DNA of 39,959 nucleotides, taken from a virus. Its lineage: Duplodnaviria; Heunggongvirae; Uroviricota; Caudoviricetes. Where the stretch lies: IMG/VR virus record IMGVR_UViG_3300027974_000025. One strand, written 5' to 3'. This document shows, piece after piece, positions 1 to 39,959 of the stretch (positions are counted from its first letter, which is position 1; each line of letters begins with the position of its first letter). The translations under genes and the position numbers were made by a program. The notes beneath the pieces were generated by a model. It had not been told where the DNA came from, ran no database searches, and saw only the letters and a list, made by a program, of their open reading frames with translations.

Positions 1-2
1 AT

Positions 3-419
3 GGTGGAGAAGATAATAAGAGACTAGGTGGTATGATTGTAGCAAATGATGAAGCTCAAAGACTTGGCATTAACCCTGCCACATTATACGAACCAAAAGA
101 AGTAACTAATCTTAGAACTTATATCCAAGCAAGTGGTGACCAAACTTCTAAGGGAGATCCTAAAGAGAAGTCAACATACATACAAGGAGATAGCTATCTT
201 AAGACTCCTAATTTTATAAACTTAAGAGGAAGTGGCTATGATGCAGCTGCTAATATTACATATAAAAATGGTTTATATTATGCAAACATATTTGGAAGTG
301 ATGGCAGAAGATCAAATATAATGACCATGCCTGGTAGTCCAAACTTACAAGCTGTTCTTCAGAACTTAACAAATAACGTAAACGCACAGTGGATTGAAGC
401 ACTTTTAACTGAAAGATAA
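3..419 (+). CDS. C-terminal fragment of an upstream gene (probable virion/cargo protein), truncated by the window edge
   Basis: The frame is open from base 3 (GGT GGA GAA GAT...) through the ORF-track ATG at 33, so 33 is probably not the true start. Its TAA overlaps the next ATG (TAATG at 417-421). Confidence 0.75.
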   Translation, partial: GGEDNKRLGGMIVANDEAQRLGINPATLYEPKEVTNLRTYIQASGDQTSKGDPKEKSTYIQGDSYLKTPNFINLRGSGYDAAANITYKNGLYYANIFGSDGRRSNIMTMPGSPNLQAVLQNLTNNVNAQWIEALLTER

Positions 420-3400
420 TGCCAGATAAAATAGTAAACTTAGGAGGTACAATTGAGGGTTTTCCAAATACACCTGTAGTAAATACAGATATTAGACAAT
501 CTAAAGGACCTACTCCTTCTATAACTGATTTGTATACACAAGGATTAAGTACTGTTAAACCAGCAGGTATAGAGGCTATTCCTACGTCCAATCTATATTC
601 TGGTGATAGGTATGCTGCTGTTAGACCTGGTGAAGACTTAGAAGAAATGTATGGTCAGCAACAATCTTCAATGGATAAATGGAAGAATGGTGCCATTAAG
701 TTTTTTGGTACTGCAACTGCTTCTCTTGTTTCTGGCACAGCTGGTCTTGTTTATGGTGTTGGTTCTGCTATAAAGGATGGAAAGTTTTCCAATCTTTATA
801 ATAATGATTTGACTAGAAAGATGGATGAGACATTTATCCAAGGTTTAGAAGATACTGCTCCTAACTATTACACAGCAAAAGAAAGAGACGCTGACTGGTG
901 GTCTCCTGATAATATCTGGACTGCTAACTTCTTCTCAGATAAGTTGATGAAGAACTTAGGGTATACAGTGGGTGCTATTGGTGGTGGTGTGGCTTGGGCT
1001 AAATTATTAAAAACATTAGGTACAACAAATGCATTGGTTAGAGGTGGATATGGTTTAGAAGCTGTAACTGCTGCAGAAAATGCAATGCAAGCTGTTCCTA
1101 AAGTAAATCAATTTGCTGCATTTGATGGTGCAGTTAATTCTGTAGCACAGAAGTATTTAAAGACTCCTTTAGCTAAGATACTAAGTGATCCTGAAAGAAT
1201 TGTTGCTTCTACAATGGGTACGTTTGGTGAAGCTTCATTAGAGGCTTTACAAAATGCAAATGAGTTTAGAAAAGGAGCAATAGAACAATATGTAAAAAAG
1301 TATGGTAAAAATCCTACAGGTGCTGACCTAGAAGAGATTGATGACTACGTAAGTAGCGTTGGTAACTTCACTTGGGGAATGAATACTTTATTATTAACTG
1401 GCACAAACTATATTCAACTTCCAAAGATATTAGGTTCTTCTAATAGAGCTGATAAGATGTTACTTAATCAGATTGAAAAGAAAGGACAAGGGGCTGCATT
1501 CACAGAAGTGATGCCAGCTACTAAGTTTGGAAAAGTGTTACAAAGATCAAAGGATGTTTCAAAACTATTCTTTGCTCCATCAGAAGCATTTGAAGAAGGT
1601 GCACAGTTTGCCATCCAAGTAGGTACAAATGATTATTTCAACAGAGCCTTTAGAAACAGACAAGGTACACAAGACTTCTTGACTGCTCTAAGTGGCACTA
1701 TGGGTAATGTACTTGGTAAAGGTGTAGAAGATGCTATATCTACTAAAGAAGGATTAGAGAGTATATTAATTGGTGGCTTGTCTGGTGGATTACAACAAGC
1801 TAGAAATACAATTAAAGAACAAGGTGTGTTAGGTACAGGAGGATTAAGAAGAGCTAATACAGATATTGCTCTAAATGCTTTGAATCAAAGTAATATTGAA
1901 AATGTACTTGGGGACTATGCTAGATATATAGGTATTGGTATTGGTTCTCAAAAGGCTAGACAACAAGCTATTGCAAATAATGATAAGGTTTCTGAGAAAG
2001 ATTTTGAGAATGACTTCACTCTATCTTACATTATGCCAAGAGTTAAGTATGGTAAGGTGGATTCTATTGGAGAAGAACTTTCATACTACTCTCAACAATC
2101 ATCTACAGAAGAAGGCTTCCAACAATTGGTTGCAAATGGTATTGTAAATGCTGGTGAAAGTAGAGAAGACTTTTTAGATAGAATTAAAAATGTTGGAAGA
2201 ATTACAAAGAACATTAATGATCTTTATGATTCATTAGGTAGAAAATATAGTAATCAACCTGGCTATACATCAGAGATATTAGATAAGATGGTGTATTCTT
2301 TAGCTAAGGTGGGTAGTTATGATTTGCGTATTCCTGAAGTAAACAATCTATTGTTTACAGCAGGAGTTAATACACAAGATATATTACAAAGTGTCATTAA
2401 GGAAAACAAACCTAATAAGGAAGCTGTAGAAGAATCATTGAAACAAATCAATGAGATGGATGTAACTTCTGAGACTAAGGATGATTTGAAGACAGCATTG
2501 TCTGATATCATTGAGTTAGGCTTACGTAGGAAAATGTTTATTGATGAGTATGATGCTATCAAGGCTAATCCTACAGAATTCCAATTCAAGCCTGATGTAG
2601 AGTTTGGTGCTACAGAAGAAGTACCTGTAACAGTTACAGAAGAAGAAGAACAACAAGTTACTCCAGAAGGACAAATTGAATTGTTTCCTACAAAGAAAGA
2701 AAGAAAACTAGAGGTTGGTAAAGAGTACTTCTTAAAACAACCTGTTAGAAAAGAAGACAATACACTTACACTAGCACCTAAGATTAAGGTGTTATCTCAA
2801 ACATTGGGTGGTGAGTTTGAAGTACAGTTACCTAGAGGTAATGTAAGCTTCTTAACTCCTGAAGATTTTGCAACATTAGATTTGGCAGATGAGGGTGCAG
2901 CGTCACCAGAGCTGAGAGATATAATGGAAGCTGCTATTGATAACGTATTATCTAAACCAGAGTTTGCAGGTGTTACACTTCCTGAGGGAGAAGATAAGTT
3001 AACATCTCTTAACTCTTTAAATAACGCACAATTAGTTGATGCTGTTGAGACTGAGTTTAATGCACTTTCAGAAACATATTTGAAAGAACAAGCTGATCTT
3101 CAAGCTAATAGAGAGAAGATGAATGCTGTAGCAAATAAGATTAAATCTGCACAAACTGATATTGCTGCTACATCTGGAGTTGTCCCAACAGGCAACAATG
3201 ATGAAGACTTAATGAATACTCCTAAGGAGACTCCTAAGAAAGATGCAGGTATATTGTTTACCTCTTCTACATCTGCCTCTATTGACTGGGAGAAAGTATT
3301 AGCTCCTAACGTTACACGTTATAATGAGTTTATAAACAAGGTAAAGACCTTTAAGAATAAGAAGAACATCAAAACCATCATTGTCACTCAGAAGCAAGAA

Positions 3401-6400
3401 GCTGCATTGGGACTAGCTGGTCTTGGTGAACTATCTTTTAGAGAAGGTAACTTTGATACAGGTTTATTAAATGATCCTGTTTATGGTTTCATTGGTCTTG
3501 TATTTGTAGAAGATAAGAAAGGAGAAAGACAATTTGTAGATAAGGATGGCAATCCTATTGGTAAAGTGGGTGAGCAAGTAGAATTAAACAAGGTGGTATT
3601 TACAAGTATGCCTGCTGCTAAATTAGACAATAGTAAAGGTGAACCTAGAAATAGAGCTGGTCAAGAAGAGCAAGCTGCATTAGAGTTAGCAGCATACGAA
3701 GTATATCGTAAAGACTTAAGAGAAGCTGCTGAAGAAGAGTATCCAATATTTAACTTCACTCCATCTAAAGGTATTGCTATTACAGATGATGTTAAAAAGT
3801 CTGTAGGTGGTATTCTTGTTCCTGAGAATCAAATTGCTACACAACAAGTTTTGACTGTTGTGACTAAAGGAGGTGTTGACCATGTAGATGGTATAACTTA
3901 TAACTTTCCTAATGGAAGACCTGTATTCCAAGACCAAGATACATTAGAATATCTAAACAACTCTAACTTAACTAAAGACCAAGCAAGTGCAATTTATAGT
4001 GTACTCAAAGCTATGTCTAATGAAGCTAAGCAACAAATTGCTGCTAAGAAACCAGTTAAGTTTAATGAGATATATAAGAGATTTTTACAGGGTGTTACAT
4101 TCTATACCAACGCAGATGCTGTAGCAAAAGGTGTGGGTGAAGGAAGTAGCAATCGTATTTATATAGAAGGATCTGTATTACACATTGGAACTAATACATA
4201 TGACTTTGCTAATATAGAGAAACAAGAGATTCCTATTGTAAGTGATTTACAAGGAGTGTTCCATAATGTAAATAGCTTCACAGTTAACTTAGGATTAGGT
4301 GAACCATTTGTAGAATTCTATGTAGACGCTGCTGGTAAGTTAGCACAAAGAAGTTGGAAGAACTATCAGTCTTATTTGTTAGCAAGTAAGAACCCTGATG
4401 GATCTGGACGTATAGCTCCTTTGACAACCAATGTAGTTAAACCTACAGTGGCTGTTCCTTATACACACAAACAAAAGTATATTATTCTAAATGGCTTAGA
4501 GCTTCCAAAACAATCTGTAGTTAAACCTGCAGAACCTGGAGTGGAGACATATAAGTCTAATGTAGGTGATGTTACATATACAGTTACAACAGACAGTAAA
4601 GGTGACTTCACTGTAGAGTTAGTTGGTGAGAATCCAAACATTCAGAAGATTGTAGACAACTCACAATTAATGGCTGTTGCTACACAACAGTTGAAAGACT
4701 TAGGTAAGTTTGATGAGTTAGATCAACCTATTCAAACTGCTGCTAAGTTTGCTGCTGAGGTTATTACAGCTAAGTTATTAAGTGAAAGAAAAGCTGCAGC
4801 TCCTGTTGTTGAAGAAAAAGTCTCTGCTCCTGACCAACCTAAGAACATCAACATTGGTGATGCTGAATATAGAAGAATTGGTAGAACAGATGTAGATAGA
4901 ATAAGTGATGCTGAGCTTGCGTTGTTTAAAGAATGGCACGCTAAGAATGCTAAAACTATTCCTTACGAAGTGTTAGAGAATGTTATTAAGATTAATAACA
5001 CAGAGAAGGCATGGGGAGCATTTGAGAATGGTGTAGCTAAGTTCTTTAAAGGAGCTCAAAGAGGTACAGAATACCATGAGATATTTGAAGGTATCTGGAA
5101 AGGTTTCTTATCTCAAGGAGAACAACAATCTATCCTTGATGAGTTCAAAGCTCAAACAGGTTCTTTCTTAGATAGAGAGTCTGGTAGAAGAATAGATTAT
5201 GCAAACGCTACAGATCAACAAGCTAAGGAAAGAATAGCTGATGACTTTGCTGAGTTCAGACTTGGTAAGTTACCTGCTAGAAATCTTACAGAAAAGATCA
5301 AGAACTTCTTCAAAGCTATTATGGATTTCTTCAAATCATTTGTAAATAAACCTACATTGAAAGAAGAGTTATTCAAAGCTATAGATACAGGTGAGTTTGC
5401 AGATAGAACACTTCCTGAAACTATTAAGAATGAAGCTGCTGAGTATAGAAAGATTGAAGGTATAAATGCTAAGCAAACTAATGAGTTTGTACAAGACATT
5501 ACAGCTAGAGTATTTGGTGAAATATTTGCCAACAACAGCTCTTTATTTAATATAGAAGATATTACAGCTTTTGATTTATTTAATAGAATCAGAGAAAAAT
5601 ATATACAAAACAATATTATAGGAGATAACCCTGTAACACAAATCTCTGAGAATCAATACGTTAAGTTAGTTGAAAGAACTAAAGAGTTCTTGAAGACATA
5701 CAGAATTGAGTTTGATGAAGATAGTAGAGTTGCAGTTAATGATGATGGAGCTAATAGAAAAGACTATGCAGCTGAAGCATTCACTGTTAATTTCAAGAAG
5801 TCTTCTCCATACGCTGTTAAGTTATTGATTGGTACTTTGATTAAGACTAAAGGTTTGAATCAAGAAGCAAGTGCAGTACTTAAACGTCCTGAAGCTGATA
5901 CATCTAGTATTGGTGGACTTAAGTTATTACCTTTCAATCAAGCATTCACAACTTTGATGAATAGACTATCTAACACAAGAAGTATCCCTGAGTTTGTGTC
6001 TAAGCTACATGAGTTAGCTAAACAGAACAGTGACTACGTTAGATTGTTTGAACGTTTAGGTGGTAACCTAACCACTGGTAAGATTGACTTTAATTCTTAC
6101 AAACCTCATGACATTAGATTGTTTACTAACTTCTATCAGGTGTTTACAAAACAAAGACCTGATGCGTTAGCTATGTTTATAGATGGTAATAATGTATACT
6201 CTGCTCCTGCTAATCAAGCTTCTGCTATTGCTGCAACAAGATCTGAGTGGATAGAGAACATGAAGACTAAGGCTGAACAGCCTGGTTCTATCATTAGCTT
6301 TAATGGAAAAGTATATAAAGTTAAGAAAGAAGATTATAATATTAAGACTCCTCAAGATAAGGTAGAGTTCTTAGCACAATTGGGTATAGAATTCCCAATG

Positions 6401-9400
6401 GCTGTATATAATAAGGTGAAGAATAAGAAAGCTTTCTCTGATGCTGTAAGTGGTATTAAGTTAGGTCTTAGTAAGACAGATGAGTTGATGAGCTTTGGTG
6501 GTAGAAAGCTTGGTATTCGTACACAGTTAAATGAGCTGGCTAAGTTATATACAGTAGCTGCTTCTCCTGCAGAAGACAGCACATACTTTGGTGTAGATGG
6601 TAATAGAATACAATCTGACACAGATGCAAACTATCCTTCTTTATTAGAATACGTATTTAACTCTTCTGACACGTTAGAAGAATTGAAGCAGAACATGCCT
6701 CAGTTAAATGATGTATTCTCTACAAGCAGCCAAGTGTTAAAGCTAGGTGGTAAGTTCTTTGATGAAGAAGGTAATAGAATTGATGAAATCAAGTTACAAT
6801 ACATACAAGGGGTTAAGGACGTTGTAGACAATGAAGGAAAAACAACATCTTCTCTAAGCATAGGTGATAGGTACATTACAGAAATGAATCAAAACCTAGA
6901 TGGTAGATATTATGTATTAATACCTGCAGATAGTTCTAGAGAATGGATGATGGACTTAGGTAATACAATTACCTATACAGACGTAGCTGCTGGTAATGCA
7001 GATAAACTATTTACTGATACATTCTTAGGATATTTAAAGGATGAGATTAAATTAGCTCAAGATAGCACTAACAGAACTAAGCTTAGAAATGTAGGAAACA
7101 AAGCTACAGAGCTTAGATTCTTAAAAGATATGCTTCCTGCTACATTGTTGAATAAGGTACAAAAGCTTATTGATAATAGAGCATCAGAAGAAAGTATCAA
7201 TACTTTTATTAATACAAATCGTGAAGATTTAGATGCAAGTATATTAGAGTCATTAGATAACACTGTAACTAAGACTAGACAAAACTTAGTGGAGACACAA
7301 AAGGTTATTGCTGGTAAAGAAGCAGGTAGTTTCCTAATGCCTGAACTAGAGAATAGATTCACTGAAAAGGCTGGTTTGAATAAGTTGGCTTTGACAGATC
7401 AAGATGTTAATAATGTTATCAAGTTTGCTAATGCTAACTACATGATTAACAACGTGGAGTTCCACAAGATCTTGTTTGGTGATCCATATCAGTTTGAGAT
7501 TAAGGGCAATCAATTAGATGAGACCAAGCGTATTAAGTCTTTCTTATCTCCAAGAAGAATCACTGTAAACTCTGATGAGTTTAACAACTTATTTAATAGT
7601 GAATACAATACAGTGGCTGGTGTTCAATTAACGTCAGAAGACTATGGATATCATGAGCATAAAAACTTTGCTAAGACATTCACAGCTGCTGATGTAAATG
7701 TAATAGATAGTTTCTATCCTAAATCAAATGAAGCAGATGCTGCTTCTTGGATTATGGATGGTGCGTTTAAAGAAGTGAAGTTAAAGAATGGTCAATGGTC
7801 TGATGAAGCTGAAGATTGGCATCAATGGCAAATGGCTTATACAAGACAAAATGTTCCTGGCTACACATATAGAAGTGACGCTCTTCGTAAGCATGATGAA
7901 GCGTTAATAGAACAATCTGAGCCTAAGAATTTTATAGAGGAATTAAAACCTATTGTATCTGGTAACAAGTTTGGTAAAGTAAACTTTGATCTAGTGTTAG
8001 ATAAGTTCTCTCAAATGCCTTTGTATTATAAGGCTATCAAAGGAACTAATTTAGGTAAGCTTTATGAGAAAATGTTTAAAGAAGGATATGACTATGCTAT
8101 TGTAGTTTCTGGTAGAAAGGTTGGTGCTGAGAAGTTACATAAGTTATACAATGAAGATGGTAGCTTTAATGAAGAAGCATTTAACAATACAATCAATGTT
8201 GGCTGGGATACTTATGGTATCCAAGTAGAGAATAGCTATGACAAAGATAGCAAACAAACTCTTGGTTCTCAGTTAACTAAACTTGCCACTGTTGACTTAT
8301 ACAGTGATGGTAAAGCTAATAATGAAGCTGCTAAGAAGGCAGTAGAGAAGAACACTGAGGTGTTAAAAGAGATGTTACTTAATGGATATCAAGAGTTATT
8401 AAGAAAGCTTGGTATTGAAGACCTAGGTGATAATTTTGTTGTTAAAGACAAAACTGTTGTAGCTGATACATTAAGACAAGAGATGCTTAAGAGAGAAATG
8501 TCTGAGAATGGTATTGATAGTATATCTATTAATCCAGAAATTGGAGAGTTTTATATTCCATTCGAAGCATCTACAAACTATATTCAGATCAAAGACATAC
8601 TGTATTCAATTGTAGACAAATCTATTGTATCTCCTAAGGTAAATGGTTTCCCTGCTGTACAGGTTCCTGTAACAATGTGGGAGAAAGCTGGTGAGTCTAG
8701 AGGAGAAGGATTGAAGAAGTCTGCTCTTAAATTCTATAGCAAAGAAGATCCATATATAGAAGTATATCTTCCTGCATGGTTCAAGAAACAATTACCTAAG
8801 GGTAAAACTGATGAAGAATTAATTAAGTTATTAGAAGGATCAGAGATATTAAAGGGTATAGGATTTCGTATCCCAACACAAGGATTGAATTCTATGGAGG
8901 TATTTAGAATCAAAGGTTTCCTACCTGAGTTTATGGGTAAGACAATTGTGGTTCCTTCTGAGATCACTACAAAGGCTGGATCTGACTTTGACATAGATAA
9001 GTTAAATCTATACTTAAAGAACATATATGTAACTCCTTCTGGAGAGATTAAGTCTGTACCATTCTTTGGATATGGAGATCAAGCTAAAGAGGCTATCAAG
9101 AAGTTTATTCTTGAAGAAGATATCAAAGCAATGTTAGATATCAATAGTGAAATCTCTGGAAGCAGAGTTGATGACTATGGTACATTAGCAGATAAGCTTT
9201 ACAAACAATCTCTTGAGAATGAATACTTTAGATCTATCGAGGCATTGTTAACTCTACCAGAGAACTTTGATAGATTAACTTTTCCTAATACAGACACAGC
9301 TCTTAAAGATATTGCTAATGATTTAGATAGATTAAGAGAAGAGAATGAAGGTGATATTAAGAATAGATTGTTGGATAGAAACTACATGACTAATCAAAGA

Positions 9401-11386
9401 CATGCGTTTCTAACTGGTAAAAGATGGATTGGTATTGCTGCTGTAAACATTACAGGTAATTCCCTTGCACAAAAGACAGATGTGTTTGTAGAGAACCCAC
9501 AAACAGAAATGGCTTTAAAACATAATAAGTTTATTGATGGTGGTTTTGAGCATATATCACTTTCTGGTATGTTGGATCAATCTGGTAAATACATCTCTGA
9601 TAAATTATCAATGTATGCAAATGCTTTTGTAGATATTGCTAAAGACCCATACATTATGAAGATTATCTACAGCAATAGAGTTGTAGGTACATTTATGTTG
9701 TTAGAGCGTGCAGGTGTTCCTATGAAGACAGTGGCTATGTTTATGAACCAGCCTATTATAAGAGAACACATTAAAAACTTAGATGCTAATGGTGCTTCTA
9801 GATATGCAATAAGTAATGCTGATTATATTAAGCAAGCTAAGATAAACTTCCCTGCAAATCCAAAAGCTATCCAAGCAGCTACAGTTGCTGAAGGTAACTT
9901 TGAAGATAATATATCTTCTTATGCTAAGAATACAATGACTGAAGCTCAGAATGCTGAACAACACAAGATACTGAATGAGTTCTTATCTTATGTTGCTCTA
10001 GCTGATGAGAACTTCAATTTCACACAAGCTATTAATTATGACACTAGTACGTTTAGAAGTGCTGATGATTTTTATAGAAAAGAACTAATGACTGATCGTG
10101 CACAAGAGAAAGGAGCTATTAGCTCTCCACAAAAGGTGTTAGATAGTTCTTTCTTAGGTACAGAAAAAACTGTGTTAGATCAATCTAATTCAGCATTAGG
10201 TGCTATCCTTAAATTTAATCAACCTGAATTTAGAGGTGTACTTGAGAATACTATTCAACAGTTTGCTGAGAAGTTCTATCTTGGTGATAAATTTAATAAG
10301 GTGACTCAAAGAGCAACAGCAAGCTTACTTGATTATATTATTCAAACAGGTAGAAAGAACGCATTGAATATCAGTGAGTTATCTTTTGGTCCAGAGTCTG
10401 TAGCAGTAAAGTTAGAAGAAGCTAAACAAAAATATCCTAATATACAAATACTACAAGACTTAGTTGTAGTGTCTGCAGAAAGACCAAATAGCCCTAAGAC
10501 TATTAAACTTAGAGCTAACATTAAGGAAGCTTATGACGAGAACATGTATATTGGTATGATGAGAGAGTTGAGAGACAATCCAGACACTAACCAACTATTC
10601 AAAGATCTTATCAAAGTAGCTATCATACAAGGTACATATCAATCTGCTGTATCTATTAAGAACATTATTCCTATTGAAGACTATTCTGCAGAAGTGAAGA
10701 ACATTGTGAACACTGCTGTAGTAGATACAAACGTTCAAGAGTTTGCTAACAACAACTGGTTCCAAAGAAACAATTGGAAGAACTCAGATATTACTCCTGC
10801 TATTGCTCCTTATATTGATGAAGAGTCTGTAACAGAGATTGGTGAGTTTAAGAATGAAATAATTTCTCAATACAAGTTTACAGGATTTGTAGAAATACCA
10901 CAGATTGGAATTGGTGAGAATGATAAACTTGTAATCACTGTAGGAGAAAAATCTAAAGCTGCTGGCTATGATATGGTAACTATTCCACGCATTATCACTA
11001 CTAAGTATGGTGAGATGATTGACTTCATGACTGGCAAGACTATTACAAGAGCAGGATATGCAGAACTAAAAGCCAAGGGTGATCCTATAATTGGACAAAT
11101 GTTTGGTTATCAGAAAGTTAAGTTTGTAAGTGGTGAAGCATTAAGAACATATAAAGGAAAGTTTGTATTCAAGATGGTAAACTTATATGGAGATGGACAA
11201 TTCACTTCTGAGTATTATAAATTCAACAAACCTTCTGAGCTAGATAATAATACAGGTAAGGTTAATAATGAAATACCTAATTCAGAAATCATCAAATACT
11301 TTACAGGTATTGTTGAAAATGAAGTATCTTCACAACCTGAAACAGAAACAGATCTAAGTACTAAAGACTTTAAATGTAAATTCTAA
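419..11386 (+). CDS. Giant virion-packaged single-chain DNA-dependent RNA polymerase polyprotein (crAss-like/phi14:2 gp66 type), with an N-terminal ejection-protein-like region and a degenerate zincin domain
   Basis: 3655 aa. Catalytic DxDxD motif GSDFDIDK (DFDID = nt 8984-8998, aa 2856-2860) is preceded by GFRIPTQG. Also SGRKVG, LGSQLTKL and VDIAKDP, motifs I associate with crAss-like RNAPs. YHEIFE at nt 5072-5089. Gly/Ala-rich hydrophobic segments occur in the first ~470 aa. Confidence 0.88.
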   Translation: MPDKIVNLGGTIEGFPNTPVVNTDIRQSKGPTPSITDLYTQGLSTVKPAGIEAIPTSNLYSGDRYAAVRPGEDLEEMYGQQQSSMDKWKNGAIKFFGTATASLVSGTAGLVYGVGSAIKDGKFSNLYNNDLTRKMDETFIQGLEDTAPNYYTAKERDADWWSPDNIWTANFFSDKLMKNLGYTVGAIGGGVAWAKLLKTLGTTNALVRGGYGLEAVTAAENAMQAVPKVNQFAAFDGAVNSVAQKYLKTPLAKILSDPERIVASTMGTFGEASLEALQNANEFRKGAIEQYVKKYGKNPTGADLEEIDDYVSSVGNFTWGMNTLLLTGTNYIQLPKILGSSNRADKMLLNQIEKKGQGAAFTEVMPATKFGKVLQRSKDVSKLFFAPSEAFEEGAQFAIQVGTNDYFNRAFRNRQGTQDFLTALSGTMGNVLGKGVEDAISTKEGLESILIGGLSGGLQQARNTIKEQGVLGTGGLRRANTDIALNALNQSNIENVLGDYARYIGIGIGSQKARQQAIANNDKVSEKDFENDFTLSYIMPRVKYGKVDSIGEELSYYSQQSSTEEGFQQLVANGIVNAGESREDFLDRIKNVGRITKNINDLYDSLGRKYSNQPGYTSEILDKMVYSLAKVGSYDLRIPEVNNLLFTAGVNTQDILQSVIKENKPNKEAVEESLKQINEMDVTSETKDDLKTALSDIIELGLRRKMFIDEYDAIKANPTEFQFKPDVEFGATEEVPVTVTEEEEQQVTPEGQIELFPTKKERKLEVGKEYFLKQPVRKEDNTLTLAPKIKVLSQTLGGEFEVQLPRGNVSFLTPEDFATLDLADEGAASPELRDIMEAAIDNVLSKPEFAGVTLPEGEDKLTSLNSLNNAQLVDAVETEFNALSETYLKEQADLQANREKMNAVANKIKSAQTDIAATSGVVPTGNNDEDLMNTPKETPKKDAGILFTSSTSASIDWEKVLAPNVTRYNEFINKVKTFKNKKNIKTIIVTQKQEAALGLAGLGELSFREGNFDTGLLNDPVYGFIGLVFVEDKKGERQFVDKDGNPIGKVGEQVELNKVVFTSMPAAKLDNSKGEPRNRAGQEEQAALELAAYEVYRKDLREAAEEEYPIFNFTPSKGIAITDDVKKSVGGILVPENQIATQQVLTVVTKGGVDHVDGITYNFPNGRPVFQDQDTLEYLNNSNLTKDQASAIYSVLKAMSNEAKQQIAAKKPVKFNEIYKRFLQGVTFYTNADAVAKGVGEGSSNRIYIEGSVLHIGTNTYDFANIEKQEIPIVSDLQGVFHNVNSFTVNLGLGEPFVEFYVDAAGKLAQRSWKNYQSYLLASKNPDGSGRIAPLTTNVVKPTVAVPYTHKQKYIILNGLELPKQSVVKPAEPGVETYKSNVGDVTYTVTTDSKGDFTVELVGENPNIQKIVDNSQLMAVATQQLKDLGKFDELDQPIQTAAKFAAEVITAKLLSERKAAAPVVEEKVSAPDQPKNINIGDAEYRRIGRTDVDRISDAELALFKEWHAKNAKTIPYEVLENVIKINNTEKAWGAFENGVAKFFKGAQRGTEYHEIFEGIWKGFLSQGEQQSILDEFKAQTGSFLDRESGRRIDYANATDQQAKERIADDFAEFRLGKLPARNLTEKIKNFFKAIMDFFKSFVNKPTLKEELFKAIDTGEFADRTLPETIKNEAAEYRKIEGINAKQTNEFVQDITARVFGEIFANNSSLFNIEDITAFDLFNRIREKYIQNNIIGDNPVTQISENQYVKLVERTKEFLKTYRIEFDEDSRVAVNDDGANRKDYAAEAFTVNFKKSSPYAVKLLIGTLIKTKGLNQEASAVLKRPEADTSSIGGLKLLPFNQAFTTLMNRLSNTRSIPEFVSKLHELAKQNSDYVRLFERLGGNLTTGKIDFNSYKPHDIRLFTNFYQVFTKQRPDALAMFIDGNNVYSAPANQASAIAATRSEWIENMKTKAEQPGSIISFNGKVYKVKKEDYNIKTPQDKVEFLAQLGIEFPMAVYNKVKNKKAFSDAVSGIKLGLSKTDELMSFGGRKLGIRTQLNELAKLYTVAASPAEDSTYFGVDGNRIQSDTDANYPSLLEYVFNSSDTLEELKQNMPQLNDVFSTSSQVLKLGGKFFDEEGNRIDEIKLQYIQGVKDVVDNEGKTTSSLSIGDRYITEMNQNLDGRYYVLIPADSSREWMMDLGNTITYTDVAAGNADKLFTDTFLGYLKDEIKLAQDSTNRTKLRNVGNKATELRFLKDMLPATLLNKVQKLIDNRASEESINTFINTNREDLDASILESLDNTVTKTRQNLVETQKVIAGKEAGSFLMPELENRFTEKAGLNKLALTDQDVNNVIKFANANYMINNVEFHKILFGDPYQFEIKGNQLDETKRIKSFLSPRRITVNSDEFNNLFNSEYNTVAGVQLTSEDYGYHEHKNFAKTFTAADVNVIDSFYPKSNEADAASWIMDGAFKEVKLKNGQWSDEAEDWHQWQMAYTRQNVPGYTYRSDALRKHDEALIEQSEPKNFIEELKPIVSGNKFGKVNFDLVLDKFSQMPLYYKAIKGTNLGKLYEKMFKEGYDYAIVVSGRKVGAEKLHKLYNEDGSFNEEAFNNTINVGWDTYGIQVENSYDKDSKQTLGSQLTKLATVDLYSDGKANNEAAKKAVEKNTEVLKEMLLNGYQELLRKLGIEDLGDNFVVKDKTVVADTLRQEMLKREMSENGIDSISINPEIGEFYIPFEASTNYIQIKDILYSIVDKSIVSPKVNGFPAVQVPVTMWEKAGESRGEGLKKSALKFYSKEDPYIEVYLPAWFKKQLPKGKTDEELIKLLEGSEILKGIGFRIPTQGLNSMEVFRIKGFLPEFMGKTIVVPSEITTKAGSDFDIDKLNLYLKNIYVTPSGEIKSVPFFGYGDQAKEAIKKFILEEDIKAMLDINSEISGSRVDDYGTLADKLYKQSLENEYFRSIEALLTLPENFDRLTFPNTDTALKDIANDLDRLREENEGDIKNRLLDRNYMTNQRHAFLTGKRWIGIAAVNITGNSLAQKTDVFVENPQTEMALKHNKFIDGGFEHISLSGMLDQSGKYISDKLSMYANAFVDIAKDPYIMKIIYSNRVVGTFMLLERAGVPMKTVAMFMNQPIIREHIKNLDANGASRYAISNADYIKQAKINFPANPKAIQAATVAEGNFEDNISSYAKNTMTEAQNAEQHKILNEFLSYVALADENFNFTQAINYDTSTFRSADDFYRKELMTDRAQEKGAISSPQKVLDSSFLGTEKTVLDQSNSALGAILKFNQPEFRGVLENTIQQFAEKFYLGDKFNKVTQRATASLLDYIIQTGRKNALNISELSFGPESVAVKLEEAKQKYPNIQILQDLVVVSAERPNSPKTIKLRANIKEAYDENMYIGMMRELRDNPDTNQLFKDLIKVAIIQGTYQSAVSIKNIIPIEDYSAEVKNIVNTAVVDTNVQEFANNNWFQRNNWKNSDITPAIAPYIDEESVTEIGEFKNEIISQYKFTGFVEIPQIGIGENDKLVITVGEKSKAAGYDMVTIPRIITTKYGEMIDFMTGKTITRAGYAELKAKGDPIIGQMFGYQKVKFVSGEALRTYKGKFVFKMVNLYGDGQFTSEYYKFNKPSELDNNTGKVNNEIPNSEIIKYFTGIVENEVSSQPETETDLSTKDFKCKF

Positions 11387-14300
11387 TGAGTTGTCAAACA
11401 GGTATAAAAACTGCAGTTGAGAAATATGTACAGAACAAGCCTTACTTAAACTTTGATGGTAAGGACTTTATAGAAGTGAGGACATCTCCTAAAGAGAAAG
11501 TTAATCCTGAAAACTACTATGGAGTGGCACGTTCTGTGGCAGACACTCTTAACAAAGCAATCAATTCTGAAATTGCCCTAGGGAAAGTATTCTATCCAAA
11601 AGCATATTCAGATAAGATAGGAGTTATTATTGCTCCTACAGTGAAGCAGTTGGATGCTTTGAATGCAAAAGATGCAGCTGAGCTTGATCAAGCTTTGGCT
11701 GAATTAGATATTGAGATACCTGAGGCTAATAGATTAGATCTTGAGAATGACACTACATTTGGTGTTAACTCTGATGGAGATAGCATTTTATTACAAACAG
11801 GAGAAATACCTGCTTCTAAAGCAGCCCCTCAAACTGTAAGTCTTGTTAAAGATCTTTTAAATAGAATAGGTGTAGATATTAAAACATTACAAGCTATAGA
11901 GGTAGATGGTGTTAAGCAAGACGTAAATGGTGTTGCTGACATTATGCAAAAGCTTGTAAAGGTAACTCAAGGTAAAGAAGATGTAGCTCTTACAGAAGAA
12001 GCTATGCACTTTGTTGTAGAAATACTAGAGCAAAAGAATCCTCAGTTATTTAATAGATTGCTAGGAGAAATCAACAGTTACAAAATGTACTCTGATGTCC
12101 TAGCTACATATGGTAAGTATAAACAATATCAAACTGCTGATGGCAAACCTAACATCAGAAAGTTAAAGGTGGAGGCTATTGGTAAAATATTAGCTGAAAC
12201 TATTATTAAAAAGAATGAAGGTTCTACAGAGAAGCCAGAACTATTGGCTAGTGTAGAAGGTTGGTGGAACCAAATAGTTGAATTTATTAAAGGATTATTT
12301 GTTAAGTCTGGCTTTGACCAAGCTGCAATGATGGTGTTGGGTGGTGAAGAAATTGGAAACGTTGATGATATTAGAAATGCTGAAGGTGTATATTTCCAAC
12401 AAAATATTAATTCTCAACAGGCTATAATTGATAAGCTAAGATTTACTAGTGATCAGATTACAAAAGATGACACTGGTTATTTAATCAATGGTAATAGAAT
12501 CAAAAGAAGAGTTACTGACTTTGTTAAGGATTGGTATAGCACAAGATTTGCTAACAAAGATTTGACTAAGTCTGAGTATGACCAAGCTGTAGATGATCTT
12601 AAGAAAGAAAAAGGTACAGCAGGACATGCTGATATTGAGCATATGCTTAAAGACTATTTCTTAAATGAAGATGGTACATTAAGACCTGAGAATGAAAGAC
12701 CTGATGATAATGGATATGTGTCTCAGTTAAATCCTAAGAACAAAGACTTGTACACTATATTAAAGAAAAACATGGCTGCTCGTTTGGAACAATTTAACCA
12801 AACAGCTCCTGGTACTAAGTTTCTTGCTGAGATGACTGTATATGATGCATCACGTGACGTAGCTGGTACTATAGACTTTATTGCTGTTACTCCTGAAGGA
12901 AAGGTGAGCATCTTAGACTGGAAATTTATGGACGTAAATGTTCAAAGATATAAAGATGTTCCTTGGTATAAAGTGAATGCTTGGAGACAACAGATGAAAC
13001 AATACAAGTCTATTGTAGAAAAAGCATATGGTGTTAAGCCAGAAGACTTTGAACAAACAAGAATGATTCCTATCAGAGCAATATATTCTGGAGCTATTCC
13101 TAAAGAAGGAGTGCTACCACAATTAACAGGTGTTCAGATAGGAGATGTAGATTTAAAGAAAGAAGAACTAGCATACTTACTACCTGTAGGACTAGAGATT
13201 GAAAAGACTGGTATCACTAAAATAGATACATTAATTGAGAAGCTTAATAAGATATATGACACCATATCTTCTAAGAAAGCTACTCTTGAAGAGAAGAGAA
13301 GTAAAGCTGAGTTATTGAATTCATTGTATGAGTCTATCAGACAATTACAGATGAGACAAAACGTTGAGCCTTTGTTAAAGCAAGCTAAGTTATTAAATGC
13401 TGAGGTTCAAAGAGTTATAGATAATTACAATAATGTATGGAAAGGAAAAGAGGCTGCTTCATTTACAAATAAACAAAAGAATGAATTTTCTGATAAGATC
13501 TTATCTTATGAAACATCTTTGATGGTGTATACATCTTTGGCAACAGACTTAAAGACTTTGTTTAAGAAAGACTTATCTGAGAAAGATCAAGCTTTGTGGC
13601 AAGATATTAGGAACACTGCAGAAAATGCAAATGAACTTGAGGCTGATCTTGAAGAAGTGAGAAAAGACTTTGCTGAGAATGTTATTGCTAAGAGTGAAAA
13701 TGTTATGGACTTCTTAAAGCCAGAGAAGGTGATTAAGGGGTTTGCCAAAGCTTTTGGAACAACTTCTGTAATCCAGCTTAAGTCTACTGAGATTTTATAT
13801 AAGATGGCTAACAGAGCATTTGGTCTTGCATCTATTGAAACATCAGAACAAGGTGCTGAGTTATTAAAGATTAAAGAAAAGTATGATAAGTGGGCTAAAG
13901 GTAAAGGACTTACAAATAAAAATTACTTTGATATTATCAAGAAAAAAGGAAAGAATGAGTTAATCAATGAGTTTGATTCTGAGTTCTATAAGACATTGAA
14001 GAGTAAGATTGCTAATAAAGATTATGATTGGGTGAGAGAGAACATAGATGTAGTTAAGTATAATGAATTTTTGAGTGACAAAAAAGAAAAAGAAATTAAG
14101 ATAATAGAAGATAAGGTTAGATTTGAAGATGAAGAGACAGCAAATAAAGATAAAAAGAGAGAGATAGCTGATACAAATGCATTATATAACACATCTACTT
14201 CTGAGTCTCCTGGTTGGTTATTGTATGAATTTGTTAGTAAGTTTCCTAAGAGAGACACATGGGAATCAGAAGAATGGAAGAACCTTACTAAACCTGAGAA

Positions 14301-16395
14301 TGCACCAGCTAAAACATTCTTTGATTACATCAGAAAGAGAAATGAATACCTAGAACAGATTCTTTATATTAACAAATCTGATGCAAGAACATTCTTACCA
14401 TTTGTAAGAAAAAGTCTTACAGAGAAGATTGTAATGGGTGGTGAGTTTAAACTTGGTGAATCTTTACTAAGAAATATTACTATTACAGAAGGCGATGTTG
14501 GTTATGGTGAGATTGATCCTATTACCAAACAACCTGTATATAATATCCCTAAATACTTTACTAGAGAAACTACAGAAGAAGCAAGTGAAGACTTGTTTAG
14601 AAACATGACTCTATTAAATGGTATGGCTATTCGTTATGAATATTTAAGCAATATTGAACATCAGTTAAACTTAATTATAAAAGTTGAAGGTAATAAAGAA
14701 GCTATCAAGACATCTTACTTTAGTACAACTAAATATAAACCAGATGGTACTGTAGAAACAACATCAGATAACTCTGACAACACTAAGTTGGTAAGAGACA
14801 TGATGGAAGCCATTGTGTATGGCCATAAGTATGTTGAAAGTGAAAACTTTGACCAACTACTAGGTGGTATTTCAAACTTTGGTAAAAGAGCAAATAAAGT
14901 CTTAGGTAGAAAGGTATTCACTGAAGACTATGATGATGCTCAGATATCTTTGAACAAGACAATCACACAGTTAAATAATGTGTTCCAAATGAAGACATTA
15001 GGATTGAATCCTATCTCAGCTCTATCAAACTTCTTAGGTGGTAGCTTCCAGAGTTATATCAATGCTGGTAAATTCTTTACAAAGGCAGACTTTGTACGTA
15101 ATGAGTTTATGATGGCTGGTAAGATGAATGGTGTGGATTCTAAGAAATACATAGGAGCATTACAATACTTCCAACCTTTGACAGAAAACTACAATAGCAT
15201 TCTTGCTAAAGAGTTGTCTGTTAGTAAGTTTAGTCAAGAAGGAATACAAGACTTCTTAATGATCTTGATGAGAACTGGAGATCAGTATGTACAGTCTATC
15301 AACTTCTTTAGCTACTTAGAAAACTCTATTGTAGAAGATGGTAAGGTGTTTAACGTAAGAGAATATCTTAAGAAACAGCCAGAGTTTGCTAATATGTTTA
15401 CAGGAACTGCTGAACAAAGAAGTCAATTAAAAAATAAGTTTGAGTTAGAGGTTAAAAAACTACTTGATGAAAAAGGATTCATGAAGGTAGCTAAGATGGA
15501 AGGAAATGAGCTTGTGGTAGAAGGTTTAGATAGAAAGTCTGAAAGTGTGATTGAACTTAGAAGAAAGGTACAGTCTATTACTAAAGATGCGTTGGGTAAC
15601 CTATCTGAAGATGAGGTTAGAAAAATTAACTTAAACATCTATGGTAAGTCATTTATGGTATTTAAAGGTTGGATACCAAGACTTGTGGACGTAAGATTTG
15701 GTAACTTAAAATATAACTCAGCTACAGAAGCTTATGAGTGGGGTAGAACTAGAAACATGTTCAGACTTCTAACAGAAGACTTCATGGGTTCTGTTGATAG
15801 CTTAATTAGTTCTATAAAAGGAGATGACCAAAAGTTTGTCGATCAAATAAAGAATCTTTATGAATCAAAAAGATCTGACTATGAGAAAGATACAGGTAAA
15901 GAACTAAGGATGACAGAAGGGGAGTTTGTGGAATTAGTAAGTAATAATATACGTAACCAAATGACAGACTTCATGTTCTATCTTGCATTGTCTACACTAA
16001 TCATAGGAGCCAAAGCAGCAGAACCAGGAGATGATGATGATAAAGCCACAAAGAATAGATATAAGTATATGCTTAGAGTGATGGATAAAATACGAGATGA
16101 GGTTGCTTATTTCTACAATCCAACATCCTTCTTGGGCCTAACCACATCAGGAATCTTCCCAGCAATAAGTTACTTGGAAAACTTCAAGAAGCTGTTCCTA
16201 AACTTTGGTATAGAGATGTATGCTTTAGGAGTAGGAGATGAAGAGTTAGCAAAGAAAAATCAAGTGGTTAAGTATGCATTGAAAGGATTCCCTATAGCTT
16301 CACAAGTAGATGCTGTTCTGTTAATGTTCTACCCAGATATAGCTAAAGATCTTGGTATGAAGGCACAATCTGAAGCTAAACCATTTGGTAAATAA
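11386..16395 (+). CDS. Large virion cargo/ejection protein with a degenerate zincin-like motif and a PD-(D/E)xK (RecB/Cas4-like) nuclease domain
   Basis: 1669 aa, TAATG-coupled to the RNAP gene. EEAMH at nt 11995-12009. GTAGH (12613-12627), GTIDF (D at 12874), ILDWK (D-x-K at 12916-12924) and a downstream QMKQY match the PD-(D/E)xK pattern. Hydrophobic stretch FMFYLALSTLIIGA near the C-terminus. Confidence 0.75.
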   Translation: MSCQTGIKTAVEKYVQNKPYLNFDGKDFIEVRTSPKEKVNPENYYGVARSVADTLNKAINSEIALGKVFYPKAYSDKIGVIIAPTVKQLDALNAKDAAELDQALAELDIEIPEANRLDLENDTTFGVNSDGDSILLQTGEIPASKAAPQTVSLVKDLLNRIGVDIKTLQAIEVDGVKQDVNGVADIMQKLVKVTQGKEDVALTEEAMHFVVEILEQKNPQLFNRLLGEINSYKMYSDVLATYGKYKQYQTADGKPNIRKLKVEAIGKILAETIIKKNEGSTEKPELLASVEGWWNQIVEFIKGLFVKSGFDQAAMMVLGGEEIGNVDDIRNAEGVYFQQNINSQQAIIDKLRFTSDQITKDDTGYLINGNRIKRRVTDFVKDWYSTRFANKDLTKSEYDQAVDDLKKEKGTAGHADIEHMLKDYFLNEDGTLRPENERPDDNGYVSQLNPKNKDLYTILKKNMAARLEQFNQTAPGTKFLAEMTVYDASRDVAGTIDFIAVTPEGKVSILDWKFMDVNVQRYKDVPWYKVNAWRQQMKQYKSIVEKAYGVKPEDFEQTRMIPIRAIYSGAIPKEGVLPQLTGVQIGDVDLKKEELAYLLPVGLEIEKTGITKIDTLIEKLNKIYDTISSKKATLEEKRSKAELLNSLYESIRQLQMRQNVEPLLKQAKLLNAEVQRVIDNYNNVWKGKEAASFTNKQKNEFSDKILSYETSLMVYTSLATDLKTLFKKDLSEKDQALWQDIRNTAENANELEADLEEVRKDFAENVIAKSENVMDFLKPEKVIKGFAKAFGTTSVIQLKSTEILYKMANRAFGLASIETSEQGAELLKIKEKYDKWAKGKGLTNKNYFDIIKKKGKNELINEFDSEFYKTLKSKIANKDYDWVRENIDVVKYNEFLSDKKEKEIKIIEDKVRFEDEETANKDKKREIADTNALYNTSTSESPGWLLYEFVSKFPKRDTWESEEWKNLTKPENAPAKTFFDYIRKRNEYLEQILYINKSDARTFLPFVRKSLTEKIVMGGEFKLGESLLRNITITEGDVGYGEIDPITKQPVYNIPKYFTRETTEEASEDLFRNMTLLNGMAIRYEYLSNIEHQLNLIIKVEGNKEAIKTSYFSTTKYKPDGTVETTSDNSDNTKLVRDMMEAIVYGHKYVESENFDQLLGGISNFGKRANKVLGRKVFTEDYDDAQISLNKTITQLNNVFQMKTLGLNPISALSNFLGGSFQSYINAGKFFTKADFVRNEFMMAGKMNGVDSKKYIGALQYFQPLTENYNSILAKELSVSKFSQEGIQDFLMILMRTGDQYVQSINFFSYLENSIVEDGKVFNVREYLKKQPEFANMFTGTAEQRSQLKNKFELEVKKLLDEKGFMKVAKMEGNELVVEGLDRKSESVIELRRKVQSITKDALGNLSEDEVRKINLNIYGKSFMVFKGWIPRLVDVRFGNLKYNSATEAYEWGRTRNMFRLLTEDFMGSVDSLISSIKGDDQKFVDQIKNLYESKRSDYEKDTGKELRMTEGEFVELVSNNIRNQMTDFMFYLALSTLIIGAKAAEPGDDDDKATKNRYKYMLRVMDKIRDEVAYFYNPTSFLGLTTSGIFPAISYLENFKKLFLNFGIEMYALGVGDEELAKKNQVVKYALKGFPIASQVDAVLLMFYPDIAKDLGMKAQSEAKPFGK

Positions 16396-16438
16396 ACAGT
16401 ATAGTTATTGCTATATTATGTAGGAATAATTATTCTAA

Positions 16439-16471
16439 CTCATTGAAACTAAATTAAATTCGCTATTTTTG
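16439..16471 (+). promoter_or_regulatory. Bacteroidota housekeeping-sigma-type promoter upstream of the fibre gene block
   Basis: TATTTTTG (TAnnTTTG consensus) at 16464-16471, with CTCATTG ending 18 nt upstream (16439-16445), inside a 152-nt intergenic gap. Confidence 0.6.
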
Positions 16472-16476
16472 CGTAT

Positions 16477-16509
16477 ATAGGTGTACACTTTCCCATAGTA
16501 TACACCTAT
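16477..16509 (+). promoter_or_regulatory. Inverted repeat / stem-loop at the predicted 5' end of the fibre transcript
   Basis: ATAGGTGTACACT-ttcccat-AGTATACACCTAT: 13-bp stem with one C-A mismatch and a 7-nt loop. Confidence 0.55.
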
Positions 16510-16547
16510 TTGTATATCAATTACTTATACATTATTATTATTAATAT

Positions 16548-19500
16548 ATGGATCCTATTTGCTCTGCTGAACCATGTCCAGTCATACTGAATTCCACCTG
16601 CGTATTTTACGAGGGTGCTAATTTGTTATACACTGGTATCAATACTAATGACAGCTTACAAACTGCTCTACAAAAAATAGATGCTAAGTTTCAGGAAGCT
16701 GCCATAGGATACATATTTAATAATGGTGTTTTTCAATCTGGACCAGGATTACCTGTAGGGCTTGGAGGAACACTAAATCAGAATACAGTCATTACTAGCA
16801 ATGGGTATACATTCAGAATGACAGGAACTATTGAATCAGCAGGATTCATAACCACTGGGGGAACATCATCAGACTTTGTTAAAGGAGATGGTAGCTTAGA
16901 TCCAAATTCCTATCAACCAGCTGGTAACTATATTACAGGATTGGTGGGTGATGGTACAGCAACAGGTCCTGGATCTGTAGCTTTAACATTAGCTACAGTG
17001 AATGCTAACCCTGGTACATATGGTAGTGGAACATCTGTTCCTATCATTACAACTGATGCTAAGGGTAGAATAGTTAATATTAGTTCTGCATCTATTCCTT
17101 TTGCTTCTAGCACTATTATTATTGTAGGTGACATGAGTGGTTCAGGAACCATAGGCACTCCTGTTACACTAACATTGAACTCAGTTAATAGCAATGTTTA
17201 CGCTAGTAATACATTCTTAAAGGTGGCTGTAAATGGTAAAGGATTAGTTACATCAGCAGTTACAGTGGGACCTGGAGACATCATCACAGCATTAGGATAC
17301 ACTCCTGTTCCAGACACTCGCACCATTACAATCAATGGTGTTACAAGAGATCTATCTGCTAACAGAACATTCAATGTAGGTACAGTGACAAGTGTAGGCA
17401 TAACTATGCCTTCAGGTTTTACAGTGTCAAATAGTCCCATTACATCTAATGGAGTTATTAATATAACAGCCAATGGTACTATTAGTCAATATATAAGAGG
17501 TGATGGTTCTATAGGTACATTCACTGCTAGTACAAGTGGTAGTTCAGGTACTGCTGGAACTAGTGGTAGTTCAGGAACTAGTGGATCTAGTGGGACAGTT
17601 GGTACAAGTGGGACTAGTGGAACTAGTGGAAGTTCAGGAACTAGTGGTACAGCTGGTACCAGTGGAACAAATGGTTCAAGCGGTACAAATGGTTCAAGTG
17701 GTACAGCAGGAACTAGTGGCACTACAGGTACAAGTGGGTCATCTGGTACAAGTGGATCGTCTGGTACAGTGGGTACTAGTGGTACATCAGGGTCTAGTGG
17801 AACTAGTGGTACAACTGGTACATCAGGAACTACTGGTACATCTGGGAGAAATGGTACTAGTGGTACAACAGGCACATCAGGTACAAGTGGTTCTACAGGA
17901 ACTACAGGTACAAGTGGAACTAGTGGCACTACAGGAACAAGTGGTACAGCAGGAAGCTCTGGTGTAAGTGGTATCTCTGGTGGTCAGATTTATTGGCTAA
18001 ATCTATCTAATAATACAAACACTGCTTTTGGCACACCTACATATAAACAATGGAGTCCTAATCCGTCTGGTGCTGCACAGCAAACAACTAGTATTACATT
18101 AGGTGCTTCAGCTAGTGGAACAGTTGCAACCTTTGCAACAGATAGTGGTGTTCCAAACATCACTTCATTAAATGGAGGTAACTGGGCTTGGACATTACAC
18201 TTCTTATCTAGTGCTAGTTCAACATGGGATTTAGATGTACGTTTATATAAATATACAATAGGTGGTGTTTCTACATTATTAGGAACTACAAATAACGTTG
18301 TAACAACAATTGATGGAACAATTGTTGCACAAATATATCTCGACACATTCATACCTGCACAATCATTAAATGCAACAGATAGGTTGTATTGTGAAGTGTA
18401 TGTTATAAATAATGATAGTGTAAGTAGAACATTAACTTTCTATACAGAAGGTTCAACGTATTACTCTTACGCACAAACCACATTCAATGCACCTTCAGGT
18501 ACCTCTGGTACAGCAGGGGCTAATGGTACATCAGGAACTAATGGCTCATCAGGAACATCTGGCTCCACTGGTACCACTGGTACATCTGGCACGTCTGGAA
18601 CTAGTGGATCTTCAGGTACAAGTGCATCTAGTGGATCTAGTGGAACAAGTGCTTCTTCAGGAACTAGTGGATCTACAGGTACTTCAGGTACCTCTGGTAC
18701 ATCAGGTTCATCTGGTATATCTGGTTCTAGTGGAACTAGTGGGTCTAGTGGAACTAATGGTTCTAATGGATCTTCTGGTTCATCAGGAACTAATGGTTCT
18801 TCTGGAACCAATGGATCTAGTGGTACTACTGGTACATCTGGAATAAGTGGTACTAGTGGTTTATCTGGTTCATCTGGTACAACTGGAACAAGTGGTTCAT
18901 CAGGAACCACAGGTACTAGTGGCTTTAGTGGAACTAGTGGGTCTAGTGGAACTAATGGTTCTTCAGGAGTTAATGGAACATCAGGAACTAATGGTTCTAG
19001 TGGTATAACAGGAACTAATGGATCTAGTGGTACATCAGGAACCGCAGGTACTAGTGGTACTAGTGGAAGCTCTGGCTCTTCTGGAACAGATGGTTCTAGT
19101 GGAACAAGTGCTAGTTCTGGTACAAGTGGATCTAGTGGTACAAATGGTTCTTCAGGGTCTTCAGGAACAAGTGGAAGTTCTGGTTCTACAGGAACGAGTG
19201 GTTCTAGTGGAATAAATGGAAATGGAACAGCTGGTACTAGTGGTGTTGGTTCTCCTGGTACAGCTGGAACTTCAGGTGTTGGTAGTCCTGGAACAAGTGG
19301 AACAAGTGGATTAAATGCTACAGCTGGTACTAGTGGAGTTAGTGGAAATGGAACAGCTGGAACAAGTGGAGCTACATTTGGTACTGCAGGTACTAGTGGT
19401 AATGCCTCAATATTAACTAGTCCTTCTACAACAACAATTCAAATTCCTCTTGCTACATATATAATTGGGCAAGCTGCTCTTGGTGGTATAATAGCATATA

Positions 19501-21029
19501 TTCTTCAATCTGGAGATCCAGGATATATTTCAAGTGCTCAGAAAGGTTTAGTGGCAACAACTGCAAATACTTCAACAGGTGCACAATGGGGATGTCAAGG
19601 AACTACTATATCAGGAGCAGATGGAACTGCAATAGGAACAGGTAATCAAAACACCATTGATATAATGGCTGGTTGTGCTACAGCAGGAATTGCTGCTAGA
19701 TTATGTGGTGATTTAGTAGAAGGAGGATATGACGACTGGTATTTACCAAGTAAAGATGAGTTAAATAAATTGTACTTAAATAAAATAGCTATTGGTGGTT
19801 TTGCGAATAACTCCTATTATAGTTCTACAGAGGCCAGCGACATCTTCGCGTGGGCCCAGGATTTCATCGCTGGCGGTCCATACGTCAACGCTAAGTCCAA
19901 CAATAGCTATGTTCGCGCCATTAGATCATTTGATGCATCTCTAGTAACATTAACTGTAAATACAGGACTTGCTTTTACAACTGGGCAGTTTGTTCAAGTT
20001 ATAAATAGTTCTACTAATTATATATTTGGACAAATTGTATCATATAATTCTAGCACAGGTGAATTAGTTATTACAGCAAGTACTACAAGTGGTAATGGTA
20101 CATTTAGTTCTTGGATAGTTGTTGCTGGTGGTAATAATGGCTCTAGTGGAACTGCAGGTACATCTGGTTTAACTGGTTCTTCTGGTACAGATGGATCTAG
20201 TGGACAAACATATGGTACTTCTGGAACCTCAGGAACAAATGGAACAAGTGGGACATCAGGAACATCTGGTACAAATGGATCAAATGGATCTAGTGGAACT
20301 ACTGGTACTTCTGGTACAAATGGTTCAGCAGGAACTAGTGGAGCAACCTTTGGTACAGCTGGTACTTCTGGAGCTACCTTTGGAACTGCAGGAACGTCAG
20401 GAGCTACCTTTGGAACTAGTGGTACTAGTGGATTTGCTATATCAGAAATTGCTATTTCTGGTACACAAAATGGATCAAATAAAACATTTACATTAGCATC
20501 TGCTCTTATAATAGGAACTGTACATCAGTTTTATTTAAATGGTCAATTGTTAGTTTATACTAATGACTACACTATATCAGGAACAACATTAACCTTTGCT
20601 ACAGACAGACCTGCTCCTACACCATCTGATGCTTTGAAAATATATGGAGCTGTTGGTGGATCTACTATGGCAGGTATTCCTTTAGGTGGATCTACAGGAC
20701 AGGCTTTATTAAAAGCTTCAGCTACAAACTATGATGTTGTATGGGGAGATGTATTAAACATACAACAAATCAATGGCCAATCTGGTAATATAACAGCAGG
20801 TAATGCACCAGAAGTAATTTATGTATATGAGTTTACAGGAGCTGGTACACTTACATTACCTACAGCTGTAGGAAATTCTTGTATTTATAAAATAAAAAAT
20901 AGGGCTAGTGTTAATATTTTTGTTACCTTTACATCTGGACAGAATGCTGATGGGTCTACAAGTATATCATTAACACCATATACAGCGTTAGACTTTATAT
21001 CAAATAACTCAAATTATAATATTTATTAA
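16548..21029 (+). CDS. Multidomain collagen-like tail/capsid fibre with an internal DUF1566/C-type-lectin-fold domain
   Basis: 1493 aa. Cys-containing N-terminal module; TDAKGR/VNGKGLVT shaft-type motifs; three Gly-X-Y tracts; YIIGQAALGGIIAY...DDWYLPSKDEL...SSTE...AW...VRAIRSF (nt 19458-19931); C-terminal FYLNGQLL...DYTISG and GGSTGQALLKAS fibre modules. Confidence 0.82.
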   Translation: MDPICSAEPCPVILNSTCVFYEGANLLYTGINTNDSLQTALQKIDAKFQEAAIGYIFNNGVFQSGPGLPVGLGGTLNQNTVITSNGYTFRMTGTIESAGFITTGGTSSDFVKGDGSLDPNSYQPAGNYITGLVGDGTATGPGSVALTLATVNANPGTYGSGTSVPIITTDAKGRIVNISSASIPFASSTIIIVGDMSGSGTIGTPVTLTLNSVNSNVYASNTFLKVAVNGKGLVTSAVTVGPGDIITALGYTPVPDTRTITINGVTRDLSANRTFNVGTVTSVGITMPSGFTVSNSPITSNGVINITANGTISQYIRGDGSIGTFTASTSGSSGTAGTSGSSGTSGSSGTVGTSGTSGTSGSSGTSGTAGTSGTNGSSGTNGSSGTAGTSGTTGTSGSSGTSGSSGTVGTSGTSGSSGTSGTTGTSGTTGTSGRNGTSGTTGTSGTSGSTGTTGTSGTSGTTGTSGTAGSSGVSGISGGQIYWLNLSNNTNTAFGTPTYKQWSPNPSGAAQQTTSITLGASASGTVATFATDSGVPNITSLNGGNWAWTLHFLSSASSTWDLDVRLYKYTIGGVSTLLGTTNNVVTTIDGTIVAQIYLDTFIPAQSLNATDRLYCEVYVINNDSVSRTLTFYTEGSTYYSYAQTTFNAPSGTSGTAGANGTSGTNGSSGTSGSTGTTGTSGTSGTSGSSGTSASSGSSGTSASSGTSGSTGTSGTSGTSGSSGISGSSGTSGSSGTNGSNGSSGSSGTNGSSGTNGSSGTTGTSGISGTSGLSGSSGTTGTSGSSGTTGTSGFSGTSGSSGTNGSSGVNGTSGTNGSSGITGTNGSSGTSGTAGTSGTSGSSGSSGTDGSSGTSASSGTSGSSGTNGSSGSSGTSGSSGSTGTSGSSGINGNGTAGTSGVGSPGTAGTSGVGSPGTSGTSGLNATAGTSGVSGNGTAGTSGATFGTAGTSGNASILTSPSTTTIQIPLATYIIGQAALGGIIAYILQSGDPGYISSAQKGLVATTANTSTGAQWGCQGTTISGADGTAIGTGNQNTIDIMAGCATAGIAARLCGDLVEGGYDDWYLPSKDELNKLYLNKIAIGGFANNSYYSSTEASDIFAWAQDFIAGGPYVNAKSNNSYVRAIRSFDASLVTLTVNTGLAFTTGQFVQVINSSTNYIFGQIVSYNSSTGELVITASTTSGNGTFSSWIVVAGGNNGSSGTAGTSGLTGSSGTDGSSGQTYGTSGTSGTNGTSGTSGTSGTNGSNGSSGTTGTSGTNGSAGTSGATFGTAGTSGATFGTAGTSGATFGTSGTSGFAISEIAISGTQNGSNKTFTLASALIIGTVHQFYLNGQLLVYTNDYTISGTTLTFATDRPAPTPSDALKIYGAVGGSTMAGIPLGGSTGQALLKASATNYDVVWGDVLNIQQINGQSGNITAGNAPEVIYVYEFTGAGTLTLPTAVGNSCIYKIKNRASVNIFVTFTSGQNADGSTSISLTPYTALDFISNNSNYNIY
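17538..17978 (+). repeat. Uninterrupted (Gly-X-Y)49 tract, X/Y almost all Thr/Ser, no proline
   Basis: Translation GSS GTA GTS GSS GTS...GVS GIS; 49 triplets counted by hand. Confidence 0.92.
18498..19400 (+). repeat. Second Gly-Thr/Ser-Ser collagen-like tract (~300 aa) with a few interruptions
   Basis: GTS/GSS/GTN triplets. Interruptions are Gly-to-Ala (TSASSG) and short inserts (GNG, GVGSPG, GATF). Confidence 0.9.
19803..19931 (+). other. Putative diversity-generating retroelement variable region (VR)
   Basis: 19 of 37 codons in 19809-19919 end in C, with about 10 CpG in ~120 bp of an otherwise CpG-poor, A/T-third-position sequence. The variable codons are explainable as AAY derivatives (gcc agc gac atc ttc) between fixed SSTE / AW / F / G / K / VRAI scaffold codons. 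Confidence 0.75.
20130..20432 (+). repeat. Third Gly-Thr/Ser-Ser collagen-like tract with GQTY/GATF interruptions
   Basis: Translation GNNGSSGTAGTSG...GTAGTSGATF x3...GTSG. Confidence 0.88.
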
Positions 21030-21031
21030 AT

Positions 21032-21424
21032 ATGGCATATAATCCAAATAACCCTAATGGTCAAGCAACTAGTGCAAATAGTGCACCAGTTGTTTTGTCA
21101 TCTACACAATCTCCTTCATTAGTATCTCAAGATGATACACTTGTTATATTAGCTAGAATATTAAAATTACTTGAATCTTTATCAATTGTTGACTCTGCTC
21201 AAAGACAAAGAGTGGTAGTTGATGCTTTTGGAGCAGGATTAAGTGTTACAGTATCTTCAGGAAACATCACTGTAGCAGGAACTGTTTCAGCTAACTTAAA
21301 TGCTGGAGCAAACATTATTGGTAGCATAAATAACATATCTACCATGGCAGGTATGGATAGAGAGATGTATATTAACCAAGCAAGAACTGCTTATAACACT
21401 GGCATTAGTGCTAAATTAAACTAA
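21032..21424 (+). CDS. Hypothetical protein, probably virion structural/adaptor
   Basis: 130 aa, AT-rich leader, codon usage like its neighbours, lies in the fibre block. No family recognised. Confidence 0.7.
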   Translation: MAYNPNNPNGQATSANSAPVVLSSTQSPSLVSQDDTLVILARILKLLESLSIVDSAQRQRVVVDAFGAGLSVTVSSGNITVAGTVSANLNAGANIIGSINNISTMAGMDREMYINQARTAYNTGISAKLN

Positions 21425-21445
21425 TTAAATTAAAATAAACATATT

Positions 21446-24286
21446 ATGGCAATCATTAATACGCTTAGGAAGCAGATAGATTTACCAGTTTTTGAATGGA
21501 CAAGGTTTGCTCCAGCAGTTTCTTCTGCTGTTTCATCATCTGCTGTTTGTGACACTCCTATATTTTCAATCACTCAAGGTAGATACATCTATTATTTAAT
21601 AGGTGCTGGATCTTTTTGGAGATATGATACAGTGGCAGATTCTTATTCTCAGTTGTCATCTCCTCCAATTGGTGTGGGTACATTTAGTTCAATGAGATTT
21701 TCAGAATTACAAGCTCCTGAAAGTAATATTATTTCTGCTACATCAAGCACAGCAAATATTCCTGCTTACTTTACCAAGACGTTTAAAGGATATGATATCT
21801 ATATTACATCTGGTACAGGTGCTGGTCAAAGAAGAACTATTACAAATGTTTCTGATCCTATTATTCAGGATTCAGGTAACCTTACAGCATTTACAAATGC
21901 TTTAGGTGGTATTTCAATTACTGACACTCTTAAAAACTGGACAATTAATCAATGGGTTGGTTATCAAGTGAGAATCATTCAAGGAGCTGGTGCTGGTCAA
22001 GTGAGAAAGATTTTATATAATTCAGCTACAGCATTAACATTAGCTGATTCTGTAACTTCTGGTTCAGAAGTTTTTTGTAATCCAATGATTTTTTCTCCAG
22101 CAATTGCTGCTGGTTCCATCTATCAAATTGAATCTTCTAATGTCACTGTAGATACAAACTGGTTAGTAACACCAGATGCTACATCAAAATTTAGAGTGCA
22201 AGGAGGAAGTGTGTTTTTAGTTTCTTCAAATGGTGCTACACCATTCTATTCATTACAACAATATGATGTATTAACAGATATATGGTATATTAGAACTGCT
22301 AACTCAGCTAATATTGCTCTTGTTGGTACAGACTCTACATTAGAAAGAACAGGAGAAGGACCTACTATATGGGCAAGAACAACTTCTACAGTGGTAGGTA
22401 CATCTATGACTTCTGTTGTTACAGGTACTACTACAACATTGACAGATAGTGGTCAAGCTTGGACAGTTAACCAATGGGCAGGATATTATGTTAGAATATT
22501 TAGTGGATCAGGAGAAGGACAACAATCTTTAATTGCGTCTAATACAGCTACAACATTAACCTTTGCTTCTATGTCTGTAGCTCCTGGAGCTACTAGTCAA
22601 TATTTTATTGAGGGGTTTGATGCAGGTACTGCTTCTGGTTCTGGTTCAACAACAACATTAGTTGATTCTACAAAGAGCTGGGCAGTGAATAGATGGAAAA
22701 ACTATGCTGTTAAAATAACTGCTGGTACAGGTAAGGGACAAGTTGCTTCTATTCTTTCTAATACATCTACAACATTAACATTCTATAAAGCTATATCAGC
22801 AGTTACAGATGCTACATCTGTATACACTATTATAGGTGATGCTGATAAACTTTATTTGATGTTAGGTAATAATGCTGGTGTATTTATACAAAATTTAAAT
22901 GATGACTTAGGTACATATAGTAAATTATATGATTCTGGATTAACCTCAATTGGTTCAGTTCAATATGCAAGTAATAAATCAATAGCTCTTACAACATTAG
23001 CAAACGTTACAACAACAGCCACTGTCACTACAGCTATTTCACACAATTTTAAAGTGGGTCAATCTGTTGTAGTGAGAGGTGCTACAGATGCTAACTTCAA
23101 TGGTACGTTTACTATTGCTACAGTTCCTTCTTTAACCACCTTTACTTACACAATGGGTGGTACACCAGCTGCAACAACATTTGTAAACTCTTTAACAACA
23201 CAAACACTTGCTGATTCTACTAAAAACTGGTCAACAAATCAGTGGGCTGGTTATGTAGTTTGGATGAATACAACAGCTGTCACTGCTAGTACAGGTGTTA
23301 CTACAGGACAATGTTTACAGATTTTATCTAACACTGCTACAACATTAACATTTACAGTGGTTGGTACAGCTCCTGTAAATGGTGTTACAAGATATATTAT
23401 AGGAAGAAGACAACAAGTTATTGGAAATATGTTTTCTGGTATTGCTACAGGTACACATTCTACAACAACGTTACAAGATACAAACGTTTCTTCTTTTAGT
23501 GGTACAGCTTCTATTACAGGAAATACATTAACTGTCACTGTTGTAACAGCTGGATATTTAGGCATTGGTTCTGTAATAACAGGTGGTGCTACATTAGCAG
23601 GTACAACAATTACAGCAATTGGTATTAATACATTTGGTGGAGTTGGTACATATACAGTGAATTATTCTCAGTCAGTAAGTTCAGGAACATTAACTTCTAC
23701 AGGATGGGCTGTGAATATATTTGCTGGTAGAAGATTAAAATTCTTGGGTGGTACAGGTGCAGCACAAGAGCTTTTAATTTCATCTAATACAGCAAACGTT
23801 CTTACATTTGGAGCTGGTACAGCACCAGTTACTTCTAGTACAGTTTATTCTATTCTTCAACAACCAATTAGAGGTGTAGGTATATCTATGAACTGGACAT
23901 TTGGTACAACAGATATTAGTGTTCGTGGTAAACGTCTAATAGTTCCTCGTGGTGGTGCAACAGTTAACTGGGATGCGGTTGATCTTACAACAGATACATT
24001 TGATCAAATTGCTATCACTCCTCAAATAGAAACTCTATCAACAGGTAGTATGTATGCTTATGATGGTGTAGATAGAATTTATTATACAAAAGATGTTACA
24101 CAAAGATTATACTATTTAGATGCTACTACATTTACAGCATATGGTGCAGGACAATATCCATATTTAGCAGGTGCCGCTATTATTGGAAATAGAATGGAAG
24201 TGTTTCAAACAGTGGATGGATTGAAATACTTATGGTTAAACAGACACTCTAATACTGAGTGTTACAGAGAATTATTGTTCTATTAA
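21446..24286 (+). CDS. Thr/Ser/Gly-rich virion adhesin-like protein: Kelch/beta-propeller-like ends with internal ~45-aa repeats
   Basis: 946 aa. Blade-like motifs (FWRYDTVADSY, YDVLTDIWY, DLTTDTF, YAYDGVDRIYY) flank repeats with consensus TLxDSxKxWxxNQWxGYxVxIxxGxGxGQxxxIxSNTxTTLTF. Confidence 0.65.
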   Translation: MAIINTLRKQIDLPVFEWTRFAPAVSSAVSSSAVCDTPIFSITQGRYIYYLIGAGSFWRYDTVADSYSQLSSPPIGVGTFSSMRFSELQAPESNIISATSSTANIPAYFTKTFKGYDIYITSGTGAGQRRTITNVSDPIIQDSGNLTAFTNALGGISITDTLKNWTINQWVGYQVRIIQGAGAGQVRKILYNSATALTLADSVTSGSEVFCNPMIFSPAIAAGSIYQIESSNVTVDTNWLVTPDATSKFRVQGGSVFLVSSNGATPFYSLQQYDVLTDIWYIRTANSANIALVGTDSTLERTGEGPTIWARTTSTVVGTSMTSVVTGTTTTLTDSGQAWTVNQWAGYYVRIFSGSGEGQQSLIASNTATTLTFASMSVAPGATSQYFIEGFDAGTASGSGSTTTLVDSTKSWAVNRWKNYAVKITAGTGKGQVASILSNTSTTLTFYKAISAVTDATSVYTIIGDADKLYLMLGNNAGVFIQNLNDDLGTYSKLYDSGLTSIGSVQYASNKSIALTTLANVTTTATVTTAISHNFKVGQSVVVRGATDANFNGTFTIATVPSLTTFTYTMGGTPAATTFVNSLTTQTLADSTKNWSTNQWAGYVVWMNTTAVTASTGVTTGQCLQILSNTATTLTFTVVGTAPVNGVTRYIIGRRQQVIGNMFSGIATGTHSTTTLQDTNVSSFSGTASITGNTLTVTVVTAGYLGIGSVITGGATLAGTTITAIGINTFGGVGTYTVNYSQSVSSGTLTSTGWAVNIFAGRRLKFLGGTGAAQELLISSNTANVLTFGAGTAPVTSSTVYSILQQPIRGVGISMNWTFGTTDISVRGKRLIVPRGGATVNWDAVDLTTDTFDQIAITPQIETLSTGSMYAYDGVDRIYYTKDVTQRLYYLDATTFTAYGAGQYPYLAGAAIIGNRMEVFQTVDGLKYLWLNRHSNTECYRELLFY

Positions 24287-24301
24287 TATAAATAAAGAAT
24301 T

Positions 24302-25258
24302 ATGGCTATAACAAGAATAGGAGTGTATGCAGAAATCAAGGGGGTTAGTTATAGCCTTCCTTGTCGTGTTGCTACAACAGCAGCAATTACACTAAGTGGT
24401 ACACAAACCATTGATGATATTGCTGTTGTTGCAGGAGAAAGAGTGTTAGTAAAAAACCAAGGAACTGCATCAACTAATGGTATATATGTTGTTAGTGCTG
24501 GAGCTTGGAGTAGATCTGTGGATATGTCATTAGACGATGATGTGTTCCAAGGATTACAAGTTTATATTATTTCTGGAACAGTTAGTCAAGGATATGTATA
24601 CACTATATCAACATCTAATCCAATTACACTTGATGTAACATCTCTTACATTTACAAGAACTTTGTTTGGTGCTACATCAGGAACTGCTGGAACAACAGGT
24701 ACTGATGGTTCTTCAGGAACAGCTGGTACATCTGGTTTATCTTTTGGCACAGCTGGAACAAGTGGATTTAATGGTTCTAGTGGTACAAGTATTGGTTCAT
24801 CAGGTTCAAGTGGAACTAGTGGTTCTTCAGGAACAACTGGTACATCAGGTTCTACAGGAACAACTGGTACAGATGGTTCATCAGGAACTAGTGGATCAAG
24901 TGGATCTTCAGGAACAACAACTGGATCTAGTGGAACATCTGGCTCTTCTGGAGCAACATTTGGTACATCTGGAAGTTCAGGTACAACTGGTACATCTGGT
25001 ATATCTAATGGAACTAGTGGGTCTAGTGGAACAGCAGGTGGTGGTGGTACAGCAGGAACAAGTGGTACATCTGGTTCAACAGGAACATCAGGTACAGTTG
25101 GAACTTCAGGAACTAGTGGACTATCCACAGGTACTGCAGGAACAAGTGGTGCATCTTTTGGTACTTCAGGAACAAGTGGAGCTAATGGTGTCAGTCTCAC
25201 TCTTGGATTAACTTATACAGGATCAGTTAGAGCTTTAAATGTTTTACAAATATATTAA
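24302..25258 (+). CDS. Second collagen-like fibre protein
   Basis: 318 aa. N-terminal phage fibre module (ATTAAITLSGTQTID...GERVLVKNQ...NGIYV...AWSR) followed by a Gly-Thr/Ser-Ser tract. Confidence 0.8.
   Translation: MAITRIGVYAEIKGVSYSLPCRVATTAAITLSGTQTIDDIAVVAGERVLVKNQGTASTNGIYVVSAGAWSRSVDMSLDDDVFQGLQVYIISGTVSQGYVYTISTSNPITLDVTSLTFTRTLFGATSGTAGTTGTDGSSGTAGTSGLSFGTAGTSGFNGSSGTSIGSSGSSGTSGSSGTTGTSGSTGTTGTDGSSGTSGSSGSSGTTTGSSGTSGSSGATFGTSGSSGTTGTSGISNGTSGSSGTAGGGGTAGTSGTSGSTGTSGTVGTSGTSGLSTGTAGTSGASFGTSGTSGANGVSLTLGLTYTGSVRALNVLQIY
24680..25189 (+). repeat. Gly-Thr/Ser-Ser collagen-like tract (~170 aa) with 4-residue interruptions
   Basis: GTAGTTGTDGSSGTAGTSGLSF...GASFGTSGTSGANG. Confidence 0.88.
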
Positions 25259-25275
25259 AATTAAAATTATAAATT

Positions 25276-25689
25276 ATGCCAGCGAATACCGCCCCTATTT
25301 TTACACTCACAGCTAAAATTGGCTGGGGTACAACTGCAATCACCACTGCAAACACTGCTATGGACGGTACAGGTACTGTCTTAGGTTGTTATACAGCAGG
25401 TGCAAATGGTTCATATGTACAAAGAATAAGATTTAGACCAGCAGGTACTAACGTACAAACAGTAGCTAGATTGTTCATTAACAATGGTTCTACAAATGAA
25501 ACAGCTGCAAATAATATTTTATTTGATGAGATTACTATTCCAGCAACAACAGCATCTGATACTTCTGCACAATCTACTTTTGAAATTCCATTAAACTTTG
25601 CATTACCAACAGGATATGTTCTTAATGTAACCATTGGTACAACAATAGCCGCAGGGTTATATGTATCAGTTATAGGGGGAGATTACTAA
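25276..25689 (+). CDS. Hypothetical virion structural protein (beta-rich)
   Basis: 137 aa, Thr/Ala/Gly-rich, TAATG-coupled to the next gene. Confidence 0.7.
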   Translation: MPANTAPIFTLTAKIGWGTTAITTANTAMDGTGTVLGCYTAGANGSYVQRIRFRPAGTNVQTVARLFINNGSTNETAANNILFDEITIPATTASDTSAQSTFEIPLNFALPTGYVLNVTIGTTIAAGLYVSVIGGDY

Positions 25690-25934
25690 TGAAATACATT
25701 AAAATAAAATTCACACTTGGTTTAGACTGCGAAGCATATCAAGTGATTGACAATATGGTAGTAGTGAGTTATGTTGACTTACAATGTAATCCATTAGAAC
25801 TACCTGAAGTAACAGAAAGTTATGTAATAGATGGAGAAATATTAGAATATTGTGGAGATGTACCACCTACTACTACAACTACCACTACAACTATTGCTGT
25901 TATTGTAGAAGAAATAATACCAGAAATAATATAA
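25689..25934 (+). CDS. Small acidic hypothetical protein with a PP(T)8 run
   Basis: 81 aa. DVPPTTTTTTTTIAV encoded by mixed ACT/ACA/ACC codons. Overlapping start/stop with the upstream gene. Confidence 0.65.
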   Translation: MKYIKIKFTLGLDCEAYQVIDNMVVVSYVDLQCNPLELPEVTESYVIDGEILEYCGDVPPTTTTTTTTIAVIVEEIIPEII

Positions 25935-25935
25935 T

Positions 25936-26796
25936 ATGTTTTTTGATATATTAAATAAAGAAGGACTTTGGATATATAATATAACTTCATCTAGTTGGTT
26001 TACTTGGGATAAACCTGATCAATATCAAAACTTTTTCATCATGGCTTGTGGAGCTGGTGGTGGGGGTGGTAATGGTTTTTCAGGAGCAGCAAGTACTAAC
26101 AGAGGTGGGGGAGGTGGTGGTGCTGGTGGTCAAATCATGAATATGTATGCCCCATCATTTCTTCTTCCAGATACATTATATATAAGTGTGGGAGCTGGTG
26201 GAGCAGGTATTATAAATGGAAGAGCTTCAAGTGTATTAAATCAGGGTAACACAACTTATGTAAACTATTATCCAAACTTAAATATAAGTAATATTATATT
26301 AAATGCTGCAGGTGGTGGAGCTGGTGGTATAGGATTATCTACTGGAACTGCTGCAGGTGGTATAGGATTACCCAACTCTCCTACTAACACTTTACTATCT
26401 ATATCAGCACAAGGAGCAAGTGCAGGAACTCCTGGTGGTATTAATACAGGTGATGTTGGTACAAATTTTTCAGCAACAACCTCTTGTATATATGGTGGAA
26501 CTGGTGGAGGAAGTATTGGAACAGCCAACACTGCTTTTGCAGGAGGAAATATTTTAGCAAGTGATGTTCATCCACAAATAAATGGTGGAGCTATAGATTC
26601 AAATGGAGGTGATGGAGTTTTTATAAAAAAACCTTTTTCAGCTATTGGTGGAACTGGTGGAGGTTCTTCTACTACTACTGGTGGAAAAGGTGGTAATGGT
26701 GTTTGGGGATCTGGTGGCGGAGGAGGTGGTGGTGGTATTATTGGAGGCAATGGTGGTAATGGTGGTAATGGTTTTGTAATAATAATAGGATTCTAA
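25936..26796 (+). CDS. Glycine-rich adhesin-like protein, paralogue 1
   Basis: 286 aa. TWDKP...GAGGGGGNG...GGGGGAGG...P.FLLPDTLYISVGAGG; ends GGNGGNGFVIIIGF. Confidence 0.75.
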   Translation: MFFDILNKEGLWIYNITSSSWFTWDKPDQYQNFFIMACGAGGGGGNGFSGAASTNRGGGGGGAGGQIMNMYAPSFLLPDTLYISVGAGGAGIINGRASSVLNQGNTTYVNYYPNLNISNIILNAAGGGAGGIGLSTGTAAGGIGLPNSPTNTLLSISAQGASAGTPGGINTGDVGTNFSATTSCIYGGTGGGSIGTANTAFAGGNILASDVHPQINGGAIDSNGGDGVFIKKPFSAIGGTGGGSSTTTGGKGGNGVWGSGGGGGGGGIIGGNGGNGGNGFVIIIGF

Positions 26797-27761
26797 TGAT
26801 AGATTTTAAATACTTAACATCAGACATGAATGTTGATAGACAAACTTTCTATTCAACTAGTGGATTGACATGGCAAACATGGACTAAACCAAAAGGTAGA
26901 TCTATGGCTTACATGCTCATAATTGGTGGAGGAGGTGGTGGAGGAACTGGAACCCAATTTTTTGGATTTGTAAATACTCAAGGTGGAGCTGGTGGTGGTG
27001 CTGGTGGTATTACATCTTTACTAGTTCCTTTTTTCTTAATTCCTGATACACTATATATACAACCTGGAACATTTGGTACAGGTGGGCCTTTTGAAAATGG
27101 TGGAAGTGCATCAGGACAACCAGGAGCAGCAAGTTATGTATCAGTGTATCCAAATACTAATGCAAATAATGTTTTAGCTCAAGCTAATGGAGGGGGTGCT
27201 GGTTTTGCTGTTACTACTACTCCTGGAGTTGGAGGAGCACCTATTTTAGCTACTAGTACAACAAAACCTAGATATTTTAGTCTGTGTAATGTAACTTCAT
27301 ATGCAGGACAAGATGGTGGTGGTGGAAGTAACACTGGAAATAATTCTAGTAGAACTTTTACATCTCCTTGGTCATCTCTTGTAATCAATAGTATTGCCAC
27401 TGGTGGTGCTGGTGGTGGAGGAGGAGGAGATGGTTATGAATTTGGTGCTGCTGGTGGATATGGTGGAAGTATAATAGGAGGAGATGATCTATCTACATTT
27501 TTAAAAGATGTTAATGGAGGTCCTGCTGCTGCAGGTGCTGGTGGTGCAGGAGGTGATGGATATTTTAATTTAAAACCTTGGTTATCTGTAGGGGGTGCTG
27601 GATCTGGTGGTCAAGTGAACTACGTTTCTGGTGGAGCAATAGCAGGTAAAGCTAATGGATATGGTAGTGGAGGAGGAGGAGCTGGTCCTGGATCTGCTAA
27701 TGATGGTGCAGCAATTGGAGGAGATGGTGCTCCTGGAATAGTGATAATAATAAGTTATTAA
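26796..27761 (+). CDS. Glycine-rich adhesin-like protein, paralogue 2
   Basis: 321 aa. TWTKPKG...IGGGGGGG...GGAGGGAGG...PFFLIPDTLYIQPG; ends GGDGAPGIVIIISY. Confidence 0.75.
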   Translation: MIDFKYLTSDMNVDRQTFYSTSGLTWQTWTKPKGRSMAYMLIIGGGGGGGTGTQFFGFVNTQGGAGGGAGGITSLLVPFFLIPDTLYIQPGTFGTGGPFENGGSASGQPGAASYVSVYPNTNANNVLAQANGGGAGFAVTTTPGVGGAPILATSTTKPRYFSLCNVTSYAGQDGGGGSNTGNNSSRTFTSPWSSLVINSIATGGAGGGGGGDGYEFGAAGGYGGSIIGGDDLSTFLKDVNGGPAAAGAGGAGGDGYFNLKPWLSVGGAGSGGQVNYVSGGAIAGKANGYGSGGGGAGPGSANDGAAIGGDGAPGIVIIISY

Positions 27762-27763
27762 TT

Positions 27764-28645
27764 ATGATAAGTTTTCAAAATTTACCAACAAATGCTAAGG
27801 TGACATGGTTCATGCAACCTACATCAGGTAATGAAGTACATACTTGGACTAAACCTACAGGTTGTAACTTTATATATATAGTTGCTGTTGGTGGTGGAGG
27901 AGCTGGTGGTGCTGGATTTTCAGCAGCAGCAGGTAATCAAAGAACAGGAGGTGGTGGTGGAGGATCTGCAGCTATGTCATCTATACTTGTACCAGCAGTT
28001 TTAATAACAGATTCAATATTTATAAGAGTTGGTAGAGGAGGAACTTCATCAACTGTTCCTACATCAACTATAGTATCAGCATATAGAGTGGCTGCAGTGG
28101 GTGAATATTATCTAGTTGGATATCCTGGAAATAATGGAAGTGGTGGTACATCAATTATTCCTGGTACAGCAGGTGCTGGTGGAATTTGTCCTCTCACAGA
28201 TCCAACATTAACATTTGGATTAGGTCAGGTGGGTAAGTTTTCTGGATTTGATGGAGATGGTGGTGTAATAGGAGCAATGCCAGGTATGAGTGCTGTTAAT
28301 AAAAACTGTGATTTTATTCTTTCTGGAGGAGGTGGAGGAGCTGGCATAACAAATAATAATGCTGGAGGTCTTAGTGGTAGTAACTTATTATCAAACTTTC
28401 AACAAACAAATTATTCTACAGCTGTTTCAGGAGGTCTTTTAGGAAGTGCTGGAGGAAATGGTTTCTGGATACCAAAAACATTTAAGTTTTATGGTGGAGG
28501 CGGTGGAGGTTCAAACAATAGTATTGCAGGAGGTAATGGAGGTAAGGGTGCCCCTGGTTGTGGAGGTGGAGGAGGAGGTGGTGGAACCACAGGTGGAACA
28601 GGAGGAAATGGTGGAGATGGGTTTGTTCTTATAATAAGTTACTAA
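27764..28645 (+). CDS. Glycine-rich adhesin-like protein, paralogue 3
   Basis: 293 aa. TWTKPTG...VGGGGAGG...GGGGGGS...PAVLITDSIFIRVGRGG; ends GGNGGDGFVLIISY. Overlaps the convergent GT gene by 17 nt. Confidence 0.75.
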   Translation: MISFQNLPTNAKVTWFMQPTSGNEVHTWTKPTGCNFIYIVAVGGGGAGGAGFSAAAGNQRTGGGGGGSAAMSSILVPAVLITDSIFIRVGRGGTSSTVPTSTIVSAYRVAAVGEYYLVGYPGNNGSGGTSIIPGTAGAGGICPLTDPTLTFGLGQVGKFSGFDGDGGVIGAMPGMSAVNKNCDFILSGGGGGAGITNNNAGGLSGSNLLSNFQQTNYSTAVSGGLLGSAGGNGFWIPKTFKFYGGGGGGSNNSIAGGNGGKGAPGCGGGGGGGGTTGGTGGNGGDGFVLIISY

Positions 28646-29702
28646 TCTGTTCAATAACGTCTTTAGAAGTGATAACCTTATGACATTCAAAATGTTTAGG
28701 GCTATCTTCATTTACAGGACACCAATTCCAATCTCCTTTGTTAAATTTAAACAGTGGATTGTTCCAACATCCATTACATACATCCTTCTTAACTATACGT
28801 GTGCAGTTAGAAACAAACTCATGGTCTTCATTAGTGAAATTACTAATCATCACTGTATGTTTACCTATAGCCCAGTTCAACCAACTTATACCACTAGACA
28901 GTCCTATGTATAAGTCTGCATGATGTAGATAGTTCATTACATTATTAAGGCTTGTGTCCTCAAGTTTCTCTGCTCCATAGTCTCCTGCTTCTTTAGACAT
29001 CTCAAACACGCTATATCCTTTTTCTTTATAATAAGAAATCAACTCATCCCAATAATACCAATGTTTACATTGTGATGTAGATTGTGTGGATATACAAATG
29101 TATTTATCTGTTACAGGTCTTTCTCCTGGTGTAAAGTCTATTCTACATGGAAGTTCTTTATAAGGAAGATTCAATGTGTTGCTAGCTGTCTTTTGTAAAG
29201 GAATTGTAGCTGGATGTTCAGGTTCTTTATTAACATCCCAATACCAACCATATTCAAACTGTGCTACAATATTGTTAACAACCACACCTCTATCTATAAA
29301 CTGAAGTTCTGGATATGCCTTTTCAAACAAGAAGTTTTTAAATGTAGACACAACCACATCACACTGATAGATGTTTTTAAACTCTAAACAGTATGGCATC
29401 CAAGCAATGCTATCTCCTAATGAATGAGACTCAAAGGATATCAATACACGCTTACCCTTGATATAGTCTAACACGCTTATCTTCTCTTTAAGAACCTCTC
29501 CATCCCATATTTCTATAAAGTATTTAGCTAGATAGGTTCTAGGATGTTTAGCCCACATACCCTTCTTAAGCATTACAGAATACATTTCTATGTATTCTTT
29601 GCCCTTCTTCTCCATAAATTTCACAAGATACTCTTTGTTCTCCCATGTGCTTAATAGCTCAAAGAACATTCCATTGACTAAGTTTAAATTATATTTAAGC
29701 AT
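28629..29702 (-). CDS. Autotransporter O-heptosyltransferase (Aah/TibC, BAHT)-like protein glycosyltransferase
   Basis: 357 aa. HSLGDSIAWMPY (putative catalytic Asp97, nt 29412-29414); FIGLSSG-like YIGLSSGISWLNW; iron-finger-like CNGCWN...WCP...FEC with spacing C-x2-C-x15-C-x11-C (nt 28683-28778). Confidence 0.8.
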   Translation of the reverse strand: MLKYNLNLVNGMFFELLSTWENKEYLVKFMEKKGKEYIEMYSVMLKKGMWAKHPRTYLAKYFIEIWDGEVLKEKISVLDYIKGKRVLISFESHSLGDSIAWMPYCLEFKNIYQCDVVVSTFKNFLFEKAYPELQFIDRGVVVNNIVAQFEYGWYWDVNKEPEHPATIPLQKTASNTLNLPYKELPCRIDFTPGERPVTDKYICISTQSTSQCKHWYYWDELISYYKEKGYSVFEMSKEAGDYGAEKLEDTSLNNVMNYLHHADLYIGLSSGISWLNWAIGKHTVMISNFTNEDHEFVSNCTRIVKKDVCNGCWNNPLFKFNKGDWNWCPVNEDSPKHFECHKVITSKDVIEQISNLL

Positions 29703-30702
29703 AAGTTTCTATGTATAATTGTTTTGTTCTATCTGAATCATATTTCTCATCCACCTTTAGGACATTCTCATAATACTTATGCAATGTCTTAGCTACGTGT
29801 CTCCAGCTAAACTGTTCTCTTGCAGCAAATATCTCTTCTCTACGCTTGTCATAGCTATGTATTACATTCACTATACCATCTGTTACAGCTTCTGTTGTAA
29901 TGTCATCTATGACATGCATCCCTGGAACAGGTGTAGATCCTTTATAAGTTCCTACAATAGGAAGTCCACTAGCTATAGCCTCACACAATGTTAGATTTGG
30001 ATGTCCTCCTTCTAGCATGGATGGATGTAAGAATATAGTGTGGTTTTGGTAGAGCTCTTTAATCTCTTCGTCTGTAGGATTTGTTAACTTTAAAGTTAAC
30101 TTTTTATAGGCGGTTAGTTCTGTATGTATATCAAAGAAGTTTTGATTATCTGTATGACCAGCTATAGTAATAGGTAGGTCCATTCTTTCAGCTGCTTCTA
30201 TACCATATCTAAATCCTTTTCTATCATACCCTGCGTTACCAGCTAAGCCATTGTTTGCTAACATCAATAGGCTATGTGTTTTAGGAGAATAGTCTGGTGT
30301 AAAGAATTCTATATTAGCACCATGTCTTAGATAGAACAACTTATCTGTAGTGTCAAAGTAATCTAGATAATGCTCTGTGTGAGTGATAGATATAACACTT
30401 CCTTTGATAGCTTCTAGGTTTTGTTTGTACACCCAGCTATCTTTACCATACCATTCAACATGATGGTCATGTAGAGAATAGATGTATGGTATGCCTAAGC
30501 TTTTACAATGTAATGCTTGGTTAGCCATGTGAGCATGTGTAATAGTGTTAGGTATTTTCTCTAACTCATTTGTATATTTAATATGTACAGTGTCACCTAA
30601 AGCTTCTAGCTCTTGTTTGTATTCCCATATGATACGTTCTACAGCACCCCAGCCATTTGGTGGGATGGTTATTAATCCTGTAGCCACTTGAATAATATTC
30701 AT
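29695..30702 (-). CDS. GT4-family (GT-B) glycosyltransferase
   Basis: 335 aa. PPNGWGAVERIIW at the N-terminus, RKGFRYGIEA, and FLHPSMLEGGHPNLTLCEAIASGLPIV (C-terminal GT4 glutamate motif). Confidence 0.82.
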   Translation of the reverse strand: MNIIQVATGLITIPPNGWGAVERIIWEYKQELEALGDTVHIKYTNELEKIPNTITHAHMANQALHCKSLGIPYIYSLHDHHVEWYGKDSWVYKQNLEAIKGSVISITHTEHYLDYFDTTDKLFYLRHGANIEFFTPDYSPKTHSLLMLANNGLAGNAGYDRKGFRYGIEAAERMDLPITIAGHTDNQNFFDIHTELTAYKKLTLKLTNPTDEEIKELYQNHTIFLHPSMLEGGHPNLTLCEAIASGLPIVGTYKGSTPVPGMHVIDDITTEAVTDGIVNVIHSYDKRREEIFAAREQFSWRHVAKTLHKYYENVLKVDEKYDSDRTKQLYIETYA

Positions 30703-30706
30703 ATTG

Positions 30707-31702
30707 TTAGTTTATATATTCAAACACACCTCTTTCATGAGCTGTATCTTTTAATTGTTTATTTAAAACATACTTCTTAGATGTTTCTAACATAGTTTTA
30801 TTAGCATCTGTATAAACTTCTACTACTATTTCACTATCATCAATATCAAAATCAGCAAACCAATATCCATGCTTATGAAGAATTATGTTTGTAAAGATAG
30901 TATTATTTTTATAAATAGTTACATATTTAATCTGTTCTTCTCCTATTAAATAGTTCATTATATACAACGCAACCTTCTGTGGATCAGGAGTGTTATGCAC
31001 TATCTCACAGTTAAAGAATCCAAACCTTAATACATTAACCTCACTAGCTTTGAATATGTTAGAGCTGTGGTCATTGATTATTAAAAACTTATCTTCATCG
31101 TGTGAAAGCTTCTCATAGAAAGATAGTTCTAACGTATGACCAAAGTTAAAATTTATCCAGTCTTCTGATGATAGGGGGGGAGTGAAATTGTCTACAAAAT
31201 AGTTTACATTTCCACCAAACATTAGTGACTCATATACATAGGACCCATTGATTCCTCTATACTCTTCAGGTCTGAAGAACAACATCTTCTTATCCTCAAT
31301 GTCAAGAGTTTTTATATAAGACTCTAACAGTTGTAAATCAGCTCCTCCTAATAGTACATCAGCTTCTGTAAATACAAAGTGTGTATAGCCAAGAGCTTTA
31401 GCCATGGTTGTACCAAGCTTTATGTTCCTACATATAGGAAGAACGTGTCCACAGGTGGGAATGGTTATCTTTGTACCAGCACATTCATTCCAGAACACAG
31501 GACAAAGGTCATGTCTTAAGAAGGTATTGTCACTATCATATATAGTGTATGTAGCATTCTTAGTAGTCTGTTCATCTAGTGGTAGATGACTAGTAACTAT
31601 AACATCCCAACCTATTGACTTATAGGTATGTATACATCTGTTAAGGATGTTTATGATTCTATCATTAGAAGGATAGACACTTATTATAGCTACTGGTTCC
31701 AT
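30707..31702 (-). CDS. Putative glycosyltransferase-like protein, paralogous to the middle of the 885-aa protein
   Basis: 331 aa. SHLPLD...YTIYDSDN...AKALGYTHFVFTEADV aligns by eye with SHYPVD...YYIYDAHN...AKELGFNRFFYTTYDV. Confidence 0.55.
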   Translation of the reverse strand: MEPVAIISVYPSNDRIINILNRCIHTYKSIGWDVIVTSHLPLDEQTTKNATYTIYDSDNTFLRHDLCPVFWNECAGTKITIPTCGHVLPICRNIKLGTTMAKALGYTHFVFTEADVLLGGADLQLLESYIKTLDIEDKKMLFFRPEEYRGINGSYVYESLMFGGNVNYFVDNFTPPLSSEDWINFNFGHTLELSFYEKLSHDEDKFLIINDHSSNIFKASEVNVLRFGFFNCEIVHNTPDPQKVALYIMNYLIGEEQIKYVTIYKNNTIFTNIILHKHGYWFADFDIDDSEIVVEVYTDANKTMLETSKKYVLNKQLKDTAHERGVFEYIN

Positions 31703-32364
31703 TTGGTTCTGAATTTAATTTCATCAATCTTAAGCTTCTTAGCTTTAGCTTCTCCTATCTGTTGTACATTTAATGTTTCCATATGGCAAACAATAGCATC
31801 TCTAACAAGAGCATGTTTAATCCCTGCTTCTTTAAGTCTCTCAGCATAGTCATTATCCTGGTAGTACATGTCAAACAGTTCATCAAATGGTAGGATTTTA
31901 TCTAGAGCAGTTTTCTTAATCACAGTGCACCAGCCTTGTAATGCTTCTGTAACAGCGTAAGATTCAAAATAGCTATCATCACTTCCTATAAAATGATTAG
32001 GGAAGTAACGCATGTATAGTAATGGATCTCTAGGAGAGAATGCTTCTATGTCTGGTCTTTGTTGGTGCACATTTATCATCTCAGTGAACCAACCCTTTTC
32101 ATAACTTACATCATCATTAGATATAACTACCCAATCACTAGTACAATAACCAATGGCTATATTCAAGAACTTGTTATAATTGAATGAACTCTCAGGACGT
32201 ATATAATTATGATAGTCTCTATATCTAATTGGATTATTACTTCCTGAATCTACAAGTTGTACACGAAACCTATACGTTGACTCACTATTATGTAATGTGT
32301 CTATAGTACGCTGTGTCATAGTTACATCTGTACTATCTGTAAGTATTATTACATCTACTATCAT
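31690..32364 (-). CDS. GT2-family (GT-A) glycosyltransferase
   Basis: 224 aa. VQLVDSGS, FNYNKFLNIA, WVVISNDDV (DxD-like), FDMYYQDNDYAERLKEAG. Confidence 0.82.
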   Translation of the reverse strand: MIVDVIILTDSTDVTMTQRTIDTLHNSESTYRFRVQLVDSGSNNPIRYRDYHNYIRPESSFNYNKFLNIAIGYCTSDWVVISNDDVSYEKGWFTEMINVHQQRPDIEAFSPRDPLLYMRYFPNHFIGSDDSYFESYAVTEALQGWCTVIKKTALDKILPFDELFDMYYQDNDYAERLKEAGIKHALVRDAIVCHMETLNVQQIGEAKAKKLKIDEIKFRTKWNQ

Positions 32365-32367
32365 ATA

Positions 32368-32919
32368 TTATTTTTTAATTCCCCAAAAATATAAATCATG
32401 TGTTTCTTCATTAGTATAAAACTTATAAATTTTATACCATTTAGTTAGATCTAATTCATTGCATATAATCTCTTCTGTTAGATTCATATAATAGTCAGCC
32501 CACTCATCAGTAACTACAGCTGTGAAAGGAGAGTTATCTGGTGTAGTTCTTCTGGTACCATGTTCATGTCTTCCTGTTGTAGCACAACTAAATAAGAATA
32601 ATCCCTCTGATCTTAACAGATTCTCAGAAACATTAGTAATAGTATCTTTCCAGTACATATCGTGCTCAAAGCATTCTGTAGATATTACAATATCATAATT
32701 AGAATTATCAATAGGCTTGTATAAATGTCCCTTGCTAACTACATTTACATTTTTACCTTTACCAATATCTATTCCTATGTATGAATAGTCTTCAAATAGG
32801 AAGTGATTACTTCCATTGATATCTAAAGATCCTATATCACATACATTCACTCCCTTGAAATACTCAGGGAATAGTTCTTTCACTTTAAGACAGAACTTCT
32901 GTTGATTTTCGTGTGCCAT
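32368..32919 (-). CDS. Class I SAM-dependent methyltransferase
   Basis: 183 aa. VCDIGSLDING (motif I), YIGIDIGKGKNV, YDIVISTECFEHD, GLFLFSCA. Confidence 0.8.
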   Translation of the reverse strand: MAHENQQKFCLKVKELFPEYFKGVNVCDIGSLDINGSNHFLFEDYSYIGIDIGKGKNVNVVSKGHLYKPIDNSNYDIVISTECFEHDMYWKDTITNVSENLLRSEGLFLFSCATTGRHEHGTRRTTPDNSPFTAVVTDEWADYYMNLTEEIICNELDLTKWYKIYKFYTNEETHDLYFWGIKK

Positions 32920-35576
32920 TATTTTCTAAATGTTTTATGTGAGTTATCAATTAATGAGAATCCATCTGCTTGGGTGGTAATTCTGTTATGTAGAATGCCC
33001 ATCTTGTGTCCTGCAAAGATGAGATTAAAATACATATCTGCAGCATCCCAATGATGCATTCTTACAGTGTCTTTTAATTCCTTTGCAATCTTAGCTGGGA
33101 ACATAATACATTGTAAACCAATAATGTGATTGGTAATATACATTACATCATTGACCTCTTCTATTATAGGAGATTGAGGCCAGCCATGTTCTAATGTATC
33201 TTTATCTCCAAAGGACATAATGTGTATGTTGTTTGGTCCCAATAAGTGTGCACATTCCTCAACTTTTCGTATGAAATTGTGTATATCTGTCTCAATAATA
33301 CAATCTCCTTCACATACCATTAAGAAGTCACAATCATGGAATTCTGTTAGGATGGCATTCTTGAATGCTTCATAGCATCCATAATGTGCTGGGGTAAGTG
33401 CAGTGCCCAACCTTTGCACTGTGGGTTCATCGAAGAGTTCCATTGAAACACAATCTGGTCTGATGCAGTTATATGATGGTGGTAATGATTTATAGGGCTC
33501 ATTAAGTTGTAAGATATATTCCCATCCATGGTCTTTGACTTGCTCAAGGGATGCTCTACTTGCTTGTTCTCTTTCATCGTTTAATGTTGTTTGTATGTGA
33601 ACTAATTTAATTTTAGGTTTGATATTCTTCCATTGAAACTTACCTGTATTTTCATACAAGTGTAAGTTGTCCTTAGTTAGTTTAAACTCTTCCACCTTAT
33701 AGTTAGTATCTCCATCATAGAAATCCATTCTTATATCTATAGGTTCTCCCTTGAATTCAAACTGATAAGCAAGTTCATGCTTCTGGGCTGGTATGATTCT
33801 TTTCCACATGTAGTCTGCAATAGATACATAGATGTTTCTATAGTCTCTGTTGTATGTAAAGAAATAGAACATGTAATTGTTTGGTTTTCCAACAACAGGA
33901 AGGATGGAATAATACTCACTATTAGAGGCAACACCTAATCCACTGTTAATCAATAGAGTAGACTTGTCATTAGTAACTAGTTGTACGTCATTAGGATTGA
34001 AACTAAATATCACTTTAGATAGATATTCTTCTAGATAGTTCTCACATCTTCTGCGTGTGCATACAGCATTCCATTCTTCTGGTGTACGTACATCATCAAA
34101 CTCTTTTAAGAAGAAGTCTGTATTAAACAAGATACCATTAGTCTGAATTCCTAATCCCTGTGGTGTAGGAAGTGTAGCTGCACAAAGTTTTTTATCTGTC
34201 TTAAATGCAGCATTCACTGCATGTACATCATCTTTGTCTAACACAACATCATATGTAGTGTAGAAGAATCTATTGAATCCTAGTTCTTTGGCAGCTTTGG
34301 CACCATTGAACATGTTAGTCAAGACAGTGAGAGACTGGTTACTATTCTTCAATCCATTGATATTTATCTCAGCAAAGTAGTCTGGTTGATCATTATAGAA
34401 CCTGGTGTAGTAGCTGTGATGTGTAAGAGGGTTGTGTGCATCATAGATATAATAATCCACCATTCTTTGTATATCAGCATCTACAGGATAGTGACTCACT
34501 AGTATAATCTTTCTACCTAATGGTTTAAGACTATTGATAGTATCCTTTGTCCACTGCACTCTGTCCTTAATATTAGGATAGGTGCCCAAGATGATACACT
34601 CTTCTTCTATCTTATCAAGGTTTAATTTTTCTACTAGATTGGTAGCATCACTACTAAGATCTCCAGTTAAATAAACCATGTTAGGTTCATCATCATACTT
34701 ATTACAATACACATCTAGGTTGTACATTAGTTTGATTAGGTCATCGTATTGTAATGCTTCCTTAATAGCAATGGGATTTAACTCCTTGTTACCACGATCA
34801 CCCTTGGAAGGGAAGAAGAACACATCAGATGCTTCTAAGAAATTAGTTACATCATCACGCTCTCCCCAGACAACACAGTTCTCTGGTTTGTTCTGCATCA
34901 ATGGCTGCCAATAGAATTCAAAGTTACCTGCTTGGTTACCTAAGAAATGGAACTTAATCTTATAGTTCTTCAAACGCTCAGCTAATTCAAATGCATAAGC
35001 TTGGTTCTTTCTAGGTGTAAATAGTCCTACAGTGATGAGATGCTTGTAACTAGGATCTAGTCCTAACTTCTTCTGCATATCTATTTTGCTACGTTGCTTT
35101 TTGTCTACAGGATATTCAATAATCCTCATAGGAACATCTAAGTGTATGTATTTGAATGCATTATATGCACTAACAAACACAAACATATCAGGAAACATTG
35201 TCTTACTTCTAGGGTTAAATGAGCTATCATGTGTAGTTTCTACAATTCTCCAGCTTCTATCTGAGCTATATAGATAGTCAGCACATTCAGTGTTCATAAA
35301 CATCTCAGGAAATTCCTCCATGGATATTGTATCTGGTTGGAACTCATCAACAATCCTTGATAGTTGCTCAAGCTTGTTATCTCCTAGAGAATAGAAGTTT
35401 TGTTCTCCTACAAGTCTTATGATTCTGTTTCTTTGTACAACAAAAGCCCAGGCAATCAAGTCCCACTCAACCACCTTGATATCAAAATCATTCTGTAAAA
35501 GCTCTATCTTATTTACTGTTACCTGTGGTGCCCCTCCTGTTGATAGATGAGGAGTGATGATTAATAGTTTTTTCAT
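32919..35576 (-). CDS. Multi-domain glycosyltransferase: GT4-like + putative GT-like domain + GT25-like
   Basis: 885 aa. aa 1-~320: HLSTGGAPQV, VGLFTPRKNQ, DVFFFPS...ELNPIAIKEAL. aa ~327-650: paralogue of the 331-aa gene. aa ~655-885: HYGCYEAFKNAI...LMVCEGDCII...DAADMY. Confidence 0.72.
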   Translation of the reverse strand: MKKLLIITPHLSTGGAPQVTVNKIELLQNDFDIKVVEWDLIAWAFVVQRNRIIRLVGEQNFYSLGDNKLEQLSRIVDEFQPDTISMEEFPEMFMNTECADYLYSSDRSWRIVETTHDSSFNPRSKTMFPDMFVFVSAYNAFKYIHLDVPMRIIEYPVDKKQRSKIDMQKKLGLDPSYKHLITVGLFTPRKNQAYAFELAERLKNYKIKFHFLGNQAGNFEFYWQPLMQNKPENCVVWGERDDVTNFLEASDVFFFPSKGDRGNKELNPIAIKEALQYDDLIKLMYNLDVYCNKYDDEPNMVYLTGDLSSDATNLVEKLNLDKIEEECIILGTYPNIKDRVQWTKDTINSLKPLGRKIILVSHYPVDADIQRMVDYYIYDAHNPLTHHSYYTRFYNDQPDYFAEININGLKNSNQSLTVLTNMFNGAKAAKELGFNRFFYTTYDVVLDKDDVHAVNAAFKTDKKLCAATLPTPQGLGIQTNGILFNTDFFLKEFDDVRTPEEWNAVCTRRRCENYLEEYLSKVIFSFNPNDVQLVTNDKSTLLINSGLGVASNSEYYSILPVVGKPNNYMFYFFTYNRDYRNIYVSIADYMWKRIIPAQKHELAYQFEFKGEPIDIRMDFYDGDTNYKVEEFKLTKDNLHLYENTGKFQWKNIKPKIKLVHIQTTLNDEREQASRASLEQVKDHGWEYILQLNEPYKSLPPSYNCIRPDCVSMELFDEPTVQRLGTALTPAHYGCYEAFKNAILTEFHDCDFLMVCEGDCIIETDIHNFIRKVEECAHLLGPNNIHIMSFGDKDTLEHGWPQSPIIEEVNDVMYITNHIIGLQCIMFPAKIAKELKDTVRMHHWDAADMYFNLIFAGHKMGILHNRITTQADGFSLIDNSHKTFRK

Positions 35577-36499
35577 ATGTTATTGTTAATTGCATGTATC
35601 ACTTGTGCTACAGATGGATGGCATTCAAAAGTTTCTTTCTTTTCTAAGCATCCAATTAGTGGCTGTACATAATCTATTGTAGGCCAATACTCAAGAGCAT
35701 ATTTCATATTAGAGCTGCAGTGTAATCCACATCCTCCTCTTACGTATATATGTTTTCCTTCTTGTCTATGTGGTGTGCGAAACTCTGGATTGATAGGAGA
35801 TCCTAATTCAATAATATCAGTGCTAGTTGTACCTGCTAGATGTAGAATACCTGAGTCCATAGTGATGACCAAGTTAGCATTGTTAATCAAATGCCAAGTT
35901 TGAGAGATGGATGTCTTATTCATTAGGTTGATAACGTTATCATTCATCTCATGTACAGGTTTATCTACATTAAAGAACCCTGTCTCAGAAGAGTCCTTAC
36001 CAACTGCTACAACTTTATATCCCAATTTATTTAATTCATCAACTAGTTTTAACCAATTATCCTGTGACCACGTTCTATTAGGCCAGCTGTTAACAGGATG
36101 TATCACAGCATATTTACCCTCTACAAGAACATTAGGTTCTTCTATAGGTTGATAGAAACATTCCATTTCATCTTGCCTAAGCATAAAGCCTAGGTGTATA
36201 GCATGGAACTGCCTGATATCCATCATGTTATGCTTCATCTCTACACCACGCTCGTCTTTCTTACCCACTAGATAGAATGAATTATGTACAATGTAATTAC
36301 TTTGTATGTACGTCATGTCTACAGAAGCAGCTTTATAGCTAGCTTCTACATAAGGATTCATCTTGAAGAGCTCAGGCATTTTAGAGAGAACAACAATCTT
36401 TCTTTGGTAGGAGTCATGAAGTTTTTTGATAGTGGGGGTGGCACAGATTAGGTCACCCAATCCATTACATTCTTCCAGATTTAAACAAACTGGTTTCAT
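35573..36499 (-). CDS. GT9-like (heptosyltransferase-fold) glycosyltransferase with a C-terminal Cys cluster
   Basis: 308 aa. GLGDLICATPTIKKL, WPNRTW, VITMDSGILHLAGT; C-x3-C-x22-C-x8-C ending in FEC. Confidence 0.8.
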   Translation of the reverse strand: MKPVCLNLEECNGLGDLICATPTIKKLHDSYQRKIVVLSKMPELFKMNPYVEASYKAASVDMTYIQSNYIVHNSFYLVGKKDERGVEMKHNMMDIRQFHAIHLGFMLRQDEMECFYQPIEEPNVLVEGKYAVIHPVNSWPNRTWSQDNWLKLVDELNKLGYKVVAVGKDSSETGFFNVDKPVHEMNDNVINLMNKTSISQTWHLINNANLVITMDSGILHLAGTTSTDIIELGSPINPEFRTPHRQEGKHIYVRGGCGLHCSSNMKYALEYWPTIDYVQPLIGCLEKKETFECHPSVAQVIHAINNNI

Positions 36500-36501
36500 T
36501 T

Positions 36502-36547
36502 GTTGGTTATTTCAAACAAAGTTAGTATTTTTGTTGAAAATAACAAA
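36502..36547. promoter_or_regulatory. Back-to-back divergent Bacteroidota-type promoters
   Basis: Minus strand: TTTG (36547-36544)-N19-TAACTTTG (36524-36517), facing the GT operon. Plus strand: GTTG (36502-36505)-N20-TATTTTTG (36526-36533), facing the 36558 gene. Confidence 0.7.
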
Positions 36548-36557
36548 ACATTTTACC

Positions 36558-36926
36558 ATGAAAATTGAAGTTTCTGTGGGGGAAGTTGTAGACAAATGGA
36601 CTATACTTTCCATTAAAGGTCTGAACATTACAGACAAAGACAAACTAGTTAATGTTTTCAAAGAAAGAAATTATCTAAACACTGTTATAGATTTTGAAAT
36701 CTTACATGATGTTTTAACAGATCAACTAATTGAGGTGAATCAAGCTCTTTGGAAGGTGGAAGATCTTCTAAGAGACTTTGAAAGAGCTGGTAGCTTTGGT
36801 GAAGAGTTTGTTGACTTGGCTAGATCTGTCTACAAATTAAATGATAAAAGAGCACATATTAAAAAAGAAATTAATATTAAGTATGGCTCTGACTTTGTAG
36901 AGGAAAAGTCCTACCAGCCCTACTAA
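36558..36926 (+). CDS. DUF6165-like protein (122 aa)
   Basis: MKIEVSVGEVVDKWTILSIK...VNQALWKVEDLLRDFE...FVDLARSVYKLNDKRAHIKKEIN...EEKSY. Start re-called at ATG 36558 because 36426-36557 overlaps the opposite-strand gene and the promoters. Confidence 0.75.
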   Translation: MKIEVSVGEVVDKWTILSIKGLNITDKDKLVNVFKERNYLNTVIDFEILHDVLTDQLIEVNQALWKVEDLLRDFERAGSFGEEFVDLARSVYKLNDKRAHIKKEINIKYGSDFVEEKSYQPY

Positions 36927-36933
36927 AAAAAGA

Positions 36934-36965
36934 TTTGGTAGTTTCAACTTTTTCACTTAGTTTTG
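36934..36965 (+). promoter_or_regulatory. Bacteroidota-type promoter for the lysis cassette
   Basis: TTTG (36934-36937)-N20-TAGTTTTG (36958-36965), matching the consensus. Confidence 0.72.
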
Positions 36966-37046
36966 CAATGAACTAGAATTTAACCTAAATAGGTCTTTCT
37001 GACCATATTATGCACTCATGTCCTGGGTGTATTTTTATTTATACCA

Positions 37047-37352
37047 ATGAGAGAAAATACTAACATTCAAACAATCAAAGCTTGGGTATTCCCAACTTTA
37101 GTTTCTATCTTAGCCATGATGATATGGAATGATGTCAACGAAATCAAAGCTGATGTCAAAGCCCTAATGGCTCAGTCAGCCATAGACAAAACTCGTATAG
37201 ACAACTTAGAAAGAGCTGTGTTTGGTAATAAGAGTGGGAATACAAACTTTCCTACTGATAGAAGATTACCAGAACCTCCTTATAATCTAATAGCTGTTAT
37301 CCCTACTCGTGAAGAATTAATTGCTATAAAAACTAAAAAGAAAACTATATGA
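37047..37352 (+). CDS. Membrane protein, single TM plus coiled coil (holin/antiholin-like)
   Basis: 101 aa. AWVFPTLVSILAMMIW followed by heptad-like NEIKADVKALMAQ...IDNLE. First gene of an overlapping four-gene cassette ending in the endolysin. Confidence 0.55.
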   Translation: MRENTNIQTIKAWVFPTLVSILAMMIWNDVNEIKADVKALMAQSAIDKTRIDNLERAVFGNKSGNTNFPTDRRLPEPPYNLIAVIPTREELIAIKTKKKTI

Positions 37353-37570
37353 AATTTAAATGGACAGGCTATTGGAAACCTACCCCTAAGAAGATTAGGA
37401 AAATTGCTGATGCTATTGTAGCAGCAACTACATTTAGTGGTAGTGTAGTTGTACTTAATGGTCACCCTCTAGTAGGAACCATTATTTTTGTTTTAGGCTT
37501 TGTAGCTAAGGTGGTATCTAACTTCTTTGAAGAAGATAAACCAGTAAAAAAGACTAAGAATGCAAAGTAA
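37349..37570 (+). CDS. Putative holin
   Basis: 73 aa. Basic N-terminus, two hydrophobic segments (IADAIVAATTFSGSVVVL; LVGTIIFVLGFVAKVV), charged tail. Confidence 0.6.
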   Translation: MKFKWTGYWKPTPKKIRKIADAIVAATTFSGSVVVLNGHPLVGTIIFVLGFVAKVVSNFFEEDKPVKKTKNAK

Positions 37571-38165
37571 ACATTTATATATAGTGATTATTGCTTTGAT
37601 AGCTGTTGTATTCTTACAAAGAACTGGCTGTACTTACATTCCTAAAGAAGCTCCAAAGGTAACAATTGACACCCTTATAAGTGTTATAGAGATACATGAC
37701 ACAATCAAAGGAAAACCTGTCTTTATCAAAGCTAAAAGAGATACCATCTGGAAAGATAGTTTAATATTTAAGCCTGACACCAACTATGAAGGTCTTCTTA
37801 AGCAATACATTGCCTTGGGAGACTCTCATTTTACTAAGAATATATACAAAACAAACTATGAATTAGATAGCTTTGGAACTGCCACTATTGCAGATACAGT
37901 GGTTGCTAACAAGTTATCAGGACGTTTAATAAGTTACAATCTAAATATACCTACTAAGACAATCACTATAACTAAAACTCCTCCTGCTGTTAGACAGTTC
38001 TACATAGGAGGTGGACTTTATGGAAATCCTCTTACAATTATAAAGTCTGCAAACTTAGGGGTGTTGTATAAGGATAGGCAAGACAGAATCTTTGTTGCTT
38101 CTGTTGGTTTTGATGGTCAACCAATCTATGGATTTTATTCATATTGGAAAATTAGACTTAAATGA
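37560..38165 (+). CDS. Putative spanin-like envelope protein
   Basis: 201 aa. N-terminal hydrophobic segment ending RTGC, Thr/Asp-rich linker, C-terminal amphipathic beta-strands (QFYIGGG...NLGVLY...YGFYSYWKIRL). Directly upstream of the endolysin. Confidence 0.45.
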   Translation: MQSKHLYIVIIALIAVVFLQRTGCTYIPKEAPKVTIDTLISVIEIHDTIKGKPVFIKAKRDTIWKDSLIFKPDTNYEGLLKQYIALGDSHFTKNIYKTNYELDSFGTATIADTVVANKLSGRLISYNLNIPTKTITITKTPPAVRQFYIGGGLYGNPLTIIKSANLGVLYKDRQDRIFVASVGFDGQPIYGFYSYWKIRLK

Positions 38166-38635
38166 TAAAGATTAATGATGATTGTATCAACTTAATTAAA
38201 AGCTTTGAGGGATTCTCTTCAAATGCTTATCATGGTGAACTAGATCCTGCACACGTAGATACTATTGGTTATGGAACTATTAAATATCCTCCCAATTATA
38301 TGGGGGGTAAAGCTGTTAAGGTGGGTGATCCAATGATTACTACAATACAAGGATTTGAATTTCTGAAACATGAAGTGAATCTAAAAACTGATGGTGTAGA
38401 TATGCTTATTAGAGATGACCTAACTGTTAATCAGTTTGGGGCATTAGTAAGCTTTGCTTATAACTTAGGACTTGGAGCTTTAAAAGGTTCTACATTACGT
38501 AAGAAGGTGAATATCAATCCTTTAGATCCTACAATTAGAGATGAGTTTATGAAATGGGACATGGCTAATGGAGCTCATATTAAAGGACTTGCTAGAAGAA
38601 GAAAAGCAGAAGCAGATTTATATTTTAAAAAATAA
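38162..38635 (+). CDS. GH24 phage lysozyme (endolysin)
   Basis: 157 aa. LIKSFEG...D-x5-T (DPAHVDTIGYG), NQFGALVSFAYNLG, STLRKKVN, GLARRRKAEADLY. Confidence 0.92.
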   Translation: MIKINDDCINLIKSFEGFSSNAYHGELDPAHVDTIGYGTIKYPPNYMGGKAVKVGDPMITTIQGFEFLKHEVNLKTDGVDMLIRDDLTVNQFGALVSFAYNLGLGALKGSTLRKKVNINPLDPTIRDEFMKWDMANGAHIKGLARRRKAEADLYFKK

Positions 38636-38641
38636 ACTAAC

Positions 38642-38770
38642 ATGGCAAAAGCAAAAGGAGGAACAGCCTCTACAAAACTAACATTTGGAAAACGCAAGGG
38701 TGGAAAGGCTAGTAAAACTAAAGGTCCTAAAGACAAGGCAACTAAACCTTACAACAGACAGGGCAGATAA
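38642..38770 (+). CDS. 42-aa very basic peptide (not in ORF track)
   Basis: MAKAKGGTASTKLTFGKRKGGKASKTKGPKDKATKPYNRQGR: 11 K, 3 R, 1 D. Starts 6 nt after the endolysin stop, with an AT-rich leader. Confidence 0.65.
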   Translation: MAKAKGGTASTKLTFGKRKGGKASKTKGPKDKATKPYNRQGR

Positions 38771-38825
38771 TAACTAAAAAAGTTAAAACACTTATAACTA
38801 AAATTGTTATTGTAAATTATTGACT

Positions 38826-38859
38826 CTCATTGTTAATAGTAAAAAGTAACATACCTTTG
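38826..38859 (+). promoter_or_regulatory. Bacteroidota-type promoter
   Basis: CTCATTG (38826-38832)-N19-TACCTTTG (38852-38859), 19 nt before the ATG at 38879. Confidence 0.62.
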
Positions 38860-38878
38860 GGAATTAATTTTCAATACT

Positions 38879-39448
38879 ATGGCTATACCAAGCAGACAGA
38901 TAGGATGGGGAACAGAAGAAAACCTTTTATGGCAGATATCTAAACAGATGGAAGCATTGACTGGTGTAACAAGTAATATACCAGCTCCACTATCTCTTTA
39001 TTCAGGCACTTTTTTTGATGTTACCACTCAAAACAATGGTGGTGCAACTACAGCTAACCAAGTATTAATAGCGTCAACACAAGCTGCTAATGGGTTTACA
39101 TTGACTAGTAATAGAGTGAATGTTATTAATTCAGGTGTATATTATATAGACCTTGCTCTCCAACTTACATTTACTGGTGGAGCATCAAGCTATAATGTAA
39201 CTGTTTGGTATACAATAAATGATGCAATTGTACCTAATTCTGCATTTACATTCACTACAACTGGAGCACAAAATGATCAAACTTTAGCACATTTATCAGA
39301 TACAATTGCATTAACTGCTGGACAATATATTAAATTCTATTGGTGGTCACCAGCTACAGGTATGAAGCTTTTAGCAACTGCTGCTGGTAGTAACCCAACT
39401 AGACCTTTATCACCATCTGTTAATTTTAATATATTTAACATAGGATAA
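38879..39448 (+). CDS. Virion decoration/fibre-tip protein: ~30-aa N-terminal module plus C1q/TNF/BclA-CTD-like jelly-roll domain
   Basis: 189 aa. NRVNVINSGVYYIDLALQL...VWYTIN...IALTAGQYIKFYW fits the strand pattern of C1q-like domains. Confidence 0.6.
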   Translation: MAIPSRQIGWGTEENLLWQISKQMEALTGVTSNIPAPLSLYSGTFFDVTTQNNGGATTANQVLIASTQAANGFTLTSNRVNVINSGVYYIDLALQLTFTGGASSYNVTVWYTINDAIVPNSAFTFTTTGAQNDQTLAHLSDTIALTAGQYIKFYWWSPATGMKLLATAAGSNPTRPLSPSVNFNIFNIG

Positions 39449-39450
39449 TC

Positions 39451-39594
39451 ATGGCAATACCTTCTCAACAAATAGGCTGGAGCCAAAAGGCTAAACTACT
39501 TTGGCAGATATCTAAGCAATTAGAAGCTTTAACAGGAGTGATGGGTAGGAATATTCCTGCTACCACCACTACAACAACTACAGCTACTCCTTAA
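39451..39594 (+). CDS. 47-aa peptide: copy of the preceding gene's N-terminal module plus a Thr tail (not in ORF track)
   Basis: MAIPSQQIGWSQKAKLLWQISKQLEALTGVMGRNIPATTTTTTTATP, compared with MAIPSRQIGWGTEENLLWQISKQMEALTGVTSNIPA at 38879. Confidence 0.8.
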   Translation: MAIPSQQIGWSQKAKLLWQISKQLEALTGVMGRNIPATTTTTTTATP

Positions 39595-39621
39595 TAAAGA
39601 GAAAACCAACAAACTACATAT

Positions 39622-39959
39622 ATGAAGGATCTTAAATTTATCTGTGCCCAGCCAGATGATGTATACTACACATGGCAGGTACATCTATGGTTGGAAAGCT
39701 TGAAGAAGCTTGGACACTCAGACAAAGCAATTGTTTTAGTGTATACACCTAGTTTTAGAGAATACAATGGCAAGTGGGAAAAGATCATGGAACTGTATCC
39801 TGAAGCAAAGTTTGCTTTCTACAAGGATTCAGGAGATGTAAGTCAGTATTTAGGAGTTTATATTCCTATTCTACGTCCTTATTGCTTAATGAGATATTTC
39901 CAGGACAATCCTGATATGGTCACCAAAGCAGTGTTTTACTGTGACTGTGACGTAATCTT
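39622..39959 (+). CDS. GT-A glycosyltransferase, N-terminal part (truncated by the window edge); resembles peptide O-glycosyltransferases (plant SERGT/HPAT type)
   Basis: MKDLKFICAQPDDVYYTWQVHLWLESLKKLG...YIPILRPYCLMRYF...VFYCDCDVI; DxD at nt 39943-39951; open to the window end; not in the ORF track. Confidence 0.6.
   Translation, partial: MKDLKFICAQPDDVYYTWQVHLWLESLKKLGHSDKAIVLVYTPSFREYNGKWEKIMELYPEAKFAFYKDSGDVSQYLGVYIPILRPYCLMRYFQDNPDMVTKAVFYCDCDVI

Follow-up and report, generated by a model that had tools for sequence, protein, structure and literature searches.

The window, by which we mean the whole 39,959-nt stretch of viral DNA analysed here, carries a plus-strand fibre module that converges on a minus-strand operon at 28629–36499 (Table 1). 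The seven genes of this operon are tightly packed or overlapping, and the 3′ ends of operon and fibre module overlap by 17 bp, confirming the original prediction of a convergent glycosyltransferase (GT) and methyltransferase operon next to the fibres.

Table 1. Features of the window discussed in the text, in order of position.
Feature	Coordinates	Strand	Evidence
fib1493, 1493-aa tail fibre	16548..21029	+	Pfam Collagen 2.2e-57 in 8 stretches; Lcl_C 1.6e-8
fib318, 318-aa second fibre or decoration protein	24302..25258	+	phrog_11518 2.9e-28; Pfam Collagen 7.2e-14
81-aa protein with a run of 8 Thr	25689..25934	+	translation, poly-Thr scan
BAHT357, 357-aa Aah/TibC-family (BAHT) predicted protein O-glycosyltransferase	28629..29702	-	TIGR04414; TibC 4rap 7.5e-42
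GT4_335, 335-aa GT4 (GT-B)	29695..30702	-	Pfam Glycos_transf_1 9.9e-9
p331, 331-aa paralogue of the p885 middle GT-A-like module	30707..31702	-	blastp
224-aa GT2 (GT-A)	31690..32364	-	Pfam Glycos_transf_2 1.5e-7; phrog_22332 1e-15
183-aa SAM-dependent methyltransferase	32368..32919	-	phrog_32762 3.9e-51
p885, 885-aa three-domain GT	32919..35576	-	AF2 models, pLDDT 79
GT9_308, 308-aa GT9, first gene of the operon	35573..36499	-	Pfam Glyco_transf_9 1.3e-17
122-aa DUF6165 protein, divergent from the operon	36558..36926	+	Pfam DUF6165 5.9e-12
47-aa ORF, conserved N-terminal segment and C-terminal T7-A-T-P tail	39451..39594	+	poly-Thr scan
phrog_4417 gene, 5′ part, 112 aa	39622..39957	+	phrog_4417 7.4e-14

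The two fibres together hold 224 Gly-X-Y triplets, or 672 residues, close to the roughly 700 originally predicted, and 152 of these triplets are strictly G-[ST]-[ST]. fib1493 contributes 170 triplets (510 aa) in runs of at least three, with three proline-free G-(T/S)-(S/T/N/A) tracts and an Lcl_C/DUF1566 domain inserted at aa 1005–1126. In fib318, an N-terminal domain matching phage tail-fibre/virion PHROGs is followed by a C-terminal part of 54 G-(T/S)-S triplets (162 aa). The Collagen model PF01391 recognized uninterrupted Gly-X-Y repeats in both proteins, and a DNA-level motif encoding five G-[ST]-[ST] triplets had 28 matches, with 0.00 expected from shuffles. Only 2 of the 672 repeat residues are Pro and 5 are charged, leaving the tracts short of the Pro/Hyp or charge pairs that stabilize the helix. 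Homologues of fib1493 adjoin BAHT in relatives; we propose fib1493 as the main glycan acceptor and fib318 as a further one. Both small poly-Thr proteins of the original prediction are also present. The 81-aa protein, which has a homologue in L001/L002 only, is a possible, if speculative, minor acceptor, and the 47-aa ORF, which L006 and L012 also carry immediately 5′ of their phrog_4417 gene, is possibly a minimal acceptor peptide.

Judged from its sequence, BAHT357 is a true Aah/TibC-family (BAHT) enzyme. It scored 226.2 bits against TIGR04414 (equivalog cutoff, 200; E = 5.9e-67; profile positions 41–373 of 374) and could be aligned to TibC over 305 aa. Residue roles were taken from TibC (Yao et al. 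2014, PMC4358343). The catalytic base D110 corresponds to D97 in the LGD motif of BAHT357 and is Asp in all 52 distinct phage homologues; the β-phosphate/sugar contacts T226, K230 and W305 correspond to T209, K213 and W274, with K and W present in 52/52 homologues and T in 47 (S in 5). The four-Cys finger (TibC C339, C342, C358 and C370; here C309, C312, C328 and C340) is likewise present in 52/52 and is predicted to bind iron. TibC R286, the adenine N1 contact that specifies an ADP-activated donor, is Val in BAHT357 and varies among the 52 homologues (V 23, T 11, R 6, A 4, others); the donor sugar is therefore uncertain and the case for ADP-heptose is weakened, with fold-family membership unaffected. 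The HMMER alignment to TibC has a gap of ~10 residues at the β-hairpin thumb (F265/V266), which suggests loss of the thumb on which the TibC dodecamer depends. TibC carries an N-terminal β-barrel (aa 1–97); alignments of BAHT357 begin at query aa 39–47, and in many phage homologues the BAHT N-terminal region is swapped for a fused GT4 domain. Grouped at 55% identity, the 52 phage BAHT domains fall into 20 clusters. In a quick tree the canonical BAHTs form a separate clade and those of phages and bacteria are intermixed, which indicates frequent transfer. We propose BAHT357 as the initiating enzyme, attaching the first sugar to Ser/Thr residues within the repeats.

The remaining operon genes supply further GT domains. 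GT4–BAHT fusions of 700–780 aa, with GT4 at the N terminus, occur in L028–L037, L311, L312, L314, L315, L316, L317 and L319; together with p885N–BAHT fusions, they tie the extension enzymes to BAHT, and GT4_335 is proposed to be the second-step extending enzyme. p331 shares 20–27% identity with p885 homologues over aa 2–182 or more (blastp) and had no match in Pfam, PHROG or NCBIfam and thus no named family. The GT2 gene is found in some relatives only. p885 comprises a GT4-type GT-B domain (aa 1–321), a GT-A domain with a β-sandwich (aa ~323–650) and a second GT-A domain (aa ~652–885). VIA gave Z 22 for the first and Z 13–15 for the two GT-A domains against generic GT-A enzymes, the modelled middle domain having a GT-A fold at Z 13–14. 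Pfam returned nothing for aa 330–640 or 641–885 at E up to 1, Glyco_transf_25 (PF01755) included, nor did PHROG or NCBIfam for the middle and C-terminal domains, and only one Atlas neighbour cluster of p885 carries PF01755, in 17% of its members. GT9_308 has the Pfam GT9 domain (64.3 bits versus 22) and keeps the LGD motif, lacks the BAHT N-terminal barrel and shares 22% identity with BAHT357 (E = 3e-4); its own C-terminal four-Cys cluster (C257, C261, C284 and C293) is invariant in 11 homologues. The original prediction of about nine GT domains held for eight: one each for BAHT, GT4, GT2, GT9 and p331, and three for p885. The candidate ninth, the gene at 39622, belongs to phrog_4417, of unknown function; it is 338 aa long in relatives (6.4e-56 for the full-length L006 homologue), and the full-length protein had no Pfam or NCBIfam match. 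By Atlas features, its neighbours take in clusters with HPAT (in 10% of members) and with DUF7164, a lead only, by which it is a candidate further peptide O-glycosyltransferase. As had been expected, the GT proteins contain no TM-like segments (maximum Kyte–Doolittle 19-residue mean ≤1.06), and no signal segments were seen in them.

Could these GTs instead hypermodify the phage DNA and so evade restriction? Phage enzymes of GT4/GT2 type are known to glycosylate DNA, according to work cited in PMC12619734, and the T4 α-glucosyltransferase is among the GT-B fold matches, at rank 10. Nevertheless, BAHT is a protein O-glycosyltransferase family, the cluster lies between the tail and lysis modules, outside the replication module, and the window showed no genes for hydroxymethyl-pyrimidines or for other base modifications, so that this explanation is very improbable.

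The methyltransferase, which scores just below the gathering score of Methyltransf_23 (25.5 bits against 27; 1.2e-5), was found in a minority of relatives (L003, L004, L008, L020, L021 and L312). The gene for the proposed methyl cap is thus present but an optional accessory. Nor is the system self-contained: gmhA, rfaE domain II, NDP-sugar epimerase and NTP_transferase genes are all missing from five relatives that are 92–100% complete. A 'cytidylyltransferase-like' gene of the Microcystis myophage Mel-JY01 had only a marginal CTP_transf_like match and no NCBIfam match, and was set aside.

Next, we compared the distribution of BAHT with that of the repeats. Viral contigs were chosen solely by a Gly-[ST]-[ST] or a Gly-Pro-X DNA pattern, among the matches listed, and are not random draws. 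BAHT is present in 21 of the 69 listed Gly-[ST]-[ST] contigs and in none of the 66 listed Gly-Pro-X contigs (Fisher p = 1.3e-7), as anticipated by the prediction that GTS-repeat fibres and BAHT co-occur across phages. Within the listed Gly-[ST]-[ST] contigs it is found in 16/26 of those of at least 50 kb and in 5/8 of those at least 90% complete, and is absent from 48/69, including three of the eight near-complete ones. A repeat ORF lies within 4.1 kb of BAHT in 10 of 15 listed contigs of 50–300 kb, and within 40 bp in four; the pairing was seen in viral contigs of 10–300 kb. In the lineage of the window, an S/T-collagen ORF occurs within 10 kb of 17 of 25 distinct BAHT loci, and seven of the eight loci without one have incomplete flanks of at most 6.4 kb. 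The BAHT phages L044, L046 and LR756504 lack S/T repeats, either within 10 kb of BAHT or altogether. As BAHT is missing from many repeat contigs and repeats from some BAHT phages, the link is strong, not obligatory.

The pairing extends well beyond close relatives. At the DNA level, the GT cluster matched GenBank phages over no more than 315 bp, at 67%, which leaves it without close cultured relatives; a protein search of 50,697 phage records turned up BAHT in just 4. The isolated myophage Mel-JY01 has a 185-triplet ORF 1.7 kb upstream of a GT4–BAHT fusion, and the megaphage LR756501 has a 39-triplet ORF ~5 kb from BAHT. On bacterial genome contigs, an S/T-type G-X-Y ORF lies within 10 kb of 14 of 20 BAHT loci; in Methylobacter and a Gammaproteobacteria MAG, BAHT is partnered by signal-peptide/lipobox proteins that carry (GTS)n/(GSS)n tracts and are encoded among housekeeping genes. 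An S/T collagen partner persists down to 31–50% BAHT identity and into bacteria. Canonical BAHTs, too, are encoded beside the proteins they glycosylate: in 3/3 plasmid examples the BAHT gene lies directly upstream of an AIDA-type autotransporter.

Such proximity could in principle arise by linkage without function, with fibre genes and accessory GTs gathering in hypervariable host-recognition islands and moving together by recombination. Fibre regions are known variable islands (PMC10202952), and the intermixing of phage and bacterial BAHTs in the tree is compatible with co-movement. When BAHT-adjacent fibres were clustered by single linkage on their non-repeat parts, 35 of 44 fell into one family, with 9 singletons. 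Because many of these fibres share non-repeat domains, the association is partly inherited rather than independent, and one large single-linkage family plus 9 singletons is only weakly informative on whether unrelated fibres share the repeat alone. Linkage leaves unexplained, however, the specificity for S/T-type over Pro-type repeats among the listed contigs, the GT4 fusions, and the two-gene pairs of BAHT and (GSS)n lipoprotein in bacterial housekeeping regions, and we regard it as quite unlikely.

A similarly low probability attaches to the idea that BAHT acts not on the collagen-like repeats but on a different protein, for example an adhesin or autotransporter of the host, the Gly-rich tail proteins or a further protein of the virion. 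Canonical BAHTs do act on β-helical autotransporters (PMC4358343). No autotransporter with AIDA-type repeats was found in the window or related loci, where the conserved neighbour is instead the S/T collagen-like ORF. Three Gly_rich_2 tail proteins (25936–28645) stand directly beside the BAHT gene; as a conserved BAHT partner this trio was rejected, since outside the window it occurs in L001/L002 only; conservation of the S/T collagen partner, by contrast, is wide.

A third possibility is that the operon remodels the host surface (LPS/LOS core or another envelope glycan), blocking superinfection or masking receptors, with the fibres as mere neighbours. Work on aquatic phages reads phage GTs in this way by default (PMC7029224, PMC10202952). 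Transcription of the operon runs against that of the structural genes, GT4 and GT2 are typical LPS/EPS enzymes, and GT9_308 is closest to LPS heptosyltransferases I–III. Its NCBIfam scores for these enzymes (WaaC/WaaF/WaaQ; 26–45.5 bits) nevertheless fall far below all cutoffs (134–569), whereas the lead enzyme lies above the equivalog cutoff of a protein-specific family. BAHT also tracks S/T repeats among the contigs listed, is fused to GT4 in many phages and pairs in bacteria with repeat lipoproteins, not LPS clusters. We therefore consider host-surface remodelling unlikely, though slightly less so than the two preceding alternatives.

Together, these results make it probable, though far from certain, that the minus-strand operon encodes an O-glycosylation pathway for proteins, with the proline-free Gly-(Thr/Ser)-Ser collagen-like fibres of the phage itself as acceptors. 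The reading draws on gene identities, catalytic-residue conservation, and enzyme–repeat co-occurrence and adjacency, all computed from sequence; from these we infer which proteins are modified, in what order the enzymes act, which sugar is transferred and what the phage gains. As the BAHT–repeat pairing recurs in unrelated phages and bacteria, the fibres of this freshwater phage are probably sugar-coated. Among the observations against this reading, operon and fibre genes lie on opposite strands in the window, and the known acceptor of TibC/Aah is a strand-loop-strand motif of a β-helix, whereas the candidate here is a collagen-like tract. Of the original prediction, co-occurrence and adjacency favour the fibres as acceptors of a BAHT-led GT battery; a self-contained system is not borne out, and the methyl cap could apply to only a minority of relatives. 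Heptose as the sugar is insecure.

We suggest the following course. In the cytoplasm of the infected cell, soluble BAHT357 would move a first sugar, from a nucleotide sugar made by the host, onto Ser/Thr residues in repeat tracts that have yet to assemble. The GT4 enzyme, which in other phages is fused to BAHT, would then lengthen this primer, and the three-domain p885 and GT9_308 would build a short oligosaccharide, with GT2, p331 and the methyltransferase as optional contributors. The glycosylated chains could then trimerize, yielding a virion with sugar-coated fibres. The glycan could substitute for the absent proline or charge, stabilizing or solubilizing the fibre shaft, and could also shield the shaft or aid adhesion.

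Several known systems follow a comparable plan. BclA of the Bacillus anthracis exosporium forms surface filaments whose collagen-like Gly-X-Thr repeats are heavily O-glycosylated on Thr; it differs in its Pro-rich GPT repeats, in enzymes unrelated to BAHT and in coating a spore rather than a virion. In Gram-positive cocci, cytoplasmic GtfA/GtfB and extension GTs put short O-glycans on serine-rich-repeat adhesins before assembly or export. The logic is the same, namely a multi-GT cluster including GT4 enzymes and hundreds of Ser/Thr in a repetitive surface fibre, but the initiator there is GtfA (GT4), not BAHT, the repeat type is another and the window has no accessory Sec genes. GtfA (4pqg) is among the fold matches; the score of GT4_335 against the GtfA model TIGR02918 (18.1 bits; cutoff, 574.6) confines the likeness to logic. 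COLGALT1/LH3 and Mimivirus R699/L230-type enzymes act on collagen, one of them viral, and COLGALT1, LH3 and Mimivirus R699 were the top Foldseek matches of p885 (E 1e-10 to 1e-7), whose C-terminal half would, by Foldseek, have a similar tandem GT-A architecture. The top matches, COLGALT1 (9evj, 1.2e-10) and LH3, came with TM-scores of only 0.26–0.28 and an rmsd of about 20 Å, so that the apparent similarity is one of architecture; these enzymes moreover glycosylate hydroxylysine, whereas the repeats of the window are Lys-free.

The closest enzymatic parallels are TibC/TibA and Aah/AIDA-I of E. coli (PMC4358343), which share with BAHT357 the curated-HMM family, the Asp, Thr/Lys and Trp residues and the four-Cys finger. 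In both settings a soluble cytoplasmic enzyme is encoded next to a repeat-rich surface protein with many Ser/Thr acceptors, that partner being a β-helical autotransporter for TibC/Aah, here a fibre with collagen-like G-(T/S)-S repeats, and in other bacteria a lipoprotein with (GSS)n tracts. Unlike TibC/Aah, BAHT357 is phage-encoded, has lost the adenine-contact Arg and apparently the thumb, and sits in an operon with at least seven more GT domains, which implies an oligosaccharide rather than a mono-heptose. Phage-encoded GTs acting on their own virions have a precedent in mycobacteriophages, in which GTs proposed or shown to decorate structural proteins use host sugar donors (Freeman et al. 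2023, as cited in PMC12619734). Those phages use different enzymes, with no BAHT, infect a Gram-positive host and carry the glycans on the C termini of capsid and tail-tube subunits; virion glycosylation was shown experimentally there, whereas the system of the window is deduced from sequence.

More broadly, BAHT-like iron-finger GTs and proline-free (Gly-Ser/Thr-Ser)n tracts may form an unrecognized, widespread enzyme–substrate module, in which dense O-glycans, not hydroxyproline or charge, serve shaft folding, solubility or resistance; we put this forward tentatively, as an idea somewhat more likely to fail than to hold. Its proposed range covers small exported lipoproteins of bacteria and tail fibres of many aquatic phage lineages. 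A literature search found no earlier description of the pairing of BAHT with Ser/Thr repeats. If the module exists, much of the set of auxiliary GT genes that are labelled 'LPS-type' in aquatic phages would serve virion glycosylation. If the fibres are indeed the acceptors, many phage GT 'auxiliary metabolic genes' would be reassigned from host-LPS or DNA modification to virion decoration. The BAHT family would then gain a second substrate class, much broader than virulence autotransporters, with phage fibre glycosylation as a new use of the known TibC/Aah enzymes, and the stabilization of the proline-free Gly-Thr-Ser 'collagens' common in phage fibres would be explained. Glycan-coated fibres would affect host recognition, adhesion to mucus or polysaccharide, and resistance to proteases and grazing.

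Elsewhere in the window, the 3655-aa protein had no Pfam or PHROG match, and a scan of 28000–39959 for sigma-70 promoters and terminators showed no enrichment (36 found versus 56 expected). The DUF6165 gene recurs beside or near BAHT in the distant phages L316, L321, L323 and L325, as well as in L029–L037 and L044.

The two collagen-like fibres of the window, fib1493 and fib318, lie in a phage structural and lysis region identified by profile matches to tail-fibre PHROGs and an endolysin. Together they contain 224 Gly-X-Y triplets (672 residues), with Thr or Ser at X and one of Ser, Thr, Asn and Ala at Y. The stricter form G-[ST]-[ST] accounts for 152 triplets, and the tracts hold only two Pro and five charged residues. 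The five-triplet G-[ST]-[ST] DNA pattern was matched 28 times in the window, against 0 expected, and poly-Thr runs were found in an 81-aa protein and a 47-aa ORF. Triplet counts, Pfam Collagen matches and the poly-Thr scan thus bear out the two Ser/Thr-repeat fibres and two small poly-Thr proteins of the original prediction. As separate observations, the annotation of Pam2 gp66, the cyanophage homologue of the 946-aa structural protein, is 'flagellar hook-length control protein', and its gene is located in the tail module of that phage; the Gly_rich_2 trio was found beyond the window only in the two closest relatives (L001 and L002), so that it is not a conserved neighbour of the lead enzyme described below.

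Features discussed, with window coordinates unless a relative's locus (L) is named
Feature	Location	Strand	Remark
1493-aa fibre (fib1493)	16548-21029	+	Pfam Collagen, 2e-57
Lcl_C (DUF1566-type) domain	19560-19925		fib1493 aa 1005-1126, between collagen tracts; Pfam, 1.6e-8
946-aa structural protein	21446-24286	+	51% identity over 92% length to Pseudanabaena phage Pam2 gp66
318-aa fibre (fib318)	24302-25258	+	Pfam Collagen, 7e-14
Three tandem Gly_rich_2 (PF21722) tail-protein paralogues	25936-28645	+	between fibres and BAHT gene
357 aa (BAHT357)	operon	minus	Aah/TibC family
335 aa	operon	minus	GT4
331 aa (p331)	operon	minus	no named family
224 aa	operon	minus	GT2
183 aa	operon	minus	SAM methyltransferase, phrog_32762, 3.9e-51
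885 aa (p885)	operon	minus	GT4 at N-terminus
308 aa (GT9_308)	operon, 35573-36499	minus	GT9
Divergent 58-bp spacer	36500-36557		between GT operon and DUF6165
TAnnTTTG	36517-36524	minus	facing own gene
TAnnTTTG	36526-36533	plus	facing own gene
DUF6165 protein, 122 aa	36558-36926	+	divergent from GT operon
Endolysin	38162-38635
189-aa protein	38879-39448
47-aa ORF	39451-39594		poly-Thr
Mini-ORF with phrog_4417 gene immediately downstream	39451-39957; L006:126-1357; L012:390-1589	+ (window)
DUF6165 near BAHT	L316:4627-5049; L323:3875-4258; L321:12945-13322; L325:13843-14220
Gly-Pro-(Ile/Gln) ORF, 1121 aa	L310:16349-19711		278 triplets
Bacterial BAHT + repeat protein	L332:8923-11125		Methylobacter luteus
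Bacterial BAHT + repeat protein	L344:8305-11674		Gammaproteobacteria MAG

Convergent with the fibre module are seven packed or overlapping minus-strand genes, running from 36499 down to 28629. For BAHT357, the lead enzyme, the TIGR04414 score is 226 bits, above the cutoff of 200, and the match to TibC (4rap) gives 7.5e-42. With residue roles taken from the TibC structure paper (PMC4358343), the catalytic base D110 corresponds to a conserved D97 in the alignment, and the phosphate contacts T209 and K213, the sugar-contact W274 and the four iron-finger Cys are all kept; these residues are invariant in 52 distinct phage homologues, T209 being T or S. By contrast, the adenine-contact Arg-286 of TibC is Val here and variable among phages, and the region of the β-hairpin thumb is gapped. 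Membership of the Aah/TibC family (bacterial autotransporter heptosyltransferases, BAHTs), as judged from sequence, is therefore secure, but neither a dodecameric ring nor ADP-heptose as donor can be taken as given, and with Arg-286 lost heptose is no more than a candidate for the first sugar.

Two AlphaFold models of p885 (pLDDT 79) and fold comparison delineate a GT4-type GT-B domain (residues 1-321, Z 22), a GT-A domain (about 323-555) followed by a β-sandwich, and a second GT-A domain (about 652-885; Z 13-15 for the GT-A domains). For the C-terminal half, COLGALT1, LH3 and Mimivirus R699 were the top-ranked Foldseek hits, with E between 1e-10 and 1e-7 but a TM of only 0.26-0.28. Since protein comparison shows p331 to be paralogous to the middle module, these domains and the remaining family assignments support eight of the roughly nine glycosyltransferase domains first proposed; the ninth candidate, the phrog_4417 gene starting at 39622, is no more than a lead. 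A scan detected no TM-like segment in the operon glycosyltransferases, in agreement with the earlier reading by eye. GT9_308 retains an LGD motif. Its C-terminal C-x3-C...C...C-H cluster (C257, C261, C284 and C293) shows no variation among 11 homologues and has the same 'FECH' ending as the iron finger of BAHTs. The protein may be another GT9 enzyme with a metal finger, one that lacks the barrel.

The predicted co-occurrence of such fibres with glycosyltransferases was found in two samplings. Among 46 IMG/VR loci fetched with BAHT357 as query, the conserved core comprised BAHT, GT4, the 885-aa protein, GT9 and DUF6165, and 17/25 distinct BAHT loci of this lineage had an S/T-collagen ORF within 10 kb; flanks were truncated in seven of the eight others. 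Independently of BAHT, IMG/VR was scanned for six G-[ST]-[ST] codon triplets in a row and whole contigs were searched with TIGR04414. Among the matches listed, 21/69 distinct contigs were positive (19 above the curated cutoff), including 16/26 of at least 50 kb and 5/8 of at least 90% completeness, whereas Gly-Pro-X contigs gave 0/66 (Fisher p = 1.3e-7, for samples that are similar in total sequence, 3.9 and 3.1 Mb, and are not random draws). Again among the matches listed, 10 of the 15 positive contigs with lengths of 50-300 kb had the repeat ORF within 4.1 kb of the BAHT, and four had it within 40 bp, with fibres of up to 888 triplets. The 52 BAHT domains fell into 20 clusters at 55% identity, and many of them follow a GT4 domain in fused ORFs of 700-1527 aa. 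Non-repeat domains are common to many of the phage fibres, so the co-occurrences are not all separate events, and the link is not obligatory, since some carriers of either partner lack the other; pure linkage within variable fibre islands is nevertheless the less likely explanation. In one 170-kb contig (L310), a Pro-type collagen-like ORF and a BAHT fusion gene lie 4.5 kb apart and Gly-Ser/Thr repeats are present elsewhere, so that both collagen types occur in one phage.

The association recurs in other contexts. The isolate Mel-JY01, a Microcystis myovirus whose capsid is T4-like, has a 1016-codon open frame that contains 185 G-T/S-S triplets; genes for a structural protein and then a GT4-BAHT fusion (317 bits) follow it. 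The frame probably wraps around the record start (PP395634.1, L047:1-3052), where two GenBank minus-strand 'hypothetical proteins' (1-651 and 739-2298) overlie the plus-strand fibre ORF; antisense frames of such repeats remain open in Mel-JY01 and also in the window, there as VP(L/V)VP... ORFs. In megaphage LR756501, about 5 kb separate the BAHT from an ORF with 39 triplets. Of 20 bacterial BAHT loci, 14 include an S/T-type G-X-Y ORF no more than 10 kb away; the partners in Methylobacter luteus and a Gammaproteobacteria MAG are small signal-peptide/lipobox proteins with (GTS)n/(GSS)n tracts, among housekeeping neighbours (queA, mfd, glycolate oxidase and miaB), and each would form with its BAHT an apparently undescribed glycoprotein pair. 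The repeat protein of Methylobacter luteus has 287 aa. Canonical plasmid BAHTs lie directly upstream of AIDA-type autotransporters (3/3), which makes substrate adjacency a rule in the family, but their partner differs from the S/T collagen-like or (GSS)n proteins seen here. In a quick, midpoint-rooted ML tree with three canonical rows, they group in a clade of their own with 100% support, separate from the repeat-linked enzymes, in which phage and bacterial members are mixed.

We propose that the phage fibres are acceptors of a BAHT-led pathway. In the cytoplasm, soluble BAHT would prime Ser/Thr while the repeat tracts are nascent, and GT4 would lengthen this primer; p885, GT9 and optionally GT2, p331 and the methyltransferase would act further, and the glycosylated chains would assemble into fibres. 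A proline-free shaft might in this way be stabilised, kept soluble or shielded. What the analysis establishes is which genes are present, that the catalytic residues are conserved, and that enzyme and repeat are associated specifically and recurrently; acceptor, order of steps, sugar and benefit are inferences. Remodelling of the host surface, the default reading of aquatic phage glycosyltransferases (PMC7029224, PMC10202952), would suit GT9, GT4 and GT2 in general; it is unlikely, as it clashes with a protein-specific lead enzyme, GT4-BAHT fusions, S/T-repeat specificity and the bacterial gene pairs. Less likely than fibre glycosylation, too, are another protein as BAHT substrate and DNA modification by these enzymes. 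The fibre pathway would not be 'self-contained', as first described: five relatives (92-100% complete, 105-118 kb) contained no gmhA, rfaE domain II, NDP-sugar epimerase or NTP-transferase gene, so the host has to supply the sugars.

Glycosylation of virions in general is already established for mycobacteriophages, as cited in PMC12619734, whereas for the BAHT and S/T-fibre pairing described here it is predicted. Full-text searches turned up no paper that connects BAHT enzymes with repeats of the collagen-like or Gly-Ser/Thr kind, or with the fibres of phages; within the literature so retrieved, the pairing is unreported, and the cross-collection BAHT-repeat tests are the new part.

At the operon flank, the divergent spacer carries on each strand a TAnnTTTG motif, which is the Bacteroidota -7 promoter consensus and is common across the window (65 matches versus about 50 expected). 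In distantly related phage contigs whose BAHT is 38-50% identical to that of the window, DUF6165 is encoded directly beside a BAHT gene or at most about 1.5 kb away, and may be a conserved accessory partner. The phrog_4417 protein has HPAT-like (10% of members) and DUF7164 clusters among its Atlas feature neighbours. The mini-ORF upstream has a conserved N-terminus (MAIPSxQIGWS...LLWxISKQL), also present in the 189-aa protein, and a poly-Thr tail; the two genes may form a second enzyme-acceptor pair.

Follow-up and report, generated by a model that had tools for sequence, protein, structure and literature searches.

A DGR variable region in the fibre gene of a cassette-less crAss-like phage matches a template repeat carried by freshwater Bacteroidota

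In three lineages of crAss-like phages a variable region (VR) without an accompanying DGR cassette matches a bacterial template repeat (TR) adenine by adenine, in contrast to the prevailing view of DGRs as self-contained systems, with target, template and enzyme together and with remote targets within one cellular genome. The VR analysed here, defined by alignment to the TR and by blastn, lies on the plus strand at nt 19797..19924 of a 39,959-nt stretch of phage DNA (the window) and constitutes, inside a collagen-like fibre, the binding segment at the C-terminus of a lectin-like domain (Lcl_C/DUF1566). The best explanation of the data is that this domain is displayed mid-shaft on the fibre of a ~115-kb freshwater crAss-like phage, and that its VR was written during infection by a DGR resident in the host and acting in trans. 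To the latter we assign a probability of about 50%; the mechanism is inferred and has not been shown.

The VR is embedded in a gene for a fibre protein of 1493 aa (nt 16548..21029, plus strand), taken from the open reading frame list and matched by the Pfam families Collagen (2.2e-57) and Lcl_C (1.6e-08). The protein combines an internal Lcl_C domain with three collagen-like tracts of Gly-X-Y repeats and a C-terminal part of 365 aa, the length that had been estimated to follow the VR. Within approximate limits the tracts, all on the plus strand, extend over nt 17514..17981 (Gly-Thr/Ser-Ser, recognised from the translation and from 9-nt periodic repeats), nt 18486..19397 (translation and repeats) and, 3′ of the lectin domain, nt 20154..20417 (translation). 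The Lcl_C/DUF1566 C-type-lectin-like domain itself spans aa 965-1131 (nt 19440..19940, plus strand) according to Pfam, an AF2 model and a PDB match. Its PF07603 score is marginal, with 35.3 bits against a cut-off of 34.9 (aa 1005-1126, nt 19560-19925), but is backed by a fold match to the C-terminal domain of Legionella Lcl: the AF2 model of the domain has a pLDDT of 94.8, and the top PDB match found by Foldseek is 8q4e_A (E 1.4e-8, TM 0.72 on the target), which together with 4eps heads the best matches, ahead of C-type lectins. Pfam, the AF2 model and Foldseek thus satisfactorily place the VR at the ligand-binding end of a C-type-lectin-like fold. As in the window fibre, collagen-like repeats are joined to an Lcl_C domain in Legionella Lcl (PDB 8q4e), the best structural match; however, the domain of Lcl is C-terminal, whereas that of the window fibre sits mid-shaft and contains an additional Cys-rich insertion (GTGNQNTIDIMAGC...) as well as the VR. 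To our knowledge, diversification of the Legionella Lcl domain by a DGR has not been reported. A blastn search against a phage collection gave no match, and an exact look-up in a protein cluster table found neither the window fibre nor the protein of the related phage contig L001. Homologue searches for near-identical alleles differing in the VR alone yielded nothing above 78% identity, so that no within-strain series of alleles could be assembled.

A VR had originally been predicted from the DNA alone at 19803-19931; these coordinates and their frame within ORF 16548..21029 are right, and the segment codes for aa 1086-1128, ANNSYYSSTEASDIFAWAQDFIAGGPYVNAKSNNSYVRAIRSF. The VR is the densest island of CpG and C-ending codons in the 40-kb window. 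The predicted count of about ten CpG holds (10 per 129 nt), and with nine CpG the 99-nt core represents the maximum of the window (mean 0.43), unmatched by any other 99-nt stretch. The 19 C-ending codons that had been noted are present, although among 43 codons and not the 37 given; in the core they make up 17/33 codons, compared with a maximum of 10 and a mean of 2.7 elsewhere in the same ORF. The GC content of the window is 35.6% and the C3 of the phage genome is ~0.05, while a core of 27 codons reaches a GC of 0.54 and a C3 of 0.56, against 0.38 and 0.06 in the 110 immediately preceding codons of the domain.

When ~186,000 species genomes were scanned with the scaffold pattern, exactly one record matched, a Sediminibacterium MAG (G006), and the same TR is found on ten further bacterial metagenome contigs. 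Over the 128-nt span the window and the TR share 95 bases, and the mismatches fall on 27/52 adenine sites and on 6/76 other sites; the adenine-site differences reach from nt 19812 to 19906, and all six non-adenine mismatches are an A or T where the TR has G or C; nt 19836, 19880 and 19903 are among the core positions at which window and TR disagree. In the 99-nt core 25/44 adenine sites differ, compared with 5/55 other sites (Fisher p = 2.6e-7). The original prediction had proposed a search for a TR with mismatches at adenines, and it had derived the codons of the VR from a template by adenine changes alone; the real TR bears this out, and agrees with the template that had been predicted at 89/93 bases. 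By blastn, the window matches the Sediminibacterium MAG significantly at nt 19792-19924 alone, and in the MAG this segment hits both the TR and a cis VR. The relation between VR and TR is shown to be adenine-specific, which on sequence evidence marks nt 19797-19924 as a genuine DGR variable region, an adenine-mutagenised copy of the TR. At the protein level the fit of the VRs of the family to the TR is not discriminating, because AAC codons can reach 15 residues.

The locus of the Sediminibacterium MAG has the order target (Lcl_C, 590 aa), bAvd (PF22296, 1.6e-20), AAC-rich TR and RT (RVT_1, 1.2e-18), with genes for Era, Der and Lon downstream of the cassette. Besides this MAG, bAvd is present in 9/10 further bacterial loci, L174 being truncated upstream of the RT. 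Across the loci 134/135 positions of the TR agree, compared with an identity of ~92% between the RTs, and the cis VRs vary from locus to locus. The cassette is part of a small element carrying integrases and DUF6291 genes, the target proteins of which have phage-fibre-like repeats and a PTL_trimer domain, and which is found in two distinct insertion contexts, Era/Der/Lon or ECF sigma/FecR/TonB-type receptor; 11/11 loci lie amid ordinary bacterial genes. The bacterial location of the TR lineage is thereby shown: together with bAvd and RT it belongs to a small element with integrases that sits in the chromosomes of freshwater Bacteroidota. Conservation of the TR, differing cis VRs and the two insertion contexts indicate that the bacterial DGR is active and mobile. 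Among 301 genomes of the family of the MAG, the RT lineage was found in the MAG itself alone, plus two homologues of 64-70%. Neither a relative of this RT nor the TR was found on IMG/VR contigs, so within the scope of IMG/VR, and without an RT phylogeny, the RT lineage is not phage-borne.

The phage genome that contains the VR was walked round and closed as a circle of ~115 kb. The JGI record holding the window has the Pfam hallmarks crAss_MUZ, CrAss_Ring_1, CrAss_Ring_2, Crass_capsid and P22_portal, and by these hallmark genes, without a phylogeny, the phage qualifies as crAss-like (Crassvirales). Among the genes called on the closed genome PF00078 has no matches, tblastn of RT and Avd against it remained at E > 2.7 throughout (RT: E > 3), and the best TR-like copy in it agrees with the TR at only 61/135 positions. 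A scan of the 39,959-nt window tailored to adenine mismatches likewise found no TR, general repeat finding being swamped by the collagen repeats. A relative, G001 (CheckV 100%), has no RVT_1, no Avd and no TR, and no TR or remnant of RT, Avd or TR was found within 10 kb of the VR in 29 IMG/VR relatives. These searches show the cassette to be absent from the phage, and the idea of an internal VR with a distant or trans-acting cassette has been upheld, with bAvd, TR and RT located outside the window and the phage on bacterial contigs. No other nucleotide link between phage and MAG, spacer-like hits included, is significant beyond the TR and cis VR, so the putative link to Sediminibacterium rests on the VR/TR match alone. 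A 30-nt match at G006:C4 sits within an ordinary coding region and was dismissed as chance.

Two more crAss-like lineages, L001/L002 and L198-L200, contain different adenine-site draws from the same TR. L001 differs from the TR in the 99-nt core at 20/44 adenine sites and at 0/55 other sites (p = 4e-9), whereas L198-L200 have 16 adenine-site and 5 other mismatches per 135 nt. Between the phages 66-72 of the 76 scaffold (non-adenine) sites are identical, but only 21-29 of the 52 adenine sites, with adjacent DNA that is 9-15% diverged. Differences between the window and L001 at the three codon positions number 15, 10 and 37 in the 110 upstream codons, but 12, 11 and 4 in the 33 VR codons, and the ratio of non-synonymous to synonymous codon differences changes from 18:31 upstream to 18:1 in the VR. 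Frequent differences at third positions or scaffold codons between related alleles would have refuted the original prediction; instead, L001 and L198 differ from the window at the adenine-derived positions 1-2. This pattern shows three independent draws from one TR in three phage lineages. In comparison with the bacterial cis target gene the phages are 55-71% identical in the 150 nt upstream and ~50% downstream, but 92-99% identical to the cis VR of L173 at the non-adenine sites of the TR; judged from these alignments, the similarity between phage and bacterium is co-extensive with the TR. With 12-16 third-position non-adenine mismatches to the TR, L018, L025 and L015 seem to have VRs of greater age that are decaying, and most relatives (L003-L029) have AT-rich, strongly divergent loops unrelated to the TR.

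At the 3′ end of the window VR, the GC-rich scaffold GTTCGCGCCATTAG (nt 19911..19924, plus strand) is identical in alignments of the TR, the bacterial cis VRs and 3/3 phage VRs, and is likely to be the start of a homing (IMH-like) signal. It is the only part that the window has in common with the bacterial IMH region: after ATTAG the window leaves the IMH, and ATCATTT (nt 19925..19931, plus strand) replaces the bacterial GGCTTTT, returning to the R-S-F codons of the phage family itself. The bacterial cis VRs and the phages L001 and L198 end in ...ATTAGGGCTTTT, the TR in ...GGGGTTTT or GGGTTTTT. A GC-rich hairpin, GTCCGCG[A/T]AGCGGAC, follows the bacterial C-terminal VRs, but none was found after the window VR, the L001 VR or the internal bacterial VR of L175. 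The 3′ homing signal of the window looks degenerate. In Logan, single unbranched unitigs cover nt 19737-20269 without a difference in the runs X1 and X2, and in a third run, X3, nt 19825-20127 are identical; X3 also contains contigs that share the flanks but skip the core (joints 19784>19907 and 19833>19907). L001 and L002, which come from two samples, have one VR in common. The Logan evidence consists of assembled contigs only, in which rare variants would not show. From its identity in three runs, the degenerate homing signal and the missing hairpin, the VR of the window phage looks frozen now or only rarely rewritten.

The window VR belongs to the same class as the category ‘d’/CLec2 VRs overlapping DUF1566, among them the VR of LdtA, which is the target of the Legionella pneumophila DGR (Wu et al., 2017; PMC5758913). 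In both, an AAC-rich TR encodes N-rich loops, which alternate with the invariant residues A-W, Q, F, G, K and Y-V-R-A-I-R at the end of the DUF1566/Lcl_C fold, and the donor cassette shows the canonical arrangement of target, Avd, TR and RT. However, VR and cassette share one genome in Legionella, whereas here the VR is in a phage without a cassette and the TR in a bacterial chromosome, and the 1493-aa collagen-like fibre carries its VR internally. One TR likewise serves VRs far from the RT in Treponema denticola, the DGR of which has seven dispersed targets, but the known remote targets share the genome of the RT, while here VR and TR are in different organisms. It has been argued that phage-associated DGRs should not have remote targets (Wu et al., 2017; PMC5758913), and a later survey was, by the account of its authors, unable to detect such targets (Roux et al., 2021; PMC8144416). 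We found no report of a DGR target in a different replicon and organism, here a phage of virulent type, in a literature search that was incomplete and not aimed squarely at host-encoded DGRs acting on phages. DGR-type VRs in tail-fibre or receptor-binding proteins are also known from other crAss-like phages, namely crAssphage LMMB (PMC7290462) and Epsilonunovirus (PMC11054128). In these cis DGRs the TR and RT, or their remnants, adjoin the target, and cassettes with a lost or fragmented RT are known; by contrast, TR and RT are nowhere in the present genome and an intact matching cassette is in bacteria. As in Mtd of the Bordetella phage BPP-1 (Guo et al., 2011; PMC3240598), the TR/VR homology terminates in a GC-rich 3′ element, and the hairpin of the bacterial C-terminal cis VRs, ~28 nt downstream, is inside the 4-34 bp range of BPP-1. 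Unlike the BPP-1 target, the window VR has no hairpin and its IMH diverges after ATTAG, which would make it a poor target by BPP-1 rules.

For writing in trans, the phage would replicate inside a cell carrying the element, the RT and Avd of which would turn TR RNA into adenine-mutagenised cDNA. This cDNA would integrate at the homologous stretch of the phage gene, with the GC-rich GTTCGCGCC...ATTAG end as putative 3′ anchor and the conserved GGTTTT...AGTTCTAC..GAG stretch as putative 5′ crossover, so that the binding surface of the fibre would be rewritten in a phage without the machinery. That the carrier bacteria are the hosts is inferred, and so is transfer via cDNA and not by DNA recombination. 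Experimentally, plasmid-borne avd-TR-brt was shown to act in trans (Wu et al., 2017; PMC5758913), and an IMH with hairpin can direct a DGR to a foreign gene; there is also a route of low efficiency that does not depend on the hairpin, although BPP-1 needs the hairpin for efficient homing (Guo et al., 2011; PMC3240598). Against writing in trans stand the lack of visible ongoing diversification, the six non-adenine mismatches, the departure from the IMH, the missing hairpin and the lack of any link between phage and Sediminibacterium other than the VR/TR match. The main rival is DNA recombination, by which an already diversified bacterial VR would be copied into the phage gene through homologous recombination or gene conversion during infection, the DGR diversifying the bacterial cis target alone and its cDNA never entering phage DNA. 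We regard this as possible but doubtful, and by sequence alone it is indistinguishable from homing of cDNA. The VR-type 3′ end GGGCTTTT of L001 and L198, like that of bacterial cis VRs and unlike that of the TR, would fit it, but is equally expected after retrohoming, because the IMH of the recipient is retained. The phage VRs are also without the hairpin that a target of efficient homing should have, and identical flanks of 25-35 nt on both sides could support short-patch conversion; yet in 0/3 lineages was a bacterial flank past the TR span co-transferred, and 0/5 bacterial cis VR alleles seen equal a phage allele.

That the VR is a fossil, which the original prediction had offered as an alternative, is not excluded, as the invariant contigs of three runs may reflect either rare rewriting or a VR already frozen. 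A fossil of a cis cassette would imply that ancestral phages had their own DGR, which wrote the VRs before RT, Avd and TR were deleted. Cis DGRs do exist in crAss-like phages (PMC7290462), the RT is fragmented or absent in many Epsilonunovirus genomes (PMC11054128), the window VR is fixed in three runs, and L018, L025 and L015 resemble older, decaying VRs. Furthermore, the TR is so conserved (134/135 across RTs ~92% identical) that the event cannot be dated by scaffold identity alone. We nevertheless consider such a loss unlikely: two essentially complete genomes, and the ≤10 kb around the VR in 29 relatives, retain no remnant of RT, Avd or TR, RT lineage and TR are missing from IMG/VR contigs, and clean loss of the cassette would be needed in three lineages whose adjacent DNA has diverged by 9-15%. 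It would also have to be very recent, with L001 still at 0/55 non-adenine changes and C-ending codons persisting in a genome with a C3 of ~0.05. A co-infecting phage, satellite or plasmid with the same DGR lineage could instead have supplied the cDNA or VR, as the integrases, DUF6291 genes and two insertion contexts of the small element and the phage-fibre-like repeats and PTL_trimer domain of its targets might suggest; we hold this to be improbable, since 11/11 loci are flanked by ordinary bacterial genes and viral contigs yielded no relative of the RT. An origin without any DGR, as an ordinary fast-evolving binding loop with a chance compositional bias, recalls the AT-rich loops unrelated to the TR in most relatives, but is already refuted by the contrasts between adenine and other sites (p = 2.6e-7 and 4e-9), by the template prediction (89/93 bases) and by third positions that are identical across lineages with a 34% third-position difference just upstream.

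By either route, writing in trans or recombination, phage DNA and the bacterial element must have shared one cell, which leads to Sediminibacterium-like Chitinophagaceae as a host hypothesis for these uncultured freshwater crAss-like phages. Orphan VRs may be resolvable in the same manner, by searching with a scaffold pattern of adenine-tolerant positions and adenine-free anchors. If recombination was the route, the output of bacterial DGRs would serve phages as a reservoir of binding-site variants; if the VR was written in trans, phages would borrow the hypermutation machinery of the host and alter the binding of their fibres. We tentatively propose, with less than even confidence, that freshwater crAss-like phages rely, for hypermutating the lectin with which they bind receptors, on a DGR element that resides in the Bacteroidota they infect. 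If this is true, the partly decayed VRs of L018, L025 and L015 would represent lineages out of contact with carrier hosts, and phages could be linked to hosts in a new way, by VR/TR matching. The phage VR could then be rewritten from the host TR whenever a carrier cell is infected, and a virulent phage would gain the ability to switch tropism in the manner of a DGR, with no RT, Avd or TR in its own genome.

The segment at 19803-19931 lies in frame within an ORF on the plus strand (16548..21029) encoding a 1493-aa fibre with collagen triple-helix repeats (Pfam, 2.2e-57) and a single Lcl_C/DUF1566 domain (residues 1005-1126; 35.3 bits versus a cut-off of 34.9), of which the segment forms the C-terminal end. 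A further 365 residues were counted downstream, so that the variable region (VR) is internal, as proposed in the original prediction. An AlphaFold2 model of residues 965-1131, based on an alignment of 34 relatives, reached a pLDDT of 94.8, and its top PDB match is the C-terminal domain of the Legionella collagen-like protein Lcl (8q4e_A, E 1.4e-8), followed by 4eps, a Bacteroides fimbrial tip protein, and then by many C-type lectins. A set of three tandem paralogues (286, 321 and 293 aa; Pfam Gly_rich_2) with repeated ends in common (families D13-D16) lies elsewhere in the window, at 25936-28645.

The predicted abrupt island of C-ending codons and CpG is real, with 19 of the 43 codons ending in C and 10 CpG in 129 nt. 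Its 99-nt core contains nine CpG, the maximum of the entire window (mean 0.43), and 17 of its 33 codons end in C, compared with at most 10 elsewhere in the ORF; GC and C3 are 0.54 and 0.56, versus 0.38 and 0.06 in the 110 upstream codons of the same domain. A search pattern derived from the VRs of the window and of the phage relative L001, with N at differing sites, "base or A" elsewhere and two adenine-free anchors, matched one record only among the species genomes, namely contig JBBAJV010000008.1 of a Sediminibacterium sp. MAG. The locus places a small integrative DGR element in a bacterial chromosome; integrases are followed by a secreted 590-aa target with a C-terminal Lcl_C domain (P0003; L166:5462-7234), bAvd (1.6e-20), an AAC-rich template repeat (TR; 7793-7927), the reverse transcriptase (RT; RVT_1, 1.2e-18) and Era, Der and Lon. 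The template deduced beforehand from the VR alone and this TR have 89 of 93 bases in common. Within the core, the window differs from the TR at 25 of 44 adenine sites and at 5 of 55 other sites (Fisher p 2.6e-7), and L001 at 20/44 and 0/55, respectively (p 4e-9), which bears out the proposed changes at template adenines and settles the identity of the region as a DGR-written VR. Over the 128-nt span there are 27/52 adenine-site and 6/76 other mismatches; in 6/6 of the latter the window has A or T and the TR has G or C, consistent with AT-biased decay or with a donor TR slightly unlike this one.

That the template lineage resides in bacteria is likewise settled. Freshwater metagenomes commonly contain RT homologues of 90-93% identity, and ten further loci (L172-L181) have the identical gene order target, bAvd, TR, RT and integrase, with TRs that are 134/135 identical and VRs beside the cassette (cis VRs) that vary from locus to locus. 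Neither the RT lineage nor the TR was found on IMG/VR contigs, and of 301 sampled genomes from the MAG's family only the MAG itself carries the RT. The ten metagenome loci adjoin integrase as well as ECF sigma, FecR and TonB-type receptor genes, while the MAG copy adjoins Era/Der/Lon, and from these differing neighbours the element is inferred to be mobile between chromosomal sites. One bacterial target (L175:670-4086, 1138 aa) contains a pair of Lcl_C VRs that share a single TR, with a PTL_trimer domain between them, so that an internal VR is not peculiar to the phage; the internal VR of this target, with 24 mismatches at adenine sites and 9 at others, lacks a downstream hairpin. P0003 carries a Sec-type signal peptide and, twice over, a phage-tail-fibre-like repeat (...ATKLATARNINGVAFDGS.DI...), and this cellular variable protein therefore looks built from phage fibre parts. 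The MAG cis VR (L166:7104-7234) has a 2-nt deletion after AAG relative to the TR, and the resulting frame shift, with the target ending in ...CATTAG, removes the final Y-V-R-A-I-R-x-F; either the allele is genuinely broken, or the deletion arose in assembling a hypervariable region.

The phage from which the window derives is a freshwater crAss-like one of ~115 kb; in JGI record Ga0209298_10000010, with 0-1 mismatches to the window, genes for the crAss muzzle, ring, capsid and portal are present. The whole genome was followed from record to record by exact-protein matching (L030, L155-L161, L204, L205), and the circle closed. As noted at the outset, neither template nor RT is found in the window: an adenine-only-mismatch scan of both strands gave a best candidate with 38 non-adenine mismatches in 129 nt, and none of the scanned ORFs of at least 100 aa has an RT domain. 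Among the genes called on the closed genome there was no match to PF00078, bacterial RT and Avd queries (tblastn) gave only E > 2.7, and the best TR-like stretch besides the VR reaches 61/135. The phage is thus settled to be without a DGR cassette.

The same lectin subtype is encoded at 29 IMG/VR loci, with the first ~110 residues conserved (61-73% identity) and the ~30 residues from W-S-S-T-E to V-R-A-I-R-S-F hypervariable; in most relatives the gene ends directly thereafter. A TR within 10 kb of the VR was found in 0/29, and RVT_1 in 0/5 whole relative records (CheckV completeness 100% for one and 99% for another). The island recurs in L001 and L002 (GC 0.53, C3 0.56), which match the window at every scaffold position at the nucleotide level, C third positions included. 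Window and L001 differ at 15, 10 and 37 first, second and third codon positions in the 110 upstream codons (18 non-synonymous, 31 synonymous), versus 12, 11 and 4 in the 33 VR codons (18 non-synonymous, 1 synonymous), so that frequent third-position or scaffold differences, which would have refuted a DGR origin, are not seen. Judged from sequence, the two VRs resemble separate draws from a single template. Yet another draw is present in a third lineage with crAss-like synteny (P0245; L198-L200), whose flanks are ~90% identical to L001 and whose VR has 16 adenine-site and 5 other mismatches over 135 nt. The VR cores of L018, L025 and L015 are intermediate, fitting the TR only in part, and show 18-25 adenine-site and 13-20 non-adenine differences, the latter mostly third-position, C-to-T or G-to-A; these VRs may be older and decaying, drifting back to the AT-rich codon usage of the phage. 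The VRs of the remaining relatives are unrelated to the TR. The DGR-type lectins of L001 (9644-10450) and L198 (877-1635) are small (268 and 252 aa), combine a conserved N-terminal module with a poly-Thr/Ser stalk, and are located near lysis genes and not inside a collagen fibre.

Runs containing the stretch were examined as assembled contigs only. X1 and X2 give a single unbranched unitig over 19737-20269 with 0 differences, in X3 19825-20127 is identical to the window, and no ongoing diversification of the window VR is visible in contigs of these three runs; L001 and L002, from two samples, have one VR in common. A GC hairpin follows C-terminal bacterial cis VRs after ~28 nt; neither the phage VRs nor the internal VR of the bacterial target has one. 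Given this, the lack of visible diversification and a degenerate 3' homing signal, the window VR looks frozen or rarely rewritten. Other X3 contigs (depth 9-14) agree with the window as far as 19784 or 19833 and once more from 19907 on, but differ in the intervening letters; they might represent other VRs, or else the TR, from the same lake sample. Between the relatives L006 and L007 there are 4 differences in 13,232 nt, two of which lie 3 nt apart in an AT-rich VR (L006:10102,10105; L007:6835,6838), both at codon position 2 (AAC/AGC, GCA/GTA; chance ~5e-4), a hint that change may be focused on this VR, the template of which is unknown.

How the sequence entered the phage is inferred. TR/cis-VR homology extends from ~12 nt ahead of GGTTTT as far as ATTAGGG.TTTT; the phage gene shows 55-71% identity to the bacterial cis target over the 150 nt upstream of the TR span and ~50% downstream of it, versus 92-99% to the cis VR of L173 at TR non-adenine sites. 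By this alignment, the phage-bacterial similarity is co-extensive with the TR. The lectin domains share only 35-49% identity at the protein level, and significant nucleotide matches of the window to the 2-Mb MAG are limited to the TR and cis VR. The TR-coextensive tract and the three independent draws favour trans retrohoming, which would rewrite the phage VR during infection of a cell carrying the DGR element, and there is experimental precedent for trans action of DGR machinery (Wu et al., 2017, PMC5758913) and for targeting of a heterologous gene (Guo et al., 2011, PMC3240598); its probability is put at about 0.5. Recombination with a bacterial VR is the main rival, though considered less likely. 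That a cis cassette was recently lost is more doubtful still, since three clean and very recent losses would be needed, even though cis DGRs (PMC7290462) and RT loss (PMC11054128) are known in crAss-like phages.

In the literature searched, the coverage of which is incomplete, no earlier case of a phage VR paired with a TR from bacteria was found, and remote targets were undetectable in the survey of Roux et al. (2021, PMC8144416). Remote DGR targets have been described within one genome only and were not expected for phage-associated DGRs (Wu et al., 2017, PMC5758913), whereas here the VR is that of a phage and the TR is bacterial.

Follow-up and report, generated by a model that had tools for sequence, protein, structure and literature searches.

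A phage-encoded TibC/Aah-like glycosyltransferase and its association with Ser/Thr-rich collagen-like fibre genes

The glycosyltransferase cassette and the fibre genes

The gene under study lies in a freshwater crAss-like phage, on a stretch of 39,959 nt (IMGVR_UViG_3300027974_000025) that is referred to below as the window. Its product, P0001, is encoded at the end of a tightly packed operon of seven glycosyltransferase and methyltransferase genes, in which adjacent genes overlap or sit no more than 4 nt apart. This operon converges on fibre genes that encode proline-free Gly-Thr-Ser and Gly-Ser-Ser triplets. The genes concerned are the following:

16548-21029, plus strand: collagen-like fibre of 1493 aa, candidate acceptor (Pfam Collagen, E 2.2e-57; tail-fibre PHROGs)
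24302-25258, plus strand: collagen-like fibre protein of 318 aa, candidate acceptor (fibre family matches, triplet counts)
28629-29702, minus strand: TibC/Aah-like GT9 glycosyltransferase of 357 aa (P0001), open reading frame, last gene of the cassette
29695-30702, minus strand: GT4-type glycosyltransferase of 335 aa (Pfam Glycos_transf_1)
30707-31702, minus strand: protein of 331 aa without a family match, a variable member of the cassette
31690-32364, minus strand: GT2-type glycosyltransferase of 224 aa (Pfam Glycos_transf_2)
32368-32919, minus strand: methyltransferase-like protein of 183 aa (Methyltransf_23 at 25.5 bits, just below the cut-off of 27)
32919-35576, minus strand: protein of 885 aa whose residues 166-276 form a GT4-type domain, the remainder unassigned; conserved in relatives
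35573-36499, minus strand: second GT9 enzyme of 308 aa, whose gene opens the cassette (Pfam GT9, E 1.3e-17)

The stop of the GT4-type gene at 29695-30702 overlaps the start of the TibC-like gene by 8 nt, and this pair of neighbours is conserved in the related loci L001-L031. The second GT9 enzyme carries an LGD motif near its N-terminus, and its C-x3-C-x22-C-x8-C tail closes with FECH; it has no barrel, and it matches TIGR04414, the LPS heptosyltransferase models and the PDB only weakly. On the Kyte-Doolittle scale, no stretch of 19 residues in any of the seven cassette proteins exceeds 1.1, and therefore none of them looks membrane-bound. The cassette is conserved in crAss-like relatives, where it also converges on Ser/Thr collagen-like fibre genes.

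The longer fibre contains 150 Gly-X-Y triplets (GTS 54, GSS 37, GTN 13, GTT 11) and the shorter one 34, in which X is Thr in 62% and Ser in 29% and Y is Ser in 59%; proline is absent from both sets. No autotransporter-like open reading frame was found in the window, as had been noted in the preliminary description, or at the related phage loci. Three Gly_rich_2 proteins are encoded directly beside the TibC-like gene (25936-28645), and Thr-rich proteins are encoded in the window as well. Contigs identical to the window were present in a lake-water RNA library and covered 21000-26134, parts of 26831-28547 and 36985-39959; over the cassette (ca. 29800-36800) their cover was near zero, which proves nothing about expression, as the library may contain DNA.

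A trimmed relative of TibC

Searched against the PDB with phmmer, P0001 matched TibC (4RAP) with an E value of 7.5e-42, at an identity of only 27-28%. The family model TIGR04414 scored it at 226.2 bits (cut-off 200) over residues 39-355. An AlphaFold2 model of the protein (pLDDT 95.9) superposed on 4RAP and 4RB4 with a TM score of 0.85-0.86 over approximately 376 aligned columns, along the whole chain including the barrel. Scores for the LPS-core enzymes were far lower: 19.3 bits for TIGR02193 (cut-off 185), 14.9 bits for NF007742 (cut-off 467) and TM 0.45-0.54 against WaaC and WaaF; on these values an LPS-core heptosyltransferase was rejected. WaaC, WaaF and WaaQ share with P0001 the GT-B GT9 core and the position of the catalytic Asp, but they have neither a barrel nor a metal finger, and their acceptor is lipid A-Kdo. 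The match of P0001 to TibC and its family model is far beyond chance. The preliminary description had proposed this homology, to be checked by a family HMM search, and had named clustering with the LPS-core GT9 enzymes as the outcome that would speak against it; since P0001 groups with TibC/Aah and apart from those enzymes, the homology stands.

Within the family, P0001 falls in a separate clade (95% SH-aLRT support) made up mostly of multidomain environmental proteins, and its own phage clade counts 121 members with identities of 53-94%. PHROGs holds no family for P0001, and Pfam TibC_1st did not match it at E 0.1, though the barrel is present in the model. No known phage matched a 20 kb part of the window by Megablast, and literature searches turned up no publication on TibC-like enzymes of phages. 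Bacterial genomes queried with P0001 alone gave no close relative; a narrow family alignment did retrieve related bacterial loci.

The positions of interest in P0001, assigned by alignment with TibC except for the modelled barrel, are listed here:

29463-29702, minus strand: flattened beta-barrel at the N-terminus, roughly residues 1-80; the model places seven strands between residues 3 and 76
29412-29420, minus strand: LGD motif L95-G96-D97, Asp97 corresponding to TibC Asp110
29064-29078, minus strand: Thr209 to Lys213, equivalent to the phosphate-binding Thr226 and Lys230 of TibC
28974-28994, minus strand: site of the absent TibC beta-hairpin thumb (tip Phe265/Val266), an alignment gap
28938-28940, minus strand: Val255, at the position of TibC Arg286 (adenine N1 contact)
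28881-28898, minus strand: Ser269 (TibC Pro300, AAH Ser294) to Trp274 (TibC Trp305)
28683-28778, minus strand: four-Cys finger C309-x2-C312-x15-C328-x11-C340, with Phe338 corresponding to TibC Phe368

The likeness to TibC and AAH of E. coli (BAHT; 4RAP, 4RB4) runs from end to end of the fold. The beta-rich N-terminal extension seen in the preliminary description is recovered as seven modelled strands, which superpose on the TibC barrel (TibC residues 1-97), and the LGD motif reported there aligns with the TibC residue that acts as the catalytic base (PMC4358343). In TibC, Thr226 and Lys230 contact the beta-phosphate, Trp305 contacts the heptose O4, and the position of Pro300 (Ser294 in AAH) governs stereoselectivity (PMC4358343); at this last position P0001 carries Ser, as AAH does. 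The C-x2-C-x15-C-x11-C pattern described earlier likewise holds: the spacing is identical to that of the TibC iron ligands Cys339, 342, 358 and 370 (Yao et al. 2014, PMC4358343), and all four cysteines (codons 28776-28778, 28767-28769, 28719-28721 and 28683-28685) align residue for residue. By this alignment the finger is the counterpart of the TibC 1Fe-0S finger, and a metal, iron or zinc, is predicted in it. Throughout the 275 sequences compared (121 from the phage clade, 150 representatives and 4 from bacteria), the equivalent of Asp97 is invariant, as are the Thr, Lys and Trp donor contacts and the four cysteines.

Two hallmarks of TibC are missing. The segment from Lys230 to Arg286 measures 43 aa in the phage clade vs 57-59 aa in the autotransporter-linked enzymes, so that about 14 residues of the thumb are gone from P0001. 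In TibC, this beta-hairpin with its hydrophobic tip builds the dodecamer and is highly conserved in the family; TibC with a broken thumb tip is a dimer, inactive on TibA. P0001 has no thumb, and a TibC-type dodecameric ring is therefore not predicted for it. A complex model of two P0001 copies (score 0.00, mark 0.42) neither favoured nor disfavoured dimer formation. The second loss concerns Arg286, which is replaced in the phage clade (n=121) by Val (106), Ala (10) or Thr (5) and is kept in all four bacterial autotransporter-linked enzymes. This residue contacts the adenine N1 in TibC and is said to give ADP specificity, and the R286A mutation abolishes or strongly cuts activity (PMC4358343). 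By analogy with TibC, an enzyme lacking both thumb and Arg should be dead; P0001 is likely not, given that the remaining catalytic residues are strictly conserved. Taken together, P0001 is a true but trimmed TibC relative. The preliminary assignment to the "full" TibC/Aah type was right as to family and fold and did not hold for the complete set of features, the thumb being deleted and the adenine-contacting Arg lost.

Association with proline-free collagen-like genes

To relate the TibC-like genes to fibre type, viral contigs picked solely by their proline-free Gly-Thr/Ser triplets were compared with control contigs. A TibC-like gene was present on 12 of 47 such contigs vs none of 47 random contigs (Fisher p 2e-4) and one of 43 contigs with proline-type Gly-Pro-X collagen (p 0.002), with the caveat that the two kinds of contig, collagen and control, may stem from different habitats and that some positives may be kin. 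The distance from gene to repeats was often 2-8 kb, even in phages of 250-300 kb; the gap was 8.5 kb in a 249-kb phage and 5 kb in a 299-kb phage. The pairing recurs in Microcystis phage Mel-JY01, in the unrelated loci L032, L033-41 and L051-52, and in the records L042 and L045. Among 53 TibC-like loci, a Ser/Thr collagen-like open reading frame was nearby in 34 and a Gly-rich non-collagen one in seven. Ser/Thr collagen-like repeats were absent from the incomplete records of two lineages (L048, L050) and, in a third (L053), from the 10 kb around the gene.

The bacterial relatives split in two. Proteobacterial enzymes, with thumb and Arg, adjoin autotransporter-sized open reading frames of approximately 900-3300 aa; the relatives nearer to P0001 (L304, L309-L311, L314, L315) adjoin Ser/Thr collagen-like ones, and one of these collagen-linked loci lies in a plain chromosomal context. 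The data show a specific enrichment of TibC-like genes on or near genes for proline-free Ser/Thr collagen-like proteins, which holds for several phage lineages and for bacteria. The Ser-rich virion fibre suggested as acceptor in the preliminary description thereby gains comparative genomic backing.

Proposed role, acceptor and donor

We consider it probable that P0001 is a GT9 (GT-B) enzyme of the TibC/Aah lineage, soluble, cytoplasmic and equipped with a metal finger, which O-glycosylates virion proteins of the phage itself. Judged by gene association, from which we infer the acceptor, its most likely role would be to initiate O-glycosylation of the fibres. Late in infection, the enzyme would move a first sugar from a host-made nucleotide sugar to Ser/Thr hydroxyls in the proline-free Gly-Thr/Ser-Ser triplet regions of the tail fibres at 16548-21029 and 24302-25258, with Asp97 as the base and Thr209 and Lys213 holding the beta-phosphate; the donor would most simply be ADP-heptose. 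The other six cassette products (second GT9, GT4-type, GT2, methyltransferase-like and unassigned protein) would then extend and cap the glycan, which might confer fibre stability, hydration or protection. As an oligomer, P0001 may form at most a back-to-back dimer via finger and barrel.

As with TibC and AAH, a cytoplasmic enzyme is encoded near a repetitive, hydroxyl-rich, rod-like protein, which in the case of P0001 is a proposed acceptor. The phage system differs in that the thumb is absent, Val stands for Arg286 and no autotransporter partner is found; the neighbour is a proline-free Ser/Thr collagen-like fibre, and the enzyme is phage-encoded, at the end of a seven-gene operon. In mycobacteriophages, capsid and tail-tube subunits are glycosylated on their C-terminal tails (PMC12619734, citing Freeman et al. 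2023). Those phages likewise encode glycosyltransferases near structural genes that decorate their own virion proteins, as is proposed here; their hosts, however, are Actinobacteria, and no TibC-like enzyme is reported for them, whereas the acceptors proposed here would be long collagen-like fibre shafts. As in phage virion glycosylation systems, the P0001 cassette is linked to virion protein genes; this linkage is seen in several lineages and more often than in control contigs.

A second possible explanation, which we regard as unlikely, is that P0001 O-glycosylates another virion acceptor: the three Gly_rich_2 proteins, small Thr-rich proteins or linkers, or, as in mycobacteriophages, the tails of capsid or tail-tube proteins. 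The TibC-like gene and the Gly_rich_2 gene at 27764-28645 overlap at their 3' ends, Thr-rich proteins are encoded in the window, and the natural acceptors of TibC are beta-helical repeat proteins rather than triple helices. Across the 53 loci, however, Gly-rich non-collagen neighbours are far outnumbered by Ser/Thr collagen-like ones, and Gly_rich_2 homologues occur only in the two closest relatives, for which reason these proteins were rejected as a conserved acceptor.

Still less probable is a cassette that makes or alters a non-protein glycan (LPS core, capsule or other polysaccharide) and so changes the surface of the infected cell, with a sugar or lipid as the acceptor of P0001. Most GT9 enzymes are LPS heptosyltransferases, and the relatives of P0001 are often fused to GT4, GT2 or FkbM domains, as in polysaccharide pathways, or in some cases lie among nucleotide-sugar genes. 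Against this stand the TibC fold, the scores far under the LPS heptosyltransferase cut-offs, the lack of a membrane protein, flippase or polymerase in the cassette, and the link to Ser/Thr collagen-like genes, which would stay unexplained; a seroconversion module was likewise rejected.

A host protein as the target, for instance a surface adhesin or phage receptor glycosylated to block superinfection or remodel the host, would agree with the surface adhesins modified by canonical family members, but is highly improbable given the position of the gene in the phage structural-gene region, the pairing of enzyme and collagen-like genes in bacterial chromosomes too, and the lack of a nameable host target. 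We give equally little credence to a non-catalytic, re-used P0001 (a fibre chaperone or assembly factor), which the loss of activity in the thumb-tip and R286A mutants of TibC might suggest and which the shared operon with other glycosyltransferases and the invariance of Asp97, Thr209, Lys213 and Trp274 in a clade as divergent as this one, a sign of selection for catalysis, speak against, or to a phage DNA glycosyltransferase, rejected because the window bears no sign of modified-base synthesis, although viral glycosyltransferases that modify DNA are known (PMC12619734).

Returning to O-glycosylation of the fibres, O-glycosylated collagen-like proteins include BclA of Bacillus anthracis and the Thr-galactosylated cuticle collagen of Riftia, with Gly-X-Thr/Ser triplets as sites; in Riftia, the Thr-linked sugar replaces hydroxyproline as stabiliser of the triple helix. 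These are cellular or animal proteins modified by other enzymes with other sugars, and the phage fibres differ from them in containing no proline at all. To our knowledge, BAHT enzymes have been known solely as virulence-factor modifiers of proteobacterial autotransporters. As a wider and tentative conjecture, a large and undescribed branch of the TibC family might have switched targets, from beta-helical autotransporters to collagen triple helices free of proline. Dense O-glycosylation might there take the place of hydroxyproline in stabilising the fibre shafts, in many aquatic phages, among them jumbo phages, and in some bacteria; lacking the Arg that reads adenine and the thumb that forms the ring, the enzymes of this branch might work as dimers or monomers and might draw on a sugar donor different from ADP-heptose. 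If this is true, BAHT has a much larger sister branch that acts on collagen-like proteins and is frequent in lake and marine phages, virion O-glycosylation is widespread in environmental phages beyond mycobacteriophages, and the stability of proline-free Gly-Thr-Ser "collagens" is accounted for. The branch would then offer a natural experiment on the purpose of the TibC ring and iron finger, and possibly a source of enzymes to glycosylate designed collagen-like materials.

ADP-heptose, which is made by E. coli, is a plausible donor if supplied by the host. The preliminary description had advised looking for heptose genes in host and phage. In five near-complete relatives of the phage, neither gmhA (SIS_2 or TIGR00441) nor rfaE domain II was found, and five larger phages bearing TibC-like genes have no gmhA and, in two cases, only sub-threshold nucleotidyltransferase matches. 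The "cytidylyltransferase-like" protein of Mel-JY01 is a marginal CTP_transf_like match and was discarded. Because these phages yielded no ADP-heptose pathway gene, donor supply would depend on the host. The earlier premise for a different donor, that some Bacteroidota lack LPS heptose, appears weak, as 126 of the 201 Bacteroidota genomes sampled have a match above the cut-off to a heptose-1-phosphate adenylyltransferase marker.

The TibC-like enzyme and its gene cassette

The open reading frame at 28629-29702 (-) encodes a 357-aa protein (P0001), residues 47-351 of which matched TibC of enterotoxigenic E. coli in a sequence search against the PDB (E 7.5e-42). P0001 is a Pfam GT9 protein, and its assignment to the Aah/TibC type in the preliminary description was borne out by an HMM search, in which it passed the NCBIfam equivalog model Aah/TibC with 226 bits (cut-off 200), whereas LPS heptosyltransferase models scored merely 15-19 bits. 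An AlphaFold2 model (input alignment of 94 sequences, pLDDT 95.9) was superposed on all TibC chains with TM scores of 0.85-0.86, as compared to 0.41-0.54 for the next-ranked structures, WaaC, WaaF and a Veillonella GT9. The LGD motif and the TibC-like cysteine spacing, both noted earlier from the sequence, proved exact: the former occupies residues 95-97, and Cys309, 312, 328 and 340 (coordinates checked) parallel the TibC iron ligands Cys339, 342, 358 and 370 (PMC4358343). The beta-rich N-terminal extension described there was also recovered, as seven strands in residues 3-76 of the model, equivalent to the TibC beta-barrel. P0001 almost certainly belongs to the TibC lineage of glycosyltransferases.

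The P0001 gene is the last of a seven-gene cassette, running from 36499 to 28629 on the minus strand, in which adjacent genes overlap or are at most 4 nt apart; no membrane-spanning segments were found in any of the seven proteins.

Genes of the cassette, first to last
35573-36499, (-), second GT9, 308 aa
gene 2, (-), 885-aa protein with a GT4-type domain
gene 3, (-), methyltransferase-like protein
gene 4, (-), GT2
gene 5, (-), unknown 331-aa protein
gene 6, (-), GT4
28629-29702, (-), TibC-like P0001

The cassette and the fibre genes are convergent. The P0001 gene and the last Gly_rich_2 gene share 17 nt at their 3' ends (28629-28645), so that a terminator would not fit between them. The second GT9 has an LGD near its N-terminus, no beta-barrel, a four-cysteine tail (C-x3-C-x22-C-x8-C) ending in FECH like the TibC-like enzyme, and weak PDB matches to LPS heptosyltransferases and TibC alike; by its sequence it looks like a paralogue without the barrel, carrying a metal finger of its own. 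The Gly_rich_2 (PF21722) genes are three tandem paralogues at 25936-28645 (+), of 286, 321 and 293 aa and each ca. 27% Gly, with the C-termini IIISY and LIISY in the two that were translated; their products are probably minor tail proteins or adhesins.

The window derives from a phage and encodes collagen-like tail fibres, the Gly_rich_2 minor-tail-like proteins and a lysozyme. A weak match of its 1669-aa protein to the crAss-like phage cr108_1, relatives located on viral contigs of 100-118 kb, and the occurrence of identical contigs in a library from lake water all fit a freshwater crAss-like phage. The identical contigs cover 21000-26134 and 36985-39959 (fibre genes and lysozyme-side genes); they come from a metatranscriptome library (RNA or carried-over DNA) of another study, not that of the likely source samples, and place the same phage strain in that lake sample.

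Functional residues, phylogeny and the sugar donor

The functional positions listed in the TibC paper were surveyed in an alignment that combined 121 close homologues with 150 cluster representatives (50% identity) and four bacterial enzymes linked to autotransporters. The catalytic base Asp110 (TibC numbering), the beta-phosphate contacts Thr226 and Lys230, the heptose O4 contact Trp305 and the four finger cysteines were invariant or nearly so in all sets. Position 300 is Ser in P0001, as in AAH, which uses both heptose epimers (PMC4358343). Arg286, which in TibC touches adenine N1 and whose replacement (R286A) abolished or strongly reduced activity (PMC4358343), is Arg in all four autotransporter-linked enzymes and Val, Ala or Thr in 121 of 121 phage-clade members. 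In TibC, Phe265/Val266 at the tip of a beta-hairpin thumb link dimers into a dodecamer, and mutation of the tip yields inactive dimers; P0001 has no such thumb, and the stretch from Lys230 to Arg286 measures 43 aa in P0001 as compared to 57-59 aa in the four autotransporter-linked enzymes.

Maximum-likelihood analysis grouped the autotransporter-linked enzymes in a clade of their own with full support; P0001 fell within a clade of 148 rows (95% SH-aLRT support), made up of environmental proteins whose thumb regions are short or intermediate. The majority of these are fusions with GT4, GT2 or FkbM methyltransferase domains, reaching 2033 aa, and some contain two or three TibC-like domains. Among the metagenomic proteins P0122, P0124, P0125, P0141 and P0182, two or three TibC-like catalytic domains stand in tandem in proteins of 924-1243 aa, and the domain is also one module of fusions with GT4, GT2, GT25 and FkbM (up to 2033 aa); the window's operon looks like their unfused counterpart.

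Since P0001 retains every heptose and phosphate contact, a heptose-like ADP-sugar is the favoured candidate donor, its nucleotide being less constrained because the adenine-reading Arg is lost; that the sugar would be ADP-heptose itself is an evenly balanced call. Neither gmhA nor a bona fide RfaE domain II was found in five near-complete relatives and five larger phages bearing TibC-like genes, so that the host must supply the donor. The earlier concern that some Bacteroidota lack LPS heptose was only partly justified: of the 201 Bacteroidota genomes sampled, 126 scored above cut-off for RfaE domain II. A Sediminibacterium MAG with a contig encoding a 45%-identical TibC-like protein passed for RfaE domain II; its matches to RfaE domain I and GmhA were strong, slightly below the respective cut-offs. 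Taken together, the preliminary observation was confirmed and its reading supported, corrected for the lost thumb and Arg286 and for this partly justified concern.

P0001 resembles TibC/Aah as a cytoplasmic finger-bearing GT9 enzyme paired with a repetitive hydroxyl-rich rod, as read from sequence, model and context, and differs from them in having no thumb, no Arg286 and no autotransporter partner; it is for these differences a variant rather than a plain member. Full-text literature searches yielded the TibC structure paper (PMC4358343) and general remarks on phage glycosyltransferases, and no work dealing with phage-borne TibC-like enzymes or with glycosylated collagen-like fibres of phages.

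Collagen-like fibres as candidate acceptors

The 1493-aa and 318-aa fibres of the window contain 150 and 34 Gly-X-Y triplets, respectively, nearly all of them GTS, GSS, GTN, GTT or GTA and none with proline. In ca. 30 crAss-like relatives the middle genes of the cassette differ, and its end is always a GT4 followed by the TibC-like gene, facing Ser/Thr-rich collagen-like ORFs. Microcystis phage Mel-JY01 encodes a 1226-aa protein, annotated as a methyltransferase, that contains GT4 and ends in the TibC-like domain; its gene comes two genes past an ORF with 202 Ser/Thr collagen triplets. Further unrelated phages display the same pairing (loci L032, L033-41 and L051-52), and two lineages with no collagen-like ORF inside 10 kb carry Gly-[ST]-[ST] repeats elsewhere on the fragment, at a distance of 11-16 kb.

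In a reverse test, the sole criterion for selecting viral contigs was a DNA pattern encoding seven Gly-Thr/Ser triplets without Pro. A TibC-like gene was present in 12 of 47 such contigs (6 of the 10 at least half complete), as compared to none of 47 longer and more complete controls selected by an arbitrary 15-mer (Fisher p 2e-4) and 1 of 43 selected by Gly-Pro-X (p 0.002), with the provisos that test and control sets may differ in habitat and that some of the 12 may share ancestry. Most of the 12 are fusion forms and therefore stem from lineages other than that of the window. The enzyme lay 2-8.5 kb from the repeat in 7 of 10 positives with listed repeat positions (one contig taken as circularly permuted), genomes of 249 and 299 kb among them.

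In bacterial genomes, Proteobacterial TibC-like enzymes adjoin autotransporter-sized ORFs, and the bacterial relatives closest to the phage enzyme adjoin Ser/Thr collagen-like ORFs, in one case (Pseudobdellovibrionaceae) among ordinary housekeeping genes. The Ser-rich virion fibre proposed earlier as substrate thus gains comparative support from crAss-like relatives, unrelated phages, the reverse test and this bacterial split, and we consider it somewhat probable that P0001 glycosylates the collagen-like fibres. The Gly-rich neighbours were rejected as conserved partners, being found at 7 of 53 TibC-like loci versus 34 of 53 for Ser/Thr collagen.

The Mel-JY01 protein (L003:4750-8430, PP395634.1) is annotated 'methyltransferase FkbM'; a Pfam scan gave GT4 domains, a weak TibC_1st and the C-terminal TibC-like GT9, and no FkbM match. 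Mel-JY01 is a cultured phage carrying the enzyme-collagen pair, in which the hypothesis could be tested. The Pseudobdellovibrionaceae locus (L314:9911-13587, on a 238-kb MAG contig) combines a 394-aa TibC-like protein, a 256-aa ConA-like lectin-fold protein and a collagen-like protein with 98% Ser/Thr triplets; as this trio is chromosomal, amid housekeeping genes, the pair is not confined to phages. The closest matches in prokaryote genome bins (L304, L306 and L307; 45-51% identity) stem from short contigs assigned to bins of uncultured Bacteroides, Sediminibacterium and Chitinophaga. On L304 the same glycosyltransferase cassette faces collagen-like ORFs, which suggests a phage contig that ended up in a Bacteroidota bin; this placement is a weak hint at a Bacteroidota host, or a binning artefact.

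In three lake/freshwater metagenomes, the DNA encoding the Gly-Thr-Ser repeats of the 318-aa fibre (24792-25423) reached a summed contig depth of 440-9300, as compared to about 0-100 outside it, and joints and loose ends were numerous; this repeat DNA is common to very many different genomes in the three samples.
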